DNA of 64,000 nucleotides from an uncultured Oscillospiraceae bacterium (GTDB taxonomy: Bacteria > Bacillota > Clostridia > Oscillospirales > Ruminococcaceae), in the NCBI GenBank assembly GCA_964622315.1, contig CAZUOY010000004.1:2064-66063 (forward strand). The letters run 5' to 3'. Positions 1 through 64,000 of this stretch are shown piece by piece. The notes under the pieces were generated by a model, which did not search any database, was not told the origin of the DNA, and saw nothing but the letters and a program-made list of their open reading frames with translations. How positions within the stretch are numbered: position 1 is the stretch's first letter; every line of letters starts with the position of its first letter. The position numbers and the translations under genes were made by a program.

Positions 1-692
1 TTCCCTATAATGACGGCTGTTCGCTGTATATCCGTCCGTTCATTATTGCTACCGACCCGCACCTCGGCGTTCGCGTTGCGAACAACTATAAGTTTATCAT
101 AATCCTTTCGCCTGTCGGCGCGTATTATAAGGAAGGGCTAAATCCTGTTAAAATTTATATCGAGACAAAGTATGTACGTGCGGTAAGAGGCGGCACGGGT
201 ATGGCGAAAACGGGCGGCAACTATGCGTGCTCGCTAATTGCGCAGGAAGAAGCAAAGAAAGAGAAATATTCTCAGGTTCTCTGGCTTGACGGCGTAGAGA
301 GAAAGTACATAGAAGAAGTCGGCGCAATGAATGTCTTTTTCAAGATTAACGGCGAGGTTGTAACGCCTACGCTTGAAGCGGGAAGCATTCTTCCCGGAAT
401 TACTCGCAAAAGCACAATTGAGCTTCTTAAGAGCTGGGGCGTAAAGGTAAGCGAAAAGAGAATATCCGTTGAAGACCTTGAAAACGCCTTTGATAACGGA
501 ACCTTTGAGGAGGCTTTCGGAACAGGAACGGCGGCGGTAATATCACCTATCGGTGAGCTGAAGGTTAACGGAAAGATTATGACCCTCAACAATGGCAAAA
601 TAGGCGACCTTTCCCAAAAGCTTTACGATACCCTTACAGGCATTCAGTGGGGCAAAATTAAAGACGATTTCGGCTGGACCGAAAAAATTTAA
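1..692 (+). CDS. ilvE: Branched-chain amino acid aminotransferase, 3' part (5' end lies left of the window)
   Basis: Frame of ORF 201..692 stays open back to base 3 (PYNDGCSLYIRPFIIATDPHLGV...). GTGMAKTGGNYA and FGTGTAAVISPIGEL are class IV aminotransferase-like blocks. Confidence 0.85.
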   Translation, partial: PYNDGCSLYIRPFIIATDPHLGVRVANNYKFIIILSPVGAYYKEGLNPVKIYIETKYVRAVRGGTGMAKTGGNYACSLIAQEEAKKEKYSQVLWLDGVERKYIEEVGAMNVFFKINGEVVTPTLEAGSILPGITRKSTIELLKSWGVKVSEKRISVEDLENAFDNGTFEEAFGTGTAAVISPIGELKVNGKIMTLNNGKIGDLSQKLYDTLTGIQWGKIKDDFGWTEKI

Positions 693-735
693 GGAATAAG
701 AAAGGCGGACTTCACGGTCCGCCTTAGTTTTTGAT

Positions 736-1608
736 ATGAAGTATACCTTTATCGTAAACGACGAATATAATGAAAAGAAGCTGTTTTCATTTCTTCGCGC
801 CTTTGCCGGAATATCCGCGTCACTGATAAAAAGCGTGAAGTATGATGTGGGCGGCATAACCGTCAACGGCGAAAACGCAAAGACAAATCAAATTCTTCGC
901 TCGGGCGACAGGGTTATGATAAGCGCGGGCGAGGAGGACAACACTCTTTCGCCCTGCGGCGCAGAGGTCGCGATAGTGTGGGAGAGCGAGGATATTATCG
1001 TTTTCAACAAACCCGCGGGCATGGCGACCCACCCGACCCTTAATTATACCGACGGCACCCTTGCGAACGTCTATGCGAGAATACTGCTTGAAAGAGGCGA
1101 GAGGGGCGCGTTTCACCCGACAAACAGACTGGACAGAAACACCACAGGGCTTGTGCTTGCCGGAAAGAACAGGCTTATAACTCCGCTTCTCGCCAAAGCC
1201 GCTGATAAGGAATATTTAGCGGTAGTCGAAGGTGTGCTCGAAAAGGACGAGGGGGTAATAGACAGCCCAATAGCGTTGGAGGAGGGCTCGATAATAAAGC
1301 GCCGTGCGACAAAGGAGGGGCTTTCTGCCGTGACCGAATACCGAGTGGAAAGGCGCTTTGGTAATCATACCCTTGTCCGTGTGCATATGCTTACCGGAAG
1401 AACCCATCAGATAAGGGTGCATTTTTCCAGCATCGGGCATCCATTGGCGGGCGACGACCTTTACGCAGGAAGCAGAGAGCTCATTTCTCGCCACGCATTA
1501 CACTGTGATAAGCTTACTTTTACCCGCCCGTTTACCGATGAAAGGGTTGAGCTTTCCTGCGTTCTTGCCGAGGATATGAGGTTGCTTATAGAAAGCGGAC
1601 GGCTGTAG
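736..1608 (+). CDS. RluA-family 23S rRNA pseudouridine synthase with N-terminal S4-like domain
   Basis: HPTNRLDRNTTGLVL (catalytic Asp block) and TGRTHQIRVH motifs; 290 aa. Confidence 0.85.
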   Translation: MKYTFIVNDEYNEKKLFSFLRAFAGISASLIKSVKYDVGGITVNGENAKTNQILRSGDRVMISAGEEDNTLSPCGAEVAIVWESEDIIVFNKPAGMATHPTLNYTDGTLANVYARILLERGERGAFHPTNRLDRNTTGLVLAGKNRLITPLLAKAADKEYLAVVEGVLEKDEGVIDSPIALEEGSIIKRRATKEGLSAVTEYRVERRFGNHTLVRVHMLTGRTHQIRVHFSSIGHPLAGDDLYAGSRELISRHALHCDKLTFTRPFTDERVELSCVLAEDMRLLIESGRL

Positions 1609-1718
1609 CCACAAATTGCCTTCAAGCGGGAATGTTGAAATAATAATAAAAATATTATATAATACAAGGTAACTTTGTGCCTATGAGGCAGACGCCTTTT
1701 TAGCAAGGGACACTATTT

Positions 1719-3479
1719 ATGAACAGAAGAACCGCAAAAAGCTCGTCCGTCTTCCGCGGCGCGACTATGGAAAAGCCGCACAGACGTCCGAGAATATGCT
1801 TTAGCCTATTGGCTTCATATTTTTTCAGAGGAATCGGAGATTGGTTTTACTATTTCGGTTCCTCCGTTATACGTGCGCGCAGAAATACCCGAAGGTCTTG
1901 GCGCAGGTGGTTTAAGGGCTTCCGCCAGAACTACAAAAAATCCGCGAAAAAGTTTTTCAGTGGCATCAAAGAGCAGATTTCGACTGTGCGCTCGGACATT
2001 ACCGAGCCCATAGACAAGGCAAAACGCAGTATTAAAAGCCTTGCGGTGGTAATGCAGGGAACGCAGGACAAGACCTTTTCGCAGAAGCTTCAGCGTCTGA
2101 GAATGTTCTTCAAATACGGCTGGCTTTGGAACAAGCACCTTGTCGCGCGCTTTATGAACTATCTGCTTCCCGCAATAAGCGCGATAGTCTGCCTTGCGGT
2201 AATTATCTCTATGCTTAGCCTAAACTATGCGCTTGAGGTTAACTATAACGGGCAGATGATAGGCTATGTCACGGACGAGGCGGTCTACGATTCCGCAAAA
2301 AAGATAATTAAAAGCCGTATGGTAACCGGTTCCTCAAGTACATGGGAACGCGGAGCGACACTACAAATGGCGGTCGTAAACGAAAGCGAGCTTTCCTCGC
2401 AGGACGTTATGGCAACCTCGCTTCTCGCCGTGTCGGGTAACGAAATAGCCGAGGCAACGGGGCTTTTCGTGGGCGGCGAGTTTTACGGCGCGACCACGGC
2501 TACGGCGCTTCTTGAGGAAGCGGTAAACTCGGTTATTGCTCCGTATCAGGAGCAAGCCGCTATGCTCGGCGGAGATATGACGGTTAAATTTGCCCGAAAT
2601 GTTGAGCTGAAAAAGGGTATCTATTCGGTTGACGAAATTGTTCCCTTCGAGGAGCTTGATGCGGTTGTACACTCGAATGAGTCGCAGGATTTATACTATG
2701 ACGTTAAAGAGGGCGAAAAAGCGAGCGACATTGCGCTTGCGAACGGCATTACTCTTGATAATCTGACGGAGCTTAACCCCGGCACCGATATGGAGCTAAA
2801 GGGCGGCGAGCGTTTGCTTGTAGCCGCGGGAGAGCCCCTTTTGAGCGTAAAGACTGTAAGATACAGAACCTATACAGAGTCAATAGGCTTTTCGTCGATG
2901 ACGATAATAGATTCCCGCTTCCCCAACAACTATTTCTTAATGGTTACGACGGGCGAGGAGGGCGAGAAAACTGTCACCGAGGAGATAGAATATCGCGACG
3001 GCGTGGAGGTTTCCACCACGGTTGTTTCCGAGGAGGTAACGAAGCCCGCCGTAAACGCCGAGATAATCAAGGGCGGAAAGCCAATCGGAGATTCCACGAT
3101 TTCCATAGGAACGGGAAGCCTCACATGGCCGACAGGACCTACCTACTCGATAAGCCGCGGCTGGTCCTCCGTCCACTTCGGAATAGATATCGCTTCAGGC
3201 TATGGCACGCCGATTTATGCGGCGGACAACGGCGTTGTTACCTACACGGCTGTAACGGACGTGGGCTACGGAATATATACTATAATTGACCACCAGAACG
3301 GCATGACCACCGTTTACGCGCATCTGAGCGCAAACCTTTGCTCGGTAGGCGACGTAGTAAACAGTGGTGAGCTTATCGGGCTTATGGGCTCGACGGGTAA
3401 CTCCACGGGAAGCCACCTTCACTTTGAAGTAAGAATAGACGGTGAAAAGACAGACCCTGCGCCTTTCCTTTACGGCTAA
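1719..3479 (+). CDS. Membrane-anchored M23 (LytM) metallopeptidase with LysM-like and G5-like segments
   Basis: TM segment near aa 150. LysM-like SDIALANGITLDNLTELNPG. G5-like EKTVTEEIEYRDGVEVSTTVVSEEVTKPAVNAEIIKG. C-terminal HFGIDIA...GNSTGSHLHFEVRIDGEKTDP M23 motifs. Confidence 0.8.
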   Translation: MNRRTAKSSSVFRGATMEKPHRRPRICFSLLASYFFRGIGDWFYYFGSSVIRARRNTRRSWRRWFKGFRQNYKKSAKKFFSGIKEQISTVRSDITEPIDKAKRSIKSLAVVMQGTQDKTFSQKLQRLRMFFKYGWLWNKHLVARFMNYLLPAISAIVCLAVIISMLSLNYALEVNYNGQMIGYVTDEAVYDSAKKIIKSRMVTGSSSTWERGATLQMAVVNESELSSQDVMATSLLAVSGNEIAEATGLFVGGEFYGATTATALLEEAVNSVIAPYQEQAAMLGGDMTVKFARNVELKKGIYSVDEIVPFEELDAVVHSNESQDLYYDVKEGEKASDIALANGITLDNLTELNPGTDMELKGGERLLVAAGEPLLSVKTVRYRTYTESIGFSSMTIIDSRFPNNYFLMVTTGEEGEKTVTEEIEYRDGVEVSTTVVSEEVTKPAVNAEIIKGGKPIGDSTISIGTGSLTWPTGPTYSISRGWSSVHFGIDIASGYGTPIYAADNGVVTYTAVTDVGYGIYTIIDHQNGMTTVYAHLSANLCSVGDVVNSGELIGLMGSTGNSTGSHLHFEVRIDGEKTDPAPFLYG

Positions 3480-3521
3480 AGTCGGCGAAAGAAAGAATTA
3501 ACCTGAAACGAGGTTGCGGTT

Positions 3522-4808
3522 TTGGAGAAATTTATAATTAACGGCGGCGTTAGCCTTAAGGGCAGCGTGGACATCAGCGGCGCGAAGAACGCCGCGGTCG
3601 CCATTCTTCCTGCGGTGCTTGTCTCCGACGGCATATGTGTTATCGAAAACGTACCGAACATAAGCGATGTTGCCATAATCACAAGAATACTTTCCACCCT
3701 CGGTGCTTCCGTGAAGCCGCTTGATAAGCATACCCTTGAAATCGACGCTCGGCATGTTACAAGCCACGAGGTACCGCACGAGCTTTCCCGCCATATGCGT
3801 GCGTCATACTATTTTTTAGGCGCACTTCTTTCAAAGTTTCAAAAGGCGAAGGTTTCGCTTCCGGGCGGCTGTAATTTAGGCGCGCGCCCGATAGATTTGC
3901 ACCTAAAGGCGTTTGCGTCGCTCGGCTGTGACGTGGACGTAGAATACGGAATGGTCAACGTTAGCCGAAACGGACGTCTCAAGGGCGCGAGAATCTATTT
4001 TGACACCGTTTCCGTCGGCGCAACAATTAACACTATACTCGCCGCCGTGAAGGCGGAGGGACAAACGATTCTCGAAAACGTCGCGAAGGAGCCGCACATA
4101 GTCGATGTAGCGAACTTCCTTAACTCCATGGGTGCGGACATACGCGGAGCTGGTACCGACGTCATAAAAATAAACGGTGTAGCGTTTTTGCGCGGCACGA
4201 ACTATTCTATTATCCCCGACCAGATTGAAGCGGGTACATATATGGCGGCGGCTGTTGCTACGAGCGGCGATATTACCGTTAACAACATTACCCCGAAGCA
4301 CCTTGAGTCTATTACCTCGCTTATGCTCCGCGCGGGCGCCGAGGTGGAGGAGTTCGAGGAATCGCTTCATATTTGGCGTTCGGGCGAGCTTCATCCCACC
4401 AACGTAAAAACCATGCCGCATCCCGGCTTTCCCACCGATATGCAGCCGCAGATGTCTACTATTCTGTCGCTTGCAAAGGGCACCTCAATAATTACCGAAA
4501 GCATATGGGATAACCGCTTTAAGTATGTTGACGAACTACGAAGGATGGGCGCGAATATTCAGGTGGACGGTAAGGTAGCTATAATTGAGGGAATAGGCTG
4601 TTTTACGGGAGCACCCGTAAAAGCAACAGACCTTCGCGCGGGCGCGGCTATGATAATTGCGGGACTTACCGCAAAGGATACCACCGAAATTGAGGATATC
4701 TACCATATTGAACGCGGGTATGAGGACGTGGTAGATAAGCTGAAAGCGCTCGGCGCAAGGATAGAGCGTGTGGTAACGCCTGACGACTACATAGAGAAGG
4801 CGCAGTAA
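3522..4808 (+). CDS. murA: UDP-N-acetylglucosamine 1-carboxyvinyltransferase
   Basis: TTG start; 428 aa. ISGAKNAAVAILPA, LPGGCNLGARPIDLHL and PGFPTDMQPQ blocks are typical of MurA. Confidence 0.92.
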   Translation: MEKFIINGGVSLKGSVDISGAKNAAVAILPAVLVSDGICVIENVPNISDVAIITRILSTLGASVKPLDKHTLEIDARHVTSHEVPHELSRHMRASYYFLGALLSKFQKAKVSLPGGCNLGARPIDLHLKAFASLGCDVDVEYGMVNVSRNGRLKGARIYFDTVSVGATINTILAAVKAEGQTILENVAKEPHIVDVANFLNSMGADIRGAGTDVIKINGVAFLRGTNYSIIPDQIEAGTYMAAAVATSGDITVNNITPKHLESITSLMLRAGAEVEEFEESLHIWRSGELHPTNVKTMPHPGFPTDMQPQMSTILSLAKGTSIITESIWDNRFKYVDELRRMGANIQVDGKVAIIEGIGCFTGAPVKATDLRAGAAMIIAGLTAKDTTEIEDIYHIERGYEDVVDKLKALGARIERVVTPDDYIEKAQ

Positions 4809-4829
4809 GCTAAGAGCTTTCGGGCGAAG

Positions 4830-5663
4830 ATGAATTTCTTCGCCTTTATAATTTTTAAGGGGGGAATTGAAACGGCTAAGATAGCGACGCTTTATTCGGG
4901 AAGCAGCGGCAATAGCACCCTTGTTTGCGGTGAAAGAGCACGGGTGCTCGTCGATATGGGCTGCAGCTGCAAGAAGACACTCGCCGAGCTTTATTCGCTC
5001 GGTGTTTCTGCGCGTGATATTGATGCCGTGCTGATTACCCACGAGCACAGCGACCATGTCGGCGGACTTCTCACCTTCCTTTCAAGCTATGGCATACCTG
5101 TCTGCGGAAGTGAGCGCACCCTTAATTATTTAAGCGAGCGCGGAATTGTTCCGAAGAACACAAAGCTGGTTCCCCTTCAAAAGGGCGAGCCGTTTACAGT
5201 GGGCGACATTACCGCTCGGTGCTTTTCCACAAGCCACGACAGCGCCGATTGCGTTGGCTACCGCTTTGGCTTTGAAGGCGGCGGCAGCGCGGCGGTAGCG
5301 ACCGACTTGGGGTATATTTCCGATGAGGTAATGAACGAGGTTTCAGGCTGTTCGCTTGTGGGGCTTGAATCAAACTATGACGACAGTATGCTCCTTTCGG
5401 GGAAATATCCGTATTACCTGAAAGCGCGTATTCGCTCGCACGTCGGTCACCTTAGCAACCGAGAGTGCGCCGAGGCGGCGGTAAGACTTGCCGAGACGGG
5501 AACGAAAAGGCTTATACTTATGCACCTGAGCCGCGAGAACAATATACCCGAGCTTGCGCTGACCGGCTGTCTTTCCATTTTGGAAAACTACGGAATTACC
5601 GAGGATACCTTTAAGGTAACAGTTGCGCCGCGCCACGAAACGAGCGGATTTATCGAGGTGTAG
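4830..5663 (+). CDS. MBL-fold metallo-hydrolase (YycJ/WalJ-like)
   Basis: THEHSDH zinc motif and overall beta-lactamase-fold pattern. The start codon is uncertain because the first ~15 aa look non-native. Confidence 0.7.
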   Translation: MNFFAFIIFKGGIETAKIATLYSGSSGNSTLVCGERARVLVDMGCSCKKTLAELYSLGVSARDIDAVLITHEHSDHVGGLLTFLSSYGIPVCGSERTLNYLSERGIVPKNTKLVPLQKGEPFTVGDITARCFSTSHDSADCVGYRFGFEGGGSAAVATDLGYISDEVMNEVSGCSLVGLESNYDDSMLLSGKYPYYLKARIRSHVGHLSNRECAEAAVRLAETGTKRLILMHLSRENNIPELALTGCLSILENYGITEDTFKVTVAPRHETSGFIEV

Positions 5664-5664
5664 T

Positions 5665-6144
5665 ATGCTAAGTATTGACATTGTCTGCGTCGGAAAGCTT
5701 TCTCAAAGCTTTCTCCGCGACGGCTGTGCGGAATATGTTAAGCGCATTTCTTCCTTCGCGAAGCTTACCGTTACCGAGCTTTCCGAAACTAAGCTTGCCG
5801 ACGAGAGCAAAGCCGGAGAGCAAAGGGTGATTGAGGACGAGTCAGCCAGAATAATGGCTCATCTCTCAAAGAAAAAACAACTTGTTGTCGCCATGTGCGT
5901 GGAGGGGAAGAAGCTAAGCTCAACCGAGCTTGCCACATACATTTCCCGCGCACAGAACGACACCTCCGCCATAGCCTTTGTAATAGGCGGCTCGCTTGGA
6001 CTTTCGGAAGAATTGAAGAATAGCGCCGACCTCAAGCTTTCTGTTTCTGACATGACCTTTCCTCACCAGCTTTTTCGCTTAATGCTTCTTGAACAAATCT
6101 ACCGAGCGCAAACAATTAATTGTAATATTAAATATCATAAATAA
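5665..6144 (+). CDS. rlmH: 23S rRNA (pseudouridine1915-N3)-methyltransferase
   Basis: SPOUT-type ~159 aa protein starting MLSIDIVCVGKL, with FVIGGSLGLS..SDMTFPHQL C-terminal block. ATG at 5665 chosen over the longer ORF start 5623, which overlaps the upstream gene. Confidence 0.85.
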   Translation: MLSIDIVCVGKLSQSFLRDGCAEYVKRISSFAKLTVTELSETKLADESKAGEQRVIEDESARIMAHLSKKKQLVVAMCVEGKKLSSTELATYISRAQNDTSAIAFVIGGSLGLSEELKNSADLKLSVSDMTFPHQLFRLMLLEQIYRAQTINCNIKYHK

Positions 6145-6172
6145 ACGGACGGCTGAAAGCCGCCCGTTTTTC
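6144..6172 (+). terminator. Rho-independent terminator after rlmH
   Basis: AACGGACGGC-tgaaa-GCCGCCCGTT followed by a T run. Confidence 0.65.
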
Positions 6173-6259
6173 TCTGTAAAGTAAGCTACGGTAATTAAAA
6201 GGATATTTCACGCATATATATAAAACACTTCCAAATATATAAGAGGGGTGTTTTATTAT

Positions 6260-6868
6260 ATGTATGCCGCGTCAGTAGGCAAGAAACAGATAGGAAAAGG
6301 AATGATTTTCGCGCTCGCGGGGCTCGCGGTGCTTGCCGCAGTTCTGCTTTTAGGAGGAAAGGATAATGACAGCAGCGTCGGCGAGATAGACGGCTCGACG
6401 GAGGAGACAAGACGGTCTTATCTTTCATCGCTCGGTCTTGTGCTTTCCGAAACGAGCTCAATAGCGGACGTCGGCGTGCCCGAGCAGTTCGACGAGCGGT
6501 TCACGGAATATAACGAGATGCTTAAAACCACCGGCTTCGACCTTGAAGGCTATAAGGGCAAAACCGTAAAGAAGTGCACCTACACGGTGGTAAACCGTGA
6601 AGATTTGGGCGGCGAGGTAAACGCCGTGCTGCTTCTTGACGGAAACGCGGTTGTCGGAGGACACCTTGTAAACCTAAAAAGCGGCACGCTGTATCCGCTC
6701 TTTGAGGCAACCGCCGAGGAGCAGGGCGAAACGGCCCCGGAAACCGAGGAGACTATACTGCCCGCTGAGGAAACAGCGGCGGAGCCGACTGAGGATTTAA
6801 ACGAAGGAGAAACTGAAAGCGAAACCGAGAAGGAAGAAATCCCCGCGTCAGCTTTTCCGACGGAATAA
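6260..6868 (+). CDS. Membrane-anchored hypothetical protein (DUF4830-like) with acidic C-terminal tail
   Basis: N-terminal TM (IFALAGLAVLAAVLLLGG). The core RRSYLSSLGLVLSE..VPEQFDERFTEYNEML..GKTVKKCTY resembles DUF4830 proteins from memory. ATG at 6260 follows AGAGGGG. Confidence 0.45.
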   Translation: MYAASVGKKQIGKGMIFALAGLAVLAAVLLLGGKDNDSSVGEIDGSTEETRRSYLSSLGLVLSETSSIADVGVPEQFDERFTEYNEMLKTTGFDLEGYKGKTVKKCTYTVVNREDLGGEVNAVLLLDGNAVVGGHLVNLKSGTLYPLFEATAEEQGETAPETEETILPAEETAAEPTEDLNEGETESETEKEEIPASAFPTE

Positions 6869-6871
6869 ATA

Positions 6872-6907
6872 AAGAAGCCTATTCGGCATAGCCGAATAGG
6901 CTTCTTC
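6872..6907. terminator. Bidirectional terminator between convergent genes
   Basis: Perfect hairpin AAGAAGCCTATTCGG-cata-GCCGAATAGGCTTCTT. Confidence 0.7.
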
Positions 6908-6946
6908 TTGGAAATATCCGCTGCGAAAACGCTTATGTTGATTTAT

Positions 6947-7711
6947 TTAAGCAGCGTAGGTTTCCACCTTGATTGTTTTTATAATTACCTGTTCCTTCGG
7001 CTGGTCTGCGCTGTTGGTTTCAACTGAGGCTATCTTGTCTATTACGTCCAAACCCTCGTAAACCTGTCCGAAAACGGTGTAGTTGAAATCAAGGCTTGGG
7101 TATCCTCCAAGCGCGTCATAGGCGTCGGCAATCTCTGCGCCCCAGCCGTCCTCCGCGGAATAGCCGCGCATCTGGTCGGTCGTGGCTTTGTCCAGCTTAT
7201 CACCGTGCACGATATAAAACTGGCTGCTCTGTGAAACTGTGGTGTCACCGCGCCTTGCCATACAAAGCGCGCCCTTGATGTGGTGAAGCTCGGCGCAAAT
7301 CTCTATGTCGAATTCCTCGCCCCAAATGCTTTCGCCGCCCAATCCCGTGCCCTCGGGGTCGCCGCCTTGTATCATAAAGTTTTCAATAATACGGTGAAAT
7401 ATCACTCCGTCGTAATATCCCTCGTTCGCGTGGGTGATAAAGTTTTCAACAGCCTTCGGCGCGTATTGCGGATAGACAATCGCCTTCATAGTGCCCATAT
7501 TTGTTTCGATAGAAACAACGGTGTCGCCATCCTTCGGGGGTTGAAGCTGTATAGCCATATTGGAGGTGTCTCCTTTTATAATATCAGTTATTTTAGATGG
7601 TGAGGGTTCAGTCGGAGTTTTCGAATTTGAGGGGGTTGGCGGCTTTACCTCGCAGGAGGCAAGAACGCTCAGTAATACCGCCGCCGCGATAAAAGAAACT
7701 ATTTTTTTCAT
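6947..7711 (-). CDS. Cyclophilin-type peptidyl-prolyl cis-trans isomerase, lipoprotein
   Basis: Lipobox LLSVLASC at the N-terminus; FHRIIENFMIQGGDP and GALCMARRG cyclophilin blocks. Confidence 0.88.
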   Translation of the reverse strand: MKKIVSFIAAAVLLSVLASCEVKPPTPSNSKTPTEPSPSKITDIIKGDTSNMAIQLQPPKDGDTVVSIETNMGTMKAIVYPQYAPKAVENFITHANEGYYDGVIFHRIIENFMIQGGDPEGTGLGGESIWGEEFDIEICAELHHIKGALCMARRGDTTVSQSSQFYIVHGDKLDKATTDQMRGYSAEDGWGAEIADAYDALGGYPSLDFNYTVFGQVYEGLDVIDKIASVETNSADQPKEQVIIKTIKVETYAA

Positions 7712-7867
7712 GAGATACCGCTTTCGATAGTTTTTTCATATACTGCATTATATTATTGTTACAGCATAAAATATATTATACCACGTTTGTTAATGTTTGT
7801 GTAATTGACTTTACCACGTATAAAAAGTACAATTATGTTACAGGAAACCCCTGCAAGGAGAGTACAG

Positions 7868-8215
7868 ATGTCAGACGAAATGAACAATACCCCCACCCCC
7901 GAGGACGAGGGCGCGGAATTTACCGCAGACCTTGTAACCCTCACCGATGAGGAAGGCAAGGAGCACGAATTTGAGCTGGTCGATACCCTTGAGCACAAGG
8001 GTCAAAGCTACGTCGCGCTTATCGCGTCGGCGGAGACCGCGAACGAGGTTATAGACGACGACGGAAACCTCGTAATTATGAAGATTGTTTCCGAGGACGG
8101 CGACGACGAGGTTCTTGAGCTTATCGAGGACGACGACGAGTTTGAGGAGGTAAGCGAAATCTTTATGGACCGTCTTTCCGACCTCTACGAGTTCGACGAG
8201 GGCGAAGCGGACTAA
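7868..8215 (+). CDS. DUF1292-family acidic protein
   Basis: LTDEEGKEHEFELVDTLEHKGQSYVALI block and highly acidic tail. ATG at 7868 is preceded by AAGGAGAG. Confidence 0.6.
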   Translation: MSDEMNNTPTPEDEGAEFTADLVTLTDEEGKEHEFELVDTLEHKGQSYVALIASAETANEVIDDDGNLVIMKIVSEDGDDEVLELIEDDDEFEEVSEIFMDRLSDLYEFDEGEAD

Positions 8216-8440
8216 CCAAAAAGCGTAAATACCCCTGCTTTGTGCGATATGTTGCAGTTTCTTTTTAATCCGACAAGCATTAGAATAGGGAATTGTACTC
8301 CGTTGGCGGATTGCAGACCTCCCCTTTAGGGACGAAGGGAGCGTGAAACCAAAGGGACGGTACCCACCGTCGTAGCGACGGGTTCTAAACCGACTGCAGA
8401 CGGCAAAGCGGGGATATATTTATGTCCAAAGGAAGTAATT

Positions 8441-9139
8441 ATGGGCGACTGGCTTGACAGACAAAGAAGACTTATCGGGGACGAAGCTACCTTCGCGCTC
8501 GAAAAGGCAAAAGTAGCGGTTATCGGCGTGGGCGGCGTGGGTGGCGCGGCGCTTGAGGCGGTGGTGCGCGCGGGCATAGGGCATATACTTGTTATCGACT
8601 GCGATGTTTTTGACGAGACCAACCTGAACCGCCAGATAATCGCGACACGCGGCGAGATAGGTAAGAGTAAGGCTGACGTCGCACGACTGCGCGCCCTTTC
8701 AATTAACCCGAACGCAGACGTTACAGCTAAAAATATACGAATTTCAGAGGAAACCGTAAATGAGGTTGTTGATTACCGGCCCGACTTCGTAATTGACGCG
8801 ATAGATTCGGTTTCCGCGAAGCTCGCGCTCATTGAGGTCTGCAGCAAAAACGATATTCCGATAATCTCCTCTATGGGCACGGGCAACCGTACTGACTGCG
8901 GCGGCTTTATCATAGGAAGCATTGAGGAGACGGCTGGCTGCGGCTGTCCGCTGGCACGCGTTATGAGACGGGAGCTAAAAAAGCGCAATATAAGCGGCGT
9001 TGCGGTGCTTTATAACAAAAACGCGCCGTTGGATGCCGACGGCGAGAGAGCGCCCGCGAGTATATCTTTTGTTCCGCCCGTTGCGGGCTATACAATGGCG
9101 GGCTATGTTATTCGGTGGCTCGCAAAGCTTAATACATAA
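8441..9139 (+). CDS. tcdA: tRNA threonylcarbamoyladenosine dehydratase (ThiF/E1-like)
   Basis: VAVIGVGGVGGAALEAVVRAGIG Rossmann motif, D.D.....NLNRQ block, ~230 aa. Confidence 0.8.
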   Translation: MGDWLDRQRRLIGDEATFALEKAKVAVIGVGGVGGAALEAVVRAGIGHILVIDCDVFDETNLNRQIIATRGEIGKSKADVARLRALSINPNADVTAKNIRISEETVNEVVDYRPDFVIDAIDSVSAKLALIEVCSKNDIPIISSMGTGNRTDCGGFIIGSIEETAGCGCPLARVMRRELKKRNISGVAVLYNKNAPLDADGERAPASISFVPPVAGYTMAGYVIRWLAKLNT

Positions 9140-9146
9140 ATATACG

Positions 9147-9180
9147 CACCCGCGGAACACTAACCGCGGGTGATTTTATT
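9147..9180 (+). terminator. Rho-independent terminator after tcdA
   Basis: CACCCGCGG-aacactaa-CCGCGGGTG followed by ATTTTATT. Confidence 0.7.
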
Positions 9181-9530
9181 TGAAGAAGCTAAAAATGATA
9201 GTGGGCGGCGCGGTCTGCGGCTTTTTAAACGGTCTGTTTGGAAGCGGCGGCGGCGTGGTGGCGGTAATGCTGCTGCGCACGCTGATTTCGGACGAGCGGA
9301 AGGCGCACGCAAGCGCTACGCTGATGATTCTTTTAATGAGCGGTGTAAGCTTTGGGCTCTACGCCGCAAACGGCAGCGTAGACTACGAAACCGCGCTTAT
9401 GCTGGTGCCCGGCGGACTTGTCGGCGCGGCGGTAGGCAGTATGTTCCTAAAAAAGGTGAAGTCTGATTTCCTGCGGCGTCTTTTCGGCGGGGTCATCGCC
9501 GTGTCGGGCGTCGTTATGCTTCTCAGATGA
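9180..9530 (+). CDS. Half-size TauE/SafE (TSUP) family membrane protein, part 1
   Basis: GFLNGLFGSGGGVVAV motif and 4 predicted TM segments. Start is TTG 9180 or ATG 9195. Confidence 0.65.
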   Translation: MKKLKMIVGGAVCGFLNGLFGSGGGVVAVMLLRTLISDERKAHASATLMILLMSGVSFGLYAANGSVDYETALMLVPGGLVGAAVGSMFLKKVKSDFLRRLFGGVIAVSGVVMLLR

Positions 9531-9907
9531 GCTGGTTAATAGCGTCGATAATCGGCGCGCTGTCGGGCGTGCTCGCTTCCATGGGGCTCGGCGGCGGCTT
9601 TATCCTTCTCGTATATCTCACCCTTTTTACCGATATAGAACAGAAAACCGCGCAGGGAGTAAACCTTCTTTTCTTTATTCCCATAATTATTTTATCGCTT
9701 GTGTTTCATATAAAAAACAAGCTTATAGACTTCAAGGCGGCGCTCATCTGCGGAGCTGTCGGCGCGGCGGTGGTCTACTTTGGCTTTCTTCTTGCGAAAA
9801 GCCTTGATAACGACTGGTTGAGACGCGCTTTTGCGGTATTCATCATTGTTGCCGGACTCAAGGATTTATTTACTAAAAAGATTGACAAAAAGACGCCTAT
9901 GGAATAA
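9527..9907 (+). CDS. Half-size TauE/SafE (TSUP) family membrane protein, part 2
   Basis: SGVLASMGLGGGFILLV motif and 4 TM segments. ATGA stop/start overlap with the preceding half. Confidence 0.65.
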   Translation: MSWLIASIIGALSGVLASMGLGGGFILLVYLTLFTDIEQKTAQGVNLLFFIPIIILSLVFHIKNKLIDFKAALICGAVGAAVVYFGFLLAKSLDNDWLRRAFAVFIIVAGLKDLFTKKIDKKTPME

Positions 9908-9919
9908 ACTAATAACACA

Positions 9920-10155
9920 GTTTAATACCCGGTAGGCAAGGCTACCACAGGGATACGGGTTGCTGCCGCGAAACAGTGGAGACACTGTCAGTTGGTCAGC
10001 AGGTTATGTCGAAAAACAAGGCGTAACCTAACGCAACTTCATTGCCCTGCGAAGCTAAAGCTTGAACGGTGACCGCGAGCGCGCAAGCTGGGCGCTTTGT
10101 GGCATAAAAAAGCACGCTTAGCCGTGCCACCGTTTGAGTGGCGCGGCGTTTTTAT
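9920..10155 (+). promoter_or_regulatory. M-box (ykoK leader) magnesium riboswitch with terminator, upstream of mgtE
   Basis: GGTAGGCAAGGCT..GGGATACGGGTTGCTGCCGCGAAA..GTTGGTCAGCAGG..GCTAAAGCTTGAACGG matches remembered M-box conserved blocks. Terminator GCCGTGCCAC-cgtttga-GTGGCGCGGC plus T run at 10121-10155. Confidence 0.8.
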
Positions 10156-10191
10156 TGTTACAGTTCATTTTTTTGGAAGGGGGTCGGTACT

Positions 10192-11544
10192 ATGACTGAA
10201 AAGATTTTGGAGCTTCTTAAGGATAAAAAGAAGATAGCGCTTAAGGAGTTTTTGGCGGAACAGAACCCCGCTGATATAGCCTCGTGGATTGAGGAGCTTT
10301 TAGAGGGCGACGACATAGCGAAGGAAGAACTTTTACTTCTTTACCGCATCCTTCCCAAGGAGATTGCGGCGGATACCTTCGTCGAAATGAGCGTGGAAAC
10401 TCAGGAGATGCTGATAAAATCCTTTTCGGATAAAGAGCTTCGCGAGGTGCTCGACGATATCTTCCTTGACGACACCGTTGATATTATAGAGGAGATGCCC
10501 GCGAACGTCGTAAAGCGAATTTTAAAAAGCGTTGACGCCGAAACAAGAAAGAGCATAAACCAGCTCCTCGATTACCCTGAGGACAGCGCTGGAAGCATTA
10601 TGACGATAGAGTACGTTGACCTCAAGAAAAGCATGACGGTCGAAGCGGCTTTTAAACGCATAAGAAAAACGGGCGTAGATAAGGAAACGATATACACCTG
10701 CTATGTTACCGACAGCAACAGGAAGCTTTTGGGGCTTGTTTCCGTAAAAGACCTTCTCCTTTCCGAATATGAGGAGATAGTCGGCGATATCATGGAGGAA
10801 AACGTAATAAGCGTGGGCACCCACGATGACCAGGAGGAGGTTGCAAACGTCTTTGCGAAGTACGACCTCTTGGCACTGCCTGTTGTAGATAAGGAGAACC
10901 GCCTTGTCGGCATCATCACCGTTGACGACGCCATCGACGTCATTCAAGAGGAGTATACCGAGGATATCGAAAAGATGGCGGCTATTACCCCGTCCGATAA
11001 GCCGTACTTAAAGCTAAGCGTTTTTGATGTTTATAAAGCGCGTATTCCGTGGCTTCTGTTGATGATGATTTCAGCAACCTTTACTGGTCTTATTCTTCAG
11101 CGGTTTGAATCGGCGCTCGCAGCACAGATAGCGCTATCAACCTTTATTCCAATGCTAATGGACACAGGCGGAAATTCCGGAAGTCAAGCGTCGGTAACAG
11201 TCATTCGCGGACTTGCCATGGACGAGGTAGATTTTTCCGACATATTTTCAATTATTTGGAAGGAAATTCGTGTTGCTGTTATGTGTGGCGTGACCCTTGC
11301 CGCGGCTATGTTTTTAAAAATAATACTTCTCGACGGATATTCTGTCGGTATTGCGGCGTCGGTCTGTCTTACACTTGTTGGTACCGTTGCGGCGGCGAAA
11401 ACGGTAGGATGTACGTTGCCTATGCTTTCAAAGAAGATTGGCTTTGACCCTGCTGTTATGTCAGCGCCGCTCATTACCACGATTGTAGACGCGATATCGC
11501 TAATTATCTACTTTACGATAGCGACGGCAATCTTGGGTCTATAA
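10192..11544 (+). CDS. mgtE: Magnesium transporter MgtE
   Basis: N domain, tandem CBS region (LLGLVSVKDLL, LVGIITVDDAIDV) and TM domain with PMLMDTGGNSGSQ. ATG 10192 follows GGAAGGGGG. Confidence 0.92.
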   Translation: MTEKILELLKDKKKIALKEFLAEQNPADIASWIEELLEGDDIAKEELLLLYRILPKEIAADTFVEMSVETQEMLIKSFSDKELREVLDDIFLDDTVDIIEEMPANVVKRILKSVDAETRKSINQLLDYPEDSAGSIMTIEYVDLKKSMTVEAAFKRIRKTGVDKETIYTCYVTDSNRKLLGLVSVKDLLLSEYEEIVGDIMEENVISVGTHDDQEEVANVFAKYDLLALPVVDKENRLVGIITVDDAIDVIQEEYTEDIEKMAAITPSDKPYLKLSVFDVYKARIPWLLLMMISATFTGLILQRFESALAAQIALSTFIPMLMDTGGNSGSQASVTVIRGLAMDEVDFSDIFSIIWKEIRVAVMCGVTLAAAMFLKIILLDGYSVGIAASVCLTLVGTVAAAKTVGCTLPMLSKKIGFDPAVMSAPLITTIVDAISLIIYFTIATAILGL

Positions 11545-11556
11545 TTTTTATAATTT

Positions 11557-11589
11557 AAGCCCCGCAAGCTATTGCTTGCGGGGCTTTTG
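11557..11589. terminator. Bidirectional terminator (mgtE / xylanase)
   Basis: AAGCCCCGCAAGC-tatt-GCTTGCGGGGCTT followed by TT. Confidence 0.7.
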
Positions 11590-11591
11590 CG

Positions 11592-12698
11592 TTAACTGTT
11601 TACGCTTTCTTCAAGGTATCGCTCGGGATAAGCCACGGCGAAGAAGGAGAGCTTGGGATTAAGACCGCTGTCAAAAAGAAGGGGAAGTTTTTCTTTTCGC
11701 CAGCTTGTGTCATCGCGGTAGCCCCAGAAAGTTACGCGGACAATCCTGTCGCTGTGCGCCTTGTAAATCTCAAAAAGCTCGGCGTAAAGCCTTGCCTGGG
11801 TTTTCTGCGCGTTCCTATAGGCGGATTCGCTCGCTTGAACATTTGTCATACCGATATCAAGCTCGGTTACGGCAAGCTCAATATTGTCAATTGAGGAGAA
11901 CAGCTCAATGCTTCCCTCGACAAGCTTCGGCTTAAGCGTTAGGTCATAGTGCCCCTGCATGCCTATTCCGTCTATCGGCACACCCTGCGACTTCAAGTCC
12001 TTAACCATTTCGCATACAACTGTTGCTTTTGAGTTCTGGTTGAGGTTATAGTCATTATAGTAAAGCTTTGCGTTTGGCGCGGCCTCGTGCGCGAACCGGA
12101 AGGCAAGCGCAATATAGTCAGGACCAATGCTTTCGTACCACTGGGTTTTACGTAAACAGTCCTGCCAGGTTCTGCCGCCGTTTAGTGAAACGCCGTCTTC
12201 TATCGCTTCGTTCACAACGTCCCAGGAGTATATCTCGCCGTCATACTTTCCCGCGACTCCGAAAATGTGCGCTTTTAGCTGAGCTATCGCCGTTTCGCGG
12301 TCAACGTTTTTACCCAACCAATCACCTGATTGCTGGTGCCACGCGAGAGTGTGACCGATTACGGTCAAATCGTTTTCCTCAGCGAAGGCTATCATTTTAT
12401 CAGACTCCGTGTAGGTAAAGCTTCCCTCAGTTGGCTGCATGTTTTCGGGCTTCATCAAGTTTTCTGGCGTTATGGCGTTAAACTGCTTAATTACAAGCTC
12501 CATATCCTCGCCTGAGGTAATCTTTTCGGTATAAATAGTGCCGACCATAAAGTAATCGGAATAAATCTCTTTAAGAGAAATGTCTTCATAATTAAGCTCA
12601 TCATACCATTCGTAAGCTTCCGAATTTTGCCCGCATGCAGAAAGCAACAAAGCGAGGGCGAAAAGCAGAGCAATAACGGCGGTTGTTCTCTTTTTCAT
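11592..12698 (-). CDS. GH10 endo-1,4-beta-xylanase, lipoprotein
   Basis: Lipobox LLLSAC; WDVVNEA and VTELDI catalytic Glu blocks of GH10. Confidence 0.88.
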   Translation of the reverse strand: MKKRTTAVIALLFALALLLSACGQNSEAYEWYDELNYEDISLKEIYSDYFMVGTIYTEKITSGEDMELVIKQFNAITPENLMKPENMQPTEGSFTYTESDKMIAFAEENDLTVIGHTLAWHQQSGDWLGKNVDRETAIAQLKAHIFGVAGKYDGEIYSWDVVNEAIEDGVSLNGGRTWQDCLRKTQWYESIGPDYIALAFRFAHEAAPNAKLYYNDYNLNQNSKATVVCEMVKDLKSQGVPIDGIGMQGHYDLTLKPKLVEGSIELFSSIDNIELAVTELDIGMTNVQASESAYRNAQKTQARLYAELFEIYKAHSDRIVRVTFWGYRDDTSWRKEKLPLLFDSGLNPKLSFFAVAYPERYLEESVNS

Positions 12699-12814
12699 AA
12701 AACTTGTCCTTCAATCAATAATTCGTTTTAATATAGTATAGGTAAACGCCGAGTGCAAGTCAATGAGAAGTATGCCCGCTAATATGATATAATAACCTCA
12801 ATAAAGAAAGCGAG

Positions 12815-14419
12815 ATGAGCTGTGTTATGTGGATACCGTCGATATTCAGCGACGGCGCGGTGCTTCAGCGCGGTACGGATAACATAATTATTGGGCGCGA
12901 CGAGGGCGCAAAGCTTGTAAAGGCGCGGCTTGAGGGCGAGGAATACAGCGCGCCCGTTATTAACGGCAGGTTTGAGCTTTGCCTGCCCTCGCACTCTGCG
13001 GCAACGGGGCTGACCCTTGAAATACGCGGAAGTAAAACGGTTATTCTTCGCGATATCTGTTTCGGCGACGTTTTTTTGCTGAGTGGGCAGTCAAATATGG
13101 CGCTTCGCTTGGCGGAAACGCCATACGCCGACGATAGCGAACTTAAGAAGGTCAGACTGCCCGATATTAGGCACTTTGCCGTTACTCCCGACTATTCATT
13201 TACCGAGGCAGGAGAGCTTCAGCCGTCCGAATGGATAAAGGCTGAGGGCGAAAGTGTTATGAACATTAGCGCGACGGGCTTCTTCTTCGCTGAAAAGCTT
13301 TATGAGTCCGTCGGCGTTCCGATAGGTCTCGTTCTTAACGCGGTGGGCGGCGCGAACGTGGAGGCGTGGATGTCCGCGTCGGCACTCACGGCCTTCGGAG
13401 ATTACGACAGATACTACAGTGATTTCCTTGAGAAGGGCGCTCTGCTTCGGTTTATGCATGAATGTGAAAAAGGCACCGCTGAATGGTACAAAAGCGTTAA
13501 TTCTGGCGAGTCGAAAAAACTTTGCCGAGCAGTTCCCGAGAAGGCGAGAAGCTTTGTCGTACCAAAGATGACGACAGGAACAGAGCTGCGCGGGTTTTCG
13601 GGCAGCGTATGGTTTTATAAAAATTTTGACCTTGAAGAAACCGCAGGTGAGGCGCTTTTACAGCTCGGCGAGCTTGTCGATTCCGACGAAGTCTATGTCA
13701 ACGGAGTTAAGGTGGGTGAAACCTCTTACCGATACCCGACGCGAAAATACGGGTTTGACGGACGATTACTTAATAAGGGCACTAATCTGATAGCCGTAAG
13801 GCTGATAATCGAGCGCGGCGCAGGCGGCTTCATACCTGAGCATGAGTATTACATTGCCGTAGGCGAAAGCAAACAGCCGCTTTCGGGCGAATGGCGCTAT
13901 TTTGTTGAAAAGCAGGCAGAAAGAAGCATAGAGGAGTTCGTTAGCGAATGTAACACCACAGTAGGAAGCGACAGCGTATGGCTTGCGAGCGACAGAAAAG
14001 AGGGCTTTCTCGCCGCTCATCTGCCGACGGCGCTTTATAACGGCTCGCTGTTGCCTCTTAAGGGCGTGAGCTTTAAGGCGGTGCTATGGTATCAAGGCGA
14101 GAGCAACGCCGCCGACCCCGACGCAGAGCGCTATGCCGAGAAACTCAGAGCAATGATTACCGAATGGCGCTTGGCGCTGTGTCAGCGGCTTCCGCTAATC
14201 TGTGTGGAGATGGCAAACTACACGGAGCCCGCAAGCGATAACCCCGACAGCACGGGCTGGTCGATTATTCAAGCGCAGCAGCGAAGCGCCGAACAGGTAA
14301 TAGCTAACTGCGCTGTGGTTTCGGCGAGAGACCTCGGTGCGCCGTACGAGCTTCACCCGCCAAATAAGGCGGAGCTTGGACGACGGCTTGCAATTAAAGC
14401 GACGGAGTTTTTATATTGA
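12815..14419 (+). CDS. Sialate O-acetylesterase-like carbohydrate acetylesterase
   Basis: LSGQSNM and VLWYQGESN blocks. Lies next to the xylanase, suggesting acetyl-xylan esterase function. Confidence 0.75.
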   Translation: MSCVMWIPSIFSDGAVLQRGTDNIIIGRDEGAKLVKARLEGEEYSAPVINGRFELCLPSHSAATGLTLEIRGSKTVILRDICFGDVFLLSGQSNMALRLAETPYADDSELKKVRLPDIRHFAVTPDYSFTEAGELQPSEWIKAEGESVMNISATGFFFAEKLYESVGVPIGLVLNAVGGANVEAWMSASALTAFGDYDRYYSDFLEKGALLRFMHECEKGTAEWYKSVNSGESKKLCRAVPEKARSFVVPKMTTGTELRGFSGSVWFYKNFDLEETAGEALLQLGELVDSDEVYVNGVKVGETSYRYPTRKYGFDGRLLNKGTNLIAVRLIIERGAGGFIPEHEYYIAVGESKQPLSGEWRYFVEKQAERSIEEFVSECNTTVGSDSVWLASDRKEGFLAAHLPTALYNGSLLPLKGVSFKAVLWYQGESNAADPDAERYAEKLRAMITEWRLALCQRLPLICVEMANYTEPASDNPDSTGWSIIQAQQRSAEQVIANCAVVSARDLGAPYELHPPNKAELGRRLAIKATEFLY

Positions 14420-14893
14420 ACCAAAGAAAAGCCGTTCCGCTGTTTTAGCGGAACGACTTTTTTGCGTTTATTCTACGCTATTCTTTCCTGCTTTGTTCAA
14501 AGTGGAAAAGAAAAAAGCTTCAATGTTCTTGTAATCAATCGATAGGCACGCGAATATATAATAATGTTCGGCTCAGCTGCAAGCGGTTCTTGCTTTCGCT
14601 CGCAATAAAGATAGCACTTCTCTTATAAGAAGCATAGCTACAAAAAGTTAATAAATGTATATAATGTTTTAAAATATACATTGAGTATAAATAGAAATAT
14701 TATTTTGCTGACAAATAGTCGCTCGCAAAATATAATTTTTGGAAAGTTATACAATTTTATTACAAGTTAACCAAAATTCGTAAAATCGCTTTATTTTTGC
14801 ATTTTTATTATATATAATATCTTTGCGCTCCGGTTACAAAGTAACATTATAAAAATCAAGAAAAGTCGTAAAAAGTTAGCCGCAGAGCTGTTT

Positions 14894-14916
14894 TTGTTAC
14901 CGATATTGTTACCGAT
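14894..14916 (+). promoter_or_regulatory. Tandem direct repeat TTGTTACCGAT x2 at 12-bp register, next to a TAAAAT -10-like hexamer (14923-14928)
   Basis: TTGTTACCGATaTTGTTACCGAT read directly. The position is that of an activator (response-regulator-type) site replacing a -35. Confidence 0.35.
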
Positions 14917-14961
14917 GATGTGTAAAATAGTTAATGAAGAATGATAATTGCGGGAGCAGAT

Positions 14962-15381
14962 ATGTCGGGCTTAAGGAATAGGTTCAAAATAAGAATAGCA
15001 GGCAAGACCGCTGAGGGAGATTACACGGGAATAATTGAGGCGGAGGAGCTTGAGCGACCGATAAGCTTTGCACAGACGGCGCAGATGGTCGTGGCGCTTG
15101 AGGATTTGCTTGAGCGAAGGAACTTTCCAAAAGCCGCAGTCGGCATACGCACCTTCGGAAAACGACGTGAACAAAACGGAGCGAATGAGATGGAATTGTT
15201 AGACAAGAACGAACAGAATAAAGACAAGGCTACCTTCGTAGTTACGGTGCTTTACAGGCAGAACGCCACATGGCAGGGCACACTTAAGTGGCTTGAGGGC
15301 GGCAAAGAGGAAAAGTTCAGAAGCGCGCTGGAGCTAATCAAGCTTATGGACAGCGCGGTTGAGCAAACAGATGAGGAATAG
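14962..15381 (+). CDS. Hypothetical protein upstream of the giant surface protein
   Basis: ORF with GGGAG RBS before ATG 14962. No motif recognised; conserved-looking C-terminal block FVVTVLYRQNATWQGTLKWLE. Confidence 0.5.
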   Translation: MSGLRNRFKIRIAGKTAEGDYTGIIEAEELERPISFAQTAQMVVALEDLLERRNFPKAAVGIRTFGKRREQNGANEMELLDKNEQNKDKATFVVTVLYRQNATWQGTLKWLEGGKEEKFRSALELIKLMDSAVEQTDEE

Positions 15382-15430
15382 GGAAAACAAAGTAAGCACA
15401 GTATTCAACAACAATTTGGGAGGAAAAGAA

Positions 15431-18400
15431 ATGTTCAAGAAAGCGTTATCGACACTTCTCGCAGTGGCAATGGTGGTAACTATGCTGCCGATGAATGTAT
15501 TTGCTACCAGCGAAGAGCCTGTAGCGGAGCCCGCGATAGTTGAAACAGTTCCCGCGGAGCCTGTCGCAGAAGCCCCCAAGGCGGAGACACCCGCAGAGCC
15601 AGTAGCGGAAGCGCCTAAGGCAGACGTTCCCGAGGCGGAAGCGCCGGAGAGTGAAGACCCTGCAGGCGAAACGCTCGAGGAAGGCGAACTCGCAGGCGAA
15701 ACGCCCGAGGAAGGCGAACCCACAGGCGAAACGCCCGAGGAAGACGAACTCGCAGGCGAAACGCCCGAGGAAGACGAACTCGCAGGCGAAACACCCGAGA
15801 CTGAGAAGCCCGCTGAGGAGCCGACGGTCGAGGAAGAGCCTGTAGCGTTTTATGAGAACATTAATATAAACGGTACAAAGATAGAAATTAGCGCCGAAGC
15901 GGGAATTTTTCCGAACGGCACAACCGTCAATGTAGTGGAGGTAACCTCCGCGGTTCAAGGAGCTATTGAAGGCGCGGTTGACGGCGAAATCACCGCTATG
16001 CGTGCGTTCGATATAACCTTCTTTAACGCTAACGGAGAAGAAATTCAGCCTAACGGTAACGTGAACGTAAGCTTTAAGCTGAGCGTTGCGGATTTACCTG
16101 CGGCAGCGGCGGCGGATAAGACCGAGGTTTACCATATGGCCGACGTAAACGCTTCTCCCGAGAAGGTAGCGCAGACCTCAGCGTCGGACAGCGTCAGCAT
16201 TAACGTAAACAGCTTTTCAATCTACACTATTGCCGAGGTTTCACAAGCACAGAGAAAGCCGGGCGGCAATAACGACATTGAGATTAAAACATTTAAACTT
16301 GAAGCGAGCGCTGGCGAAACGATAGAACTTGTTTCTACACATCAAGGACCGACTACTGATAAAAAAGGCTGGAAGGTCGAAAGTGGCGCGTCTAATTTAA
16401 AGGGCGGTGTAACCGCTGGCGCCAATAAAAAAGTGGGCGGCAAAACGGTTGGAACGGCGAGCGTTACAATCAATGACAATGCCGATGCGGGAACGACTAT
16501 AGAAGTTGTTCGCGAGCGTCAAGGCGATAAAAACAATCAAGGATACAAAGAGACATTCATAATAACAGTAAAGGCGAAAACCCCCGAAACTCCTAAAACT
16601 GTTACAGCCAAATTCTACATTCATAAGATTGCTCAGGAAGATATTGACCAATTAGAAGCCTACGGCACAGCGCCGCAGAGTGATTCAAATTACTTCCCCT
16701 CGGCAAATAATGGTTTAGCAAAAGCTATAACGGTTCCCACCGATGAGGTTAGCAATTGGGGCAAGACCGACAACTATACTTGGAGAACCTGGATATTTAG
16801 CAGAGGAAGCAATATTGAGAAATGGATAGGAGACAACGCTCCTACGCTCAGTCAGTTTGCCAACACAGATGGCGTTCCCAATGACATTAACTGCAACGAC
16901 CCCAACCTTGAGGTTGTTTGGTACGTAATTAAGGACCAAAAGGACGGCTGGCACGTTGACGGCTATGTTCTTACTAAGTATACGATTAACTATGAGCTCA
17001 ACGGCGGAGCGCTGGCTGAGGGGGTAACGAACCCCACGGTCTACACCGCGAGCGACGCGTTTACGCTTAACAACCCGCAAAAGCCCGGATACACCTTCCT
17101 TGGCTGGACGGGAAGCAACGGAGCTGACGCAGAAACCTCTGTTTCCATAACAAGAGGAACCACGGGCAACAAGGAGTATACCGCGAACTGGGCGCCTTAT
17201 ACCTACACCGTTGAGTTTGACGGAAACGGCGGCGAAGGCACAATGGACGATATGTCCTTTAACTTTGACGAGGAAAAGACGCTCGATGAGAACGAGTTTG
17301 AGCGTAGCGGCTTTGCGTTTATCGGCTGGAGCACACAGCCGGACGGCGAAGTGGAATTCGAAGATGAAGAGTCGGTTAAAAATCTTTGCGACGAAAACGG
17401 CGGAACAGTAACTCTTTACGCTCAGTGGGAGCAGACAGAATATAAGGTAGATTACCAGTGGACGACGGACGCGCCGAGCGGTACAACAAAGCCCGGGGAT
17501 GACGTTGCGAACAGCGAGAACAGCTTTAAGGTTATCGTTGACGATAACTATAAGGAAAATCAAGTTGTTGTGGTAACCACCTATGGCATGTTTGGTTGGC
17601 AGACAGATAAGTATTATAAGTTCAGCGGCTGGAAGCTTAACGGAAACGTTGTAAGCGGCGAGCTCACTATTTCGAGCGACACAACGCTTACAGGCAGCTG
17701 GATTGAAGTAAGCTATCGCGATATAGTTTCACTGCAGTATTACGGAAACGGAAACGACGGCGGAAGCGCACCGGCGGAAAAGAGCTATTATGTAAAGGGC
17801 GCGAATGTTAAGGTTCTTGCGAATACTTATACCAAAAACGGCTATACGTTCGTAAAATGGAACGACAACAGCAACGGTAGAGGAAACTCTTACAACCCCG
17901 ACGGAACTATTACGCTTTACTCAAGCAAAACTCTTTATGCGCAGTGGGCACCTAACGGCTACACCGTGAAATTCAACGCTAACGGCGGCGAAGGCACAAT
18001 GAACGATATGTCCTTCAAGTTCAACGAGACCAAGAAGCTTACCGCTAATGCGTTTACCCGCACGGATTACAGATTTATTGGCTGGAGCACACAGGCAGAC
18101 GGAAACGTTGCTTACTCCAACGAAGCAAGGGTTAAGAACCTTACTAACGAAAAGGACGGCGTGGTTACGCTCTATGCTCAGTGGGAGCAGATACCTCCTA
18201 CGGTTACCTATTCATGGAGCGGAAATATTCCTACGGGCGTAAGTCTCCCGAGTTCGTCCGAGGCAACTAAAACGAATAACGGCTTCGAGCACAGCATTAA
18301 CACCTCCTACAACTCCAACTCGGTCAGAACGACCGTTGCCGGCAGATATACCTTCAGCGGCTGGAACACGGTAAGCGGCGGAACGATAAGCGGCGGCAAG

Positions 18401-20260
18401 GTTGTCGGAATAACCGATGATATTACAGTAAGCGGAACCTGGACCTTCACACCGTACGAATTTACAGTTAGATATTTCGGAAACGGCGGAAGCGGTGTAG
18501 TTACCGACACGAACACTTATCATTACGGTGACACGGTTACTCTGCTTGCAAACGGATTTAGCCGTGAAAATCATGAATTTGACGGCTGGACTATTAACGG
18601 AACTAAGTATGAACCGAACGACACCATCACAATTAAAGGAAACGTCAATGTGTACGCCGACTGGGAGTTCTTGGGTTATAGCGTAACCTACAACTGGGGA
18701 ACGGTTGCTCCCGCAGGCGAAACAAAGCCCGCTGACGGACGCACCTCCTACAGTTTGCCTTACGGTGAATACTTCGACTACGACACAAAATACACCAAGG
18801 GCTACACCGTTACCGACGAGACAGGCACATACGTCTTCAGCGGCTGGAGCATCTCGGGTGATTACTTCGGAATCGGAACGATATTCGATTGGTTCCATGG
18901 AACCAAGATTTGGGGAATCTCCAGCAACATTGCTATAACCGGCAGCTGGCAGTTCACACCTGAGGTTTACGACATCGTTTACAACCTCGATGGCGGAGCT
19001 TTAGAGGCTGGAAAATCGAATCCCACGACATACACTGTGAACGATGAATTTACGCTTGTCAATCCGCAGAAGGAAGGCTTTGCTTTCCTCGGCTGGACGG
19101 GAAGCAACGGAACAGACGCTGATACCGACGTTTCCATTACAAAGGGAACAACAGGAGACAAGGAGTATACAGCTAACTGGACTCCCAAGACTAACTCACG
19201 CTACACAGTTAACCACTATCTCCAGAACGCGGAGAATGATGAGTATACCTTTGATTCTTACGATTTACTCACCGGAACAACAAACACAGACACAGATGCA
19301 AAAGCCAAGGTGTTTGAGAACTTTATCGCGCAGGATATTGAAAATCAGAAGATTGAAGCTGACGGCTCAACTGTAGTGAATGTCTATTATGACCGCGAAA
19401 AGTTCGATGTAGTTTACATGGACGGCACGACCCAGCTCGGCGCTACTGAGAGCTACAAGTTCGGACAGAATGTAACAATCAGAGCGGCGGCTTCCAAGAG
19501 CGGCTACAACTTCAACGGTTGGTTTACAGAGGACGGTGAGGCAGCGAAGGATTTCGTTATGCCTACACAGAACGTGACAATTTACGCAAGATGGTCTGCA
19601 ATTCCGACACCTCCCGTGACACCTCCCGTAACACCGCCCACAACACCCCCCACAGTTATTCCTCCCATTACCCCGCCCCTTGCGCCTCCCGAGGACGTAT
19701 TTACCGTAACCTTCGTTGATTACGACGGTACAGTAATTCGCACCGGAACCTTTGAACTCGGCGACACGGTTTCCTTCCCCGCGGGTCCCTCAAGAGAGAA
19801 TTACGACTTTAGTGATTGGACCTTTGCGACTGGCACGGAGCTTGGCGTAGGCAACACGGTTCAGGGTGACGCAACCTATATGGCGAGCTACATGAGCACA
19901 ATGGACAGAACGATTAACGACCCGTCCATTCCTCTCGCAGACGGCGGCAACGGCTGGGCGATTCTCAACCTTATCCTCACAGTCATAACGGCGCTGACAA
20001 GCGTGCTTATGATAGTCGGCTACTTCACAAAGAAGAAGAACGGCAAGAAGGAAACGACTAAGAGCAAGACCGCAGCGAGATTTGGAACCCTTGTTCCCGC
20101 ACTCGGCGCGATAATCACCTTCATTCTCACAGAGAACATGAACAGCAAGATGATTTTCAGCGACAAGTACACGCTTCTTATGGCGGCAATCGCACTCCTT
20201 GGCGTAGCGGTTTCTGCCTTCGCGATTAGCGAAAAGAAGAATAAAGCAAAAGCAAAATAA
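15431..20260 (+). CDS. Giant cell-surface protein with multiple Listeria-Bacteroides (InlB B-type, Flg_new) repeats, acidic and Pro/Thr linkers and a C-terminal multi-TM anchor
   Basis: Signal peptide MFKKALSTLLAVAMVVTMLPMNVFA after a GGAGG RBS. Repeated modules Y.V.F..NGG.G.M......F......L..N.F.R.GY.F.GW........Y.....V.....D...LYAQW. TPPVTPPVTPPTTPP linker; three hydrophobic helices plus a K-rich end. Confidence 0.85.
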   Translation: MFKKALSTLLAVAMVVTMLPMNVFATSEEPVAEPAIVETVPAEPVAEAPKAETPAEPVAEAPKADVPEAEAPESEDPAGETLEEGELAGETPEEGEPTGETPEEDELAGETPEEDELAGETPETEKPAEEPTVEEEPVAFYENININGTKIEISAEAGIFPNGTTVNVVEVTSAVQGAIEGAVDGEITAMRAFDITFFNANGEEIQPNGNVNVSFKLSVADLPAAAAADKTEVYHMADVNASPEKVAQTSASDSVSINVNSFSIYTIAEVSQAQRKPGGNNDIEIKTFKLEASAGETIELVSTHQGPTTDKKGWKVESGASNLKGGVTAGANKKVGGKTVGTASVTINDNADAGTTIEVVRERQGDKNNQGYKETFIITVKAKTPETPKTVTAKFYIHKIAQEDIDQLEAYGTAPQSDSNYFPSANNGLAKAITVPTDEVSNWGKTDNYTWRTWIFSRGSNIEKWIGDNAPTLSQFANTDGVPNDINCNDPNLEVVWYVIKDQKDGWHVDGYVLTKYTINYELNGGALAEGVTNPTVYTASDAFTLNNPQKPGYTFLGWTGSNGADAETSVSITRGTTGNKEYTANWAPYTYTVEFDGNGGEGTMDDMSFNFDEEKTLDENEFERSGFAFIGWSTQPDGEVEFEDEESVKNLCDENGGTVTLYAQWEQTEYKVDYQWTTDAPSGTTKPGDDVANSENSFKVIVDDNYKENQVVVVTTYGMFGWQTDKYYKFSGWKLNGNVVSGELTISSDTTLTGSWIEVSYRDIVSLQYYGNGNDGGSAPAEKSYYVKGANVKVLANTYTKNGYTFVKWNDNSNGRGNSYNPDGTITLYSSKTLYAQWAPNGYTVKFNANGGEGTMNDMSFKFNETKKLTANAFTRTDYRFIGWSTQADGNVAYSNEARVKNLTNEKDGVVTLYAQWEQIPPTVTYSWSGNIPTGVSLPSSSEATKTNNGFEHSINTSYNSNSVRTTVAGRYTFSGWNTVSGGTISGGKVVGITDDITVSGTWTFTPYEFTVRYFGNGGSGVVTDTNTYHYGDTVTLLANGFSRENHEFDGWTINGTKYEPNDTITIKGNVNVYADWEFLGYSVTYNWGTVAPAGETKPADGRTSYSLPYGEYFDYDTKYTKGYTVTDETGTYVFSGWSISGDYFGIGTIFDWFHGTKIWGISSNIAITGSWQFTPEVYDIVYNLDGGALEAGKSNPTTYTVNDEFTLVNPQKEGFAFLGWTGSNGTDADTDVSITKGTTGDKEYTANWTPKTNSRYTVNHYLQNAENDEYTFDSYDLLTGTTNTDTDAKAKVFENFIAQDIENQKIEADGSTVVNVYYDREKFDVVYMDGTTQLGATESYKFGQNVTIRAAASKSGYNFNGWFTEDGEAAKDFVMPTQNVTIYARWSAIPTPPVTPPVTPPTTPPTVIPPITPPLAPPEDVFTVTFVDYDGTVIRTGTFELGDTVSFPAGPSRENYDFSDWTFATGTELGVGNTVQGDATYMASYMSTMDRTINDPSIPLADGGNGWAILNLILTVITALTSVLMIVGYFTKKKNGKKETTKSKTAARFGTLVPALGAIITFILTENMNSKMIFSDKYTLLMAAIALLGVAVSAFAISEKKNKAKAK
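15662..15800 (+). repeat. About 4.6 tandem copies of a 30-bp coding repeat (AGETPEEGEL decapeptide)
   Basis: GCAGGCGAAACGCCCGAGGAAGRCGAACYC units start at 15662, 15692, 15722, 15752 and 15782. Confidence 0.9.
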
Positions 20261-20277
20261 TTCTTCCCATTAATTTA

Positions 20278-20308
20278 AGCCGGTCAGTTTACTGACCGGC
20301 TTCTTTTA
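20278..20308 (+). terminator. Rho-independent terminator after the surface protein gene
   Basis: AGCCGGTCAG-ttt-ACTGACCGGCT followed by TCTTTTATT. Confidence 0.75.
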
Positions 20309-20535
20309 TTCTGTCTAATCGCGCGCTTATGCAGCATAATCGCAACGCCTTCTTAGCCGCAAGAAAAGATTAAAGCTTTGCTTGCGGCTAATGTCTTTTA
20401 CGAAAGAAAACTAAAATGAAACGATTGCGCAGCCGAGAGCGTGCGGCGTGGCTATTACGGAAAAGACCTCGAAGAAAGGTAAATGTAACGCAAAAGGTCG
20501 GCGTCCCGCAGGACGCCGACCTTAGCTTTGCTTAG

Positions 20536-21720
20536 TTAATTAAAGGAGATAAGCGCGAAGCATCTACCCGTATCTGCCTCGTAAAGAATGGGTACGTTCG
20601 CGACCTTCGCGGAAAAACCGCCTGATTTTAGCCGCTTGTTTATATCGGTCACAAGGTCCTCAATAAAGTCGGTGTCGTTCAGCTGAGCTTCAACGTCAGA
20701 ACCGGTCAACACAAATTCAAAGTAGCGTGGGCCCGCTGTGGCGGCGTTATAGACCGCGTCCTCAAACTTGTCTTTAATGTCCGAAATACTTTCGCCTTCA
20801 AGCCCAAGCTTCGTAAAATAACCGAAGTCGGTTTTACATTCGGGAAGCGGGAAGACTGCCTCGGCGGTATGTGTTTTCGCCATGAAGGCCTCGTCTACAA
20901 GGAAGTATACGTGGGAGACTATCTCATTTCCTCGCGTTTGAGCCTCGGTAAGAGCGGGGCGGTCCCAGGTTACGTCAATATAGTAATAAACGCCGTCCGC
21001 CTTTACGGCGTTCCATGCGTGAGCAACGCTCTCGCCTGCCGTGTTGGTAGCTGTGCCCTGAATGAAGTCGCAATCGGTATTCATAAGGCTCATTATATAT
21101 TGGAAGGCGTGGGCATAGCCGTCGCAGACAGCCGCTTTGTCAACAAGCGCGCCGTAGGCGGTGTGTATCGTTCCCTCGTTAGCCTTCGCGTTATATTCTA
21201 CGTTAGCCGTAAGGTAATCGTGGACGAATAAAACCCTGTCCGTCTCGCTGTTGGGATAGGCGGACTTTGCCGCGGCTACAAGCGTGTTGCAGGCGGTTTT
21301 GAAATTTTCTCGCTTTGCCTCAAGCTCGCTTTGTTCAAAGAAATAGGTCGGAATTATTACAAAGCCGTCGTCCACGTCGCGAAAATAAAGCGAGGAAAAA
21401 TCGACCCAGAAAAGCTCGGGACTGTCGTAAAAAATGCTGTCGCGAACAGCCATAAGGTCTTCGGGCTCGTATACGTCGCGCTTTATCACAATTTCAGCTT
21501 CGCGCGATATAAGCGCCGCCTTGACGATATCGTAAAGCTGTTTGTTGTCGTCGGTAAGCGAACCGCGAAGCTTTCCGCTCTGTTCGTTTATTGAAGCGGC
21601 ATATGGGTTTTTGACCGTCGCCGCCGCTTCGGAAAAGCTCGGCGCGCTCTTGGTATAGAAATAGTAACCGGCGGCGAGAGTTAAAACCGCAGCCACTATG
21701 ACAAAAATCTTCTTTATCAT
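20536..21720 (-). CDS. Transglutaminase-like cysteine protease-fold protein, membrane-anchored
   Basis: N-terminal TM (IFVIVAAVLTLAAGYYF). CDGYAHAFQYIM .. AHAWNAV .. IDVTWD Cys-His-Asp core. Internal ATG 21720 taken as the start. Confidence 0.75.
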   Translation of the reverse strand: MIKKIFVIVAAVLTLAAGYYFYTKSAPSFSEAAATVKNPYAASINEQSGKLRGSLTDDNKQLYDIVKAALISREAEIVIKRDVYEPEDLMAVRDSIFYDSPELFWVDFSSLYFRDVDDGFVIIPTYFFEQSELEAKRENFKTACNTLVAAAKSAYPNSETDRVLFVHDYLTANVEYNAKANEGTIHTAYGALVDKAAVCDGYAHAFQYIMSLMNTDCDFIQGTATNTAGESVAHAWNAVKADGVYYYIDVTWDRPALTEAQTRGNEIVSHVYFLVDEAFMAKTHTAEAVFPLPECKTDFGYFTKLGLEGESISDIKDKFEDAVYNAATAGPRYFEFVLTGSDVEAQLNDTDFIEDLVTDINKRLKSGGFSAKVANVPILYEADTGRCFALISFN

Positions 21721-22025
21721 ATTCCTTTCCCTTTTATACGTCTTTTTTCTTAGTTTACTATAATGCGGAAATATCTTCAATAGATATTTTGTTGCGAGTT
21801 TACGAAAAAACGGAGTGTAAACCGTGTCGCGCTACCTGTTTTGAGGCGCTTTGAGCGTGGCTTATTGACTTGAATGGTTAAAAGGAATATTCTATTAATG
21901 TTGACGGTTTTTCAAAATATGGCGTCTTCGCCGTATTATCGGCGTTACTTTGCTCGAAAAAATCAAAGCTCGGGTTTGTAATGCTTTGCGTCACAAAAGC
22001 CAGTTTATATAATTTGGAGGAAGCT

Positions 22026-22661
22026 ATGCAGAGGATATTGATAGTCGGCGCTCATTACGATGACGCAGAGCTGGGCGCAGGGGGCACAGCCGCGAAGCTT
22101 GTCGCTGAGGGAAAGACGGTCTATAAAATAACACTGACGGACAACAGGACGGAATTTGTACAGCGTAATATTTTTGTCGGTTGCGAAAGCAGCGAGACCG
22201 AAAGCGCGAGAGCCTGTAAGACGCTCGGCGTGACAGAGCTTCCGGATTTCAAGACAAGGGATTGCGGCAAGCTTGTTTATTCTCAAGAAGTAATGCAGGA
22301 GGTCGAGGCGATAATCTTTGATAAGAATATCGACACGGTTTTCATGCATTTTAATCATGATATGAATCAAGACCATGTTGAGGCTTCGCGAATATGCATG
22401 ACCGCCGCGAGACACTGCGACAACATTCTTGCGTATCAAAGCAATGTGTATCAGCTGGATAAGCCGTTTTATCCCTCCTTCTTTGTGGATATTTCAAAAT
22501 ATGTGGATAAAAAACGAGCGGCGCTTGCGTGCTACGGCACGGAACACAACCGCTATAACAAGCTGTTTGAAACAAATGTTGAGCGCAATCACATTTGGGG
22601 GTATTCCAACGAGGTTGAGTACGCTGAGGGCTTTCATGTTATAAAGTTTTTTGAGAGGTAG
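22026..22661 (+). CDS. PIG-L/LmbE-family N-acetylglucosaminyl deacetylase
   Basis: ILIVGAHYDDAELGAGG and HFNHDMNQDH motifs. GGAGG RBS before ATG 22026. Confidence 0.8.
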   Translation: MQRILIVGAHYDDAELGAGGTAAKLVAEGKTVYKITLTDNRTEFVQRNIFVGCESSETESARACKTLGVTELPDFKTRDCGKLVYSQEVMQEVEAIIFDKNIDTVFMHFNHDMNQDHVEASRICMTAARHCDNILAYQSNVYQLDKPFYPSFFVDISKYVDKKRAALACYGTEHNRYNKLFETNVERNHIWGYSNEVEYAEGFHVIKFFER

Positions 22662-22665
22662 CAGT

Positions 22666-23607
22666 ATGGGAAAGGTTTTGTTTATTGCCTGCACCAATGT
22701 CGGGCAGGCTATGATAAGCGAAATATGCGAAAACCCTGAGATAACTTCAAAGGTCTGCGGAATAGTCAATTTGAATATCCGTCGCGGCGCGTCAAAGGCA
22801 AATTACCAAACCTATGCCGACACGGCGGCAGAGTATGATATTCCTATTCACTACTGCGAAAATGTAAACGACGCCGAGACTATAGCCTTCATTAAGGAGT
22901 GCGAACCCGATTTAATTATCCAAACAGGCTGGTCGCAGAAATTTCACGACGAACTGCTTGAGCTGCCTCGTTACGGCTGTATAGGCGAGCACCCCGCGCC
23001 GTTGCCCAAGGGAAGGGGCGCCGCGTGCATAAATTGGGCAATACTTACGGGCGAAACCGAGTGGGGCGATTCCTTTTTCCGTATGGTTTCGCAGTATGAC
23101 AAGGGTGAGCTTTTCGCGCAGGATTATTTCAAAATAGAGGAATACGACACCGTTAAAACCGTTTACGACAAGGTCGCCGAAACCTCTGTGAGAATTATTA
23201 GAGCGCATATCGACGAATGGACGAACGGGCAACTTAACGGAGTTGAGCAGACCGACGAGGGCGCGACATACTATAAAAAAAGATGCCCCGCCGACGGAGT
23301 TTTCGACTTTTCGTGGGACGCAAAGAGAATCCATGATTTTATCAGAGCTCAAACCACCCCGTATCCCGGAGCGTTTTTTCTACTCAACGACAACAAGGTT
23401 ACCGTGCTTCTTTCTTCGCTTAGCGGTAAAAAGTACGAGGGTATCGAAGAGGGAACCATAGTGGGAAGCTGTAAGGGTAAAGTCGAGGTAGTGTGCTCAG
23501 ACGGTGGTTCTGTTTACCTTCACAGGCTCAGATACAAGAATCGACCTGAATGCTGGGCGGCTGATTTTGTCTCTCAAAACGGTATAAAAAGCTTCGCAGC
23601 TAACTGA
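22666..23607 (+). CDS. Formyltransferase-family protein (Fmt/ArnA N-domain-like)
   Basis: CEPDLIIQTGWSQKF, GCIGEHPAPLPKGRGAA and C-terminal Fmt-like beta domain. Confidence 0.7.
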   Translation: MGKVLFIACTNVGQAMISEICENPEITSKVCGIVNLNIRRGASKANYQTYADTAAEYDIPIHYCENVNDAETIAFIKECEPDLIIQTGWSQKFHDELLELPRYGCIGEHPAPLPKGRGAACINWAILTGETEWGDSFFRMVSQYDKGELFAQDYFKIEEYDTVKTVYDKVAETSVRIIRAHIDEWTNGQLNGVEQTDEGATYYKKRCPADGVFDFSWDAKRIHDFIRAQTTPYPGAFFLLNDNKVTVLLSSLSGKKYEGIEEGTIVGSCKGKVEVVCSDGGSVYLHRLRYKNRPECWAADFVSQNGIKSFAAN

Positions 23608-23787
23608 AACAGATTTCGCTGCTTTAACTATAATCGCTTCTCTGCTAAGAACAGGATTTATTATGGTTAAGGAGCGTGAAAAGCTATACGCAAACTGCAT
23701 GCTATGTAGTTTAGTCGGATGCATAGTGTAAAAGCATTATGAATGTTTGCGGCGTCACCGAAGTATCGGTGAAAGAAAGAGGATAAA

Positions 23788-24129
23788 ATGGATAACGACA
23801 GGAAAAAGGAACTGAAGAACGCCTACAGAAGCAGACCTATTATAGGTGGCGTCTGTTGCTTTCGCTGCAGCGGAAACGGCAGGTACTGGATACAAAGCAC
23901 GAGAGACATCGAAGCCCTAAGAAACAGGTTTAACTTTTCGCTTTCAATGAAAACAGCGCCCGAACCGAGTATGCGTGAGGAATGCGAAAAGTACGGCGCG
24001 GATTCCTTTTCGTTTTCCGTGCTTGAGGAACTAAAGAAACGCGAGGACCAAACTGATAAAGAATTTTCGGACGATTTAAAGCTTCTTTACGAGATATGGC
24101 TTGAAAAGGCAAATCAGGGTGAAATTTAG
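23788..24129 (+). CDS. Small GIY-YIG-like (degenerate) protein
   Basis: Layout KELKNAYRSRP.IGGV..FRCSGNGRYWIQSTRDIEALRNRF resembles short GIY-YIG family proteins of Clostridia. The motif is degenerate. Confidence 0.4.
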   Translation: MDNDRKKELKNAYRSRPIIGGVCCFRCSGNGRYWIQSTRDIEALRNRFNFSLSMKTAPEPSMREECEKYGADSFSFSVLEELKKREDQTDKEFSDDLKLLYEIWLEKANQGEI

Positions 24130-24300
24130 TCTGCCGCACGCATCTCGGCGTCTTTAGAGAAGTTACGCCTCGGTTTATAAGCGCTCGCGTTAAGTGGGCG
24201 CTTTATTATTTCTCTTGCGAAAATACTCTTACATAAACCCTCTTGTTTGTGAAGATTAAGCGATAGCGCATGCGAAAAGCTCTTTGTAAGAGTTTTGTTA

Positions 24301-24329
24301 TTGACAATGAGGTGAGAGTAGTTTACATT
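24301..24329 (+). promoter_or_regulatory. Sigma-A-type promoter for the ABC operon
   Basis: TTGACA - 17 nt - TACATT. Confidence 0.5.
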
Positions 24330-24383
24330 AATATGAAATAAAAGCGGCACTGTAAAGAGCCGCTGCCTTGTAAGGGGGATAGA

Positions 24384-25190
24384 ATGAAGCGCTCAAATTT
24401 CAACGCTTACAAGTACATATACAAAACGCGCATACAGAAATCCCTTGCCTATCGGTTTGATGTGTTTGCGGGAATAGTTTTTCAGTGTATCGTAATGTTT
24501 GCCGCTTCTTATTTCTGGAAAGCGCTTTATGCGGGAACAGAGTCGGCGCAGGGAGTACCGATAAACGATATGTTGACCTATACCGTTATTTCAGCGGTAA
24601 TGTCGGTGTTCCTTTCGCCAAACGTAGAGAGAAGGGTAATAGAAAGCGTCCGTCAGGGCACTGTTGCTACGGATATGCTCAAGCCGATAAGACTTTTCGG
24701 AGTGTATTTTTTCGAGGACCTCGGCTATCTTACCTCGCTTATCTTTCAAAACGCCGTTCCTATTCTGTTAATTGCGTCGGTTTGCATTATTGTGCCGAAA
24801 CCCGCAAGTCTTGAGGCGTTTTTGCTGTTTCTTCTCAGCTTCGTGGTTTCCTTTATGATTAATTGGCTGTTCTCCGCCATATTCGCTATGTGGGCGTTTA
24901 CAGCCATAGAAATGGACCCCATGATACAGGTGAAAAGGCATCTCGTTCGTCTGCTTTCGGGCAGTATAATTCCTATCTGGTTTTTTCCGAACTGGCTTTC
25001 GGGAATACTGCGTTTTCTGCCGTTTGTTTACATCTATCAGCTGCCGCTTGAACTGTATATCGGAAAAGGCAGCATAGCCGAACAGCTCCCGAAGATGGGT
25101 ATTCAGCTTTTGTGGCTGTTAATTCTGCTGGCGGTATTTCTTACCCTCGAAAAAAGGGTTCTACGTCGAGTTCTTGTACAGGGGGGTTAA
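24384..25190 (+). CDS. ABC-2-type transporter permease (COG4587-like)
   Basis: Six hydrophobic helices; first gene of a permease-permease-ATPase operon. Confidence 0.65.
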   Translation: MKRSNFNAYKYIYKTRIQKSLAYRFDVFAGIVFQCIVMFAASYFWKALYAGTESAQGVPINDMLTYTVISAVMSVFLSPNVERRVIESVRQGTVATDMLKPIRLFGVYFFEDLGYLTSLIFQNAVPILLIASVCIIVPKPASLEAFLLFLLSFVVSFMINWLFSAIFAMWAFTAIEMDPMIQVKRHLVRLLSGSIIPIWFFPNWLSGILRFLPFVYIYQLPLELYIGKGSIAEQLPKMGIQLLWLLILLAVFLTLEKRVLRRVLVQGG

Positions 25191-25195
25191 GGGAT

Positions 25196-26008
25196 ATGGC
25201 TACTATACGACATTATCTGCGGGTGTTCTTTGAAAGCATACGTCTTAATTTTCTTGTGGCGTTGGAATATCCGGCGAATCTTGCCGGCTGGGCGCTTTCC
25301 AATCCGATACAGTTCATCGTCGGCTTTGCGACGATAAAATTTGTTGTGTCCGAGTTCGGCACGATTAACGGCTGGGGCTATGAACAGCTTGCGTTTTTGT
25401 ACGGAATTTCAGTTATTTCTCACGCGCTTTCAATGGTTTTCTTTATTCAAGGGTGGTTCATGGGCTACTATGTTGTCGAGGGCGATTTTGACCGATACAT
25501 GCTTCGACCAATGAGCGTTTTGTTCCAATTCTTCTTTACAAATATAAACATTGTCGGAATAACCGACCTCATTCCGGGCATCTGCGTTTTCGCATACGGC
25601 TGTGTTAAGGTGGGCTTTGAGTGGAATCTGCTTGCTGTGGCGGAGCTTTTGTCGCTCATTATCGGCGCGACGCTTATTCGCGGCGGAATTTATATCGCTA
25701 TGGGCTCGCTCTCCTTTTGGACAAAGAGCACGAACCAGTTTGCCATGTTTACGCAGGAGTTTTTCGATAAAACAACCATGTATCCACTGACAATGTATCC
25801 TGAGGCGCTACAGTTTATCCTTACCTTTATTATCCCGATAGGCTGGGTTAGCTTCTATCCCGCGGGAGATATGCTCAATATGCAGGGCATGGGTCTCAGC
25901 TTTTCGGGAATGCCGTTTGTGACCCTTGGAGTTGGTGTTCTTGTGTTGTTGATTACCTCGGTTTTCTTCAAAACAGGACTAAAAAGATACGAAAGCGCGG
26001 GGCACTGA
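25196..26008 (+). CDS. ABC-2-type transporter permease (COG3694-like)
   Basis: Multi-TM protein. ATG 25196 lies just after the upstream stop. Confidence 0.65.
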   Translation: MATIRHYLRVFFESIRLNFLVALEYPANLAGWALSNPIQFIVGFATIKFVVSEFGTINGWGYEQLAFLYGISVISHALSMVFFIQGWFMGYYVVEGDFDRYMLRPMSVLFQFFFTNINIVGITDLIPGICVFAYGCVKVGFEWNLLAVAELLSLIIGATLIRGGIYIAMGSLSFWTKSTNQFAMFTQEFFDKTTMYPLTMYPEALQFILTFIIPIGWVSFYPAGDMLNMQGMGLSFSGMPFVTLGVGVLVLLITSVFFKTGLKRYESAGH

Positions 26009-26058
26009 TTATGGCTGACGTGTTACGGAAAAACACCTGTGAAACGGAGGATTTGAAA

Positions 26059-27042
26059 ATGCCTGTCATTAGGGTGGAGCACCTGAGCAAGGATTATAAA
26101 ACAGCAAAAAAAGAAAAAGGCTTAAAGGGAGCGCTTAAAAATTTGTTTACGCGCGAGAAGGTTATTGTTCACGCTGTAAACGATATTAGCTTCAATATAG
26201 AAGAAGGCGAAATCGTCGCCTTTATCGGACCGAACGGAGCGGGCAAGAGCACCACCGTCAAGATGCTCGCGGGTATACTTACCCCGACGGCGGGACACAT
26301 ATATGTTAACGGCCTTGAGCCACAGGAAAACAGGGTTAAGGTTGTTCAGCATTTAGGCGTGGTGTTCGGTCAGAGAACCCAGCTTAACTGGGACCTGCGG
26401 CTCGGCGAGAGCTTTGAGCTGTTAAAGCATATTTATAGGATAGACGAGAAAACGTATAACGAGAACCTGGCGGTAATGGATGAAATTTTAGGTATTAATA
26501 AGTTTATTGATACCCCTGTGCGCCAGCTTTCGCTCGGGCAGAGAATGCGCGGAGATTTGGCGGCGGCAATGCTTCATTCACCGTCTGTTCTGTTCCTCGA
26601 CGAGCCGACTATCGGGCTGGACGTTGACGGAAAGTATGCTATTCGCAAGTTTATTAAAGAGATTAATAAACTGAAAAAGACGACCGTAATACTCACGACC
26701 CACGACCTCGGTGACATTCAGGAGCTTTGCGAGCGACTCATCATCATTAACAGCGGGAAGATTATTGAGGACGGACCGTTAGAGGAGCTTGTAAATAGAA
26801 TTGCACCCTACAGAAGCCTTGTAGTGGAATATATGGACGAGCGATATGCCAAGCACCCAAAAGCACAGCTAATCTCCCACGAGGGCAGCACAGCGGTCTA
26901 CCGCTTTCAGAAGAAGGAGATAACGGCGGCGAAGCTTATACACGATATTTCCGAGAAACAGGCTGTCAAGGACGTGGCGATAGAGGAAGCGAAGATAGAG
27001 GATATTATCCGAATTGCTTACGGAAAAGAGAATAAGGATTAG
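26059..27042 (+). CDS. ABC transporter ATP-binding protein (COG4586-like)
   Basis: Walker A GPNGAGKST, signature LSLGQRMR, Walker B VLFLDEPT. GGAGG RBS before ATG 26059. Confidence 0.88.
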   Translation: MPVIRVEHLSKDYKTAKKEKGLKGALKNLFTREKVIVHAVNDISFNIEEGEIVAFIGPNGAGKSTTVKMLAGILTPTAGHIYVNGLEPQENRVKVVQHLGVVFGQRTQLNWDLRLGESFELLKHIYRIDEKTYNENLAVMDEILGINKFIDTPVRQLSLGQRMRGDLAAAMLHSPSVLFLDEPTIGLDVDGKYAIRKFIKEINKLKKTTVILTTHDLGDIQELCERLIIINSGKIIEDGPLEELVNRIAPYRSLVVEYMDERYAKHPKAQLISHEGSTAVYRFQKKEITAAKLIHDISEKQAVKDVAIEEAKIEDIIRIAYGKENKD

Positions 27043-27234
27043 AAGGAAGGGCGCGTATGCGTCCTTCTTTTACAAATCATAGACGGAACAATTGCCGGGA
27101 ACGGTGAAAATACTTTATTTTTAAAAGCAATGCACGTATATCAAGGAGGGCTGTTACCGACATATCGTTAGTCTTTGTATATTCTTTTAAAAACCGCAGA
27201 CAATATTACCAAAACACAACAAAGGCGGTAGATT

Positions 27235-27414
27235 ATGAGAGCGACAGGTATAGTAAGAAGGATAGACGACCTCGGACGGGTGGTAATACCTAAGGAGATA
27301 CGGCGCACGATGCGGATTCGCGAGGGCGAGCCGCTTCTGACAACATTGACAAGGGAAGAAAGCTTCTGCATAGCCATCAATAATTTCTACCGCCGCTGCG
27401 TAAAGACGAGCTGA
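27235..27414 (+). pseudogene. spoVT: spoVT 5' segment (AbrB-type DNA-binding domain, codons 1-34) fused to 25 element-encoded codons
   Basis: Translation MRATGIVRRIDDLGRVVIPKEIRRTMRIREGEPL then LTTLTREESFCIAINNFYRRCVKTS-stop. Below the ORF-track length cutoff; found by reading the + strand under the spurious minus ORF 27187..27525. Confidence 0.85.
27323..27336 (+). repeat. attL core (14-bp direct repeat)
   Basis: AGGGCGAGCCGCTT, in the codons for EGEPL of spoVT. Confidence 0.8.
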
Positions 27415-27526
27415 AAAGCGCCTGAAATAGGGCATATACATAAAATTGCACAAGTTTACAAGAACCGTTAAGCCGTCTACCCATTCTCGTTCACAAATGT
27501 GAAAGATGGCTTGTTGTTTATTCAAT

Positions 27527-27555
27527 TTGACAATAAAATTTAATTTGAGTATACT
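27527..27555 (+). promoter_or_regulatory. Near-consensus sigma-A promoter driving the NTase/HTH pair
   Basis: TTGACA - 17 nt - TATACT. Confidence 0.6.
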
Positions 27556-27564
27556 AACGATAGA

Positions 27565-28116
27565 TTGATTAATACTATTAATGAAAAGAGTAAAATGATG
27601 CTTGGAAGAGATGAATTGATAGAAAGACTGAAACGATTTGATGAAGATATTTCATTAGCATATGAAAATATAGATGATTTCAATGTTTATATTGTTGGCG
27701 GAAGTGCGCTCATTCTAATGAAATATATCCTTCGCGGTACGCATGATATCGATATACTCAACAAGATGAACTCTGAAATAGTTGAGATTATGGAGAAGTA
27801 CGATATAAACAACAGAGTGTCGGCGTATATTGACAGCTTTGCGGATGACTACAAAAAGCGGGCGGTGGAAATACCAATAGAGGGGTGTAAGGTTAAGTAT
27901 TTTGCCCTTTCGCTTGAAGACCTCGTAATTTCAAAGCTATCCTCAAGCAGACGAACCGATGAAGAGGATATTACAAGCGACGGTGTAATTGAAAACATTG
28001 ATTGGGACACTTTAGATGAAATAGCAAAGACAACAAGAGAAGGTATGCTTAACGACAGAATTGTTGAAGAATTCAATGTGCGATATGAAAACTATGTAAG
28101 GAGGTTTAGAAAATGA
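27565..28116 (+). CDS. Nucleotidyltransferase-fold protein (DUF6036 / MNT-like)
   Basis: VYIVGGSALILMKY..RGTHDIDIL fits the G[GS]-x(9-13)-D-x-D pol-beta NTase motif. A later LEDLVISKLSSSRRTDEEDI block is present. The start may be the internal MML. Confidence 0.5.
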   Translation: MINTINEKSKMMLGRDELIERLKRFDEDISLAYENIDDFNVYIVGGSALILMKYILRGTHDIDILNKMNSEIVEIMEKYDINNRVSAYIDSFADDYKKRAVEIPIEGCKVKYFALSLEDLVISKLSSSRRTDEEDITSDGVIENIDWDTLDEIAKTTREGMLNDRIVEEFNVRYENYVRRFRK

Positions 28117-28640
28117 GACGGCTCACATTCAAGGGCTTTTTGCGACGCTATTTACAGGAGCTCTCTTTAGAGAATACCAGTTCGGTTCATAAGCTTCTTA
28201 TTGAAGCCGAATCGAACAACGCCCGTTTGTTTGAGCCGCTGCTGATATATATCGCTTTGTCGTTTGATAATGACAGACTGAATTCGATTCTTAAAAAAAG
28301 CGAGACACTGAACGATGAATATTCGCGCTACTTCAAAACAGTGTTAAGAGAAAATTTGGAGGAGTACCTCTCAAATTCAAACGATGTTCCGAAGGAGTAT
28401 ACGAAGATTTACAGAAGCTATCTCAGCGTAAGAAACCGCGTCGAGAGCGACAACGACACGAAAGCGAGGATGCGGACAAAAATACTGAAGCTGATAGAAG
28501 ATAAGGGTTACAGTGACTATAGAGTATACAAAAAGCTAAAGATAAACCCGGGTAATTACAGCGCCTTCTTTAAGCAGGGCAAGCTTGACCGGTTGAGCCT
28601 TGATAAGACGAGAGAGGTTTTAAGCTTCGTAAATCACTGA
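28113..28640 (+). CDS. Hypothetical partner protein with C-terminal HTH-like segment
   Basis: ATGA overlap with the NTase gene. C-terminal YRVYKKLKINPGNYSAFFKQGKLDRLSLDKTREVL looks XRE-like. Confidence 0.4.
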   Translation: MRRLTFKGFLRRYLQELSLENTSSVHKLLIEAESNNARLFEPLLIYIALSFDNDRLNSILKKSETLNDEYSRYFKTVLRENLEEYLSNSNDVPKEYTKIYRSYLSVRNRVESDNDTKARMRTKILKLIEDKGYSDYRVYKKLKINPGNYSAFFKQGKLDRLSLDKTREVLSFVNH

Positions 28641-28696
28641 GGAACCAAATTAGCGAACAGTCATAAAAAAATATAATGCGAACGACAGATACAGGT

Positions 28697-28734
28697 AAAA
28701 ATGGCAGGGCCAAAAGAGACCTTGCCATTTTCTT
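28697..28734. terminator. Bidirectional hairpin terminator between convergent genes
   Basis: AATGGCAGGG-ccaaaagaga-CCTTGCCATT flanked by A and T runs. Confidence 0.6.
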
Positions 28735-28868
28735 AATATCAAAATAATTAATGACCTCCAAAATCACCGTGCTGTTATTCTCGCGGTCAGCGAGCGCTAA
28801 CCCAAACAGCCAAGGGAGAAGTTTACTTCAGAATAACGGTATTTGTGGTTTCAACAATATCAGAGCTA

Positions 28869-29963
28869 TTAATGGTTATCTATGTGTTGGAGTCCTTCAC
28901 ACAAAATGTTCTGTGCGGCGTTTTGGTCGCGGTCGCATTCAAAACCGCAATTCGGGCAAAAGTATACCCTCTGAGAAAGAGAAAAAGTTGGAAGGATGTT
29001 TCCGCAAGCAGAGCATCGCTTTGTGCTCGGAAAGTACTGCGAACACTTAACAAGAATGCCGCCGGTGTCCTTTTGCGCATTGATTATTTTTTTCTCAAAA
29101 CTAACAGGGGCGTTATCGCGCATTTTAGCAGAGAGTGATGGGTTGGTTTCTTGCATTTTGTGAAAATTTAAAGTCTCTGTGCAAATAACATCGTGAGTTT
29201 CCGCGAGTCTCCGAGCTTCTTTGAATTGCCAATCTTTGCGCTGATTCTTAATATGTTGCTCAAGCTTATCGATTTTCCTGAAGGTTTCATTCCAGCGACG
29301 ACTACCTTTTTTCTTATGAGATAGAAGTTCATAAAGAGCATTAAGTCTTTCTCGCTCCGCCGCTCGGAAATGAGGACAGTCTCCCGACATGCCATTAGAG
29401 TCCACGTAAAGACCATCCTGTTTATAATCAAGCCCTATAGCAGTTTTCGTATTAATTGTTTTTTTCGGCGGGTCGTTATCGAAGCAGACAAGGACCGAAA
29501 TATAGTACTGCTTTAAAATCTTTCGATGACAAAGAGTAACCTTAACGATTTTTCCGTCTGTGGGGATAGGACGATGCAAATTGATTTCAACGTCGCCGAT
29601 TCCTTCAAGCTGTATATTTTCTTCGTCTATTAATGAGTACGTAAGGACATAGGATTTGAGTGTCCTCCATTGACCACGCTTATACAGGTAGTGTTTTCCA
29701 AACTTCTCCTCGCTTTTAATAGATTTGACGATATCTTTAATGATAAATTTTGCTGTGATTTCATCCACATCAAATCGGTCGTCAACGTTAAATTCCTCGA
29801 CCCATTGAATACGCTCTGGGAATTCTAATCCGCAATCCCGACAAGCGATAGCGAAGTCAATTATTGTATTGTATAAGAAATCCGCAGCTTTGAATCTCGC
29901 TGAGATAAGATTTTCCTGCTCCTTGGTGGGGAAAATTCTGTATTCAAAGTTTCTATAAAACAT
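28869..29963 (-). CDS. tnpB: TnpB (IS200/IS605-family OrfB, RuvC-like RNA-guided nuclease), no adjacent tnpA
   Basis: N-terminus FYRNFEYRIFPTKEQ. RuvC triad candidates IGLDYK, ICTETLNF and CDRDQNAAQNI. Zinc ribbon CSACG..CPNCG. ATG 29963 follows a GGAGGT RBS. Confidence 0.85.
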   Translation of the reverse strand: MFYRNFEYRIFPTKEQENLISARFKAADFLYNTIIDFAIACRDCGLEFPERIQWVEEFNVDDRFDVDEITAKFIIKDIVKSIKSEEKFGKHYLYKRGQWRTLKSYVLTYSLIDEENIQLEGIGDVEINLHRPIPTDGKIVKVTLCHRKILKQYYISVLVCFDNDPPKKTINTKTAIGLDYKQDGLYVDSNGMSGDCPHFRAAERERLNALYELLSHKKKGSRRWNETFRKIDKLEQHIKNQRKDWQFKEARRLAETHDVICTETLNFHKMQETNPSLSAKMRDNAPVSFEKKIINAQKDTGGILVKCSQYFPSTKRCSACGNILPTFSLSQRVYFCPNCGFECDRDQNAAQNILCEGLQHIDNH

Positions 29964-30075
29964 AATTACCTCCGCAAAAATGTTATACGAATAATCATCT
30001 TGAGAGAATAATAACAAAAATGTGACGTTGTGTCAATACATTTGTTCAAAATATGATTATATTCGTCACAATCGC

Positions 30076-30104
30076 TTGAGAATTGTAACCGTTTTTGTTA
30101 GAAT
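30076..30104 (+). promoter_or_regulatory. Sigma-A-type promoter for the XRE/hsdM unit
   Basis: TTGAGA - 17 nt - TAGAAT. Confidence 0.5.
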
Positions 30105-30135
30105 AGTAATATAAATCATTAAAGAGGAAAGAAAT

Positions 30136-30366
30136 ATGTCTGTTTGTAATAAAATTAGAGCTCTAATGAACTTAACAGGAAAAAAGACACAGGAGGTGGC
30201 AGATAGTCTTGGGATATCTCCACAAGGGCTTAGAAATAAGCTATCACGGGATAGCTTTTCGGCGGAAGACTTAATTAAAATTTCTGCATGTTTAGGCTGT
30301 GAGTTGTCGATAGCGATGGACCAAAATATAAAAATCACTTTGGATTTGACAGATTTGGAGAAGTAA
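30136..30366 (+). CDS. XRE-family helix-turn-helix protein
   Basis: KIRALMNLTGKKTQEVADSLGISPQGLRNKLSRD is a typical HTH_3 pattern; 76 aa. Confidence 0.75.
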   Translation: MSVCNKIRALMNLTGKKTQEVADSLGISPQGLRNKLSRDSFSAEDLIKISACLGCELSIAMDQNIKITLDLTDLEK

Positions 30367-30459
30367 AACGTTCAATACAATTAATTAAAACGTTGAATAG
30401 TTCAGCGGTTCATGAGTAATAGTACTAAACTGGAATTATTGCGCAAGGAAGGGCAGACG

Positions 30460-31830
30460 ATGAATAAGCAACAACTCGCAGCAAAAATATGGGAATCCGC
30501 AAATAAAATGCGTTCCAAGATTGAGGCAAATGAGTATAAAGACTATATTCTGGGTTTTATTTTTTATAAATTCCTGTCTGATAAAGAGGTTAAATATCTA
30601 AAGAGTATCGGATACACAGACAGTTCGATAAAACAAGTAGCAGAAGATATCCCGGAAGTAGTAGAGAATGTGCAAAATAACATAGGATACTTTATTGCAT
30701 ATGATAATCTTTTTTCAACATGGCTTGAGATAGGCGCAGATTTTAATGTATCAAATGTTCGTGATGCACTAGCAGCTTTTAATAGGCTTATCAGTTCATC
30801 GCATAAGAAGGTATTTGAAAAGATTTTCGATACTCTGCAAACTGGTCTGTCTAAACTTGGCGATACTTCTGGGACACAGACGAAGTCTATTAGTGACTTA
30901 ATACACCTAATCAAAGACATTCCAATGGATGGAAGACAAGACTACGATGTTCTTGGATTCATCTATGAATATCTAATCTCCAACTTTGCTGCCAATGCAG
31001 GAAAGAAAGCCGGAGAGTTCTACACTCCGCACGAAGTGTCGTTGCTGATGTCGGAAATAGTAGCTAATCACTTAAAGGAAAGGTCAGAAATTAAGATTTA
31101 TGACCCTACCAGCGGGTCGGGGTCATTGCTTATTAATATAGGCAAATGTATAGCAAAATACATGGGCGACGGTGACAGAATAAAGTATTATGCGCAAGAG
31201 CTTAAAGAAAACACATATAACTTGACACGCATGAATTTAATTATGCGTGGAATAATTCCTTCTAATGTTGTTACAAGAAACGGTGACACTCTGGAAGAAG
31301 ACTGGCCATATTTTGATGAAAGTGACCCTGTAGGTACTTATGACCCGTTATATGTTGATGCCGTTGTTTCAAATCCCCCCTATTCTCAAAACTGGAATCC
31401 CGGAGATAAGGAGAACGACCCAAGATATAAGCGTTATGGTGTCGCACCTAAGGGAAAAGCAGATTACGCATTTCTGTTGCATGACCTGTACCACATTAAA
31501 CCTGATGGAATTATGACCATTGTTCTTCCGCATGGAGTGTTGTTCCGCGGTGGCGAAGAAGCTGCCATTCGTAAGAATTTGATTGAGAACAACAATATAG
31601 ATACTATAATTGGTTTGCCTGCGAATATTTTCTTTGGTACCGGCATACCCACAATTATCATGGTATTAAGACAAATCCGTAGCAACAATGATGTGCTTAT
31701 AATTGATGCTTCAAAAGGATTTGAAAAGGTAGGAAAGAACAATAAGTTACGAGCTTCGGACATTAAAAGAGTTGTTGATGTTGTAACGAAGAGAGAAACT
31801 GTTGATAAGTACAATAACAAGCGATTTTAG
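30460..31830 (+). CDS. hsdM: Type I restriction-modification methyltransferase subunit HsdM, 3'-truncated and orphan (no hsdS/hsdR)
   Basis: HsdM_N block LAAKIWESANKMRS..EYKDYILGFIFYKFLSD, AdoMet motif IYDPTSGSGSLL, catalytic SNPPYS. Ends ..ETVDKYNNKRF where family members normally continue about 40-50 aa (..NDYNLNI.RYV). Confidence 0.75.
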   Translation: MNKQQLAAKIWESANKMRSKIEANEYKDYILGFIFYKFLSDKEVKYLKSIGYTDSSIKQVAEDIPEVVENVQNNIGYFIAYDNLFSTWLEIGADFNVSNVRDALAAFNRLISSSHKKVFEKIFDTLQTGLSKLGDTSGTQTKSISDLIHLIKDIPMDGRQDYDVLGFIYEYLISNFAANAGKKAGEFYTPHEVSLLMSEIVANHLKERSEIKIYDPTSGSGSLLINIGKCIAKYMGDGDRIKYYAQELKENTYNLTRMNLIMRGIIPSNVVTRNGDTLEEDWPYFDESDPVGTYDPLYVDAVVSNPPYSQNWNPGDKENDPRYKRYGVAPKGKADYAFLLHDLYHIKPDGIMTIVLPHGVLFRGGEEAAIRKNLIENNNIDTIIGLPANIFFGTGIPTIIMVLRQIRSNNDVLIIDASKGFEKVGKNNKLRASDIKRVVDVVTKRETVDKYNNKRF

Positions 31831-31926
31831 TTGTGAAACACACTATTGGGTGGATTTAATACAGTGGCGGTAAGAAATTAAGTCGCCAGTTCTAAATTAA
31901 TAAAGCGTTACGCAACTTCGTTTTAA

Positions 31927-32018
31927 CGTAACACTAAAAAATAAAACTGTAACACAAATGAGCTTTAACGTTACAGTAAAAAATTTTTGTGTTACATAAA
32001 ATGCTTTTTGCGTAACAC
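31927..32018. repeat. Phased array of five YGTAACAC-type motifs (both orientations) at ~21-bp spacing
   Basis: CGTAACAC 31927, TGTAACAC 31948, CGTTACAG (reverse, partial) 31969, GTGTTACA (reverse) 31989, CGTAACAC 32011. A GCGTTACGC palindrome lies at 31905. Confidence 0.7.
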
Positions 32019-32551
32019 TTATTTTCTAAATATGATTTTACGAGGGCGTTATTTAATAGCTTTTAGCAAAAACAATTTGACGCGTCCCCGAAAATCACCT
32101 AAACTTTAGTTGTTAGAAGAAAAGAAAATCAATTTTGATACGCAAATGCGGTGCCAGTAATGGTGCCGCTTTTCTTTTTCTTCTTTTTACATATATAAGT
32201 CCTTTAGGTTTCAATGAAAAAAAGATGATGGGAAAGTAGGTAAGAAAAAGCATACAGCATCGGCTCGGCAAACCGGTGCTGTGTAGCCTCTGTGGAAAAT
32301 ACAGGGGAGCCAGCTATTCGGTTATTCGCCTTGGTTTGTAGCGAATAAACGGATAGAGAATATGTTCCTTGGTTTTTGGGATGTAGAACCGGCTACGGAG
32401 TAGCGAAAAACGCCCAACCGGTGCGGTTTCCAGCCATAGTGCTGTTGCAACCGTCCATACTTAACAGGCAATTCAATAACGAAAAATACGACCCGAGGGC
32501 GATAAAATCGCCGATTCGGTTTCTTCAGAACACCTAAAGGAGGAAAGTAGC

Positions 32552-33551
32552 ATGAAGAAAGCAAAAACGAACGAAGAATATCTGAGGGAGGCTAAGGATT
32601 CCCGCTTCCGCGAACTCAACAAAATTGGTACATCGAAAAAGCAGGCACGCGATGAGTACAACGAATGGCGGAAGGAGGAGGTGAGAAAAAACGGTAAGCC
32701 GATACCGACAGATTATGCGCCATCTCCGTACATCCACGGTCTTGGTACGCTAAAGCAGTACAATGCAATTTCAGAACATTATATTACTTACATAGTAGAG
32801 AATCATCCCGAAGCTTACAAGCTGTCGTATTGCTTTAAGCATGGATTTGCACACGAATATATTCAGACCCTTATTGATAAAGGTCAGAGCGCTTGGAGTA
32901 TAGCCCGTGCCCGCGCGGCTCTTGCGAAGCTGCATGGAAAAACAGGTCCCGAAATCCATAATGACATCCCTCGCCGCGAAGCTGAAGACATCACTAAAGG
33001 CAGAATGTCAGAACTTGAATATGCTGCCGCATTGAATGAGTATGGCGACATGGTTGCATTTGCACGCTGTGTCGGAGTTAGAAGTGCCACATTCGTCACG
33101 CTGACGCCGGATTGTTTTAAAACAGACAACGAAGGGAACCTTTTTCTCCACCTTGACGGTAAGCTTAATAATACCAAGGGGGGGGAAAACCTTCGATGTA
33201 GAAATTATTCCGACAAATCAGAAGTACGTCAGAGACTATATTTCGAAGCATAACCACGATGAACTGCTTTTTCCTGAAGTGCCGAGCCACTTAAATCTGC
33301 ATGGAGTTCGTGCATTCTTCGCAAAGGACTTCTACAATTTCTATGCGCGCGATATTGATGAAATAAAAAACAATAGGACAAAATATAAAGGAAGTATGAG
33401 AAGTGCAATCTACACTCGGAGAATTGAAGGCTTGAAGCCGAGTGAGCAGCCTTCTTATGATTTTGAGGCACTGTTGAGGATGTCAAGGTCGCTTGGTCAC
33501 GAGAGGGTGTGCACCTCAATTGTGCATTATCTCTACAACGTTGACGATTAG
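32552..33551 (+). pseudogene. Tyrosine recombinase/integrase interrupted by a +1 frameshift in a G8 homopolymer (33178-33185)
   Basis: ORFs 32552..33253 and 33153..33551 overlap. Removing one G gives ..LHLDGKLNNTKGGKTFDVEIIP... Catalytic signature CVGVRSAT (Arg), LHGVRAFF (H-x-x-R), LGHER..IVHYL (His, Tyr). Confidence 0.75.
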
Positions 33552-33586
33552 CTTAATATGAAGCATCTATATTGATGATTCAATTA

Positions 33587-33595
33587 TGCTATAAT
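33587..33595 (+). promoter_or_regulatory. Extended -10 promoter element (TGcTATAAT) upstream of the orphan two-gene cassette
   Basis: TGCTATAAT read directly, followed by the inverted repeat ATATCACT-caataca-GTGATAT. Confidence 0.4.
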
Positions 33596-33889
33596 ATGTA
33601 TATCACTCAATACAGTGATATGAAAGGTTACGAATTTTGTAGATGGGACAATGTCAACGAAGTCTTGTTTGATGGGACACACATTGAAATAGAACAACAC
33701 GAGTGTCTTGATTGAAGAGGCAGAAGCTTTCATGAGTAAATGTTAAGTACAAACTCAATACTGCTTGGATGCAAGTTATGTGGGTATAGTTACAAACGAC
33801 TAAATCACAAAAACATTAAGGTAGGGAATGTAGATAGGATGCGTTCTCAACATTAACCATTTGAGATTATCCCTCACTAAGGAGAAATT

Positions 33890-34870
33890 ATGAATAATAG
33901 TAAGGACGACACATTAAACTCTTTTCTTGATAGGTCTGAAAAAAAGATAAAAACGTTTAAATATAGTGTAACTGATAAACAATGGAATGAACTTGTAGGG
34001 TTTTATAATTACCTTACTTTTTGGGTTAATGGTTATCAACAGTTGCTTTATTATCTCCGAGAAAGACAGAATCTTGTTGAATTACATCGCACTGGTATAC
34101 CTATCACCTTATATATACATGATAAATACCACGAGGCAACAGCAGAGGTAATAAGTCAGTATCGTACTTTTTTTGAACATAGTAAGCAATTGCTAAATGC
34201 TTTTGTAGTTTTGCTCGGTCATATAATTGCAGACCATGAATTCAACAGAGTAAAAACCAGTAGTTTCGGAAAATGTATAAATTCATTTAGTAATGTTTCA
34301 GAATTCAATAATAAGTGTTTGAATAAACTTAAGGCATTATTTACTAAAGTTGGAAAGTTGATTGACAATACTATCTGTGAATATCGTGATAAACATGTTG
34401 AGCACGCAAAACTGTTAGGAGTAGGCGTAGCTCGAACATTCGGAGACTCGATGGTGTTAATTCACGATAAAGATGAAACACCTCCAATGTTATATCCCAT
34501 AGAAAAGGTAAAAGGTGTTTCGCGAATGTCAATATTCATTGATTACATAGGGATTCAGAGTACAAATGGAGGTACAGACTATATCTATCATATTAAGTCA
34601 AACAAAAATAAAGGAGATAGCGTTAGAACTGGTGAATGCATTGGACCCGCTTATGTAGATAGTTCTGGTATACACTTTGAAGAATATGGAAAGCACTATC
34701 ATGAATTTTCGTCAGAGAGTCGCAAGGTGCTCTATCCAGTTGCTTCACCAATACATAAAGGAACCACTTCACCGAAATCCGATGATTCTTTTGATATAAT
34801 GTGTTGTTTTATAGAAGAATGTTTGGGTATACTTTCTGAGTATGTCAAATCCTCCTCTGACAAAGAATAG
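33890..34870 (+). CDS. Hypothetical protein A of orphan cassette (helical N half, beta-rich C half)
   Basis: Strong RBS AAGGAGAAATT before the ATG; AT-rich codon usage. The only motif-like element is YRDKHVEH (R-x5-H) at aa 165-172. Confidence 0.6.
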   Translation: MNNSKDDTLNSFLDRSEKKIKTFKYSVTDKQWNELVGFYNYLTFWVNGYQQLLYYLRERQNLVELHRTGIPITLYIHDKYHEATAEVISQYRTFFEHSKQLLNAFVVLLGHIIADHEFNRVKTSSFGKCINSFSNVSEFNNKCLNKLKALFTKVGKLIDNTICEYRDKHVEHAKLLGVGVARTFGDSMVLIHDKDETPPMLYPIEKVKGVSRMSIFIDYIGIQSTNGGTDYIYHIKSNKNKGDSVRTGECIGPAYVDSSGIHFEEYGKHYHEFSSESRKVLYPVASPIHKGTTSPKSDDSFDIMCCFIEECLGILSEYVKSSSDKE

Positions 34871-34967
34871 TTTCTCCAAGCATTGTGTCCGAATGTCTAT
34901 TAATCTATATACAAGAAGCGAAATGTTATAGAAGAGTAAAAAATCAGTTTAACAGAAAGGGAAATTT

Positions 34968-36095
34968 ATGAAAAGCAACGAATTAATTGAAGGGTTTGCT
35001 AATTGTTTCATCTGTATTAGTTATAAATTGCATGATGATACTTACGGGGATTATCGACATTCAACAGCTTGTACTTTTACCAAATATGACCGGAATATTA
35101 ACATGTTTCCATCAGTTGAATCAACTAAAAGCAAAATGGAAATTGAAAAACTCTTGGACCATTTATACTCTATTCTTCCTGCGTTAAGAATAATTATAGA
35201 TAGAGATATTTACTTGCAAAGAGTTTTGCATTCCGTTGATACTATTTGGAGAAGCATCTTTAACGGTTTAAAAAACGCTTTTGATAAAGATATTTTAAAT
35301 GATGTTTCTATTATGTTCCCCTTTCTAAGAGCACATGGTTTGGGTGGGCATCCGTTGCTGTCTTTTCCATTGATTGTAAATTATCGAACGGGAGAACAAG
35401 AATTATGGGTAATTGAACCAATTCCAACAATTATTGACAATTCTCGCGAAAATGGAACTGAAGAAGCTATGTCTTTTGATACATTAGAAGACTACACGAT
35501 AAATTGTGACACATTAATGAGAACATCTCGTTTTATAGATTCATCTATATACAGTTACCCTCTGGATAATCCAAATGCTGACTGTAAGCATGTGCAGATT
35601 CATGAATCCTATATTTTGAAAAAACTATTAGAACACAGTTTTAAAATAGAATTAGGTGACGATAGAGTTAAAAAATGTGTAACAACCCAAGGCTTAGTTA
35701 CACCCACAAGAATGAAGAAATCATCGAGTATTACAATAACTTTCAATTCTGAAACTATCTTGATGGGAATTAACCAAGTGGAGTTTGATGCCTACCGACA
35801 AAAAGCAATAAAAGCCATCGTAGAAACCTGCATATATCGCAGCGTTTATTTTGGATTTATGGAAACTGAACAAATCACTCAATCTGAAAGTACTTCAATT
35901 CGAATTTACGAACAACTTAACAGAGCACGTTTTCTGAAGAAAATAGCTAAACCAAATTCTGTGGTTTTACCTCCAGCAAGCATAGAAAGCATAAATAGTT
36001 ATCTCCAAATAGAACAAATGAAAAATGTGCGCAATGCTTCTGAAATTGCAGGCACTCTTTTGGGAGCTGCATATAATCAAATTGAACCACCTTAA
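34968..36095 (+). CDS. Hypothetical protein B of orphan cassette
   Basis: RBS AAAGGGAAATTT before the ATG. Same strand and composition as protein A. No recognisable motif. Confidence 0.6.
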   Translation: MKSNELIEGFANCFICISYKLHDDTYGDYRHSTACTFTKYDRNINMFPSVESTKSKMEIEKLLDHLYSILPALRIIIDRDIYLQRVLHSVDTIWRSIFNGLKNAFDKDILNDVSIMFPFLRAHGLGGHPLLSFPLIVNYRTGEQELWVIEPIPTIIDNSRENGTEEAMSFDTLEDYTINCDTLMRTSRFIDSSIYSYPLDNPNADCKHVQIHESYILKKLLEHSFKIELGDDRVKKCVTTQGLVTPTRMKKSSSITITFNSETILMGINQVEFDAYRQKAIKAIVETCIYRSVYFGFMETEQITQSESTSIRIYEQLNRARFLKKIAKPNSVVLPPASIESINSYLQIEQMKNVRNASEIAGTLLGAAYNQIEPP

Positions 36096-36126
36096 CATAT
36101 CAATTATCTGAGGGTAACAGCAATCC

Positions 36127-36714
36127 TTACGCCAACTCCTTCTCAAAGCTTGGCATCTCCGCCCGTATCATCTTCCTCGCTTTCGTGAGGTCACCCGATA
36201 CCCACTCGTCGAGCTTGTCGGAGGGGATAATCACGGGCATACGGTGGTGGACGTCCTTCGTCGATTCGTTCGCCTCGGTCGTGAGTATCACGAATCTGCG
36301 CTCGCCGTCGAACTCATCCCATACACCCGCCATATAGATAACATCGTCCTTTGGTAGAGTAAAGAGGTATTTATCCTTCTTGCTCTTTCCCGTATCCTTC
36401 CATTCAAAAAAGCCCGTCGCAGGTACGACGCATCTGTTGTTCTCGAATCCGTTCGAGAACATTTTCTTTTCTGTGATGCTTTCACTGCGAGCGTTAACGA
36501 TAACGCCCTTGCCCGTGAAGTGGGGATAGCCCCAAGAGATAAGCTCAGCCGTACATTCCTTGCCGTCAGAGACGAGCACAGGTGCCTTGTCGGTGGGGTA
36601 AATCTCACCCTCTTTGACGGTGGCTTTCCCGTGATACTTCTCGTTAACCTCTTTGATTATCTGCATATATTCCTCGCGGTCATCGTCCGACGAAAACATA
36701 TATCTCCCGCACAT
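36127..36714 (-). CDS. SOS response-associated peptidase (SRAP/YedK family)
   Basis: N-terminal MCGRY with catalytic Cys2; PATGFFEW and HHRMPVI blocks. Confidence 0.85.
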   Translation of the reverse strand: MCGRYMFSSDDDREEYMQIIKEVNEKYHGKATVKEGEIYPTDKAPVLVSDGKECTAELISWGYPHFTGKGVIVNARSESITEKKMFSNGFENNRCVVPATGFFEWKDTGKSKKDKYLFTLPKDDVIYMAGVWDEFDGERRFVILTTEANESTKDVHHRMPVIIPSDKLDEWVSGDLTKARKMIRAEMPSFEKELA

Positions 36715-36775
36715 AGTGTCGCTCCTTCAATAAATATGTCTAAAGTATTCCCGAAATATTTAGAAATATTTCCTG

Positions 36776-36804
36776 TTTACATTTTACCACGGCGGATATA
36801 TAAT
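36776..36804 (+). promoter_or_regulatory. Promoter of the Y-family polymerase gene
   Basis: TTTACA - 17 nt - TATAAT. Confidence 0.55.
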
Positions 36805-36819
36805 TGAAACACAAAAAAA

Positions 36820-36831
36820 GAACAAATGTTC
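36820..36831. promoter_or_regulatory. LexA (Cheo) box GAAC-N4-GTTC
   Basis: aGAACAAATGTTCt lies 15 nt downstream of the -10. It matches the Firmicute LexA operator consensus CGAACnnnnGTTCG at the core. Confidence 0.7.
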
Positions 36832-36849
36832 TCACTGGAGCTGATTTTT

Positions 36850-38091
36850 TTGGAAAGGACAATTTTGCATTGTGATTTAAATGGGTTTTACGCTTCGGTG
36901 GAATGTTTTTACCACCCCGAGCTGAGACCTTTTCCTGTTGCTGTGGCGGGAGACCCCGAACAGCGGCATGGAATTATTCTTGCCAAAAACAGCGTGGCAA
37001 AGAAGTACAACATCAAGACGGGTGAGGCGATATGGCAGGCGAAACGCAAGTGCCCGAATCTAATCTGCCTTACTCCAAACTATGACCTATATGCAAAGCA
37101 CTCGCAGTTGGCAAGGGAGATTTATCAGGAGTATTCCGACAAGGTAGAAAGCTTCGGACCTGACGAGTGTTGGCTTGACGCTACGGGCGGAGTAGCTTCT
37201 TTTTCTGATGGCAAGCTTCTTGCCGACGAGATAAGGGAACGAATCAAGGCAGAGCTTGGGATAACCGCTTCGGTAGGAGTGAGCTTCAATAAGATATTCG
37301 CGAAGCTCGGCTCGGACTACAGAAAGCCAGACGCGACGACGGTAATCTCCGAGCAGAACTTCAAGGAAATCGTCTGGCCGTTGAGCGCGAACGATATGAT
37401 ATATGTCGGTCCCTCTACGGCGAGAAAGCTTGAGCGGTTCGCCATTCATACTCTTGGAGATGTAGCGAACGCCGATGTGGAGTTTCTTAAAAACAGGCTC
37501 GGCAAAGCGGGGGTTGTCCTGTGGCAATGGGCGAACGGTAAGGACTATTCACAGGTGCGGCAGTATCAAGCTTCGCCCGAAATCAAGAGCATAGGCAACA
37601 GCACTACCGCACCGCACGACCTCGCGACGGATAACGATATACGAATTACACTTAGACTTTTGAGCGAAAGTGTGGCGTCAAGACTTCGTGACGGCAACTA
37701 CCGCTGTCGGACGGTGCAGGTATCTATGCGGCAGACCGACCTATTCTATTACGAACGACAGATGGCGTTACCGTACCCGACAGCAGAGAGCGAAAGCATC
37801 TACGAGGCGGCGTACAGGCTTTTATGCAAGCACTCGTTCGAGGAGAAGCCGCTTCGCTCGGTTGGAGTGCGGGGAATGAACCTCGTGGACGATTCGGTCA
37901 CTCAGCTTAGTTTGTATCCTGAAATTCAGGCAATGCAGCAACAGGAGGAGCTTGAGCGGGCGATAGATTCACTCCGTAACCGCTTTGGCTTTCAGATAGT
38001 CAAACGCGGGCTTATGATGACCGACAACGCTCTATCTGCGCTTGACGCGAAGGGCGACCACACGGTGCACCCCGAGAGCTATTTTCGTTAA
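36850..38091 (+). CDS. dinB: Y-family DNA polymerase (DinB/ImpB-MucB-SamB family)
   Basis: ILHCDLNGFYASVE, SVGVSFNKIFAKLGSDYRKPD and little-finger region. TTG 36850 with GGAG 9 nt upstream is preferred because ATG 36826 lies inside the LexA box. Confidence 0.85.
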   Translation: MERTILHCDLNGFYASVECFYHPELRPFPVAVAGDPEQRHGIILAKNSVAKKYNIKTGEAIWQAKRKCPNLICLTPNYDLYAKHSQLAREIYQEYSDKVESFGPDECWLDATGGVASFSDGKLLADEIRERIKAELGITASVGVSFNKIFAKLGSDYRKPDATTVISEQNFKEIVWPLSANDMIYVGPSTARKLERFAIHTLGDVANADVEFLKNRLGKAGVVLWQWANGKDYSQVRQYQASPEIKSIGNSTTAPHDLATDNDIRITLRLLSESVASRLRDGNYRCRTVQVSMRQTDLFYYERQMALPYPTAESESIYEAAYRLLCKHSFEEKPLRSVGVRGMNLVDDSVTQLSLYPEIQAMQQQEELERAIDSLRNRFGFQIVKRGLMMTDNALSALDAKGDHTVHPESYFR

Positions 38092-38106
38092 AAAGGAGGC
38101 GGTAAA

Positions 38107-38343
38107 ATGGATTACAAAATCTATGTGAGAGTTAAGTCGGAAACCGACACGGACGGAAATATCGTTCCGACGCATATCATTTGGTCAGATGACCGAGAGT
38201 TCCCGATAGATAGAGTAATTGATGTCAGAAAAGCCGCCAGCACAAAAGCGGGCGGTCTTGGGCTTCGATATACCGTTCGTATTGACAATAAGGAGCGATT
38301 CCTCTATTACGAAGCTCCACGCTGGTTTGTTGAGAGGAAGTAG
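38107..38343 (+). CDS. Small conserved-looking protein following the polymerase gene
   Basis: RBS AGGAGGCGG; 78 aa; ends RYTVRIDNKERFLYYEAPRWFVE. Polymerase-accessory role is inferred from position only. Confidence 0.5.
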   Translation: MDYKIYVRVKSETDTDGNIVPTHIIWSDDREFPIDRVIDVRKAASTKAGGLGLRYTVRIDNKERFLYYEAPRWFVERK

Positions 38344-38347
38344 TAGT

Positions 38348-38530
38348 ATGAACAGATACTTTGTACGAGATATGACCGAGCTTTATCGGCAACACACCAA
38401 CGCAGACCTATACGAGCAACAGATTGATACGCTTAAATGCCTGCTTCAAAGCGGCGCAATAACAAAAGAGCAGTATGAGCATAGCGAGAGGGTATTGAAG
38501 CAAAATATGGAAGCAGTGGTTTCGTTATAA
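38348..38530 (+). CDS. Small hypothetical protein (60 aa)
   Basis: ATG 38348 directly follows the upstream stop; helical, no motif. Confidence 0.35.
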   Translation: MNRYFVRDMTELYRQHTNADLYEQQIDTLKCLLQSGAITKEQYEHSERVLKQNMEAVVSL

Positions 38531-38703
38531 GCGGTGATAGATATATAATAATAAGTTCTGCGTAGCGAATTGCTCCTTATTGACAAAAAACGACAAAAAC
38601 AAACCCATATGTTGTTATTTTGTTTAAAAACGGTGTATAATGGGGATGTTCTTGTAATCGCAATTAAGATTCAGCGGATAATAAAGTCAAAGAGGAAAGT
38701 ATA

Positions 38704-40509
38704 ATGGGATATCAAGCAAAATTGCAGAAAGTACATATTAAAAACTTTAGGTCAATAGTTGACGAAACGATTTATTTTGATAATTTTAATATTTATGTGG
38801 GACTCAATGATTGTGGAAAATCAAATGTTCTGAAAGCATTAAATCTTTTTTTTAATGGGCAAACTGAAAATGGTCATTTGCTTGATTTCCCCCGAGATTA
38901 TGCTCAACATGGTAAGACGGGAAAAGGAAAAGCTAAAGAAATTGTAATAGAAATCAGCCTAATTATACCAGATAATTTTAAAGAGGCCGGAATAAAATCT
39001 TGGAAAAAAGTTTGGCGCGATAATGATTTGTTTAGTGATAACTTATCTGAAATTGTTGATGAATATTCAAAATGTACAACTTTACTTAAAAGAATCAAGT
39101 TTGAGTATATTCCTGCCGTAAAAAGTGAATCTTTCTTTCAAGAACTCTTACTTGAATTATACAATTCAATGACAATTTCCGCAGATAGTGCACTCCATAC
39201 AGCAAACTTGGAGTATTCTAAAGCTCTAACTGAGCTTACTCAAAATTTAAGTGAAAATGTCAAAAATAAAGTAGGTTTAGACTCAAGCGTAATGATGCCT
39301 GACAAGCTTTCAGTTCTATTTAGAAATTTAAAAATTAATACAAAAGATGAAAACATTAAGGATATTGATTTAAATCATCGTGGTGATGGGATAAAAGCTC
39401 GCCATATACCATCAATATTATTAACAATTGCCCATAATATTAAGAACTCAAGAAAAAGGAATTCTGTTGATTATTCATTTATATGGGGCTACGAAGAACC
39501 AGAAAATGGAGTTGAGTTTTTTGCTTGCTCGCAATTAGCTGATGAACTGTACTCATATTCAAAAGAGTTACAATTAATAATAACAACCCATTCACCAGCC
39601 ATATATTCAAAAAGCAATATGCAAGACTGCAAATGCTATTATGTGTATAAAACAGAATGTGGTGACTCAAAGTACGATACAAATTATAGTTTTATTGAGT
39701 TAAATAAAAATATAGGCTTAATGCCATTAATTGCTCCTTACGTTCAAGATTTTCAAAAAGTGATAGAAGAGAGGAGCAGTGCAATAAGTTCTTTAGAAGA
39801 AGAGAACAAGCGCATAAATCAGATGACAAATCGTGTAATTCTATATACAGAGGGAAAAACGGATGTTAAATATCTCAAAAAGGCTTTTGAAACATTTAAA
39901 GAATATGGAGATGTCTCGCATAGAATTGAGTATTATGATATAGAAAATGCACGGTTTACAGGGGACGGTGAACTCAAGAAAATTTTTGATTACTTACAAA
40001 AAGGTAATGATTCCAATATTAAGATTATGATGTTCGATAGGGATGTTGAAGACAAAATTATAGAGTACGAATTTGAAAAGGGACAAAACAAAGTGTATCG
40101 CTTTAATATTCCTATTCCACCCCACCGTAAATCTAATGACAAGATTTCAATAGAACATTTTATTGAAGATGATAATTTGTCAGTGGTTGATACGATGGGA
40201 CGACGCTTGTTCATGGCAAAAGATTTCGATTATAAGGGAATCTCATTAGATGGAAAATACACATTTAACCATGCTAAGAATCCGTTAGACGCTAAATACA
40301 ATCCTCTGGAAATAATTAATGGTTCTGCAGATAAAAAAGTCTTTAGTGTTAATCCTAACGATAATAAAAACTATGCAATGTCCAAGGATGACTTTGTTAA
40401 TCATATAATTAATGAGGATGAGGGCTTCTGCTTTGATTTATCTGTATACAAACTAATCTTAGATTTAATATGCAGAATTATTGCAGATGCAGATACGAGT
40501 AAAACATAA
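38704..40509 (+). CDS. OLD-family-like ABC ATPase fused to a Toprim-like C-terminal domain (class-1 OLD or fused PARIS AriA-AriB-like)
   Basis: IKNFRSI..VGLNDCGKSNVLKAL (Walker A), YEEPENGV (Walker B), IITTHSP (H-loop). C-terminal VILYTEGKTDVKYLK and IMMFDRDVED (Toprim-type E ... DxD). 601 aa, AT-rich. Confidence 0.65.
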   Translation: MGYQAKLQKVHIKNFRSIVDETIYFDNFNIYVGLNDCGKSNVLKALNLFFNGQTENGHLLDFPRDYAQHGKTGKGKAKEIVIEISLIIPDNFKEAGIKSWKKVWRDNDLFSDNLSEIVDEYSKCTTLLKRIKFEYIPAVKSESFFQELLLELYNSMTISADSALHTANLEYSKALTELTQNLSENVKNKVGLDSSVMMPDKLSVLFRNLKINTKDENIKDIDLNHRGDGIKARHIPSILLTIAHNIKNSRKRNSVDYSFIWGYEEPENGVEFFACSQLADELYSYSKELQLIITTHSPAIYSKSNMQDCKCYYVYKTECGDSKYDTNYSFIELNKNIGLMPLIAPYVQDFQKVIEERSSAISSLEEENKRINQMTNRVILYTEGKTDVKYLKKAFETFKEYGDVSHRIEYYDIENARFTGDGELKKIFDYLQKGNDSNIKIMMFDRDVEDKIIEYEFEKGQNKVYRFNIPIPPHRKSNDKISIEHFIEDDNLSVVDTMGRRLFMAKDFDYKGISLDGKYTFNHAKNPLDAKYNPLEIINGSADKKVFSVNPNDNKNYAMSKDDFVNHIINEDEGFCFDLSVYKLILDLICRIIADADTSKT

Positions 40510-40869
40510 TTTTACATTAATGAAATTTATTTATATTAATTAAAACAATTTTTGTATACATGAGATACAAATACATAAATAACCCAGAAGGGAAAGCAAC
40601 TTTGCGGTGCGATATTTTACAGTATTTATTTTTTCATTCAAGAGCGTGATTAATGATAAATAGGATGTAATAATCAATTTGGTGATTGGTAGGATGTTGT
40701 TTATAAGTGAATTCAACCCCAAACTATTGCGCTTGGGAACACATTGTGTTAGCCGACTATATAGAATAAGGTTTTTACAGTTATCGAATATATTGTGTGA
40801 TGAGTTGTAAGCATTTAGGCTAAAATGTTATAATAATGAAAAGTAAAACCCTCATGCAGGGAAAAATGA

Positions 40870-41124
40870 ACCGAACCCTTACCTCAACTATCAAACATTC
40901 ATGTATCAAATGATATGCGCGGGCAAGGAATCGGTAAGGAATTATTCAACATGGCAAAGGCATGGGCGAAAAATAGGCAGGCGGATAAACTATATATTTC
41001 TGCCCATTCCTCAGTCGAGAGTCAGGCTTTCTATAAAGCTATGGGGTGCGAAGAGGCGGCGGAATATAATTAACAGCTGGCGGAAAAAGAGCCCTGCGAC
41101 TGTCAAATGGAGTGCGTGTTATAA
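40870..41124 (+). pseudogene. GNAT acetyltransferase remnant: 5'-truncated with an in-frame TAA at 41071
   Basis: Frame shifted from ORF 40901..41167. It reads ..LSNIHVSNDMRGQGIGKELFNMAKAWAKNRQADKLYISAHSSVESQAFYKAMGCEEAAEYN-stop-QLAEKEPCDCQMECVL. The R/Q-x-x-G-x-G AcCoA motif is present and the N-terminal half is absent. Confidence 0.7.
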
Positions 41125-41495
41125 GTGCGATTTGATGTGTAATCAGGTGCATTATCGGAAAATTTGACACCCGAAGAAAATCTATATATACTTTGCTTGA
41201 AACAGGGTTATCGTCGTTAATACCGCTCGGGAGATGTCCCCTTGGGGTCGATTGCGACAGATACCCTGTTTTTATTTTATTAAGATGAAATAAAAAGGGT
41301 TAAAGCAAATTCGTCAGAAACAAAAAAACAAACCATCATAGTTACAGGCGCTCAGGCTGCAATTGCCGTCAGCAGTAACAAATTTTGATTCTAAAGCAAG
41401 AATTCAAAATTAGTCAATTACGAATTGCCGAATCGTACTTGACTAAATATTTATCCTATGATATATTGTATGCGTAAGAAAACGGAGGTGACGGT

Positions 41496-42884
41496 ATGTT
41501 TATCGGAAGAAACAGCGAGCTTGATACGCTAAATAAGCTTTACAGTTCCGAAAGGTTCGAGTTTGCGGTTATCTACGGCCGCCGCCGCGTCGGGAAAACC
41601 GCGCTTATTAATGAGTTTATCAGCGACAAAAGGGCGATATACTTTATGGGCGTTGAGAGCAACGAAAAACAGAACCTCGAAAATTTCAGTAAAAGCGTGA
41701 TTGAATTCAGTTCGGGGATAGCCGCCGAGACTTCGTTTTTATCGTTTCAGCACGCTATTGAGTATGTTTTTGAGCTTGCGAAAAAGGAACGGATTATACT
41801 CGCGATTGACGAGTATCCGTATGTTGCGCGGGCGTCAAAAAGTCTCGCTTCTACGCTCCAGTTACTGATTGACAAAAACAAAGATACATCGAAGCTGATG
41901 CTTATACTCTGCGGCTCTTCTATGTCATATATGGAGGACAACGTTCTCGCTTATAAGGCACCGCTGTACGGAAGAAAAACCGCGCAGATAAAGCTCCTTC
42001 CCTTTAGCTTTTGGGAAACCTGCAGATATTTTACCGGCTTTTCCGCTGAGGACAAGGCGCTGATATACGGTATTGTCGGAGGAACGCCGCAGTATCTTCT
42101 TCAGATGAACGATAGCCTGAGCGTAGCGGAGAATATAAAGAACACTTTTTTGAATCCGACCTCGTCGCTGTATGAGGAGTCCGAAAACCTTCTGAAGCAA
42201 GAGGTTCGCGAGCCGTCGCTTTACAACGCGATTATCACGGCGATAGCTAACGGAGCTACTCGAATGTCTGAAATATCAGGCAAAGTGGGCGAAGACACCA
42301 ACGTATGCTCGACCTATCTCAAGAATCTCACAACTCTCGGAATAGTTAAAAAGGAAACACCTTACGGCGAAAAGGTTTCTCACAAATCGATATACTCTAT
42401 TGAAGACAATATGTTTAAGTTTTGGTATCGCTTTGTGCCGGAGAACAATTCGTTAATAGCGCGCGGAGCGGCGGAGCTTGCATACAAACGCATTGAGCCG
42501 CACCTTAACGAATATATGGGAAAGATATTTGAGGATATCTGCGCTCAATACCTATGGCGTCGGCTTCTTTCGGGGAGCTGTCCCGTTCGGTTTTCTTCTC
42601 TCGGCAGATGGTGGGGAAACGACCCGAACGAGAAAAAGCAGACAGAGATAGATATTATGGGCGAGCAGGACAAGAGTACTGCGCTTTTTGCGGAGTGTAA
42701 ATGGACGAACGAAAAGGTAGACGAAGAGGTCCTCGGCACGATTATAAAGCGAAGTAAACTTTTCGGCTATACGAAGACGCACCTGTTTTTATTTGCTAAG
42801 AGTGGGTTTACAAAAAGCTGTGAGGTCAAAGCCGCCCAGCTCGGAAATGTCACGCTTGTTAATTACAAAGATATGATTGAATGA
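41496..42884 (+). CDS. ATP-binding protein (archaeal-type ATPase domain plus DUF234)
   Basis: FIGRNSEL..L.......FAVIYGRRRVGKTALI Walker A, ILAIDEYPY Walker B, C-terminal EIDIMGE..ALFAECKW DUF234-like block. Confidence 0.8.
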   Translation: MFIGRNSELDTLNKLYSSERFEFAVIYGRRRVGKTALINEFISDKRAIYFMGVESNEKQNLENFSKSVIEFSSGIAAETSFLSFQHAIEYVFELAKKERIILAIDEYPYVARASKSLASTLQLLIDKNKDTSKLMLILCGSSMSYMEDNVLAYKAPLYGRKTAQIKLLPFSFWETCRYFTGFSAEDKALIYGIVGGTPQYLLQMNDSLSVAENIKNTFLNPTSSLYEESENLLKQEVREPSLYNAIITAIANGATRMSEISGKVGEDTNVCSTYLKNLTTLGIVKKETPYGEKVSHKSIYSIEDNMFKFWYRFVPENNSLIARGAAELAYKRIEPHLNEYMGKIFEDICAQYLWRRLLSGSCPVRFSSLGRWWGNDPNEKKQTEIDIMGEQDKSTALFAECKWTNEKVDEEVLGTIIKRSKLFGYTKTHLFLFAKSGFTKSCEVKAAQLGNVTLVNYKDMIE

Positions 42885-43006
42885 AAAAGGCAGACTGTTA
42901 TTCAGTCTGCTTTTTTGTTATTTTGTGGTTACTGTCCGTTTTTTGGGACGGCTCGGATGATATAATACGGGTGTAAGAGAGAAGAAGGATTTTTAGAGGA
43001 GGATGT

Positions 43007-43222
43007 ATGGGCGATATATTTAATCCGATGAAATGTCAGGTGGAGTTACTGAGAATAATACAGAACTCGAAACTATCTCTGAATTCCGAACATGAGATTT
43101 TAATGACTCTAAAAAAATTCCGAAAAGAACAAAGAGAAAATATGGCGCAAAGTCTTATCAATTTAATACAGTCAAGTCGAACCGAAGAAGCAATTATTGA
43201 GAAGCTGAAAGCGCTCGATTAA
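43007..43222 (+). CDS. Small hypothetical protein (71 aa)
   Basis: Strong RBS AGAGGAGGATGT before the ATG; helical. Confidence 0.45.
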   Translation: MGDIFNPMKCQVELLRIIQNSKLSLNSEHEILMTLKKFRKEQRENMAQSLINLIQSSRTEEAIIEKLKALD

Positions 43223-43253
43223 ACTACACATAAAATTAATAGGAGGGTTTACC

Positions 43254-43433
43254 ATGTTTTTAGACGGTGACGGAAAACTGTTTGATTTCGACGAAAACGG
43301 AAGGCTTAATTCTTTTGAGCAGAGCGAAATGGAGCTCTTTGAGTTCGGCGACGGCAGTATGCACGAGCCGAACGGCGTAGACATCTATGATGAAGACGAT
43401 TTTGACGACGACGAGGATGACGACGATTTTTAG
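43254..43433 (+). CDS. Small highly acidic protein (59 aa) with DxDxDG-like start
   Basis: RBS AGGAGGG. MFLDGDGKLFDFDENGRLNSFEQSEMELFEFGDGSMHEPNGVDIYDEDDFDDDEDDDDF. Below the ORF-track cutoff. Confidence 0.45.
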   Translation: MFLDGDGKLFDFDENGRLNSFEQSEMELFEFGDGSMHEPNGVDIYDEDDFDDDEDDDDF

Positions 43434-43664
43434 GAGGCAGCGATAAAGACTATTGTTTAGTGTTTAGTTTTTCGCTTGCCGTATCCCCGAAAATGCTATA
43501 ATATATACATATAAAATAAATAAAAAACAAAACCGTTACGCAAATACTGCGTAGCGGTTATTTTTTTGCTCTTTTTTCGGAGCACATATTACTTTTTAGA
43601 AAGGACGGGTGTAAACAAATAGCAAGTGAATACATACAAGCAATAATGGCAATAATTGTATTGA

Positions 43665-43883
43665 ATGGAGGCGCATATGAACATTCAGATTTCCGAAAAT
43701 GACAAGATAGTAGCCTTCTGGCTTACAAATAAGGAAAAGGCAGACGATAAATTCCGTGAAACGCTAAAGCCGCAATATTCCGAATGGAAAAAGAAAGGCT
43801 ACAGGGTTGCGGTTTTTATTTCCGGAAACGAGAACCTTTTAAAGAATACGGAAAGCTTACTGTTAAACAACAAAAATATTTAG
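43665..43883 (+). CDS. Small hypothetical protein (72 aa)
   Basis: ORF followed by terminator GGCAACCGCCCCTGC-gatatat-GCAGGGCGGTTGC plus TTTT (43903-43943). Confidence 0.4.
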   Translation: MEAHMNIQISENDKIVAFWLTNKEKADDKFRETLKPQYSEWKKKGYRVAVFISGNENLLKNTESLLLNNKNI

Positions 43884-44050
43884 TGAGAAAATCAATATTA
43901 TAACGGCAACCGCCCCTGCGATATATGCAGGGCGGTTGCTTTTATATAGAATGTCGTTCGGCGCATATTTGAAATAGGTTTGTTTTTAATATATACTGAC
44001 TTTAGATTGATACACAAATCTGATTGAGATTAGCAAAAAGGAGAAAAAGA

Positions 44051-44371
44051 ATGATTATTACAACAACACCCTCTGTGGAGGGAAAAACAATAGTAGATTA
44101 CAGGGGCATAGTTTTCGGCGAAGTAGTTTCGGGGGTAGATTTCGTCAAGGATTTTGCCGCCTCGCTAAACAATATTTTCGGCGGACGTTCCGGAAGTTAT
44201 GAGGAAGAGCTGATTCAGGCAAGACAGAACGCCATAGGCGAGATGGAACAGCGCGCGGTTTCTGTCGGTGCAAACGCGATAGTCGGTGTCGATATCGACT
44301 ACGAGGTGCTCGGCTCGAATAACGGAATGTTAATGGTAACCGCAAGCGGTACGGCCGTTGTTGTTCAGTAA
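44051..44371 (+). CDS. YbjQ-family (UPF0145) protein
   Basis: [57 protein letters not shown] before ATG 44051. Confidence 0.8.
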
Positions 44372-44521
44372 AAGCATATTAATAAATCGGCGCTTCGTTT
44401 TACAGAAACGGAGCGCCTTTATTGGTGAGAGTTCGTCTCTTTTCCCATTAACACAACAATGCCGTAGACGCAGTTAAAAAACAATCACACATAAGTTTGG
44501 ATGGCCGGTTGTAAGCGTTAC

Positions 44522-44557
44522 TTGAAAAGAAGAAAGCTGTATGATACAATATTGTAT
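44522..44557 (+). promoter_or_regulatory. Promoter of the serine recombinase gene with an overlapping 14-bp palindrome
   Basis: TTGAAA - 17 nt - TACAAT. The perfect palindrome ATACAATATTGTAT (44544-44557) covers the -10. Confidence 0.5.
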
Positions 44558-44603
44558 ACAAACGAAGCTAAACAACAAACAACATTGAAAGGAGGGCGCT
44601 GAA

Positions 44604-46775
44604 ATGGCGAAAGCTACAGAGAACATCGCGGCATATATGCGTATTTCGGTAGATACCGAAGCGGATAGAGATAACACTTCTATTGAAAACCAACGAGCTA
44701 TAATTAAAGCCTATATAAAGAATAGGTTTTCCGATGTACAGACGACATATTATGAAGACCGCGACCGCAGCGGATACACCTTCAAACAGCGAGAAGGATA
44801 TCAAAGCATGCGGCCGCTATTACTAAGCGGAAAACACAACATCTTAATAGTAAAAGACCTTTCACGATTTTCCCGCAGAAACAGCCGCGGACTTGTTGAG
44901 CTGGAGGATTTGCGTGACGCGGGCGTCAGGATTATTTCGATTGATGACTGTATCGACTATCCGACCCGTGATGAGTGGCAGCAAATTCAGTTTAAATTTT
45001 TGATGAATGAAATGCCGGTAACTGATGCGTCTCGCAAGGTGAAAAGCGTTATTAACCGCCGACAGAACGACGGCAAATGGATTTGCAGCGTTCCCTTCGG
45101 TTATGTCATAACTAATACAAAAAACATGACGGTATCCGTTGATGAAAAATCTGCCGAGATTGTCAGATTAGTTTTTAATAAGTACCTTGAAGGTTGGGGC
45201 TATAAAAAAATAGCGAATTTTTTAACTGATAAGAATATGCCGACTCCGCGTGCTGTTGAAAAAGAATTCAGAGAAGCCGACGGAACTGTTACAAACATAA
45301 AACCCAAGGATACATGGTCGATTGCAACGGTTCAGGGAATATTGAAAAACGATTTCTATATCGGAACCCTCCGCCAGAGAAAGTACACTCGAAAGAATAT
45401 CAACGGTAAGGATATGAAGCTTGACGAGGAAGAAAACATAGTCTTTGAAAACCATCACGAGGCTATTATAGATTATCGGACCTTTTCAAAAGTTCAGCAA
45501 CAGCTGGTTAGCCGTTCGAAAAACAACTATCGAGGTGTTTCGAAGTATCCGACGGTATATTCGGGATTCCTTTTCTGCGGCGACTGCGGAAGTCCGATGT
45601 TCTCCATGAGCCGTCCCGATTTGCCTGCGGCGTATACATGCGGAAGCTATCATAGACGCGGCAAAAAGGGATGCTCATCACATCACATCAGAGTCGACGC
45701 AATGGACAGCATCCTTAAAATGTATGTGAAAAAAGTATTAGAGAACTCAAAGGAAATGATAGCCCAGCTTGAAAAGTCCATTGCTCAAGAGCCTGATAAG
45801 CTTAAATCAAGCACCTCGACTGTTGAAGCGTTGGAAAAGGACCTTGAGAAAGCTAAGGATGTTTTGAAGAATACCCTGAAGCAGAAGGTTAAAGAAATTA
45901 CCGCGCACCCCGACATGGAGGAAGTGCTTTCGGAAACCTTTGATTCAATGATTGAAGAAGCTGACAAAAAAATCAAGGGAATCGAGAATCAAATTACTCT
46001 CGTGGCCGATAAGCGCAATGTGATTATTCACACCAACAGAATTGCGAAGACAGCGCTTGAGATTTTCAACGACATTATTAATAAGCCTGCGTTAGACAAA
46101 AACGATTTAGAGGTTATAATCAATCGTATGGTTGTTTACGAGGACCATGTTGATATTGAGCTAAAGTCCGATATTGATATGCTGATAAAGACCGGCTCTC
46201 TCACAGAGGAAAGGGAAATGGCAACGGCAACGGTAAATTTTAAGTGGGACACCGACAGTATCTTAAGAGCCAAAGCAGTCCTAAAACAGCGAAATAAGAG
46301 GGACGAGGCTATCGGTGTCAATGTTATCAGTAAGGGCGAGCCGCTTGAGATTTTCACAAGCGGCGACGGAGACGTTATCTTCAGAAAATACTCGACCATG
46401 AACGAGCTTGCAAACTGCGCTGATAAGTATGCCGAGGTGCTGTTTTCGTCAATAAAGCAGCCCGTCATCGTCTGCGACAGGGACGCGGTATGCGCGGCGT
46501 ATCCCTCAAAGAAGAAGGAGCTTGTCGGCAAGCGGATAAGCGAGGAGCTTGAGGAAAAGATACGTGGGCGCGATTCCGCGGTGATGGGCGAGGGTATTTT
46601 CTGCCTTAGCAACTATAAGGAAAAGGCGAGCGTGGTCGTACCCGTGCGAGCGGCTGGAAGCGCTATAGGATGTATCGCGGTCTTACAGTCCGATTCGTCA
46701 AAAAAGGTGGAAGACAAGGACATCTCTATGCTCGAAACCGCGTCTAAGCTGCTCGGTGCGCAGACGGAGAGCTGA
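44604..46775 (+). CDS. Large serine recombinase; the ORF continues without a stop across attR into the spoVT 3' segment (chimeric 723-aa ORF)
   Basis: Resolvase N domain (AAYMRISVDTE..NQ), recombinase domain, zinc ribbon CGDCGSPM..CGSYHRRGKKGC and coiled-coil region. The last ~142 codons are SpoVT C-terminal sequence. Confidence 0.88.
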   Translation: MAKATENIAAYMRISVDTEADRDNTSIENQRAIIKAYIKNRFSDVQTTYYEDRDRSGYTFKQREGYQSMRPLLLSGKHNILIVKDLSRFSRRNSRGLVELEDLRDAGVRIISIDDCIDYPTRDEWQQIQFKFLMNEMPVTDASRKVKSVINRRQNDGKWICSVPFGYVITNTKNMTVSVDEKSAEIVRLVFNKYLEGWGYKKIANFLTDKNMPTPRAVEKEFREADGTVTNIKPKDTWSIATVQGILKNDFYIGTLRQRKYTRKNINGKDMKLDEEENIVFENHHEAIIDYRTFSKVQQQLVSRSKNNYRGVSKYPTVYSGFLFCGDCGSPMFSMSRPDLPAAYTCGSYHRRGKKGCSSHHIRVDAMDSILKMYVKKVLENSKEMIAQLEKSIAQEPDKLKSSTSTVEALEKDLEKAKDVLKNTLKQKVKEITAHPDMEEVLSETFDSMIEEADKKIKGIENQITLVADKRNVIIHTNRIAKTALEIFNDIINKPALDKNDLEVIINRMVVYEDHVDIELKSDIDMLIKTGSLTEEREMATATVNFKWDTDSILRAKAVLKQRNKRDEAIGVNVISKGEPLEIFTSGDGDVIFRKYSTMNELANCADKYAEVLFSSIKQPVIVCDRDAVCAAYPSKKKELVGKRISEELEEKIRGRDSAVMGEGIFCLSNYKEKASVVVPVRAAGSAIGCIAVLQSDSSKKVEDKDISMLETASKLLGAQTES
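46333..46346 (+). repeat. attR core (14-bp direct repeat)
   Basis: AGGGCGAGCCGCTT, identical to 27323-27336 and in the same codon phase. Confidence 0.8.
46347..46775 (+). pseudogene. spoVT: spoVT 3' segment (linker plus GAF-like C-terminal domain, codons 35-176)
   Basis: EIFTSGDGDVIFRKYS..KYAEVLF..VIVCDRD..SKKKELVGKRIS..GSAIGCIAVLQS..ETASKLLGAQTES parallels the remembered B. subtilis SpoVT sequence. Confidence 0.85.
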
Positions 46776-46821
46776 AAAAGTCGAATATGGCTTACTGAGA
46801 TTAAACGGAATATACAACCAA

Positions 46822-46857
46822 ACGCCGCTGTAATTTGAGCTTGCAGTGGCGTTTTTT
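46822..46857 (+). terminator. Rho-independent terminator after spoVT
   Basis: ACGCCGCTG-(13 nt)-CAGTGGCGT followed by TTTTTT. Confidence 0.65.
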
Positions 46858-46907
46858 GTGTGAATAGAAATGAAATAGGAGCCTTGTAAGCAAGCGAAAA
46901 GCGAATG

Positions 46908-46960
46908 TTGACAAGGTTGTCTATTTGTGATAGACTGCAATTAGTCTATTGAGAATAGAC
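46908..46960 (+). promoter_or_regulatory. blaI-type promoter with two GTCTAT/ATAGAC dyad operators
   Basis: TTGACA - 17 nt - TAGACT. Dyads GTCTATttgtgATAGAC (46919-46935) and GTCTATTgagAATAGAC (46944-46960). Confidence 0.55.
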
Positions 46961-46981
46961 AACGCTGACGGAGGAACGTGA

Positions 46982-47350
46982 ATGATTGATTACACGCTTG
47001 GCGCGGTTGAAGGGAAATTCGCAGATATTGTTTGGAGCCACGAGCCGCTCTCCTCGCGCGAGCTTGCGCTTTTTGCCGAAGAAACGCTTTCGTGGAAGCG
47101 GACGACCTCGTATACGGTGCTTCGTAAGCTCTGCGACAAGGGGCTTTTTCAAAACAATAACGGCACGGTAACGTCGATTGTCAGCCGTGACGAATACTAC
47201 GGCTCGCAGGGGCGGCAGCTTATAAGCGAGGCGTTCGGCGGTTCTCTGCCGCTCTTTCTTGCCGCGTTTACAAACGGGAAACAGCTTACTGCGGAAGAAG
47301 CGGCGGCGCTTCAAAAGCTTATTGATGGCAGTAGGGAGGGGCAAGCTTGA
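46982..47350 (+). CDS. BlaI/MecI/CopY-family transcriptional repressor
   Basis: 122 aa winged-helix protein (SYTVLRKLCDKGL) directly upstream of an M56 protein, with start/stop overlap. Confidence 0.8.
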   Translation: MIDYTLGAVEGKFADIVWSHEPLSSRELALFAEETLSWKRTTSYTVLRKLCDKGLFQNNNGTVTSIVSRDEYYGSQGRQLISEAFGGSLPLFLAAFTNGKQLTAEEAAALQKLIDGSREGQA

Positions 47351-48798
47351 ACGAACTGTTTATCGCGATACTGAATATGAGCCTTGCTGCCTCGTGGGCT
47401 GTTCTTATCGTGCTTATTCTAAGGCTGCTTTTACGCCATGCACCGAAGCGCTTTTCATATATTTTGTGGGCTGCGCCGTTTTTAAGGCTGCTTGTGCCCT
47501 TTACAATAACGAGCGCGATAGCTCTCATTCCGGCGAGTGTCGAAACGATACCGCAGGACATCGCCCTTTCCGTAACGCCTCGGATTTACTCGGGCATTAC
47601 GGCGATTGACGAGCTTGTGAACCCTGCGCTGCAAAACGTCGCGCCCGAGGTGGGCGAAAGCGCAAACCCGCTTGCCGTTATGCTTGCGGTGGGCGAAGCG
47701 GTGTGGCTGTTGGGTATTGCGGTGCTTCTTGTGTATAGCGCCGTTACGTTGTTTTTACTGCGCCGAGACCTTCGTGTTTCGGCACCGTTGCTTGATAACG
47801 TTTATATTGCGGACAGAATAAAGTCGCCGTTTGTAATTGGGCTGTTTCGTCCGAAAATCTACCTTCCCTCAAATCTTACCGAGCGCGAGCGTGAGTATGT
47901 GCTGCTTCACGAGCGGGTGCATATAAAGCGCGGAGACCACATAATTAAGCTGCTCGCATTCGCGGCGCTTTGTATACATTGGTTTAACCCGTTTGTATGG
48001 CTCGCGTTCTTCTGCCTTGTGCGGGATATGGAATCCTCCTGTGACGAGCGGGTGCTGGCGAGCGCGAAAGGGGACATACGCGCCGAATATTCCGCTTCGA
48101 TTCTGTCGCTTTCTACGGGCCACAGGATAATTTCAGGCACGCCGCTCGCCTTTGGCGAGGGGGACGCGAAGGAAAGGATAAAGAACGTTATGAAGTATAA
48201 AAAGCCGCTCATTTGGGTTACGGCGATATGTTTTGTTGTGGTCGCAGTCGTAAGTGTGTCGCTTTTGTGCAGTAAACCGGAAAAGAGCATTGCGATAATC
48301 GGCGGAGCGGACGGACCGACCGCTGTATTCATTTCCGACAACGTAAAGGAAGAAACCTTCACACTGCCCGATACCGCGCCCGAAGCGCTCATATTCCCGA
48401 TAGACACGAGCGAAGCCTCAATCGTCAGAGGCTTTGCGAATTTCCACACCGGCATTGATATTGCCGAGCCGGTCGGTACGCCTATATACGCCGCGGCGGA
48501 CGGGATTGTAGTCAAGGCGGTCAGGGAGGGAGAAGCGACCGAGGAGATGGCGGGCTACGGAAGCTACGTTATTATCAATCACGGCGGTGGAATGACCACC
48601 CTTTACGCACACAACAGCAAGAACCTTGTAACCGTGGGCGACACGGTAAAAAGCGGCGACGCGATAGCGGAGGTGGGCATAACGGGAAACAGCACCGGTG
48701 CGCACGTACATTTCGGTGTGCTTATTGACGGCGTGCAGGTAGACCCCGCACGCTATTTAAAGGACACCGAAGGATGGGAAAAAAGAATCGGTGAATAG
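47347..48798 (+). CDS. BlaR1-type M56 membrane metalloprotease with C-terminal M23 peptidase domain
   Basis: LLHERVHIKRGDH (HExxH) after N-terminal TMs. C-terminal HTGIDIAEPVGTPIYAAADG .. GNSTGAHVHFGVLIDG. Confidence 0.8.
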   Translation: MNELFIAILNMSLAASWAVLIVLILRLLLRHAPKRFSYILWAAPFLRLLVPFTITSAIALIPASVETIPQDIALSVTPRIYSGITAIDELVNPALQNVAPEVGESANPLAVMLAVGEAVWLLGIAVLLVYSAVTLFLLRRDLRVSAPLLDNVYIADRIKSPFVIGLFRPKIYLPSNLTEREREYVLLHERVHIKRGDHIIKLLAFAALCIHWFNPFVWLAFFCLVRDMESSCDERVLASAKGDIRAEYSASILSLSTGHRIISGTPLAFGEGDAKERIKNVMKYKKPLIWVTAICFVVVAVVSVSLLCSKPEKSIAIIGGADGPTAVFISDNVKEETFTLPDTAPEALIFPIDTSEASIVRGFANFHTGIDIAEPVGTPIYAAADGIVVKAVREGEATEEMAGYGSYVIINHGGGMTTLYAHNSKNLVTVGDTVKSGDAIAEVGITGNSTGAHVHFGVLIDGVQVDPARYLKDTEGWEKRIGE

Positions 48799-48968
48799 AA
48801 AATAAAAGTAGGCAGCCGCTTGTGCGGCTGTCTTTTTTGCGTTTTGCTCTCTGTTCTCATCAATTGTTAACGAAAAAGTGATGACTTAGTGGGCGTTTTT
48901 GTGCTATACTATCAAAAATAGTAAATGTTTTACTAAATGTTTATCTACAAACCATAGGGAGTGGGTCT

Positions 48969-50240
48969 ATGAAGGCGTCTGAGCTGATTGAAGGGCTTAA
49001 AGGCGGAAATTTCGATAGCGAGATTTTAAGGGTTTATCCCGACGGGGTTGACAGCGCGCGCGCGCGTTTAATTCTGCTTGCGAAGCGGTTTATCGAGGAA
49101 ATAGGCGATAAAGAGGGCGTCGGAGTTTTCAGCGCCCCGGGAAGAACCGAGATTGGCGGAAACCACACCGACCACCAGTTAGGCAACGTCGTGGCGGCGT
49201 CGGTCTCGCTTGATACCGTCGCTGTGGCGGCACCGAACGGTACAAGCAGAGTGAGCGTAAAATCTGAGGGCTTTAAGCCCTGCGAGCTTGATATTAAGAA
49301 GCTTTCGCCGGATAAGAAGGAGGCTAACAGCGCGAACGCATTGATACGCGGCGTGTGCGCGGGCTTCGCAAAAAGGGGCTGTGCGGTTGGCGGCTTTGAC
49401 GCCGTTACCGCGTCCGACGTTCCCGCGGGAAGCGGGCTTTCCACCTCGGCGGCGTTCGAGGTGCTTATCGGCAACATAATTAACGGCTTTTTCGCCGGCG
49501 GCGAGGCGGATTCCACGGATATCGCAAAAATAGGTCAAGCCGCAGAGAACGATTATTTTATGAAGCCCTGTGGGCTTATGGACCAGCTCGCCTCCTCCAC
49601 AGGCGGCTGTATAGCCATAGATTTTTTCGAGCCTGATAACACGGTAATAAAGCGCTTTGACTTTGACCTCAAGGGTAACGGCTTCGCGCTTTGCATAACG
49701 AACACGGGCGGCTCGCACGCTGACCTTACCGACGAATACGCCTCAATAACTCGGGAGATGAAAGAAGTTTCTCAATTTTTCGGAAAGCGATACTTAAGCC
49801 GTGTGGACGAAAAGGAGTTCTACTCAAGGCTTGGCGAGCTTCGCGCGCGGGTGTCCGACCGTGCAATACTTCGGGCAATGCATTTTTTCAACGAGAATAA
49901 GCGCGCTCGCAAGGAGTTTCTTGCCCTTCGCGAAAACGACATTAGCCTGTTTCTTGAATTAGTTACAGAATCGGGCTATTCGTCATATATGTATTTACAG
50001 AATATATTTCCCGCCGATGTCAGCGAGAGAAGCGTGTCGTTGGGGCTTGCGCTGAGTGAAAGGCTGCTTCGCGGTCGAGGAGCCTGGCGCGTTCACGGCG
50101 GTGGCTTCGCGGGCACTGTTCAGGCTTTTGTGCCGCTCGATTTAGTTGACAGATACACAGGCGAAATGGAAAAGGCTTTTGGAAAAGGAAGCTGTCAAAA
50201 TCTTTCTATCCGCGCGTCGGGCGGAACGCAGATTATTTAA
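48969..50240 (+). CDS. galK: Galactokinase-family GHMP kinase
   Basis: FSAPGRTEIGGNHTDH (galactokinase signature variant), GHMP motif PAGSGLSTSAA, C-terminal HGGGFAGT. Confidence 0.7.
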   Translation: MKASELIEGLKGGNFDSEILRVYPDGVDSARARLILLAKRFIEEIGDKEGVGVFSAPGRTEIGGNHTDHQLGNVVAASVSLDTVAVAAPNGTSRVSVKSEGFKPCELDIKKLSPDKKEANSANALIRGVCAGFAKRGCAVGGFDAVTASDVPAGSGLSTSAAFEVLIGNIINGFFAGGEADSTDIAKIGQAAENDYFMKPCGLMDQLASSTGGCIAIDFFEPDNTVIKRFDFDLKGNGFALCITNTGGSHADLTDEYASITREMKEVSQFFGKRYLSRVDEKEFYSRLGELRARVSDRAILRAMHFFNENKRARKEFLALRENDISLFLELVTESGYSSYMYLQNIFPADVSERSVSLGLALSERLLRGRGAWRVHGGGFAGTVQAFVPLDLVDRYTGEMEKAFGKGSCQNLSIRASGGTQII

Positions 50241-50269
50241 GAGCAGAAAATAGTAAGGAGAAAAATACT

Positions 50270-51898
50270 ATGTCAGTTTGGTGGAAGGAACAGGTTGTTT
50301 ACCAGATTTATCCCAGAAGTTTTCAGGACTCAAACGGTGACGGAATAGGCGACCTTCCCGGCATAATCAGCCGTCTGGACGATTTAAAGGAGTTGGGTGT
50401 GGGAATACTGTGGCTGTCCCCGGTATACCGCTCGCCTAACGCCGATAACGGCTACGACATCAGCGATTACCGTGACATTAACCCCGAATACGGAACGCTG
50501 GACGATATGAAAAGGCTTATCTCGGAAGCGAAGAAGCGGGATATAAAAATAATTATGGACCTCGTTGTAAACCACACCTCGGACGAGCACGATTGGTTTC
50601 AAAAGAGCCGACGCCGTGAGAAGGGCTACGAGGACTACTACATATGGAAGCCCGCAAAAGAAAACGGAAAGCTGCCGAATAACTGGACCTCCTTTTTCGC
50701 CGAGGACGCGTGGGAGTATGACGACGTAAGGGGCGAATACTACCTGCACCTTTTTGCAAAGAAACAGCCAGACCTCAACTATTACAACCCCAAAATCATT
50801 GAGGAGGTAATGGACATATTAAGGTATTGGCTCGATATGGGGATAGCGGGCTTCCGTTGCGACGTAATTAATATACTTTACAAGACTTCGCTTTCAGACG
50901 CGAAGAAGCGCTTAGCGCTTACTGGTATGGAGTATTATATCTCACAGGAAGGCACCCACGAGATACTTCGCACCCTTCGCCGCGAGGTGCTTGATAAGTA
51001 CGACTGCTTCACGGTGGGCGAATCGGTTATGGTAACGACTAAGCTTGCGCGTGACCTTTGCGACGAGAGCCGAAAAGAGCTTTCAATGGTCTTCGGCTTC
51101 GAGCATATGAACTGCGACTGCTTCGGAATAAAGTATCTGCCGAGAAAATTCAGTGCCAAGCGCTTCGGAAAGGTTATTACAAAGTGGCAAAAGGAGCTTT
51201 CGTGGAACGCGAACTATCTTGAAAACCACGACCAGCCGCGAAGCGTCTCCCGCTTCGGCGACGTTAATAAGTATTGGTCGGAATCGGCTAAAATGCTGGG
51301 GCTTATGCTCTTGACCCTTCGCGGAACACCTTATATGTTCCAAGGCGAGGAGATAGGTATGACCAACTTCGACTACGAAAGCATGAACCAGATAGACGAT
51401 GTAGAATCAAAGAATGTTTACAAGCTTCTTGACAGCGTCGGCGTACCGGATTCTCTGAAGTGGAAGCTTATTAAGCGCGCCTCACGCGATAACGCGCGAA
51501 CCCCCGTGCAGTGGACGAACGGCAAGAACGCGGGCTTTACAGAGGGCACGCCGTGGCTTGACATTAACTCAAACTACAAGAAGATAAACTACGCCGCGCA
51601 AAGGGACGACGAACACTCGATTTTGAGCTTTTATAAACGAATGATTGCCTTTAGAAAGAATTCTGAAACGCTCATTGGCGGTTCCTTTAACGCGCGGGAA
51701 ATCTCGAAAAATGTCTTTGCGTATGAACGCTCGCTCGGCGAGGAAAAGCTGTTGGTCGTACTCAATTTTTCGGGCAAAAACAGGTCGGTTGATTTTCGCG
51801 GCGAGGTGGTTTTCTCAAGCTCAGACCGCCGCATATTCAACGGTACGCTGTTCCCTTATGAAGGTGTAATACTAAGGGAGGGTAAGGCGGCAGAATGA
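50270..51898 (+). CDS. GH13 alpha-glucosidase / oligo-1,6-glucosidase-like
   Basis: WWKEQVVYQIYPRSF.DSNGDGIGDL, DLVVNHTSDEH, GFRCDVI and NHDQPR blocks. Confidence 0.85.
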   Translation: MSVWWKEQVVYQIYPRSFQDSNGDGIGDLPGIISRLDDLKELGVGILWLSPVYRSPNADNGYDISDYRDINPEYGTLDDMKRLISEAKKRDIKIIMDLVVNHTSDEHDWFQKSRRREKGYEDYYIWKPAKENGKLPNNWTSFFAEDAWEYDDVRGEYYLHLFAKKQPDLNYYNPKIIEEVMDILRYWLDMGIAGFRCDVINILYKTSLSDAKKRLALTGMEYYISQEGTHEILRTLRREVLDKYDCFTVGESVMVTTKLARDLCDESRKELSMVFGFEHMNCDCFGIKYLPRKFSAKRFGKVITKWQKELSWNANYLENHDQPRSVSRFGDVNKYWSESAKMLGLMLLTLRGTPYMFQGEEIGMTNFDYESMNQIDDVESKNVYKLLDSVGVPDSLKWKLIKRASRDNARTPVQWTNGKNAGFTEGTPWLDINSNYKKINYAAQRDDEHSILSFYKRMIAFRKNSETLIGGSFNAREISKNVFAYERSLGEEKLLVVLNFSGKNRSVDFRGEVVFSSSDRRIFNGTLFPYEGVILREGKAAE

Positions 51899-54237
51899 TA
51901 GAGAAGAAAAGCGGAGTTTTTCGTCTTTCCACCGCAAACACAAGCTACTGGTTCAGGGTGACGAAGCACGGGCACCTCGAAACCATCCATTATGGTCGGC
52001 GATTGAATGACGGCGAGGACATCGAGGCGCTTCTCGTTAAGCGCACGATAGAGCTTGGAAGCAGCGTGCTTTATGAGCAGGAGGACAGAACCTACTGCCT
52101 TGATAATATCTGTCTTGAGTGGTCGGGTATAGGAAGGGGCGACTTTCGTATGCCCGCCGCCGAAATAAAGATGCCCGACGGCAATTTTACAAACGATTTC
52201 ATATATAAGAGCCATAGTATATCCAAAGGATTCATCAAACCCGCAACGCTTCCGTCGGCGTATGGCGAGAAGGACGAGTGCGAAACGCTTGAAATAAAGC
52301 TATTAGACGAGCCGACGAACACAGAGCTTACGCTTTACTACACCGTATATGAAGAAACCGACGTCATTACAAGGCGGGCGGTCGTTACCAACCTCGCAAA
52401 AGCGCCGCTTTCAATCCGTCGGCTTATGAGTATGTCGATTGACCTGCCTAACAAGGCATATAAGCTTGTTACCTTCGACGGGTCATGGATAAGGGAGGCG
52501 AACCGCCACGACCGTGCGCTGCAGTACGGTATTTACGTCAATTCTTCTACCACGGGCGCGAGCAGCAACCGTCACAATCCGGGCTTTCTTATCGCCGAGG
52601 AGGACGCTGACGAGGAAAGCGGCGAGGTCTACGGCTTTAACCTCATTTACAGCGGCAACCACTACGGAGCGGCGGAGCGCTCGATATATGACCTAATTCG
52701 CGTGCAGCTCGGCATTAACCCCTACTGCTTTGAGTGGGAGCTGAAAAGCGGCGAAAGCTTTGAAACACCTGAGGCGATAATGACCTTCAGCGAGAACGGC
52801 TTCGGCGGAATGAGCCGTAATTTTCACGGTTTTATTAATAATCATATAGTCAGAGGGGATTGGAAGGGCAAGGAACGTCCCGTCCTCATAAACAATTGGG
52901 AATCAAGTTTTTTTAAGTTTACCCGAGGAAAACTAATGAAGCTCGCCCGCCGCGCAAAAAAACTCGGCGTTGAGCTGTTTGTGCTCGACGACGGCTGGTT
53001 TGGTAAACGCGACAGTGACAGAGCGGGGTTGGGCGACTACAGCGTTAATAAAAAGAAGCTTCCCTCGGGTATTACGGGTTTATCCAAAAGCGTAAAGAGA
53101 CTCGGCATGAAATTCGGGCTTTGGTTTGAGCCTGAAATGGTGAACGAGGACAGTGACCTTTTTCGAGCGCACCCCGAATACGCCGTTTCCGCGGACGGAA
53201 GAAGACCGGTTCTCGGGCGCAACCAGATGGTGCTTGACCTTTGTAATGAGGACGTTCGGAAGTATATAGTAGACAACGTCACACGCGTGTTGGATACGGC
53301 GGATATTGATTATGTTAAGTGGGATATGAACCGCCACATGAGCGACGCGTGCTCGAGAACAATATCAAATCAGGGTGAGTTTTTCCACCGCTATATCCTG
53401 GGGCTTTATGAGGTGCTTGAAAGGATATTCTACGCGCGCCCGCACATTCTGTTTGAAAGCTGCTCAAGCGGCGGAAACCGCTTTGACCTCGGAATGCTGT
53501 GTTTCTGTCAGCAGGTGTGGACCTCGGACGACACCGACGCGATGGAACGTCTTAAGATTCAGGGCGGGACCTCTTATCTTTATCCTCTTTCGACTATGGG
53601 TGCGCATGTATCCTGTTCGCCTCACCAGCAAACCCTTCGCGCCACGCCGCTTTCCACCCGCTTTAATGTCGCGGCGTTCGGTTGCCTCGGCTACGAGTTT
53701 GATTTAAATACTCTCAGCCGCGCAGAACAAAAGGAACTCAAGGAGCAAATCGAGTTTTACAAAAAGCACCGCCGCACATTGCAGTATGGCGACTTTTACA
53801 GGAACAAGTATCCGAAAAAGACAAAGACCGTTTGGCAGACCGTTTCGCCCGACAAAACCGAGTCGGTGGCGGGCTTCTTCCAAACGCTCGCGAGCGCGAG
53901 CGAGGGTTACGACTACCTTCCGCTTTCTGGCCTTGACGAGAATAAAAGGTACACAATAAAAACAAAGCCGCAAAGCCTTTATATCAAACGGTTCGGCGGA
54001 CTTGTTGAGCACCTTTTACCGTTTAAGCTTAACCCCGAGGGATTTATAATACGTACGGCGAACAAGCTATACGCGCTTTCTGACGGTGTGGAGGAATATC
54101 GAGTTTTCGGGAAAACCGCTATGAAGGGCGTTCGGCTGAATAACCAGTATATGGGAACGGGCTACAACGACAAGCTGCGTCTTCTCGGAGATTTCGGTTC
54201 GAGTCTTTATACAGTTGAAGAAAGCATCAACGACTGA
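51895..54237 (+). CDS. GH36 alpha-galactosidase
   Basis: ~780 aa with LFVLDDGWFGKRD, YVKWDMNR and CSSGGNRFD blocks. Confidence 0.85.
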   Translation: MIEKKSGVFRLSTANTSYWFRVTKHGHLETIHYGRRLNDGEDIEALLVKRTIELGSSVLYEQEDRTYCLDNICLEWSGIGRGDFRMPAAEIKMPDGNFTNDFIYKSHSISKGFIKPATLPSAYGEKDECETLEIKLLDEPTNTELTLYYTVYEETDVITRRAVVTNLAKAPLSIRRLMSMSIDLPNKAYKLVTFDGSWIREANRHDRALQYGIYVNSSTTGASSNRHNPGFLIAEEDADEESGEVYGFNLIYSGNHYGAAERSIYDLIRVQLGINPYCFEWELKSGESFETPEAIMTFSENGFGGMSRNFHGFINNHIVRGDWKGKERPVLINNWESSFFKFTRGKLMKLARRAKKLGVELFVLDDGWFGKRDSDRAGLGDYSVNKKKLPSGITGLSKSVKRLGMKFGLWFEPEMVNEDSDLFRAHPEYAVSADGRRPVLGRNQMVLDLCNEDVRKYIVDNVTRVLDTADIDYVKWDMNRHMSDACSRTISNQGEFFHRYILGLYEVLERIFYARPHILFESCSSGGNRFDLGMLCFCQQVWTSDDTDAMERLKIQGGTSYLYPLSTMGAHVSCSPHQQTLRATPLSTRFNVAAFGCLGYEFDLNTLSRAEQKELKEQIEFYKKHRRTLQYGDFYRNKYPKKTKTVWQTVSPDKTESVAGFFQTLASASEGYDYLPLSGLDENKRYTIKTKPQSLYIKRFGGLVEHLLPFKLNPEGFIIRTANKLYALSDGVEEYRVFGKTAMKGVRLNNQYMGTGYNDKLRLLGDFGSSLYTVEESIND

Positions 54238-54417
54238 AAACTCCTATATTACCGCGAAAATGCAAACGAAAAACTGAAAACGCAAAACGTTTAGGCAACA
54301 GTGAACAGTTTGAAAAACTAATTTTGTGCAAACCGACGCTTTTGAGAAAAAGTATCGGTTTTTTAATATATATGTGATATATTTATGGAGTAAAAATTCC
54401 GAAAACAGGAGCCGATT

Positions 54418-55572
54418 ATGGATAAAGACGCAAGGCGTCACCAAAGGGTGTTCAAATTTTTCTGCCATATAATTCCGCCGTTTGTAAAGGCGAAGTTTAA
54501 CCTTGAAAGCGAGCCTGCGCCAGCTATCGAGGGTTCGTATATAGTGCTTTCCAACCATACGGCGAACCTTGACCCCGTGCTGGTGTCCATGAGTTTTAAG
54601 TATCGCCAGATGTATTTCGTAGCGAGCGAGCACCTTTTCCGAATGGGCTTGGTCTCTTTCCTGCTTAAGCGTTACTTCGCGCCGATTTCAAGGATAAAGG
54701 GCGGCACCGACGCCTCGACTGCCATGAACGCTATCAGGGCACTCAGAAAAGGGCATAACGTCTGCTTATTTGCGGAGGGCAACCGCTCCTTTAACGGCGA
54801 AACCTGCCCCATACATCCCGCTACGGCGAAGCTGGTTAAATCCTCAGGCGCGTCGCTTGTAACGTATAAATTTACGGGTGGCTATCTTACTACTCCTCGC
54901 TGGGCGTTCTTCGACCGAAAGGGGAAAATGCACGGCGCAGTAACGGCGGTTTATTCGCCCGAGCAGCTAAAGCGTTTATCCACGCAGGAGATACACGAAA
55001 TAATCAAGGCTGACCTTTATGAGAACGCCTACGAGCGTCAGAAGAAGGAGCGTATTGAGTTTCGAGGAAAGAAACTTGCCGAGGGGCTTGAAACGGCGCT
55101 TTACATCTGCCCGAAATGCGGAGGAACAAGCACACTGCATTCTAAAGGCGACCGTTTCTGGTGCGATAGCTGCGATATGAGCGTGACCTATAACGTTTAC
55201 GGCGAGCTTGTCGGAAATTCGCCCTATGACAACGTGCTTGATTGGGACCGCTTTCAGCGCGAAAGGCTTTGCGAAACGGTTAAGGCAGGTAAAGACGGCG
55301 AAATCTTTGCGGACAACGACTTTACCCTTACCGTAGTTGGTGCGCGCCATAAGTCCTCGGTTGTGGCAAAGGGGCGGCTGTCAATGAGCTTAAAGGAGCT
55401 TCGTATTGGCGACACGGCGTTTTCAACCGACGAAATAACGGATATGAATATCATTTTGAGAAATATACTAATGTTCACGGCCAATGGCGCACATTACGAG
55501 CTGAGAACGACTAAGACAAACTGCTCACGCAAGTATTTTGAGCTTTACAGAGCAATAAATAAATTGATATAG
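54418..55572 (+). CDS. Lysophospholipid (1-acyl-glycerol-3-phosphate-type) acyltransferase with C-terminal zinc-ribbon extension
   Basis: HTANLD (HxxxxD) and FAEGNRS blocks; CPKCGG..CDSCD. Confidence 0.7.
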   Translation: MDKDARRHQRVFKFFCHIIPPFVKAKFNLESEPAPAIEGSYIVLSNHTANLDPVLVSMSFKYRQMYFVASEHLFRMGLVSFLLKRYFAPISRIKGGTDASTAMNAIRALRKGHNVCLFAEGNRSFNGETCPIHPATAKLVKSSGASLVTYKFTGGYLTTPRWAFFDRKGKMHGAVTAVYSPEQLKRLSTQEIHEIIKADLYENAYERQKKERIEFRGKKLAEGLETALYICPKCGGTSTLHSKGDRFWCDSCDMSVTYNVYGELVGNSPYDNVLDWDRFQRERLCETVKAGKDGEIFADNDFTLTVVGARHKSSVVAKGRLSMSLKELRIGDTAFSTDEITDMNIILRNILMFTANGAHYELRTTKTNCSRKYFELYRAINKLI

Positions 55573-55582
55573 AGGTGAACTT

Positions 55583-56992
55583 ATGAACTATTCTGCTGAA
55601 AACACGGCACTTTGGAACTCGATAATTCAGTTTGCGGTCATCGCGGCTATTATCGTTTGTTCAAACTTCCTCAGAAGGAAACTTCCGATTATCAGAAAAA
55701 GCCTTATGCCGATATCGGTCATAGGCGGCTTTCTGCTTTTGCTCCTTCGTACAGTTGGCGCTCTGCCGTTTGTGACAACCTCGTTTCTCGACACAATTAC
55801 CTATCACGGCATAGCTCTTGGCTTTATTGCCTTGTCGCTTCGCGTTCCCTCTAAAGAGGAAAAGGAACAGCGAAAGGGCAACCTCACGGGCTTAAAGAGC
55901 GGCGCGGTCATAGTAAGCTCATACCTAATCCAAGGCTTTTTTGGGCTTCTGATAACGCTGGCGCTCGCCTACACCTTTATGCCAAACCTCTTTAAGGCGG
56001 CGGGAATACTGCTTCCTATGGGTTACGGACAAGGACCGGGGCAGGCTAACAATATAGGCGGCTCATACGAGGCACAGGGCTTCGTCGGCGGACGCTCGTT
56101 CGGTCTTGCCATAGCGGCGGCGGGCTTCCTTTGCGCTTGCATAGTCGGCGTAATTTACATTAACATAATGGTTAAAAAGGGTAAGTTAAAAAAAGCCGAA
56201 CATGGTGAGGTATCGGGCTCGGTAAATATAGACACCTTCCAGGACGAAAACGAGATGCCTATTTCGGAGTCTATAGACAAGCTTTCAATGCAAGTCGCGC
56301 TTATTCTTGTTGTATACGGTCTTACCTTTCTTGTTACCTGCGGGCTTGAAAAGCTTGTCGGTCTTATCGCGCCGGGCGCGGTTTCCAGTGCCTCAGCGCT
56401 GCTTTGGGGCTTTAACTTTATGATAGGCTCGCTTCTTGCGATAGTGGTGCGCTCCGTAATAAACGCGCTAAGAAAGACGAAGATAATGACGAGGCAGTAT
56501 CAAAACAACTATCTGCTTAACCGTATATCGGGACTCGCCTTCGACGTTATGATAATAGCCGGCATCGGTTCCATTAGCATAGAAGACCTTTCGGGGCTTT
56601 GGGTGCCGTTCATTATCCTTGCAATTGTCGGCGGAATAACAACCTTTATCCATCTAAAAATATGCGCTAAAAAAGTATATCCCGATTATGAGGAGGAGGG
56701 TTTTGTTTCCATGTATGGAATGCTTACGGGAACGATAAGCTCAGGAATACTCCTTCTTCGCGAGCTTGACCCGGAGCTTAAAACACCCGCTGCGACAAAC
56801 CTCGTTTCAGGCAGTGCGTTCGCTATTGCCTTCGGCGCGCCTGTACTCGTGCTTGTAGGGCTCGCGCCCCAGTCTGACGCAATGACCTTTACCGTAGCGG
56901 GAATTATCGCCGTTTACTACTTTGTTATGATGGCGGTTGTGTTCTTGAAGGTGAAGAAGAAAGATAAACCTGAGGACAATAGCAAAGAGTAG
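55583..56992 (+). CDS. Sodium/glutamate symporter (GltS)-family permease
   Basis: Polytopic membrane protein. N-terminal pattern FLRRKLPIIRKSLMPISVIGGFLLLL resembles GltS. Confidence 0.55.
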   Translation: MNYSAENTALWNSIIQFAVIAAIIVCSNFLRRKLPIIRKSLMPISVIGGFLLLLLRTVGALPFVTTSFLDTITYHGIALGFIALSLRVPSKEEKEQRKGNLTGLKSGAVIVSSYLIQGFFGLLITLALAYTFMPNLFKAAGILLPMGYGQGPGQANNIGGSYEAQGFVGGRSFGLAIAAAGFLCACIVGVIYINIMVKKGKLKKAEHGEVSGSVNIDTFQDENEMPISESIDKLSMQVALILVVYGLTFLVTCGLEKLVGLIAPGAVSSASALLWGFNFMIGSLLAIVVRSVINALRKTKIMTRQYQNNYLLNRISGLAFDVMIIAGIGSISIEDLSGLWVPFIILAIVGGITTFIHLKICAKKVYPDYEEEGFVSMYGMLTGTISSGILLLRELDPELKTPAATNLVSGSAFAIAFGAPVLVLVGLAPQSDAMTFTVAGIIAVYYFVMMAVVFLKVKKKDKPEDNSKE

Positions 56993-57056
56993 TATAATGT
57001 AAAATTAAGAACGCCCCGTATTGAATACGGGGCGTTCCTTTTATTCTTGTTTTAGG

Positions 57057-59567
57057 CTACGGTTGAATTGTGGCTTTAAACTCGTCCATGCTCTTATAAA
57101 GACTTAAGTTTGTTATCGCAAGGCTGAGCGCGGTAGAATCCGCTGTATCCATATCAAGCATAACGGTTAGGTCGTCTATATCGGAGACGTCTATGCTAAA
57201 GGCTTCTGGCTGAGCTGTGCCGTTCGCGGCGCTTGAGGAATATAACAGCGAGCCGTCGCCGTAGATATAAAGCTTTCCCGAAACGCCGTCCTTTTCTATT
57301 CCCGCGGAGTTAGCGTGGGCGACGAAGACGCCGGTAAGCAGTTCGTAATCTCCGCCTATTTGGTATTCCTTTTCAAAGGTGTTTGAGGCGGTTACGGTGA
57401 ATATCTTTCCGCTCGTGTAATTATTCGCCTGGTTGTCGGTATCGGTGTTCTCGTTCCAGTCCGCCTCGGAGTAGCCCGAATCAGCGCTGTTGGAATCCTC
57501 TGACGTGAGGGTGAACACATTTATAGGCGCTATCCACGGCGTGTAGCTGTCGTAAAGAGCCTTGAGGTTAGTGCTGTTATGAGCGAGGTTTACCGCGTAA
57601 ACGATATTGGCATATGCGTCGCCGTATTTACCCTCAAGGATATAGGCGTTAATGACGCTTGTAATGTACGCCTCAAATTCACCTTCGTGCGTTGCGTATT
57701 GCGTCGCTATGTCGCTGTCGTCGGGAAGTAGTCTTTCAGCGGTGTCGTAAGCAGTAAAGCACGCGGTAAAATATCCGTTTGCAAAGTTGCTCTTAGTGCT
57801 CTCAAGTATGGAGGTTTTTAATGATTCCTTAGCGGTAGCGAGTTTTGTGAGTGCCAAATCGTAATTCGGACTAACCGAATCGACAAGCGACAACTGTTCA
57901 ACGGCTGTAATGAGGTCACCGCCGTCAAGAGCGGCTATGCCCGCCGTAAACGCCTCGTCGGAGGAATGCATCTTGCTCAGTGTGTCGGTCGCAAGAGCCA
58001 CCGCGTCGCCGAGCCCAGAAACCGAGGAGAGGGAAAGCAGCGCGTCCGCGGCCTCGTCATAGCTGAGCTTTCCGTCAATATAGGAGTTCAAAACTCTGTT
58101 GGCGAAGAAGCTCGCGACCTTGTCGGAAACCTTGGCTTGAAGCTCGCTTGTCGCAACGCCGGTTTCATATTTTACCGCCGCTGAGGTGTAATCCTTGGTT
58201 AGGAGACTGTAGGTAAAGCTGAGTGTCGGGAACAAAACGGCTGCCCCCGCGATAACAATAACAAGTATAACCGCCAGCGCAATCAGTCCGCCACGCCCCT
58301 TCTTTGCGCTTGAAACACCAGAGCGCCTTTTGGACGAGGATTTTGCCGAGCTCTTTTTTGAGCCCTTCTTTTTCTTTCCTCCGCGCTTTACCGCGCGCGG
58401 AGCAATATATGGAGGCGGCTCAAGCTCATCATTTTCGTCGTCGTAATCGTCCTGCGTGTCGTTGGAGGCGTTAAGCGCCGCGAAATATTCGTTCTCCTCG
58501 TCTGGCACAGCCGCTTTTATGACAGAAGGGGTTTCGGGATTTTCCATCGTTGGAGGAATATCCGCTGTCATATCATCGGCTTGAGGCAACGGTGTCTCAG
58601 CTATTTCGGGCAGTGGGTCCTGCCCGACGTTAATTGTCGTAAAGCTTGGACCCTCGTCGGAAAACTCGTTGTAAGGCTCAACGTCCTTCGCGGTTATGTT
58701 CTCTTGCCGCTCTGAATTTTCGGCAGGTATGGTTTCGCTTTGCGGCTCATTTACGGGTTCAAATTCAGTTTCACCGTCAGCGCTCAACGCGGCTTCGCTT
58801 AATTCGGCGTTAAAGCTTACAGGCTCGGGCTCAGTTGCAACGGCGTTATCAAAGGCAATTTCCGAATCAATGTCGGTGTGGGCATTTATGTCGTCCTCCT
58901 CGGATAAATCGAAAGAGTCGACCGAGGCTTCCGACGTCTGTATGGGTTCCTCAGCCGTCGGCTGCGCTGAGGCTCCCTTTATTGCTGAAAACGCTCCCGC
59001 AAAATAAGAGCTGTCGATAAACGGCTCGTCTGCGGACTCGGACTCCGCCGCGCGGGGATAAACAAGCGGCGTCGCGTCCTGTGGTTCGGCTGTAGGAGCA
59101 TCGTCGTCAAGCTGAGGGAAGCCACTTTCAAGCTGTTCGGCGGCACTTTCCTCTGACGGCGGAATATAACCGAAATCACCCTCGGAAAGCTGTTCACCTT
59201 GAGATAACATATCCGAAAACGGGTTTTCGTTTGCGAAGTTTTTTAGCTCCTCTTGGCGTATTACCTCAGTCGAGGTGGTGAGGTCCATCTCGTCCCATAT
59301 CGGGTTTATCCCGCTATAGGTTTGCACAGCGTCGGAGTTGTCGGGAAGGGGAGGCAACGAATCGAAGTTAGGCGCGACCTTATCGGGAGAGCGCTTATCC
59401 GCTTCGTCGTCGAAAAACGCCGAGGCAAGGGTAGAAAGTCCTTCATCAACCAGCGCTTTCTCGCTGTCGGCTTTCTTCTGCTGTGTTTTTATTGATTTTA
59501 AAAGCTCGTCGATTGCAGAGTCCTCGGGTGTTTTGCTTGTCCCGAAGGGGGAACTGTAGTTATCCAT
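57057..59567 (-). CDS. Large membrane protein: acidic disordered cytoplasmic N half, K/R-rich stretch, one TM, extracytoplasmic C half
   Basis: ATG 59567 (MDNYSSPFG). KRGGKKKKGSKKSSAKSSSKRRS followed by TM LIALAVILVIVIAGAAVLF. No catalytic motif recognised. Confidence 0.55.
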   Translation of the reverse strand: MDNYSSPFGTSKTPEDSAIDELLKSIKTQQKKADSEKALVDEGLSTLASAFFDDEADKRSPDKVAPNFDSLPPLPDNSDAVQTYSGINPIWDEMDLTTSTEVIRQEELKNFANENPFSDMLSQGEQLSEGDFGYIPPSEESAAEQLESGFPQLDDDAPTAEPQDATPLVYPRAAESESADEPFIDSSYFAGAFSAIKGASAQPTAEEPIQTSEASVDSFDLSEEDDINAHTDIDSEIAFDNAVATEPEPVSFNAELSEAALSADGETEFEPVNEPQSETIPAENSERQENITAKDVEPYNEFSDEGPSFTTINVGQDPLPEIAETPLPQADDMTADIPPTMENPETPSVIKAAVPDEENEYFAALNASNDTQDDYDDENDELEPPPYIAPRAVKRGGKKKKGSKKSSAKSSSKRRSGVSSAKKGRGGLIALAVILVIVIAGAAVLFPTLSFTYSLLTKDYTSAAVKYETGVATSELQAKVSDKVASFFANRVLNSYIDGKLSYDEAADALLSLSSVSGLGDAVALATDTLSKMHSSDEAFTAGIAALDGGDLITAVEQLSLVDSVSPNYDLALTKLATAKESLKTSILESTKSNFANGYFTACFTAYDTAERLLPDDSDIATQYATHEGEFEAYITSVINAYILEGKYGDAYANIVYAVNLAHNSTNLKALYDSYTPWIAPINVFTLTSEDSNSADSGYSEADWNENTDTDNQANNYTSGKIFTVTASNTFEKEYQIGGDYELLTGVFVAHANSAGIEKDGVSGKLYIYGDGSLLYSSSAANGTAQPEAFSIDVSDIDDLTVMLDMDTADSTALSLAITNLSLYKSMDEFKATIQP

Positions 59568-59765
59568 AAACAATCTCCCAAAAATAATATATATGAAACG
59601 ATATAAAATACAACTTATCAAATATCTATTTTATATGTATTTCAGCAATATGTCAATTTAGAAAAGGCTAATAGAACCAAATTACTGCGTATTGCTCGTT
59701 GAATGAAGTTTTTAATTGTGTTAAAATACATATACCCCTGTTTTACTATGAAAGGAAGCGTAAAA

Positions 59766-61694
59766 ATGGAACAAAAGAAGTTTTACATTACCACACCCAT
59801 CTATTACCCGTCCAACAAGCTGCATATAGGTCACGGCTATACTACCGTCGCGGCAGATGTTGTTTCGAGGTTTAAGCGAATGCAGGGGTACGACGTTATG
59901 TTCCTTACTGGAACTGACGAACACGGACAGAAGATAGACGATAAAGCGCGAGCGGCGGGCAAGACCCCAAAACAGTATGTGGACGAGATAGTCGCGACCA
60001 TAAAAGATTTGTGGAAGCTAATGAATATCTCCTATGACCGCTTTATAAGAACAACCGACGATTATCATATCGAGTCCGTTCAAAAGATATTCAAAAAGCT
60101 TCACGATAACGGCGATATTTACAAGGGCGAGTATAAGGGAATGTACTGCAAGCCCTGCGAGTCTTTTTGGACCGAAAGCCAGCTTAAGGACGGGAAATGC
60201 CCCGACTGCGGCGGCGAGGTTCAGGAGGCGAGCGAGGAAGCATATTTCTTCCGCCTTTCAAAGTACGCCGACAGAATACTTAAGCTCTATGACGACCAGC
60301 CCGATTTTCTTCAGCCCGCGTCCCGCGTAAACGAGATGAAGGCGTTTATAAATCAGGGCCTTGAGGATTTATGCGTTTCCCGCACCTCTTTTTCGTGGGG
60401 CGTGCCCGTGGATTTCGACCCCGGTCACGTGGTCTACGTCTGGGTGGACGCGCTCTCCAACTATATCACCGCGCTCGGCTACGGCAACGAACGGTTTAAC
60501 GATTACGACAGGTATTGGCCCGCCGACGTTCATCTTATGGCAAAGGAGATAGTGCGCTTCCATTCTATTATCTGGCCCGCGCTTCTTATGGCGCTGGATT
60601 TACCGCTGCCTAAAAAGGTGTTCGGTCACGGTTGGCTTTTGTTTGACGGCGGAAAGATGAGTAAGAGCAAGGGCAACGTGGTGGACCCCGTGGTGCTCTG
60701 CGACCGCTACGGCGCGGACGCGATACGTTACTATTTAATGCGTGAAATTCCCTTCGGTCACGACGGAAGCTTTACTAACGATAGCCTTATTAACAGGATA
60801 AACTCAGACCTTGCTAACGACCTCGGAAACCTCCTTTCAAGAACCGTTTCGATGGTTGAAAAGTATTTCGGCGGAACTCTTATCGCCGAAAGACAGCACG
60901 AGGCGGCAGATGACGAGCTAATAGCCATGTGCAACGCGCTGTATTCGTCGGTAAACGACTGTATAGACAAGCTTATGCTTCCGAACGCGCTTACCGAGAT
61001 ATTCAAGGTTATCTCCCGTGCAAACAAGTATATTGACGAAACGACCCCGTGGATTCTCGCGAAGGACGAGGCAAACAAGCCCCGCCTTGCGAGCGTAATG
61101 TATAACCTGTGCGAGGCGCTTCGCATTTCTGCCGTAATGCTTACTCCCTTTATGCCCGCGACCTCGCCGAAAATTTTTGCGGCGATAGGCGCAGGCGAGG
61201 ACGTGCAGACTATTGAGAGCGCTGTATTCGGAAGACTCAACCAGACCCTTTCCGTGACGAAGACAGAGGTGCTTTTCCCGCGTATAGACGTGGAAGCTGA
61301 GCTCGCGGAGCTTGAAGAAAAGCACGGAAACAAACAAGCCGAGACCGAAAAGAAAGCGGTGGAGCATCTGCCTGAGATAACATACGACGACTTTATGAAA
61401 AGCGAGCTTATTGTTTGCAAGGTGCTTTCCTGCGAGAAGGTGGAAAAGGCGGACAAGCTGTTGAAGTTCAGCCTCTTTGACGGCGAGCGTGAACGCACGG
61501 TGCTCTCAGGTATAGCGAAATGGTACAGCCCCGAGGAGCTGGTCGGGAAGAAGGTTGCGCTTGTCGCCAACCTCGCGCCCGCAAAGATACGCGGAATAGT
61601 AAGCGAAGGCATGATACTTTCAAGTGACCTCGGCGACGAGGCGAGGGTAGTGTTTATCGACGACGCTGTGCCCGAGGGCTCAAGGATAAGATAA
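59766..61694 (+). CDS. metG: Methionine--tRNA ligase with C-terminal tRNA-binding domain
   Basis: PIYYPSNKLHIGH (HIGH), KMSKSKGN (KMSKS), zinc knuckle CKPCE..CPDCGG, C-terminal EMAP-like LVVCKV..GIVSEGMIL. Confidence 0.93.
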   Translation: MEQKKFYITTPIYYPSNKLHIGHGYTTVAADVVSRFKRMQGYDVMFLTGTDEHGQKIDDKARAAGKTPKQYVDEIVATIKDLWKLMNISYDRFIRTTDDYHIESVQKIFKKLHDNGDIYKGEYKGMYCKPCESFWTESQLKDGKCPDCGGEVQEASEEAYFFRLSKYADRILKLYDDQPDFLQPASRVNEMKAFINQGLEDLCVSRTSFSWGVPVDFDPGHVVYVWVDALSNYITALGYGNERFNDYDRYWPADVHLMAKEIVRFHSIIWPALLMALDLPLPKKVFGHGWLLFDGGKMSKSKGNVVDPVVLCDRYGADAIRYYLMREIPFGHDGSFTNDSLINRINSDLANDLGNLLSRTVSMVEKYFGGTLIAERQHEAADDELIAMCNALYSSVNDCIDKLMLPNALTEIFKVISRANKYIDETTPWILAKDEANKPRLASVMYNLCEALRISAVMLTPFMPATSPKIFAAIGAGEDVQTIESAVFGRLNQTLSVTKTEVLFPRIDVEAELAELEEKHGNKQAETEKKAVEHLPEITYDDFMKSELIVCKVLSCEKVEKADKLLKFSLFDGERERTVLSGIAKWYSPEELVGKKVALVANLAPAKIRGIVSEGMILSSDLGDEARVVFIDDAVPEGSRIR

Positions 61695-62464
61695 TGAGCT
61701 ACAGCGGTATCTTCGACACCCACGCCCACTACGATGACGCGGAGCGCTTCCCTGATGTTGCCGCCGTGTTGACAACACAAAAGGCGAACGGGGTAGAATA
61801 CATTATAAACAACGCAAGCGACGAAAAAAGCTCGCTTGCCTCGATAAAGCTTTCCGAAAGCTTTGGTTTTGTCTACGCCGCCGTAGGATTACACCCCGAG
61901 GAGGCGGGAAAAGCAAGCGATGGCTGGCTTGACAGGATAGCCGACCTTACAAGGCGAAGTAAGGTTGTGGCTATTGGGGAGATTGGGCTTGACTACCACT
62001 GGCAGGAGCCGTCGCGTGATATTCAAAATGCGGCGTTTGAGGCTCAGTTAGGGCTTGCGCGTGAGCTTGATATGCCTGTTGAGATACACGACCGTGACGC
62101 TCACGGCGACATTACCGAGGCGGTGAAGCGGTTTAAGCCAAAGGGTTGCCTTCACAGGTTTTCCGGCTCGCCCGAAATGGCTCGTGAGATTGTAAAATGC
62201 GGAATGCTGCTCGGTATTGGAGGCGCGCTTACCTACAAAAACTCAAAAAAAGAGGCAGCAACCGTCGCGGAGATACCGCTTGAATATCTTCTTCTTGAAA
62301 CCGACTGTCCATACCTTGCGCCGGCGCAGTACAGAGGACAAACCTGCACGTCCGATATGCTCGGCGCGGTAGCTGAGAGGATAGCCGAGATAAAGGGAAC
62401 GAGCGCACAAACGGTGATTGACGTAACACGGGAAAACGCAAAAAAGCTTTTCAATATAAAGTAA
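61694..62464 (+). CDS. tatD: TatD-family metal-dependent hydrolase
   Basis: IFDTHAHYDD, IGEIGLDYHW, VEIHDRDAH and LLETDCPYL blocks. Confidence 0.85.
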   Translation: MSYSGIFDTHAHYDDAERFPDVAAVLTTQKANGVEYIINNASDEKSSLASIKLSESFGFVYAAVGLHPEEAGKASDGWLDRIADLTRRSKVVAIGEIGLDYHWQEPSRDIQNAAFEAQLGLARELDMPVEIHDRDAHGDITEAVKRFKPKGCLHRFSGSPEMAREIVKCGMLLGIGGALTYKNSKKEAATVAEIPLEYLLLETDCPYLAPAQYRGQTCTSDMLGAVAERIAEIKGTSAQTVIDVTRENAKKLFNIK

Positions 62465-62650
62465 AAAACTTCCGCCTAAAATGAATTTGGGCGGAAGTTT
62501 TGAATATTAGCCTTGTTTTTTGTTCAAACTATTTTCACAGGGGGCAAATTCGCGACTTAGTGCGCGAAGCAGGCGGAGCTTTAGTAAGAGCCGCCCGACA
62601 AGCCCGAAGCCGACACATGCTGCGGTATCTGCGAAAGGAATGGTCATATA

Positions 62651-63376
62651 ATGAACAAAAAAAACAACAAGGGTTCAGCAAGAGTATTTTTTAAGAAGAA
62701 CGGCTTTTACATTGCCATCATAGTCTGTGTGGTGGCTGCGGCGGCAATTTCACTCGGCGCGGTGAATAAGATATTAGGAAATATCGCGCCCGACTCGCCT
62801 GTTAATTTGAGCGAGACGGACGCCGCAAAAGACGAGATAGAAAAGGAGCCGAGCGGTGGCGGCGCCGAAGACGTAAGCGAGGTGGACACTCCCGTGCAGG
62901 ACGAGCAGAAGCCACCGACCGAGGAGTTGGTTGAGCCGACAGAGGAATCGATAAATGCCGAGCCGCTGATTCCGATTTACACTATGCCTGTGGCAAGCGG
63001 AATGCCCGTAAAGGGCTTCAGCGGCGGTGAGCTTGTAAAAAGCGAGACAATGAACGATTGGCGTACCCACGACGGTATTGATATTGAAACAAAGCAAGGC
63101 GCAGAGGTATATGCCGTATATTCGGGCGAGGTGCTTCGCGCCGAGGAGGACCCGCTTTGGGGTTATGTCGTTGAGCTTAAGGTGGATACGGGATACACGG
63201 CGTTCTATGCGAATCTTACCGATGACCTAAAGGTAAAAGCGGGCGACAGGGTTTCTCAAGGAGACCTTCTCGGTTTTGTCGGCACCTCTGCGATACTCGA
63301 AAACGCTGAACCGCCACACCTTCATTTTGAAGTGAGAAGCGGCAACAAGCTAATTGACCCCGCGTCCTTCTATTAA
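62651..63376 (+). CDS. Membrane-anchored M23 (LytM) metallopeptidase
   Basis: N-terminal TM; HDGIDIETKQGAEVYAV and PHLHFEVRSGNKLIDP. Confidence 0.8.
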   Translation: MNKKNNKGSARVFFKKNGFYIAIIVCVVAAAAISLGAVNKILGNIAPDSPVNLSETDAAKDEIEKEPSGGGAEDVSEVDTPVQDEQKPPTEELVEPTEESINAEPLIPIYTMPVASGMPVKGFSGGELVKSETMNDWRTHDGIDIETKQGAEVYAVYSGEVLRAEEDPLWGYVVELKVDTGYTAFYANLTDDLKVKAGDRVSQGDLLGFVGTSAILENAEPPHLHFEVRSGNKLIDPASFY

Positions 63377-63386
63377 GGGTGCGGCC

Positions 63387-63533
63387 ATGGAGAATATTAA
63401 TCCTATGAAGAAGGCTGAGGAGGTCGCGAGCGTGTTCCTTGACGGCGACGAACGCTTCGACCCCTCTGGAAGCTACACCGGAACGAGTACAGATGAGGAT
63501 ATTACGCCCGTGCAGGACGCGGACGACCTATAA
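63387..63533 (+). CDS. Small acidic hypothetical protein (48 aa)
   Basis: MENINPMKKAEEVASVFLDGDERFDPSGSYTGTSTDEDITPVQDADDL. Tightly follows the M23 gene. Below the ORF-track cutoff. Confidence 0.35.
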   Translation: MENINPMKKAEEVASVFLDGDERFDPSGSYTGTSTDEDITPVQDADDL

Positions 63534-63563
63534 AAGAACGACGCCCTTCGGGCGTCGTTTGTT

Positions 63564-64000
63564 TTAAATGAGCTTATCCTTTATCGGCGTTTTCTCCGTT
63601 CGCCTTACGGCAAGCACCGCGAGCGCAAGCTTGATTAGGTCAAATGGCAGGAACGGCACGACGCAGACGAGAAGCGAATTAACAAAGCTCATCTCCTTAT
63701 ATCGTGAGAACCAGAGCGTGCCGAAAAGATAGAGAAAAACAAGCGCGGCGAGCATACCTATGCTCAAAGACAAAACGCTTCGCTTTTTAAACAGCTTGAC
63801 CGTAACAGAAACGGCGAGCGCCATAAAAGGGTAGGCAATAATATAGCCGCCCGTCGGCCCGAAAAGCACGCCGAGCCCCGCGTTGAAGCCGGCGAAGACG
63901 GGAAGACCTATTGCGCCAAGCAGAATGTAACCTAACACCGAAAAGAGCGCGTATTTGGGCGAAAGAAGCCCGCCCGTGATAAGCACGGCAAAAACGGAAA
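63564..64000 (-). CDS. bioY: Biotin transporter BioY (5' end lies right of the window)
   Basis: ..VLITGGLLSPKYALFSVLGYILLGAIGLPVFAGF..GPTGGYIIAYP block. The frame stays open to base 64000. Confidence 0.8.
   Translation of the reverse strand, partial: SVFAVLITGGLLSPKYALFSVLGYILLGAIGLPVFAGFNAGLGVLFGPTGGYIIAYPFMALAVSVTVKLFKKRSVLSLSIGMLAALVFLYLFGTLWFSRYKEMSFVNSLLVCVVPFLPFDLIKLALAVLAVRRTEKTPIKDKLI

What the first reader, a model, noticed from the sequence alone, without database searches (positions are those of the whole stretch)
27177..27336. Target is a forespore (germline) regulator, unlike known mother-cell intervening elements
The intervening elements I know sit in mother-cell-expressed genes: skin in sigK, SPbeta in spsM, and the elements in spoVFB, spoVR and gerE. 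There, excision happens in a genome that is discarded, so the element persists in the spore. SpoVT in B. subtilis is a sigma-G-dependent forespore regulator. Restoring it by excision would have to occur in the forespore chromosome, which would cure the element at every sporulation. The alternatives are reintegration (reversible active-lysogeny logic as with the Listeria comK phage), a second spoVT copy, or a SpoVT-deficient or asporogenous strain. Each outcome is biologically informative. A GTATA..(19 nt)..CAATATTA stretch at 27177-27208 only loosely resembles a sigma-G/F promoter.
Basis: inference. Interest (0 to 1): 0.7.

Follow-up and report, generated by a model that had tools for sequence, protein, structure and literature searches.

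The report
Mobile island splitting forespore gene spoVT
A 19-kb mobile DNA island, inserted by a serine recombinase, splits the forespore sporulation regulator gene spoVT. It belongs to a widespread, horizontally spreading family that always uses this site, which has not been described for sporulation genes expressed in the cell that becomes the spore.

Summary
Window 27235-27336 is the first 34 codons of spoVT behind a conserved forespore-type promoter (27177-27205). The other 142 codons lie at 46347-46775. A 19,010-bp low-GC island (27337-46346), flanked by a 14-bp direct repeat, separates them.

Deleting the island gives an intact 176-aa SpoVT. A close relative carries the uninterrupted gene (empty site).

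The island is not a prophage and does not look like a vertically inherited, skin-like element. It carries defence and repair cargo, a large serine recombinase (LSR) at its right edge, and a conserved 68-aa partner gene.

At least four or five LSR lineages sit at the same spoVT codon in gut and rumen Oscillospirales. Recombinases more than 99% identical occur in hosts whose SpoVT tails are only about 30% identical. For one host species the empty site, both junctions and the free attP form all occur in public assemblies.

attP lies inside the LSR gene, so integration replaces the LSR's last 25 residues with SpoVT's C-terminal domain.

The forespore-target point stands. When and where excision happens, and whether a second spoVT exists, could not be tested.

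The parts
27177..27205 (+). spoVT promoter of forespore (sigma-F/G-like) type: GTATAT-N12-GCAGACAATA
   Evidence: Weight matrix built from 69 of 77 intact spoVT upstream regions. This site scores 20.3 bits and is the top hit in the whole window.
27235..27336 (+). spoVT 5' fragment: 34 codons of the AbrB-type DNA-binding domain
   Evidence: tblastn against B. subtilis SpoVT E=8e-16. Pfam MazE_antitoxin/AbrB E=7e-7. About 97% nucleotide identity to the intact gene in L086.
27323..27336 (.). attL core: left copy of the 14-bp direct repeat AGGGCGAGCCGCTT
   Evidence: Exact repeat found by script.
27337..27414 (+). Left end of the island. It holds the attP right arm CTGACAACATTGACA (27337-27351) and the 25 codons plus stop that form the LSR's native C-terminus in the excised form. 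Here they are fused to the spoVT 5' fragment.
   Evidence: Homologous tails follow the junction in L082 and end the native-form LSRs P0244, P0253, P0255, P0264 and L109.
27337..46346 (.). Integrated island, 19,010 bp, GC 0.31-0.46 against about 0.47-0.53 in the flanks
   Evidence: The empty site in L086 confirms the boundaries.
27565..28640 (+). DUF6036 nucleotidyltransferase (27565-28116) plus an HTH protein (28113-28640)
   Evidence: Pfam.
28869..30017 (-). IS605-family TnpB (OrfB_IS605 plus Cas12f1-like TNB), a secondary insertion in the island
   Evidence: Pfam.
30136..31830 (+). CI-like HTH (30136-30366) and a truncated type I methyltransferase HsdM (30412-31830), with no HsdS or HsdR
   Evidence: Pfam. 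PADLOC MTase_I matches profile positions 1-453 of 857.
36127..38091 (.). Divergent pair: SRAP peptidase (36127-36714, minus strand) and a Y-family (DinB/IMS) polymerase (36826-38091, plus strand)
   Evidence: Pfam.
38704..40509 (+). OLD/AriA/GajA-like ATPase-Toprim defence protein
   Evidence: Pfam AAA_15. PADLOC AriA 2e-20, Old 3e-20, GajA 6e-18.
41496..42884 (+). ATPase_2 plus DUF234 protein, matching candidate defence family PDC-S27
   Evidence: Pfam. PADLOC PDC-S27 5e-66.
43677..43883 (+). Conserved 68-aa partner of the LSR and candidate recombination directionality factor. It is the only gene besides the LSR shared by all lineages.
   Evidence: tblastx against L082. Homologues lie just upstream of the LSR in L082, L088, L090 and the phage L092. 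No Pfam, PHROG or PDB match.
44522..44550 (+). LSR promoter of sigma-A type with an extended -10: TTGAAA-N17-(TGA)TACAAT
   Evidence: Read from sequence. The same architecture occurs upstream of the LSR in L082, L088, L090 and L092.
44604..46775 (+). LSR ORF as integrated: 581 codons of recombinase (to 46346) read through attR in frame into 142 codons of spoVT, giving 723 aa. The excised form would be 606 aa.
   Evidence: Pfam Resolvase, Recombinase, Zn_ribbon_recom and SpoVT_C. Reconstruction. The best PDB relative is SPbeta SprA/YokA, E=1e-15.
46316..46346 (.). attP left arm TGTCAATGTTATCAG (46316-46330) and the attR core repeat (46333-46346)
46347..46775 (+). spoVT 3' part (GAF-like SpoVT_C domain), intact through its native stop
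   Evidence: Pfam SpoVT_C E=6e-25. The whole split gene has dN/dS 0.069 against the intact L086 gene, with no frameshift or stop.

Best explanation
The interval is the promoter and first 34 codons of the forespore regulator gene spoVT. The gene is cut at a fixed site by a 19-kb integrative island.

The island belongs to a family of phage-derived, LSR-driven mobile elements. The family includes small defence islands, mobilizable elements and true phages. All of them use a protein-conserved stretch of spoVT (..R-I-R/K-E-G-D/E-P-L|E-I..) as attB in many Oscillospirales hosts.

Shown:
- The split gene, the exact repeats, the in-silico reconstitution and a natural empty site.
- The LSR at the right edge, behind a conserved sigma-A-type promoter.
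- attP embedded 25 codons before the LSR stop. Integration therefore swaps C-termini: the LSR gains SpoVT's GAF-like domain, and the SpoVT stump gains the LSR tail.
- The family spreads horizontally, is polymorphic within a host species, and exists in a free attP form.

Inferred:
- The LSR alone integrates the island (attP x attB).
- The conserved 68-aa neighbour acts as its directionality factor for excision.
- Excision restores spoVT exactly.
- While the island is integrated the host lacks SpoVT, so the insertion acts as a reversible off-switch for spore maturation.
- The island persists through non-excised vegetative lineages, reintegration and horizontal transfer, not through mother-cell-restricted excision.
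For: Split gene and exact reconstitution.

Empty site in a close relative (L086) and in the 86%-identical L085.

The split gene is not decayed: dN/dS 0.069, against 0.098 for neighbouring galK.

Foreign composition and defence/repair cargo, with no phage structural genes.

Family evidence:
- All 120 best LSR homologues carry the same Resolvase + Recombinase + Zn_ribbon + SpoVT_C read-through.
- At 50% clustering, three further full-length fusion lineages appear (P0241-P0243), plus fragments.
- 2,391 pairs have LSR parts more than 95% identical while their host-derived tails fall to 30% identity. Mantel r=0.03, p=0.26.

Sister elements:
- L082 is a roughly 11-kb (about 11.2 kb) island with TnpV, RepA_N and restriction-modification/EndoU/Schlafen-like cargo.
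- L088 carries NACHT/TIR cargo.
- L097 carries a Mob_Pre relaxase and a primase-helicase.
- L092 is a real phage genome with an intact attP.

For the host of P0035, exact look-ups gave:
- the reconstituted intact SpoVT on at least 1000 contigs;
- the attL chimera on 119 contigs;
- the attR fusion on 32 contigs;
- the excised-form LSR in 36 blocks, all contigs 12.5 kb or shorter.
Those contigs are circular permutations without host flanks.

Conserved 68-aa partner.

Conserved sigma-A extended -10 promoter of the LSR.
Against: No excised form, empty site or reconstituted protein of this exact organism is in the collections. Its LSR cluster has one member, so activity of this particular copy is unproven.

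The island's cargo looks partly degraded: a truncated hsdM, a TnpB insertion, and a possibly frameshifted ORF pair at 32552-33551. It may be losing mobility.

The RDF role of the 68-aa protein rests only on conserved synteny. Its model (pLDDT 72) matches nothing in the PDB.

Its promoter could not be assigned to a sigma factor.

The attP-form contigs show no terminal overlap. They could be tandem or plasmid-like forms and not fresh excision products.

Whether hosts carrying the element sporulate is unknown.
Confidence: 0.68

Rival explanations
1. Programmed germline switch. The partner/RDF gene is switched on in the forespore (sigma-F/G). The island excises there so that spoVT can be expressed. 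The circle is trapped in the non-dividing spore, and at germination the sigma-A-driven LSR reintegrates it. This would be reversible 'active lysogeny' adapted to the germline.
For: - The target carries a forespore-type promoter.
- The LSR has a conserved sigma-A promoter that would be active at outgrowth.
- By general knowledge of the family, LSRs integrate without cofactors and excise only with an RDF (PMC3783163 abstract).
- The identical LSR::SpoVT_C allele recurs in several samples, from at least two studies judging by the accession series. Its cargo varies in situ. That suggests stable carriage and not loss at each generation.
- The window and L088 share GAATA-N17-CAATAATT upstream of the partner gene.
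Against: - The spoVT-promoter matrix gives no hit above 10 bits upstream of the partner gene in any lineage.
- The GAATA...CAATAATT element is absent from L082 and L090 and could equally be a weak sigma-A -10.
- Within one species the empty site is much commoner than the occupied one. That fits an ordinary mobile insertion.
- There are no expression or compartment data.
Confidence: 0.15
2. Dead-end disruption. The insertion simply inactivated spoVT. The host lineage makes no spores or immature spores, as in the sporulation loss seen in host-adapted gut Firmicutes, and the island is a decaying remnant that no longer excises.
For: - Degraded cargo: hsdM truncated at profile position 453 of 857 with no hsdS/R, and a TnpB insertion.
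- No excised or empty form of this exact organism is in the collections.
- A C. difficile spoVT mutant gives no heat-resistant spores (PMC3789822), so the disruption would be consequential.
Against: - The LSR ORF, its promoter, the partner ORF, both att cores and both attP arms are intact.
- The spoVT halves have no stop or frameshift, and dN/dS is 0.069.
- Sister elements are demonstrably present as free attP forms and are polymorphic.
Confidence: 0.15
3. Neutral insertion. A second intact spoVT elsewhere in the genome supplies the function.
For: None directly. It cannot be excluded because only 64 kb of this genome is available.
Against: - There is no second spoVT or abrB homologue in the window.
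- Among the 80 best spoVT loci from species-representative genomes, no two share a genome accession prefix. That is consistent with one close copy per genome.
- The interrupted copy sits in the syntenic position (spoVT-galK) of the intact gene in L085 and L086.
Confidence: 0.07

Closest known systems
Sporulation-gene intervening elements (skin in sigK, SPbeta in spsM, vfbin, vrin, gin in gerE, yin in yabG)
   Same: An LSR-bearing element bounded by short direct repeats splits a sporulation gene. The recombinase sits at the edge next to the 3' gene fragment. Precise excision would rebuild the ORF. A small neighbouring protein is the likely RDF. The best solved relative of the LSR is SPbeta SprA.
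   Different: - The target is a forespore gene, not a mother-cell gene.
- No sigma-E/K-type promoter was found for the candidate RDF.
- The family is horizontally mobile and polymorphic, not vertically fixed.
- attP lies inside the recombinase ORF.
Tn4451/Tn4453-type clostridial mobilizable transposons (TnpX, TnpV, TnpZ). Details are from my own knowledge.
   Same: These are LSR-driven small elements with a circular intermediate. Sister elements here carry TnpV (L082, L104-L108) or a Mob_Pre relaxase (L097). In both systems recombinase expression or structure differs between the integrated and the circular state.
   Different: - The window's island has no TnpV or Mob_Pre.
- The LSR is only distantly related to TnpX (N-domain E=2e-6).
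- The family is site-specific for spoVT, not multi-target.
- The state-dependent feature is a C-terminal swap, not a junction promoter.
Active lysogeny / phage regulatory switches (Listeria comK prophage). From my own knowledge.
   Same: A mobile element interrupts a regulator gene, and reversible excision could switch the gene on without lysis.
   Different: Reversibility and regulation are untested here. The window's element is not a phage.
Integration-dependent immunity of mycobacteriophages (attP inside a phage ORF, so integration changes the protein's C-terminus). From my own knowledge.
   Same: attP lies inside a coding sequence of the element, so integrated and excised states encode proteins with different C-termini.
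   Different: Here the affected ORF is the serine recombinase itself. The new C-terminus is a folded host domain (SpoVT_C). No functional consequence is known.

Membership tests
Sporulation-gene intervening element (skin/SPbeta class) | The element interrupts the coding sequence of a sporulation gene and is bounded by short direct repeats | tested here: met
   spoVT is split at codon 34, and the 14-bp repeat lies at 27323-27336 and 46333-46346.
Sporulation-gene intervening element (skin/SPbeta class) | Precise excision reconstitutes an intact, functional-length ORF | tested here: met
   In silico joining gives a 176-aa SpoVT. The natural empty site L086 matches. For the sister element, the exact reconstituted protein exists on at least 1000 contigs.
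Sporulation-gene intervening element (skin/SPbeta class) | The element encodes a large serine recombinase at its edge | tested here: met
   Resolvase + Recombinase + Zn_ribbon_recom ORF at 44604-46346, abutting attR.
Sporulation-gene intervening element (skin/SPbeta class) | The target gene is mother-cell expressed and excision is confined to the mother cell (PMC4191935) | tested here: not met
   The target is spoVT with a clade-conserved sigma-F/G-type promoter. spoVT is forespore-expressed in C. difficile. The compartment of excision is not testable here.
Sporulation-gene intervening element (skin/SPbeta class) | An RDF under sporulation-specific control | tested here: inconclusive
   A conserved 68-aa partner was found. 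Its promoter type could not be assigned.
Temperate prophage | Capsid, tail, terminase and lysis genes | tested here: not met
   No such Pfam or PHROG hits in the island. A relative of the LSR module does sit in a real phage (L092).
Tn4451-type integrative mobilizable element | TnpX-like LSR plus TnpV and a Mob/Pre relaxase | tested here: not met
   The window's island has neither TnpV nor Mob_Pre. Sister elements have TnpV or Mob_Pre. The LSR is only remotely similar to TnpX.
Tn4451-type integrative mobilizable element | A free circular (attP) intermediate | tested here: inconclusive
   Circularly permuted attP-form contigs were observed for the sister element but not for the window's lineage. 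No terminal overlaps prove circularity.
Site-specific (single-target) LSR integrative element | Several divergent LSR clusters integrate at the same conserved site of one gene family (criterion of PMC10083194) | tested here: met
   The window LSR, the main family (57% id), P0241, P0242, P0243 (47-52% id) and L090 (49% id) are all fused at ..G(D/E)PL|EI.. of spoVT.

The most novel reading that the evidence does not exclude
This family may be the first intervening-element system that operates in the germline (forespore).

Under this reading, excision is triggered in the forespore to let SpoVT be made. The circle rides inside the dormant spore. On germination the sigma-A-driven LSR reinserts it.

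The swap of the LSR's C-terminus would then serve as a built-in sensor of whether the element is integrated or free. The native 25-residue tail marks the circle, and the SpoVT GAF-like domain marks the integrated state.
Probability: 0.12. Interest if true: 0.85.

Novelty: new variant of a known kind. Interest (0 to 1): 0.65.

Why it matters
All described sporulation-gene intervening elements rely on excision in the disposable mother cell, so the element stays in the spore's genome. This one is a large, widespread family (at least 120 protein clusters at 90% identity and several 50% lineages) that instead targets a regulator needed in the cell that becomes the spore.

It therefore must either switch sporulation off in carriers or use a different persistence strategy. 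That makes the strategy directly testable.

It also means a common mobile island may create reversible spoVT-null, non-maturing-spore variants in abundant gut and rumen Oscillospirales. This bears on transmission and on sporulation loss in gut Firmicutes.

In annotation, the LSR::SpoVT_C 'fusion proteins' named 'stage V sporulation T C-terminal domain-containing protein' are integration artefacts of a split gene. They are not a new domain architecture.

The attB/attP pairs are also ready-made specificity data for LSR engineering.

Tried and rejected
1. Promoter of the 68-aa partner gene. The matrix learned from spoVT promoters gave no hit above 10 bits upstream of it in the window, L082 or L088. 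By eye, GAATA-N17-CAATAATT is shared by the window and L088 but not by L082, L090 or L092. No sigma factor was assigned.

2. Structure of the partner protein. The AlphaFold model had pLDDT 72, and Foldseek against the PDB gave no match with E<=0.001. Pfam, PHROGs and the word-indexed homology search were also uninformative.

3. I first read the conserved protein motifs VNV(I/V) and (L/V)TTL(T/S) around the junction as evidence for a functional LSR tail. They are simply translations of the palindromic attP arms GTCAATGTT / AACATTGAC. Only weak similarity further out (F/Y-C-x-A) remains.

4. The 'Bacteriophage sp.' GenBank hits MT836658 and MT839487 looked like phage or circular forms. MT836658 is an unverified host contig (recN, argR, NAD kinase) with an integrated copy.

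The second-copy question stayed open.

6. Two JGI metagenome scans for attP gave 0 matches and then 1 match.

7. Nucleotide-level hyperconservation of attB across the clade was not supported. The third-position majority frequency is 0.54 for codons 1-34 and 0.50 for codons 35-60. The site is conserved because the protein is.

8. A literature search for sigma-factor consensus strings found nothing usable.

Full report
OBSERVATION

The finding's interval (27177-27336) contains a promoter-like site and an ATG at 27235. That ATG opens an ORF whose first 34 residues are MRATGIVRRIDDLGRVVIPKEIRRTMRIREGEPL. This is 78% identical to the N-terminus of B. subtilis SpoVT (tblastn E=8e-16) and matches the AbrB/MazE-type domain (Pfam E=7e-7). 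After codon 34 the ORF diverges and stops at 27414.

The missing part of the gene lies 19 kb downstream on the same strand, at 46347-46775 (SpoVT_C PF15714, E=6e-25).

An exact 14-bp direct repeat, AGGGCGAGCCGCTT, sits at 27323-27336 and 46333-46346. Deleting one repeat copy and everything between the two rebuilds an uninterrupted 176-aa SpoVT.

The intervening 19,010 bp have 31-46% GC, against about 47-53% in the flanks.

A close relative (L086, a 2,990-bp Logan contig) carries the uninterrupted gene with exactly the predicted attB...CGCGAGGGCGAGCCGCTT|GAGAT..., followed by galK as in the window. A second relative (L085, SpoVT 86% identical) is also intact.

IS THE TARGET A FORESPORE GENE?

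I took the 160 nt upstream of 77 intact spoVT genes from species-representative Oscillospirales genomes and learned a two-block weight matrix from them.
- 69 of 77 regions carry GTATAA-N12-TACA(A/G)ATAATA, mostly 61-70 nt before the ATG.
- The window's site at 27177-27205 scores 20.3 bits (training median 23.1).
- It is the best match on either strand of the entire 64 kb.

A GTATA -35 and an ATAATA-type -10 at this spacing fit the sigma-F/sigma-G consensus as I remember it for B. subtilis (GYATA / GHATR ... CATnnTA / GGnnAnAHTR). I could not retrieve a citable string for it.

The split gene shows no decay. Against the intact L086 gene dN/dS is 0.069, compared with 0.098 for the neighbouring galK.

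WHAT THE INSERT IS

No phage structural, packaging or lysis genes were found by Pfam or PHROGs. The cargo is:
- a DUF6036 nucleotidyltransferase with an HTH partner;
- an IS605-type TnpB;
- a CI-like HTH;
- a truncated type I methyltransferase;
- several ORFs without any family;
- an SRAP peptidase with a Y-family polymerase;
- an OLD/AriA/GajA-like ATPase-Toprim protein;
- a PDC-S27-type ATPase;
- a YbjQ protein.

At the right edge is a large serine recombinase (Resolvase + Recombinase + Zn_ribbon_recom). Its closest solved relative is SPbeta SprA/YokA (E=1e-15).

The LSR ORF has no stop before attR. It continues in frame through the spoVT 3' part to spoVT's own stop, giving 723 aa. In the excised form it would instead end with the 25 codons now at the island's left end, giving 606 aa that end ...VISKGEPL-LTTLTREESFCIAINNFYRRCVKTS.

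The reconstructed attP has imperfect inverted arms, TGTCAATGTTATCAG and CTGACAACATTGACA, around the core. So attP lies inside the recombinase gene.

THE FAMILY

A search with the 723-aa ORF returned 7,999 relatives. All 120 best hits (54-57% identical, 728-763 aa) show the same LSR + SpoVT_C read-through. A search of 50%-identity representatives found three more full-length fusion lineages (P0241-P0243, 47-52% identical) and several fragments. A 'Bacteriophage sp.' GenBank record turned out to be a host contig with yet another integrated lineage.

In every case the junction is ...VNV(I/V)x(E/G/K)G(D/E)PL|EI(F/Y)T..., which is the same codon of spoVT.

I split the 120 aligned proteins at the junction.
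- The recombinase parts are very similar (median 87% identity, many above 99%).
- The host-derived tails are very diverse (median 52%, down to 30%).
- 2,391 pairs have recombinases more than 95% identical with tails as low as 30%.
- The two distance matrices are uncorrelated (Mantel r=0.03, p=0.26).

Nearly identical elements therefore sit in spoVT of very different hosts. This indicates recent horizontal spread, unlike skin.

SISTER ELEMENTS

- L082 is a roughly 11-kb island (attL junction near 633, attR junction near 11786). It runs: spoVT 5' stump, TnpV, a 213-aa ORF, EndoU, DUF4417, a restriction-modification pair, a Schlafen/AlbA_2 ATPase, small ORFs including a RepA_N protein, and LSR::SpoVT_C. 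Other samples with the identical fusion protein carry a different restriction-modification module.
- L088 carries NACHT and TIR proteins.
- L097 (IMG/VR) carries a Mob_Pre relaxase, a primase-helicase, Fic and RhuM.
- L092 is a genuine phage genome (nrdD, dUTPase, endolysins). It holds a related LSR with its native tail and an intact attP.

Only three things are shared by all lineages:
- the LSR;
- the tail-encoding left end;
- a roughly 70-aa ORF just upstream of the LSR (window 43677-43883).

This small protein has no Pfam, PHROG or PDB relative. By position and conservation it is the natural candidate for the recombination directionality factor.

The LSR promoter is a conserved sigma-A-type extended -10: TTGAAA-N17-TGATACAAT in the window, and the same design in four other lineages.

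DIRECT EVIDENCE FOR ALL FOUR att STATES IN A SISTER SYSTEM

From L082 I built three sequences: the intact SpoVT expected after excision, the LSR expected in the free form, and the attL chimera. I looked each up by exact sequence.
- The intact SpoVT exists (P0393, 'Eubacterium sp.') on at least 1000 contigs, up to 1.1 Mb.
- The attL chimera is on 119 contigs.
- The attR fusion (P0035) is on 32 contigs.
- The free-form LSR (P0408, 619 aa) is listed in 36 blocks, all on contigs of 12.5 kb or less.

Five of those contigs (10.3-12.5 kb) are circular permutations of the island with no host flanks...RepA_N - partner - LSR (native tail) - TnpV - 213-aa ORF - EndoU.... No terminal overlaps were present to prove circularity.

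The insertion is thus polymorphic within a species, the empty site is the common state, and the element also exists off the chromosome.

For the window's own organism none of these forms is in the collections. However, its LSR cluster has a single member, so absence means little.

HOW IT MOST LIKELY WORKS

Shown:
- integration at a fixed site in spoVT;
- exact reversibility in sequence terms;
- an intact LSR, partner gene, promoter and att arms;
- mobility and polymorphism of the family.

Inferred from general LSR biology:
- The LSR alone catalyses attP x attB.
- Together with the small partner it catalyses attL x attR.
- Excision restores spoVT.
- Carriers lack SpoVT while the island is integrated. 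Judging from C. difficile, that should block spore maturation.

I think the most likely reading (about 0.65-0.7) is an ordinary site-specific mobile island whose attB happens to be a highly conserved stretch of a forespore gene. The side effect is a reversible sporulation-off state.

A programmed forespore excision with reintegration at germination is attractive and not excluded, but it has no positive support beyond the logic and the sigma-A promoter of the LSR. Dead-end pseudogenisation and a compensating second copy also remain possible for this particular genome.

COMPARISON WITH KNOWN SYSTEMS AND NOVELTY

The anatomy matches the skin/SPbeta/gin/yin class: a split sporulation gene, an edge-located LSR and a small candidate RDF. 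It fails that class's biological hallmark, which is a mother-cell target with mother-cell-restricted excision (PMC4191935).

It resembles Tn4451-type mobilizable elements in having TnpV or Mob_Pre in sister elements and a free form. The window's island has neither gene, and the LSR is only distantly related to TnpX.

Full-text searches for spoVT together with intervening element, recombinase, integrase or prophage found no description of such elements. The large LSR survey PMC10083194 does not mention spoVT in its main text.

I therefore rate it a new variant of a known kind. It is of moderate to high interest to people working on sporulation, gut Firmicutes transmission and serine integrases.

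Noticed in passing
window 44540-44560; attP arms at 46316-46330 and 27337-27351; L082 9945-9965; L088 9955-9975; L092 9928-9945: The -10 region of the LSR promoter (GATACAATATTGTATAC in the window, TGTTACAATGTT in other lineages) resembles the attP arm motif CAATGTT(A/G)T. The window version is itself a palindrome (TACAATATTGTA). The recombinase might bind and autoregulate its own promoter.
   Followed up: partly
window 46982-48798: A blaI-like repressor and a BlaR1-type sensor (Peptidase_M56) fused to a C-terminal M23 peptidase domain lie between spoVT and galK. The relatives L085 and L086 have galK directly after spoVT. This looks like a second, independent insertion next to the same gene, with an unusual M56+M23 architecture.
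   Followed up: partly
window 27235-27336 versus 46347-46775, compared with L086: Synonymous divergence from the closest intact relative is much lower in the first 34 codons (dS 0.12) than in the remaining 142 codons (dS 0.91). Across 80 more distant genomes, third-position conservation is not elevated (0.54 versus 0.50). Recent recombination or gene conversion at the 5' end is possible.
   Followed up: partly
window 28869-30017 (minus strand): An IS605-family TnpB (OrfB_IS605 plus Cas12f1-like TNB domain) with no adjacent TnpA lies inside the island. I did not look for its guide RNA or element ends.
   Followed up: no
window 32552-33551: Two overlapping ORFs (233 aa and 132 aa, overlapping at 33153-33253) with no family match look like one gene broken by a frameshift. 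Two further large ORFs (33890-34870 and 34968-36095, GC about 0.33) have no hit in Pfam, PHROGs or PADLOC.
   Followed up: partly
window 36127-38091: A divergently arranged SRAP (YedK-like) peptidase and Y-family DNA polymerase form a DNA-damage-tolerance pair carried as island cargo. Their GC (0.46-0.52) is higher than the rest of the island.
   Followed up: no
L090 (GenBank MT836658.1) and L091 (MT839487.1): These records are deposited as 'UNVERIFIED: Bacteriophage sp.' from human faeces. MT836658.1 is in fact a bacterial chromosomal contig (recN, argR, NAD kinase, tlyA) carrying an integrated LSR::spoVT junction. The same read-through ORFs are named 'stage V sporulation T C-terminal domain-containing protein' in NCBI MAG annotations.
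   Followed up: yes
window 15359-20260: A 1,633-aa predicted cell-surface protein has many internal repeats and a C-terminal membrane anchor. It is flanked by glycoside hydrolase and esterase genes and is unrelated to the finding.
   Followed up: no
L104-L108 and L082 8983-9339: The sister island encodes a short (118-aa) RepA_N-domain protein. If it supports replication, the excised form could persist as a plasmid-like episome. That would remove the need for immediate reintegration.
   Followed up: no

Follow-up and report, generated by a model that had tools for sequence, protein, structure and literature searches.

A 19,010-bp non-phage integrative island splits spoVT, the gene of a forespore regulator required for spore maturation, in an uncultured Oscillospiraceae bacterium, and elements of the same family sit at the same spoVT codon in hundreds of species of gut Clostridia. 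Judged from its sequence, the element uses a large serine recombinase (LSR) to move and integrates site-specifically. The best reading, to which we give slightly better than an even chance, is that a recombination directionality factor (RDF) triggers excision specifically in the forespore and that this excision would rebuild spoVT. Features of the window, i.e., the whole 64,000-nt stretch of DNA that was analysed, are collected in Table 1.

Table 1. Features of the split spoVT gene and of the inserted element, in window coordinates
Feature	Position	Strand	Details
Forespore-type (sigmaG/sigmaF-like) spoVT promoter	27177..27205	+	GTATA-N17-GACAATA; consensus match only; -10 ends 29 nt before ATG
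spoVT 5′ fragment, codons 1-34	27235..27336	+	first half of AbrB-type swapped-hairpin DNA-binding domain
attL	27306..27351	+	host B arm, core, element P′ arm CTGACAACATTGACA; inferred crossover GA at 27328-27329
14-bp direct repeat, left copy	27323..27336	+	AGGGCGAGCCGCTT; exact repeat in window
Element-encoded 25-codon tail on spoVT stub	27337..27414	+	LTTLTREESFCIAINNFYRRCVKTS, then stop; comparable tails in relatives
Variable cargo region	27415..43530		ORF domain and PADLOC annotation
DUF6036 nucleotidyltransferase	27565-28116		cargo
HTH-like protein	28113-28640		cargo
TnpB/IS605-family ORF	28869-30017	minus	cargo
Type I methyltransferase HsdM	30412-31830		cargo
ORFs of unknown kind	32552-36095		cargo
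SRAP peptidase	36127-36714	minus	cargo
Y-family DNA polymerase	36826-38091		cargo
OLD/GajA-like ATPase	38704-40509		cargo
ATPase_2+DUF234 protein	41496-42884		cargo; PADLOC PDC-S27 match
Terminator-like hairpin upstream of small-gene promoter	43531..43559	+	
sigmaF-type promoter of small gene	43628..43657	+	GAATA-N15-GGCAATAATT; 10/12 vs GYATA / GGnnAnAHTR
Conserved 68-aa protein, candidate RDF	43677..43883	+	SD GGAGG at 43667-43671
Terminator-like hairpin after small gene	43903..43945	+	stem 43914-43932 and outer pairs read from sequence
YbjQ-family gene, between small gene and recombinase	44024..44371	+	specific to window
Terminator after YbjQ-family gene	44389-44417		
LSR sigmaA-type promoter, extended -10	44522..44550	+	TTGAAA-N17-(TG)ATACAAT; 10/12, TG present
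att-arm motif copy, directly before recombinase SD	44579..44587	+	ACAACATTG; putative autoregulatory site
LSR, 581 codons to core	44604..46346	+	no stop here; ORF runs to 46775
attR	46316..46361	+	element P arm TGTCAATGTTATCAG, core, host B′ arm; inferred crossover GA at 46338-46339
14-bp direct repeat, right copy	46333..46346	+	AGGGCGAGCCGCTT; exact repeat in window
spoVT 3′ fragment, codons 35-176 and stop	46347..46775	+	SpoVT_C domain; in frame as C-terminus of 723-aa recombinase ORF
spoVT terminator-like hairpin	46820..46854	+	hairpin scan

A sequence-only reading had proposed that spoVT is interrupted by an insertion with a direct repeat at its edges, whose exact removal restores the reading frame, and each of these points is borne out. 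The gene is split at 27336/46347. The window has exactly two copies of the 14-mer AGGGCGAGCCGCTT, which start at 27323 and 46333 and agree in strand and codon phase. A few repeated 14-mer pairs are expected by chance in 64 kb, so such a repeat alone is not rare; an in-phase 14-mer at both ORF breakpoints is not chance. The 5′ fragment translates as MRATGIVRRIDDLGRVVIPKEIRRTMRIREGEPL, followed by 25 codons and a stop at 27412-27414, and this 59-aa stub has a MazE_antitoxin match at residues 7-34. The 3′ fragment translates as EIFTSGDGDV...GAQTES. Joined in silico, the halves give a full-length SpoVT of 176 codons that aligns with positions 1-180 of 180 of TIGR02851 (spore_V_T) at 184.9 bits, which is below the equivalog cut-off of 235.9 bits, and that scores above the Pfam gathering thresholds for both MazE_antitoxin/AbrB (residues 7-49) and SpoVT_C (residues 54-175). 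The exact rebuilt protein is absent from a collection of 15 billion proteins.

Uninterrupted spoVT is present at the same locus in close relatives, and the contiguous halves expected by the sequence-only reading are found in two attB-only loci, L001 and L002. L002 has an unbroken 176-aa spoVT with 91% identity over the 86% of the query that BLASTP aligned; the 5′ ends of the L002 and window genes are the same, and the L002 junction reads CGCGAGGGCGAGCCGCTTGAGAT. In L001 a 177-aa spoVT (86% identity) is followed by galK-like, alpha-amylase and melibiase genes that match the right flank of the window. Of the codon changes on the window branch of the split gene, 15 are synonymous and 4 non-synonymous; for the intact L002 gene the counts are 18 and 3. 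The split gene thus appears to have a purifying pattern like that of the intact orthologue, a result that a recent insertion would also give. The literature search found no paper that names spoVT as the target of an intervening element, and the sequence-only reading knew of none either.

The LSR has Resolvase (8-159), Recombinase (182-301) and Zn_ribbon (319-372) domains, with R13/S15 invariant. The core repeat is flanked by the inverted arms CTGACAACATTGACA / TGTCAATGTTATCAG, and the reconstructed attP reads as a 46-bp imperfect palindrome centred on the crossover GA. The same att layout is found in five further elements for which both junctions were captured, and across the family the site is always GA within GGC-GA-GCC, the codons for E-G-D/E-P-L. 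Important is the position of attP within the 3′ end of the LSR gene: because of it the LSR ORF continues in frame through the SpoVT C-domain, to 723 aa in total, and the recombinase's own 25-codon tail ends up on the spoVT stub. Integration, as read from these junctions, is a swap of C-termini between the LSR and the spoVT stub. Tails of the form xT[TS]LT....FCxA... follow the stub in L083, L030, L079, L022 and L062, and in the attP-form contig L091 the LSR ORF crosses attP and ends in the same conserved tail, so that in the excised form the 25 codons would be the recombinase C-terminus. They had been described as unrelated; they are foreign to spoVT, but to the recombinase they belong as its natural, conserved C-terminal tail. 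The course of the ORF at 44604-46775, across attR into the 3′ part of spoVT, and the very large size of the element family had both gone unmentioned.

Among species-representative genomes, at least 589 carry a gene for a relative of the window LSR. The 80 best of these loci all read through into SpoVT_C, and their hosts are mostly Oscillospiraceae, Acutalibacteraceae and Ruminococcus, cultured strains included. Resolvase, Recombinase, Zn_ribbon and SpoVT_C occur together in 120/120 of the best 120 protein matches. The recombinase ORF is unbroken to its own stop or the contig end in 78/78 traceable loci, 55 of which have at least 135 SpoVT_C codons past the junction. This universal read-through, and the tail conserved both at attL and in L091, could mean that the chimeric products matter, i.e., that LSR::SpoVT_C or an internal-start product replaces SpoVT, or that the C-terminus swap sets directionality without a separate RDF. 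A sigma70-like promoter (46093-46120) and an in-frame ATG that has an SD (46218) are also present in the window, and mycobacteriophages give a precedent for attP in an element gene whose C-terminus is altered on integration (PMC9262239). Such a role is nevertheless unlikely. No AbrB-type domain is found in the fusion with Pfam, and no homology to the DNA-binding half of SpoVT/AbrB is seen in the element-encoded stretch that precedes the core, where hhalign aligns the 7 core residues only (probability 13.7%). The internal Met is not kept across the family, and the L092 recombinase lacks most of the tail. Moreover the in-frame fusion is automatic, because attP is inside the ORF and the shared core is in the same phase; thus the ubiquity of read-through is not independent evidence of function.

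Among 95 fetched loci, an HMM found the candidate RDF gene in 73 and the window; it usually lies on the LSR strand, 100-160 bp upstream of the recombinase gene. At E<=1e-3, 424 representatives related to its product were found in 1.84 billion proteins. The protein belongs to no Pfam, NCBIfam or PADLOC family, and its AF2 model (pLDDT 91.6) has no PDB fold match. Because it resembles no characterised protein in sequence or fold, its putative RDF role is proposed from its position, conservation and promoter. Matches to the sigmaF consensus GYATA / GGnnAnAHTR (PMC11599450) of at least 11/12 and at least 10/12 are found in 39% and 87% of 54 non-redundant regions upstream of the small gene, vs 1.4% and 16% of 1,019 ORF upstream regions from the same loci (Fisher p = 1e-20), by B. 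subtilis / C. difficile consensuses that may not be those of the hosts and that do not separate sigmaF from sigmaG. These sites are mostly 16-37 nt ahead of the start codon, and models for sigmaA, sigmaE, sigmaK, sigmaB, sigmaH and sigmaD show no comparable enrichment upstream of the small gene. Upstream of the LSR, TGnTAhAAT is found at the same place in 39/61 non-redundant family members, and the att-arm motif in 33/61 non-redundant regions vs about 0.02 per 160 nt in the loci overall; the copy before the LSR SD is a possible autoregulatory binding site. The small gene and the LSR are probably separate units, with sigmaF-type and sigmaA-type promoters respectively and terminators between them.

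The sequence-only reading had called the element skin-type. This holds for the kind of recombination module, a large serine recombinase with a small adjacent gene under a sporulation-type promoter, but not for the mother-cell excision that the term implies. A switch excised in the mother cell only, with the interrupted copy kept in the spore, would share its architecture with skin, SPbeta and gin (in-frame split, LSR, att repeats, small accessory gene), and all described intervening elements are in mother-cell genes (PMC4191935, PMC6957869). For spoVT it is very improbable. Control by sigmaF/sigmaG makes the spoVT of C. difficile a forespore gene (PMC3789822), thus the mother-cell logic of skin is not directly transferable. 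The spoVT promoter of the window scores 11/12 for the sigmaG and sigmaF models alike in a consensus scan, and sigmaG/F-like sites are found upstream of spoVT in five carrier hosts (the window, L030, L079, L022 and L062); a mother-cell copy of spoVT would therefore be of no help. Upstream of the small gene, sigmaF/G motifs are enriched and those of sigmaE and sigmaK are not.

In the forespore excision favoured here, sigmaF would turn on the small protein after asymmetric division, in the forespore only. The protein would work as an RDF, the LSR would recombine attL with attR, and spoVT would be restored in the forespore chromosome ahead of its own sigmaF/sigmaG-driven expression. The 19-kb circle would stay trapped within the non-dividing forespore and would re-integrate after germination, the small protein by then being gone. 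Compartment-specific expression, excision during sporulation and re-integration are all what we infer from sequence, and the skinCd element, with its constitutive LSR and 72-aa RDF under a sporulation sigma factor, is a precedent (PMC5025042). If forespore excision does take place, it occurs in the future spore, i.e., in the germline and not in the disposable mother cell, and it exposes the element to loss from the germline.

The element could also be an ordinary integrative island with no developmental role, for which the conserved REGDPLEI-coding stretch of spoVT is a reliable landing site. Carriers would then be asporogenous, poor sporulators or sporadic losers of the element, and excision would serve horizontal transfer only; the small gene would have some other function, its sigmaF resemblance being coincidental or due to a different sigma factor. 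We consider this possible, with a probability well short of even. Horizontal transfer is dominant in the family: hosts with an identity of 47-70% in their SpoVT_C parts have identical recombinases (L026 and L030 are 100% identical over the LSR C-terminal 300 aa and 47% identical in SpoVT_C). Recombinase divergence is thus far below host divergence, and transfer alone could sustain the abundance of the family. The cargo, at 31-46% GC vs 47-53% in the flanks, is defence/accessory-like; no phage structural genes were detected in the element, and no cargo is common to it and five other family elements, which share only the stub with its tail, the small gene and the LSR. TnpV and RepA_N genes, typical of clostridial mobilisable elements, occur in other members. 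The excised form is rare in assemblies, with 2 attP junctions only (the attP-only contigs L091 and L092) in 241 million metagenome records and none found in viral contigs. L062, with mismatched central dinucleotides and a decaying stub, seems locked, so that some insertions, at least, are fixed. The cultured carriers include bacteria regarded as non-sporulating, such as Ruminococcus flavefaciens, classically so described, and in these a disrupted spoVT might simply be tolerated. However, an ordinary island leaves unexplained the sigmaF-type promoter of a terminator-insulated gene, kept at a fixed distance in 54 otherwise unalignable regions. The unbroken recombinase ORFs with their SpoVT_C codons also speak against it, as does the purifying pattern of the split gene, with the proviso of a recent insertion given above. 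A non-excising insertion should be costly in spore-transmitted gut anaerobes, because a C. difficile spoVT mutant makes no heat-resistant spores (PMC3789822), yet at least 589 species representatives carry a member of the family.

Among known systems, skinCd of C. difficile (LSR CD1231, 72-aa RDF CD1234, target sigK) shares with the spoVT element the in-frame split of a sporulation gene, an LSR expressed from a sigmaA-type promoter, an unannotated element-encoded protein of about 70 aa under a sporulation sigma factor (likened to CD1234 by description) and independence from phage genes (PMC5025042). It differs in its mother-cell target and its sigmaE/SpoIIID-dependent RDF, whereas the spoVT element has a forespore target, a sigmaF-type small-gene promoter and an attP within the recombinase ORF. 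In B. subtilis skin (SpoIVCA, sigK) and SPbeta (SprA/SprB, spsM), precise excision by an LSR between short core repeats with inverted arms likewise rebuilds a sporulation gene, with directionality set by a small RDF (PMC4191935, PMC5499854). Both are (defective) prophages and are kept by the spore because they are excised only in the mother cell; the spoVT element has no phage genes and, by its promoter logic, would act in the germline compartment. The gin element of Bacillus cereus ATCC 10987, which interrupts the small sporulation regulator gene gerE, is also a non-phage island and carries serine recombinases along with cargo of restriction-modification type (PMC5595907), but gerE is a mother-cell gene, gin has three recombinases and GirX, and no read-through fusion is described for it. 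In the integration-dependent immunity of cluster G/N/P mycobacteriophages, attP is also in an element gene and integration replaces the C-terminus and alters the properties of the protein (PMC9262239). There a tyrosine recombinase acts at a tRNA gene and the swap removes a degradation tag from a repressor; in the spoVT element the altered protein is the serine recombinase, which gains a host domain of 142 residues, with a putative functional effect. The Tn4451/Tn4453-type clostridial mobilisable elements (TnpX) share LSR-driven excision to a circle, and TnpV and RepA_N with other family members, but no TnpV or Mob genes were found in the window's element. TnpX elements are not known to be bound to one sporulation gene. 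The Listeria comK prophage, in its 'active lysogeny', is reversibly excised from a host regulatory gene without being lost, as would be the spoVT element, with a different recombinase context and trigger and outside sporulation.

The coding sequence of spoVT is split in frame by an insert of about 19 kb. The left part specifies residues 1-34 of a regulator of AbrB/SpoVT type, followed by 25 further codons and a stop, and the right part specifies the rest of SpoVT, with the C-terminal end ...GAQTES*. The 14-mer AGGGCGAGCCGCTT is found only twice in the window, with a spacing of 19,010 bp and in the same codon phase, and a join of the two halves in silico gives a spoVT of 176 codons. The joined protein aligns with positions 1-180 of the 180 of TIGR02851 (spore_V_T), at 184.9 bits against an equivalog cut-off of 235.9 bits, and is above the Pfam gathering scores for both the AbrB-type domain and SpoVT_C. 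The uninterrupted relatives listed in a database search are 175-210 aa long and have SpoVT_C, nearly all of them together with an AbrB-type domain; several carry the source name SpoVT. By exact look-up, neither the rebuilt 176-aa SpoVT nor the 59-aa stub (the spoVT 5′ fragment with its 25-codon tail) has an entry in the protein collection; the recombinase of the window is present on one NCBI contig and one Logan contig.

Two fetched loci show the gene whole. L002 has a 176-aa spoVT whose 5′ end and junction agree with the reconstruction, and in L001 a 177-aa spoVT is followed by galK-like, amylase and melibiase genes, as in the right flank of the window. From sequence comparison both are empty sites. 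Thus the two objections that the sequence-only reading had named against its split gene, a joined product that does not align end to end with SpoVT and the lack of a related genome with contiguous halves, both fall away. The structural description of the split spoVT and its element is very likely right. On the window branch of the split gene 15 codon changes are synonymous and 4 non-synonymous, and in the intact L002 gene 18 and 3; in favour of the forespore mechanism proposed below, the selection pattern of the split gene appears to resemble that of the intact one, although a recent insertion would look alike.

No other clear sporulation gene was detected among 20 flanking ORFs of the window (10 compared with Pfam, 10 with NCBIfam). 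The housekeeping region left of spoVT has a 6S RNA and an M-box magnesium riboswitch, and a very long ORF lies upstream of ABC-transporter genes. A BlaI-type repressor and BlaR1-M56/M23 sensor-peptidase pair, situated between spoVT and the galK-like gene, is missing at the corresponding place in L001 and L002, which indicates a second indel beside the insertion site.

Positions of features in the window and, where a locus is named, in fetched loci
Feature	Position	Strand	Details
6S RNA	8229-8418	+	77.2 bits
M-box riboswitch	9921-10078	+	98.9 bits
Long ORF	15359-20260	+	1,633 aa
spoVT 5′ part	27235-27336		34 residues
14-mer, left copy	27323 (start)
Stop codon of stub	27412-27414
TnpB/IS605-family ORF	28869-30017	-	Cas12f-like TNB domain
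Type I methyltransferase	30412-31830		matches 1-453 of 857 of best PADLOC MTase_I model
ORF without family	32552-33253		overlaps next ORF
ORF without family	33153-33551
SigmaF-type site of small gene	43628-43657	+	GAATA-N15-GGCAATAATT
Small gene	43677-43883	+	68 aa, SD GGAGG
LSR promoter	44522-50		sigmaA-type, extended -10
att-arm motif AYAACATTG	44579-44587
LSR-SpoVT_C ORF	44604-46775		723 aa
Sigma70-like promoter	46093-46120		11/12, within LSR 3′ region
In-frame ATG	46218		good SD; possible 184-aa product ending in SpoVT_C
14-mer, right copy	46333 (start)
spoVT 3′ part	46347-46775
BlaI/BlaR1 pair	46982-48798
TnpV, L022	2945-3322		adjoins attL
TnpV, L030	1181-1585		adjoins attL
RepA_N-domain protein, L022	8982-9335		near recombination module
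RepA_N-domain protein, L030	8979-9335		near recombination module
attL region, L062	528-710		GGCGCCCC
attR, L062	near 11700		GGCGACCC
attP-form contig L092	1-12455

The ORF at the right end of the element has no stop before the core and runs through attR into the 3′ part of spoVT. Its residues 1-581 are the recombinase (LSR), with the Pfam domains Resolvase (8-159), Recombinase (182-301) and Zn_ribbon_recom (319-372), and R13 and S15 of the R-x-S nucleophile motif are invariant in 21 homologues. The nearest NCBIfam models, CcrB and XisF, score far under their cut-offs. The domain set, the R-x-S motif and the palindromic att sites are those of a large serine recombinase, the class to which the predicted protein is assigned.

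Next to the core, each end of the element has a 15-bp arm of an inverted repeat: the left arm is CTGACAACATTGACA and the right arm TGTCAATGTTATCAG. Put together, they give a predicted attP of 46 bp, imperfectly palindromic about the GA of GGC-GA-GCC. An LSR attP is expected to have this form, since att sites of the class span about 40-50 bp around a central dinucleotide that is not itself palindromic. The predicted attB junction is of the type …GATTCGCGAGGGCGAGCCGCTTGAGAT… and the predicted attP reads …GTCAATGTTAT…GGCGA…ACAACATTGAC…; attL and attR have a matching GA in five of six elements. The sixth, L062, has a mismatch at the inferred crossover dinucleotide, and its SpoVT stub reads IRMGAPS in place of IREGDPL; this copy is probably locked in place and in decay.

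The fetched flank takes in the left junction at five loci, whose elements are 8.9-11.6 kb in length. All five display a SpoVT stub of 33-34 residues and then a related tail of 24-27 residues, e.g., HTSLTPYEKFCYAMLQFADRCIGK and QTTLKSELDYLLVLLRLADRLYIK; the window tail is LTTLTREESFCIAINNFYRRCVKTS. A degenerate attP pattern derived from six elements, that of the window included, matches two metagenome contigs, L091 and L092, in which P and P′ arms are contiguous; neither the IMG/VR viral contigs nor the fetched loci gave a match. The recombinase ORF of L091 spans attP and has the C-terminal end HTTLTPIDRFCLAIHSVVERAKARH, and in L092 it ends just past QITLT, right after attP. Thus the recombinase gene contains attP, and the 25 codons, called unrelated in the sequence-only reading, are instead a conserved natural C-terminus of the recombinase. 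As reconstructed, integration exchanges the C-termini of SpoVT and the recombinase reciprocally; the LSR would be 723 aa long with SpoVT_C and 606 aa with its own tail. That the resulting chimeras are functional proteins is improbable: what the element encodes ahead of the core shows no homology to the DNA-binding half that is lost, and in-frame read-through is automatic, given the location of attP.

The LSR gene has a promoter of its own; among 61 non-redundant family members, 39 have TGnTAhAAT at its position. Across the window and loci L011-L090, the LSR upstream regions of 33 of the 61 contain the att-arm motif AYAACATTG in one orientation or the other; the copies sit in or just downstream of the promoter, many of them overlapping the TGTTACAATGTTGTT -10 region. 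This hints that the LSR may bind and autoregulate its own promoter. A sigma70-like promoter and an in-frame ATG are also found within the 3′ region of the LSR gene. A replacement SpoVT N-domain supplied by the element, with which an insertion would have no effect on phenotype, was considered and rejected: hhalign of the LSR C-extension with the SpoVT N-domain pairs 7 core residues only (probability 13.7%), the fusion has no AbrB-type Pfam match, and the Met of the internal ATG is not conserved in homologues.

The GC content is 47-53% in the flanks against 31-46% inside the element. The cargo comprises a DUF6036 nucleotidyltransferase, TnpB, a type I methyltransferase, an SRAP peptidase, a Y-family polymerase, an OLD/GajA-like ATPase, a PDC-S27 candidate defence ATPase and a YbjQ-family protein. 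No TnpA was seen adjoining the TnpB ORF. The methyltransferase has no hsdR or hsdS nearby and is followed by two overlapping ORFs that may be one frameshifted gene; together these (30412-33551) look like a decayed restriction-modification cassette. Searches with Pfam, NCBIfam and PADLOC revealed no phage structural, packaging or lysis genes among the window element ORFs, so that the genes that define a prophage are lacking, and ten cargo proteins sampled from four other members gave PHROG matches of replication type, none structural. A Tn4451-like mobilisable transposon combines a TnpX-type LSR with TnpV and Mob/oriT; neither TnpV nor a relaxase was found in the window element ORFs, which places the element outside that class. 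TnpV and a RepA_N-domain protein are, however, carried by L022 and L030, and this carriage links part of the family, as judged from gene content, to Tn4451-like clostridial mobilisable elements. An all-against-all comparison of six elements shows that only the stub with its tail, the recombinase and a small protein are common to them.

A search with the 723-aa ORF shows how widespread the arrangement is. All 120 matches listed combine the three recombinase domains with SpoVT_C (728-763 aa, 54-57% identity), some under the NCBI names “recombinase family protein” or “stage V sporulation T C-terminal domain-containing protein”. With one genome per GTDB species, at least 589 LSR relatives were confirmed; the best 80 of these loci all run on into SpoVT_C and are mostly from Acutalibacteraceae, Oscillospiraceae and Ruminococcus MAGs of gut and rumen. 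Isolate carriers are Ruminococcus flavefaciens 007c and ATCC 19208, Ruminococcus sp. JE7B6, Eubacterium sp. MSJ-21 and Ruminococcaceae bacterium P7. When 21 homologues are aligned, the recombinase part is conserved through ...GVNVIxxGDPLEI, several being nearly identical, after which the SpoVT_C parts diverge. Between the family loci L026 and L030 the C-terminal half of the recombinase does not differ at all, yet the SpoVT_C parts are only 47% identical, and many other pairs are alike. Thus the elements move between species and always land at one codon. Eight IMG/VR contigs have the recombinase, and tblastn with the LSR found no close relative in isolate phages or plasmids. The two best “Bacteriophage sp.” virome scaffolds, MT836658.1 and MT839487.1, are 49-56% identical to the LSR, and tracing of the ORF in MT836658.1 shows the fused, integrated arrangement once more. 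The dominance of horizontal transfer in the family, the rarity of attP forms, the locked and decaying copy in L062 and the classical view of some carriers as non-sporulating would all fit a plain insertion that has no developmental role.

The gene of the small protein shares its strand with the recombinase and usually lies 100-160 bp upstream of it, and the window alone has an inserted ybjQ gene between the two; in the window terminator-like hairpins flank the small gene on both sides. An HMM of the protein found it in 73 of 95 fetched loci and in the window. In L092 the recombinase and the small gene are on different strands, and a second serine recombinase and Rep-like and FtsK-like proteins are aboard; this element may be nested in, or carried by, another mobile element. 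An exhaustive search of 1.84 billion proteins gave 424 representatives at E<=1e-3, where a word-indexed search recovered just 2. The protein has no family in Pfam, NCBIfam or PADLOC; it is predicted with confidence to adopt an alpha/beta fold (pLDDT 91.6), for which Foldseek found no PDB match at E<=0.001.

Promoter models built from B. subtilis and C. difficile consensus sequences were used to scan, in 54 non-redundant regions, the 120 nt that precede the small gene. The sigmaF consensus is GYATA at -35 and GGnnAnAHTR at -10 (PMC11599450); the sigmaF and sigmaG consensus sequences of C. difficile are like those of B. subtilis, with a conserved G upstream of the -10 in sigmaF promoters (PMC3789822). 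A sigmaF-type match is present in 39% of the regions at >=11/12 and in 87% at >=10/12. Upstream of 1,019 control ORFs in these loci the shares are 1.4% and 16% (Fisher p = 1e-20), and shuffled regions reach 1.7% at >=11/12. The -10 ends mostly 16-37 nt ahead of the start codon, and the sites yield the logo tGTATAa-N14/15-GG(g/a)AA(a/t)AATA. The sigmaG model is likewise enriched, as the overlap of the two models leads one to expect; models for sigmaA, E, K, B, H and D show no comparable enrichment upstream of the small gene. A plain insertion leaves this conserved forespore-type promoter unexplained, and we regard it as a rather unlikely account.

Intervening elements described so far, of the skin, SPbeta, vfbin, vrin and gin class, are inserted in genes of the mother cell, and the genome of the spore is viewed as the germline that keeps them (PMC4191935, PMC5595907, PMC6957869). 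The skin-type label given to the element earlier holds in part: a sporulation gene is interrupted, precise excision restores its ORF, and the element has a 14-bp core, 15-bp inverted arms and its own LSR. The mother-cell target does not hold. spoVT of C. difficile is under sigmaF and sigmaG, and a spoVT mutant forms no heat-resistant spores (PMC3789822); the spoVT promoters of the window and four other carriers are of the sigmaG/F-like type GTATA-N17-xAxAATA, 30-60 nt upstream. Excision in the mother cell would thus not restore function where it is needed, and with no enrichment of sigmaE or sigmaK motifs as well, a mother-cell, skin-type excision is very improbable.

The element's own signals point, at the level of promoter motifs, to the forespore, and excision there is the mechanism that we favour, with modest confidence. 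SigmaF would switch on the small protein in the forespore; the small protein would serve as recombination directionality factor (RDF); then the LSR would cut the element out, and the forespore chromosome would regain a whole spoVT. The circle, trapped in a non-dividing cell, would re-integrate at germination. A fuller version, put forward tentatively and with somewhat more doubt than belief, is a rearrangement of germline DNA, in which the sigmaF-driven RDF directs a constitutive LSR to excise, the spore holds an intact spoVT and a non-replicating circle, and re-integration at germination closes a reversible cycle in every spore generation. Directionality would possibly be aided by the exchange of recombinase C-termini, SpoVT_C when integrated and the 25-residue tail when free.

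For the known cases the accepted rationale is that rearranging a doomed cell has no cost to the lineage, and the spoVT family challenges it. A forespore target together with a forespore-type promoter on the accessory gene would mean programmed rearrangement of the inherited chromosome, which requires either reversible excision or loss and then re-acquisition. If true, such a rearrangement would be widespread in the sporulation of gut anaerobes, as the family is present in hundreds of gut Oscillospirales species. The recombinase ORFs, in at least 589 species representatives of gut and rumen Clostridia, are now annotated as plain “recombinase” or “SpoVT C-terminal domain” proteins. As a result, censuses of sporulation genes will wrongly score the spoVT of carriers as missing or fused, which matters for forecasts of sporulation and transmission among gut anaerobes. 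The compact LSR, its defined attB and attP and the candidate 68-aa RDF are a possible tool for engineering hard-to-manipulate Oscillospirales, and cultured carriers make direct testing possible.

As the sequence-only reading had supposed, spoVT is not described as an integration target in any paper found, nor is forespore-specific excision. No paper found combines spoVT with “intervening element”; spoVT with “serine recombinase” leads only to an unrelated archaeal plasmid paper, and among the papers listed with spoVT and “integrase” the only sporulation-related one describes no split spoVT. Already known are the chemistry of the recombination and, in general terms, intervening elements in sporulation genes. 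New are the target, the implied compartment, the attP-within-recombinase architecture with its reciprocal C-terminal swap, the conserved small-protein family and the sheer prevalence in gut Oscillospirales. The nearest known precedent for an attP inside an element gene is the integration-dependent immunity of mycobacteriophages (PMC9262239). The pairing of LSR and small protein is like that of skinCd, in which a constitutive LSR acts with a protein of about 70 aa under a sporulation sigma factor; in skinCd this was shown experimentally (PMC5025042), and for the spoVT element the likeness is one of genes and promoter motifs.

What the first reader, a model, noticed from the sequence alone, without database searches (positions are those of the whole stretch)
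33890..36095. Orphan two-gene cassette with no recognisable domains inside a defence-type neighbourhood
Two co-oriented genes (326 aa and 375 aa) have strong RBSs and a 97-bp spacer, and their composition is markedly AT-rich. They sit between a recombinase and an SOS cassette, 2.6 kb from an OLD/PARIS-like gene, in an element that also carries TnpB, RM and TA-like remnants. I recognise no family for either protein. Protein A has a helical N half with YRDKHVEH (R166-x5-H172, compatible with a HEPN Rx4-6H RNase motif at nt ~34385-34405) and a beta-rich C half. Protein B shows nothing I can name. This context and novelty are typical of uncharacterised anti-phage systems, and this is my best candidate for an undescribed system in the window.
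Basis: inference. Interest (0 to 1): 0.78.

Follow-up and report, generated by a model that had tools for sequence, protein, structure and literature searches.

The report
Two unrelated orphan cargo genes, adjacent
The two genes are real and sit in a defence-rich mobile element, but they are not a conserved pair: each belongs to its own rare, unannotated family that elsewhere always occurs alone, and one of them carries a hidden cell-wall-peptidase-like (M23) domain.

Summary
**Observation:** confirmed. ORF A (33890-34870, 326 aa) and ORF B (34968-36095, 375 aa) are intact, co-oriented, 97 bp apart and about 33% GC. Neither hits Pfam, NCBIfam, PADLOC or PHROGs.

**Pairing:** the two-gene-system reading fails. 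An exhaustive HMMER search found about 55 cluster representatives for A and 9 for B. About 50 A-family loci never hold B, and 7 B-family contexts never hold A.

**Protein A:**
- The C-terminal half is a divergent M23/LytM-type domain (hhalign 96%, E 1.4e-8, clean controls). It keeps the YxH and HxH histidines but not HxxxD, and has no export signal.
- The YRDKHVEH motif is invariant across the family (R166 and H172 in 65/65; D or N after R), which fits the HEPN sequence signature.
- The HEPN fold is untested. In one secreted relative the motif travels with the M23 module.

**Protein B:** it resembles nothing known. It is solitary, diverges fast at a ychF hotspot, and twice follows a DNA methyltransferase.

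**Setting:** both genes are cargo of a 19-kb serine-recombinase element that splits spoVT. The element also carries an OLD-family gene, PDC-S27, a truncated HsdM and TnpB.

**Verdict:** two independent candidate single-gene conflict genes, of moderate interest.

The parts
33587..33595 (+). Extended -10-like element TGCTATAAT, about 295 nt upstream of the A start; candidate promoter of the A-B transcript
   Evidence: Read directly from the sequence. It is part of an 18-nt repeat with a second copy at 43493. The consensus scan did not list it because it has no -35.
33600..33621 (.). Perfect palindrome ATATCACT-N6-AGTGATAT immediately after the -10 element; operator-like
   Evidence: One search found a single perfect match in the window. 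17 of 100 shuffles gave a match with up to 3 mismatches, so significance is modest.
33879..33884 (+). RBS of A (AAGGAG, 5-nt spacer to the ATG)
33890..34870 (+). Gene A, 326 aa. Soluble protein of a sparse family (about 66 members collected) with a helical N half and an M23-like C half
   Evidence: No TM or signal segment (maximum KD19 1.25).
34118..34132 (+). H77-D-K-Y80-H81 (family consensus HExYH): invariant His/Tyr/His in the N-terminal helical domain
   Evidence: H77 64/64, Y80 64/64, H81 63/64. Position 78 is E (42), D (17) or other, so this is not a classical zincin HExxH.
34385..34405 (+). R166-D-K-H-V-E171-H172 (family consensus YR[DN]KxIEH): HEPN-like R-x5-H motif
   Evidence: R166 65/65, residue 167 D (58) or N (7), E171 64/65, H172 65/65. 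HEPN motif definition from PMC3710099.
34541..34708 (+). Core of the M23/LytM-like domain (residues 218-273), including H234 (the YxH histidine), the KGD-x-IG turn, D257, H262 and H269-x-H271 (HxH)
   Evidence: hhalign against an M23 profile: 95.5-96%, E 1.4e-8 to 4.5e-9, with clean controls. The top PDB profile hits are M23 peptidases. 12 of 39 members hit Pfam PF01551 below threshold.
34871..34967 (+). 97-bp A-B spacer with no terminator-like hairpin; A and B are probably co-transcribed here
   Evidence: no terminator between A and B
34955..34962 (+). RBS of B (GAAAGGGA)
34968..36095 (+). Gene B, 375 aa. Soluble protein of a very sparse family (9 cluster representatives) with no detectable relationship to any known family. 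Invariant residues P118, F119, E150, P153, R185, S187, Y197, Y215, G242
27322..27335 (+). Left junction (attL core AGGGCGAGCCGCTT) of the 19-kb element that carries A and B; lies inside the 5' fragment of spoVT (27235-27335)
46332..46345 (+). Right junction (attR core, identical 14-mer). The 3' part of spoVT follows in frame with the large serine recombinase ORF 44604-46775

Best explanation
**What they are.** A and B are two independent, intact cargo genes. They are adjacent, and probably co-transcribed, in the accessory region of a 19-kb serine-recombinase element inserted in spoVT. They are not the two halves of a conserved system.

**Where the families occur.** Each represents its own rare, unannotated family that everywhere else occurs alone. 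The contexts include phages, prophage ends, IS-flanked spots, defence islands and variable chromosomal hotspots.

**Protein A.** A is a soluble two-module protein.
- Residues about 185-300 are a divergent M23/LytM-type domain. It keeps the catalytic-type histidines H234 and H269-x-H271, plus D257 and H262. It lacks the canonical HxxxD zinc motif and any export signal.
- Residues about 55-175 are a helical domain with invariant H77/Y80/H81 and an invariant R166-[D/N]-x4-H172 motif. This motif satisfies the sequence definition of a HEPN RNase site.

**Inferred mechanism for A.** A acts alone in the cytoplasm as a conflict effector of the abortive-infection or exclusion type. The His-rich M23-like module binds metal or a peptide ligand, and gates or completes a hydrolytic site that includes R166 and H172. 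An RNase of HEPN type is the most likely chemistry.

**Inferred role for B.** B acts independently as a fast-evolving solitary effector, possibly directed at nucleic acid.

**Shown versus inferred.** Shown: the genes, the families, the non-co-occurrence, the M23 homology, the motif invariance and the island. Inferred: the defence role and both mechanisms.
For: **Families exist**
- Exhaustive phmmer with A+B found about 55 A-type and 9 B-type cluster representatives.

**No co-occurrence**
- HMM scans of all six-frame ORFs found A without B in L009 and L011, in 10 viral or genome loci and in 38 metagenome loci totalling 316 kb.
- The same scans found B without A in L004, L005 and L008 and in L025, L072, L074 and L076.
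- No other gene is shared among the B loci. Among the A loci only L011 shares anything with the window, namely the SOS cassette.

**M23 module**
- PDB profile search top hit is LytM 3nyy (E 0.0064), followed by other M23 chains.
- 12 of 39 members hit PF01551, and the matches cover profile positions of about 31-95 of 96.
- hhalign against a genuine M23 profile gives 96%, E 4.5e-9. Reversed and 20 column-shuffled controls all give P of 0.1 or worse.

**Motif conservation**
- See the counts over 66 members.

**HEPN-type features**
- R-x5-H with D or N after the R.
- The P0021 hit to HEPN_Cthe2314 spans residues 57-178, the whole conserved N core.

**Mobile-element and defence contexts**
- A is an opposite-strand solitary gene between DUF3800 and ParB/ParA, near TerL, in gut phages. 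It is flanked by IS3 in L009.
- B follows a lysis cassette, a repressor and a Dam methylase in L005. It lies between a TIR_2 protein and an AAA_13 ATPase, beside a KAP NTPase, in L008.
- At the same site downstream of ychF in L025 and L074, B is 37% identical while YchF is 87% identical.
- The window island contains an OLD-type gene, PDC-S27 and HsdM.
Against: - No phenotype data exist, and neither family matches any PADLOC model.
- The HEPN fold is untested. AF2 single-sequence models had pLDDT of about 33-35, and the Pfam HEPN hits are far below threshold and seen in only 2 of 39 members.
- P0057, a 648-aa secreted protein, matches the A family only over HMM positions 121-321. There the R..H helix travels with the M23-like module and without H77/Y80/H81, which is awkward for a complete four-helix HEPN domain.
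- A and B share an identical unusual composition (GC 0.335, GC3 0.26) and lack a terminator between them. This is compatible with joint acquisition and local cooperation.
- The closest B relative (P0003, 38%) is known only from a 1.8-kb contig, so its wider context is unseen.
- B in L074 sits among housekeeping genes with no defence neighbours.
Confidence: 0.55

Rival explanations
1. One reading: A and B together form a new two-gene anti-phage system, with A as a HEPN RNase effector and B as its sensor or partner.
For: - They are adjacent and co-oriented, with a 97-bp spacer and no terminator.
- Their GC and GC3 are identical.
- They lie in a defence island.
- The R-x5-H motif is invariant.
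Against: - There are zero co-occurrences in about 50 A loci and 7 B contexts.
- The closest B homologue has no A-like coding sequence in the 404 bp upstream, where the 3' third of A would lie if the arrangement were conserved.
- Each family is solitary in phages and in hotspots.
Confidence: 0.1
2. A is a cell-wall enzyme, that is a true M23 peptidoglycan endopeptidase such as an accessory lysin or a spore- or cortex-related hydrolase, and has nothing to do with immunity. The R..H motif is part of its metal site, replacing HxxxD.
For: - M23 homology.
- Presence in phage genomes.
- P0057 has a signal peptide and Fn3-like region fused to the module made of residues 121-321, which includes YRDKEIEH.
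- The greedy hhalign extension places M23 H-x3-D over A's D167-x3-E171 and M23 'DP' over S294-P295.
- The host is a spore former.
Against: - A has no signal peptide, TM segment or wall-binding domain.
- It is not in the lysis cassette. It is a lone opposite-strand gene next to ParAB.
- HxxxD is absent. H192 is present in only 48 of 63 members, and no Asp is conserved at +4.
- The N-terminal fragment alone shows no similarity to M23 (P 0.61), so the HxxxD equivalence has no statistical support.
- Residue 167 alternates between D and N, which is typical of HEPN and poor for a zinc ligand.
Confidence: 0.15
3. B is the nuclease-like partner of a DNA methyltransferase (a restriction-type enzyme), stranded here without its methylase.
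For: - In 2 of 7 contexts a DNA methyltransferase lies directly upstream in the same orientation, and the two belong to different classes. L005 has a D12-class Dam. L076 has an ORF with the HPTxKP and FGGSGST motifs at a 103-bp gap.
- A truncated HsdM lies 3 kb upstream in the window.
- B diverges fast, as restriction enzymes do.
Against: - 5 of 7 contexts have no adjacent methylase. A restriction enzyme without its methylase would be lethal unless it depends on modification.
- There is no PD-(D/E)xK, HNH or other nuclease motif among the invariant residues.
- There are no PADLOC or Pfam hits.
Confidence: 0.12
4. The ORFs are decaying or non-functional remnants in a degenerate element.
For: - The element contains several remnants: a truncated HsdM, a frameshifted integrase-like ORF pair and a lone TnpB.
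- Some A homologues in metagenomes are split by frameshifts.
Against: - Both ORFs are full length relative to their families and keep every invariant residue.
- Both have good RBSs.
- The identical proteins recur in three independent sequencing runs.
- The frameshifted homologues come from contigs with coverage of about 1-2x.
Confidence: 0.04

Closest known systems
Peptidase family M23 (LytM/lysostaphin-type zinc endopeptidases; Pfam PF01551)
   Same: - The C-terminal half of A aligns to the second half of the M23 domain: the strand carrying the YxH histidine (H234), the G-x-x-V-x-x-G-D-x-I-G turn, and HxH (H269/H271).
- hhalign gives 96%, E about 1e-8. The best PDB profile hits are LytM, DipM, zoocin A and an M23 peptidase.
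   Different: - All Pfam scores are below the gathering cut-off (best 21 bits against 28.7).
- The HxxxD zinc motif is not conserved.
- There are extra invariant residues (D257, H262, F263).
- A has no signal peptide or wall-targeting domain and is fused to a conserved helical N domain.
- It occurs as a solitary cargo gene on mobile elements, not in lysis or division contexts.
HEPN superfamily, in particular the Cthe_2314-like family (Pfam PF18730) and single-gene HEPN Abi proteins (AbiD/F/J/U2/V) described in PMC3710099
   Same: - Invariant R-x5-H with D or N after the R, at the end of a long predicted helix.
- Size of about 300-350 aa, solitary gene, and mobile-element or defence-island contexts.
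- A weak hit of P0021 residues 57-178 to PF18730 positions 18-133.
   Different: - Scores are far below threshold and seen in only 2 of 39 members.
- The motif is followed by a beta-rich M23-like domain, not by a fourth helix.
- Three further invariant residues (H77, Y80, H81) are not HEPN features.
- In P0057 half of the helical domain is missing while the motif is kept.
Gene-intervening (skin/SPbeta/vfbin/vrin/gin-type) elements of spore formers; this applies to the element that carries A and B, not to A and B themselves
   Same: - A large serine recombinase lies at one end.
- The insertion is precise, inside a sporulation gene, with a short direct repeat (14 bp).
- The prophage-like content is degenerate.
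- Excision would restore the reading frame (literature).
   Different: - The target is spoVT, which none of the papers found mentions as an insertion target.
- By established knowledge of B. subtilis, spoVT is expressed in the forespore. The described elements interrupt mother-cell genes.

Membership tests
Peptidase M23 (PF01551) | Score at or above the Pfam gathering cut-off (28.7 bits) | tested here: not met
   The window protein has no hit. The best family member scores 21 bits, and 12 of 39 members hit below threshold.
Peptidase M23 (PF01551) | Profile-level homology to the M23 catalytic domain | tested here: met
   hhalign gives 95.5-96%, E 1.4e-8 to 4.5e-9 over 53-55 columns. Controls all give P of 0.1 or worse. 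PDB profile hits are M23 chains.
Peptidase M23 (PF01551) | HxH motif and the upstream catalytic His (YxH strand) | tested here: met
   H269-x-H271 and H234 align to the M23 HxH and YxH. All three are 63/63 conserved.
Peptidase M23 (PF01551) | HxxxD zinc-binding motif in the first half of the domain | tested here: not met
   There is no conserved HxxxD between residues 172 and 234. H192 is present in only 48 of 63 members and no Asp is conserved at +4. The N-terminal part including YRDKxIEH shows no similarity to M23 on its own (P 0.61).
Peptidase M23 (PF01551) | Extracytoplasmic location (signal peptide, TM anchor or holin-dependent lysis context) | tested here: not met
   Maximum KD19 is 1.25 and the N-terminus is hydrophilic. 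The gene is not in lysis cassettes. Only the atypical relative P0057 has a signal peptide.
Peptidase M23 (PF01551) | Zinc-dependent peptidoglycan or peptide cleavage | not testable with these tools
   This needs biochemistry.
HEPN superfamily | Conserved R-x4-6-H motif | tested here: met
   R166-x5-H172 is conserved in 65/65 members. The definition is from PMC3710099.
HEPN superfamily | Polar residue (N, D or H) immediately after the R | tested here: met
   Residue 167 is D in 58 members and N in 7.
HEPN superfamily | Four-helix up-down bundle with the motif at the end of helix 3, followed by helix 4 | tested here: inconclusive
   The AF2 model has pLDDT 34.8 and is unusable. Its DSSP read-out puts the motif at the end of a long helix, but a beta domain follows. 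P0057 keeps only the last part of the helical region.
HEPN superfamily | Significant profile similarity to an established HEPN family | tested here: inconclusive
   PF18730 is hit by 2 of 39 members, with a best score of 15.6 bits against a cut-off of 27.1, though the match spans residues 57-178. The PDB profile search of the N domain returns only coiled-coil noise.
HEPN superfamily | Upstream conserved acidic residue, typically E-x3-[KR], in helix 2 | tested here: inconclusive
   E/D78 (59 of 64 members) and E/D64 are conserved, but neither is followed by K or R at +4.
HEPN superfamily | Metal-independent RNase activity | not testable with these tools
   This needs biochemistry.
Multi-gene anti-phage defence system (generic operational definition) | Components conserved together across genomes | tested here: not met
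   There are no co-occurrences in about 50 A loci and 7 B contexts.
Multi-gene anti-phage defence system (generic operational definition) | Match to a known or candidate system model | tested here: not met
   PADLOC-DB gives no hit for A or B at E up to 10.
Multi-gene anti-phage defence system (generic operational definition) | Enrichment next to known defence genes | tested here: inconclusive
   - Yes in the window, in L008 (TIR_2, AAA_13, KAP) and in L072 (an MNT-type NTase).
- A phage or moron context in L005 and L016.
- None in L074.
- There are too few long contexts for a statistical test.
Multi-gene anti-phage defence system (generic operational definition) | Protection against phage on expression | not testable with these tools
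   This needs an experiment.

The most novel reading that the evidence does not exclude
A and B are each the founding member of a new single-gene immunity family.
- A would be a cytoplasmic enzyme in which an M23-type metallopeptidase-like module is coupled to a HEPN-like R-[DN]-x4-H site, for example an RNase gated by a protease or peptide sensor. No paper in the searched library describes this domain combination.
- B would be a fast-diversifying effector with an entirely new fold.
Probability: 0.2. Interest if true: 0.65.

Novelty: new variant of a known kind. Interest (0 to 1): 0.4.

Why it matters
- If A protects against phage, it would add a domain combination not found in the defence literature searched here: an M23/LytM-like module working inside the cytoplasm, joined to a HEPN-like motif. 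It would also give a function to a family of about 66 unannotated proteins carried by gut Oscillospiraceae-type phages and other mobile elements.
- B would be a fold-level unknown.
- The practical value of this check is negative but useful. The cassette should not be tested or catalogued as one two-gene system. Each gene should be tested alone, and the mutagenesis targets should include H77/H81 and H234/H269/H271 as well as R166/H172.
- The element that carries the genes, a serine-recombinase island splitting spoVT, may be of wider interest than the cassette itself.

Tried and rejected
1. **Direct library scans.** Pfam, NCBIfam, PADLOC and PHROGs scans of A and B gave nothing.
2. **Word-indexed search of 5.8 billion proteins.** It returned only self-hits for A and for B, and only two hits for the A profile. 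The index misses relatives this distant.
3. **AF2 single-sequence models.** Both proteins gave pLDDT of 33-35 and are unusable, so no fold search was run. This also spent the structure cap before an alignment was available.
4. **PDB searches.** phmmer and profile searches gave nothing for B or for the A N domain beyond coiled-coil noise.
5. **tblastn of A and B against phages and plasmids.** Nothing significant.
6. **Related-loci runs that failed or found nothing.** The full A and B alignments were too divergent to search with. B is absent from IMG/VR.
7. **HEPN paper supplement.** It holds no Cthe_2314 sequences, so no profile-profile HEPN test was possible.
8. **Equating YRDKxIEH with the M23 HxxxD motif.** Rejected as unsupported. 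It appears only in the zero-confidence greedy extension of hhalign, and the N fragment alone gives P 0.61.
9. **LexA control of A.** Rejected. There is no good LexA box upstream of A, whereas a perfect one precedes the polymerase.
10. **Structured or known RNA in the 338-nt leader.** Rejected (Rfam gives nothing, and the fold has z = -1.4).
11. **A conserved small divergent gene upstream of A.** It is present in L011, L014 and L016 only and is absent from the window.
12. **Source names for the proteins.** None are recorded.
Full report
**1.

The window has two intact co-oriented ORFs at 33890-34870 (326 aa, A) and 34968-36095 (375 aa, B). A 97-bp spacer separates them. Both have purine-rich RBSs: AAGGAG at 33879-33884 and GAAAGGGA at 34955-34962.

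Their GC is 0.337 and 0.334, with GC3 of about 0.26. The surrounding island is at 0.40 and the chromosomal flanks at 0.49-0.51. No terminator-like hairpin lies between A and B or after B.

Neither protein hits Pfam, NCBIfam, PADLOC-DB or PHROGs at permissive thresholds. Neither hits PDB sequences or phage and plasmid records. The exact proteins recur only in one NCBI contig and three short assemblies from related sequencing runs.

**2. Both genes belong to real but sparse families**

An exhaustive phmmer search of 1.84 billion cluster representatives, using A and B concatenated, returned 69 proteins.
- About 55 match A. They are 300-350 aa long and 21-34% identical.
- Nine match B. The closest is P0003 at 38% identity, and the rest are at about 20-25%.

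Alignments show strongly conserved cores. For A, counts were taken over 66 members, including homologues recovered from loci:

| Residue | Conservation |
|---|---|
| R166 | 65/65 |
| Position 167 | D in 58, N in 7 |
| E171 | 64/65 |
| H172 | 65/65 |
| H77, Y80 | 64/64 each |
| H81 | 63/64 |
| K99 | 62/64 |
| N103 | 63/64 |
| H234, H262, F263, H269, H271 | 63/63 each |

The ORFs are therefore functional genes under selection, not chance frames.

**3. The pair is not conserved**

I scanned all six-frame ORFs of every recovered locus with HMMs of both families.

A-family loci, none of which holds a B-family gene:
- L009, where A is flanked by IS3.
- L011-L013.
- One Oscillospiraceae MAG and nine IMG/VR contigs.
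- 38 metagenome contigs totalling 316 kb.

B-family contexts, none of which holds an A-family gene:
- L004, L005-L007 and L008.
- L025, L072/L073, L074/L075 and L076.

In L004, the closest B relative has 404 bp of upstream sequence with no A-like coding capacity. If the window's arrangement were conserved, the last third of A would lie there. All-against-all BLAST found no other shared partner for either family.

**4. What A is**

*The C-terminal half is M23-like.* The motif pattern YVH...G..V.KGD.IG...D....HF.KYG.H.H.F resembles the second half of M23/LytM peptidases, and the tools agree.
- The family profile's best PDB hits are LytM 3nyy (E 0.0064), an M23 peptidase, DipM and zoocin A.
- 12 of 39 members hit Pfam Peptidase_M23 below threshold. 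The matches cover profile positions of about 31-95 of 96.
- Against the window's own genuine M23 domain (BlaR1-M23 protein 47347-48798, Pfam E 9e-31), hhalign gave E 1.2e-4.
- Against a profile of nine genuine M23 domains, hhalign gave 95.5-96% probability and E 1.4e-8 to 4.5e-9.
- The controls were clean. The reversed profile gave P 0.1, 20 column-shuffled profiles gave P of 0.2 or worse, family B gave 0.6, and the A N-terminal fragment gave 0.61.

H234 aligns with the M23 YxH histidine and H269-x-H271 with HxH. The canonical HxxxD zinc motif is not conserved, and the protein has no signal peptide or TM segment.

Two of 39 members give weak hits to HEPN_Cthe2314. In P0021 the hit spans residues 57-178, the whole conserved core.

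Several points count against a canonical HEPN domain.
- The scores are far below threshold.
- A beta domain follows the motif, not a fourth helix.
- The 648-aa secreted protein P0057 matches the family HMM strongly (168 bits) but only over positions 121-321. That stretch is the last helix with YRDKEIEH, the M23-like domain and the C-terminal helix, without H77/Y80/H81.

HEPN membership therefore stays inconclusive. A composite metal-dependent site remains a live alternative.

**5. What B is**

B has no detectable relationship to anything. The family profile finds nothing in PDB, and all nine members scanned against Pfam give only scattered noise. It is soluble. Its contexts are as follows.
- L005: after a prophage lysis cassette, a LexA-like repressor and a Dam methylase.
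- L076: 103 bp after an ORF with N4/N6-methyltransferase motifs.
- L008: between a TIR_2 protein and an AAA_13 ATPase, beside a KAP NTPase.
- L072: after a pentapeptide-repeat protein, an MNT-type nucleotidyltransferase and a 94-aa ORF.
- L074 and L025: alone, downstream of ychF among housekeeping genes. Between these two loci the flanking YchF fragment is 87% identical but the B proteins only 37%.

That last contrast indicates rapid divergence or replacement at a hotspot, which is typical of conflict genes. It is a hint and not proof.

**6. Contexts of A**

- In the abundant human-gut lineage of phage-like contigs, A is a lone gene on the opposite strand to its neighbours. It lies between a DUF3800 gene and ParB/ParA, a few kb from the large terminase and a VG15-like protein.
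- In L011 it lies about 1 kb from a Phd/YefM antitoxin and a cassette of a Y-family polymerase, a LexA-like S24 protein, SRAP and PARG. The polymerase (44%), SRAP (37%) and a small ORF (37%) are homologous to the window's cassette. This association was not seen in any other A locus.
- Upstream of the window's A there is no LexA box. A perfect one (AGAACAAATGTTCT, 36819-36832) precedes the polymerase.
- A's 338-nt leader starts near an extended -10 (TGCTATAAT, 33587-33595), followed by a perfect 8+8 palindrome (33600-33621). No known RNA is present and the fold is not unusual.

**7. The island**

The low-GC region is a discrete 19,010-bp element bounded by a 14-bp direct repeat, AGGGCGAGCCGCTT, at 27322-27335 and 46332-46345. 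It interrupts spoVT.
- The AbrB-type N-terminus (MRATGIVRRIDDLGRVVIPKEIRRTMRIREGEPL) lies at 27235-27335.
- The remainder (EIFTSGDGDVIFRKYS..., SpoVT_C, E 5.7e-25) is fused in frame to the end of the large serine recombinase ORF 44604-46775.

Besides A and B, the cargo is as follows:
- a DUF6036 NTase plus HTH pair;
- TnpB;
- a CI-like HTH;
- a truncated type I methylase;
- a frameshifted integrase-like ORF pair;
- the SOS cassette;
- an OLD/AriA/GajA-type ATPase-Toprim;
- the PADLOC candidate system PDC-S27.

The 'defence-type neighbourhood' is therefore real.

**8. Most likely mechanism, and what is inferred**

*Shown:*
- A and B are independent families.
- A has an M23-like module and an invariant HEPN-type motif.
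- Both families are mobile-element or hotspot cargo.

*Inferred, at about 0.25-0.4 each:*
- A works alone in the cytoplasm as an abortive-infection or exclusion effector. Its His-rich M23-like module binds metal or a peptide ligand, and controls or completes a hydrolytic site built around R166 and H172.
- B works alone as a rapidly evolving effector, possibly directed at nucleic acid, given its two methylase neighbours.

*Rivals:* a local two-gene system, a true wall peptidase, a restriction-type role for B, and gene decay. These are scored separately in the report.

**9. Novelty and verdict**

No paper in the searched library links M23/LytM domains with HEPN or with defence islands. Neither family has a name in any source.

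The finding is a true pair of uncharacterised genes. The 'undescribed two-gene system' reading is not supported. What remains is two candidate single-gene conflict families, one with an unusual domain combination. I rate it a new variant of a known kind, with interest 0.4.

Noticed in passing
window 27235-27335, 27322-27335, 44604-46775, 46332-46345: The whole low-GC island is a 19,010-bp element inserted in the sporulation regulator gene spoVT. It is bounded by a 14-bp direct repeat, AGGGCGAGCCGCTT, and excision would restore ...RIREGEPLEIFTSGDGD.... None of the gene-intervening-element papers found mentions spoVT as an insertion target. By established knowledge spoVT is a forespore (sigma-G) gene, whereas the described elements split mother-cell genes. 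Excision in the forespore would remove the element from the germ line.
   Followed up: partly
window 44604-46775: The large serine recombinase ORF (Resolvase, Recombinase and Zn_ribbon_recom domains) has no stop before the right junction. It reads in frame into the 3' part of spoVT (SpoVT_C at residues 601-722). Its C-terminus therefore differs between the integrated and the excised forms, which means the recombinase gene spans the attachment site.
   Followed up: partly
window 36776-36832: A strong promoter-like site (TTTACA-17-TATAAT, 11 of 12 matches) is followed by a perfect LexA-type palindrome, AGAAC-N4-GTTCT, that overlaps the start of the Y-family polymerase gene. SRAP is divergent, and a 78-aa ORF (38107-38343) follows the polymerase. 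A homologous cassette lies beside the A homologue in L011.
   Followed up: partly
window 41496-42884: An ATPase_2 + DUF234 protein matches the PADLOC candidate system PDC-S27 (E 5e-66). It is a second candidate defence gene in the same island.
   Followed up: no
window 38704-40509: A solitary 601-aa OLD-family ATPase-Toprim protein hits AriA, Old and GajA models at the N-terminus and RT-Toprim models at the C-terminus. No PARIS AriB or Gabija GajB partner is apparent next to it.
   Followed up: no
window 43493-43567 (also 33586-33603 and 39633-39650): An 18-nt repeat containing an extended -10 (ATGCTATAAT...) occurs upstream of A and again at 43493. About 30 nt after the second copy comes a good intrinsic terminator (AACCGTTACGC-N7-GCGTAGCGGTT plus a T run, 43531-43567). 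This could be a very short transcript, or a terminator and promoter lying back to back.
   Followed up: no
window 27565-28640: A DUF6036 nucleotidyltransferase (E 6e-44) and a 175-aa protein with a weak C-terminal HTH overlap by 4 bp. The arrangement looks like a toxin-antitoxin pair, at the left end of the element.
   Followed up: no
window 28869-30017 (-) and 30412-31830: A lone TnpB (OrfB_IS605 and Cas12f1-like TNB domains) has no TnpA. A type I HsdM matches only the first half of an 857-position PADLOC model, and no HsdS or HsdR lies nearby. Both look like remnants.
   Followed up: no
window 47347-48798: Just outside the element lies a BlaR1-type M56 sensor fused to a genuine M23 peptidase domain (Pfam E 9e-31). 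I used it as the positive control for the M23 comparison.
   Followed up: partly
window 8229-8418 and 9921-10078: A 6S RNA (77 bits) and an M-box magnesium riboswitch (99 bits) show that the flanking DNA is chromosomal Firmicute sequence.
   Followed up: no
P0057 / L024 107-2053: A 648-aa protein from a groundwater metagenome has a signal peptide, an Fn3-like region and a coiled coil. These are fused to the A-family module covering HMM positions 121-321 (168 bits). It is a secreted relative that lacks the H77/Y80/H81 part. The contig has only about 2x coverage, so a chimera cannot be excluded.
   Followed up: partly
L025 1-1361 and L074 8773-11080: B homologues occupy the same site downstream of ychF in two genomes. 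The flanking YchF fragment is 87% identical but the B proteins only 37%. The locus behaves as a variable hotspot.
   Followed up: partly
L058, L060, L064, L066, L069, L071: Several A homologues in gut metagenome contigs are split over two or three frames. The contigs have about 1-2x coverage, so these may be assembly errors and not pseudogenes.
   Followed up: no
L011 1081-1254 (-), L014 6562-6762 (-), L016 9692-9895 (-): A small ORF (consensus MYE.LC..L.SIIPNI.WD.EG..AIK.A..IL) is conserved and divergently oriented, immediately upstream of A homologues of one subfamily. It has no Pfam hit and is absent from the window.
   Followed up: partly
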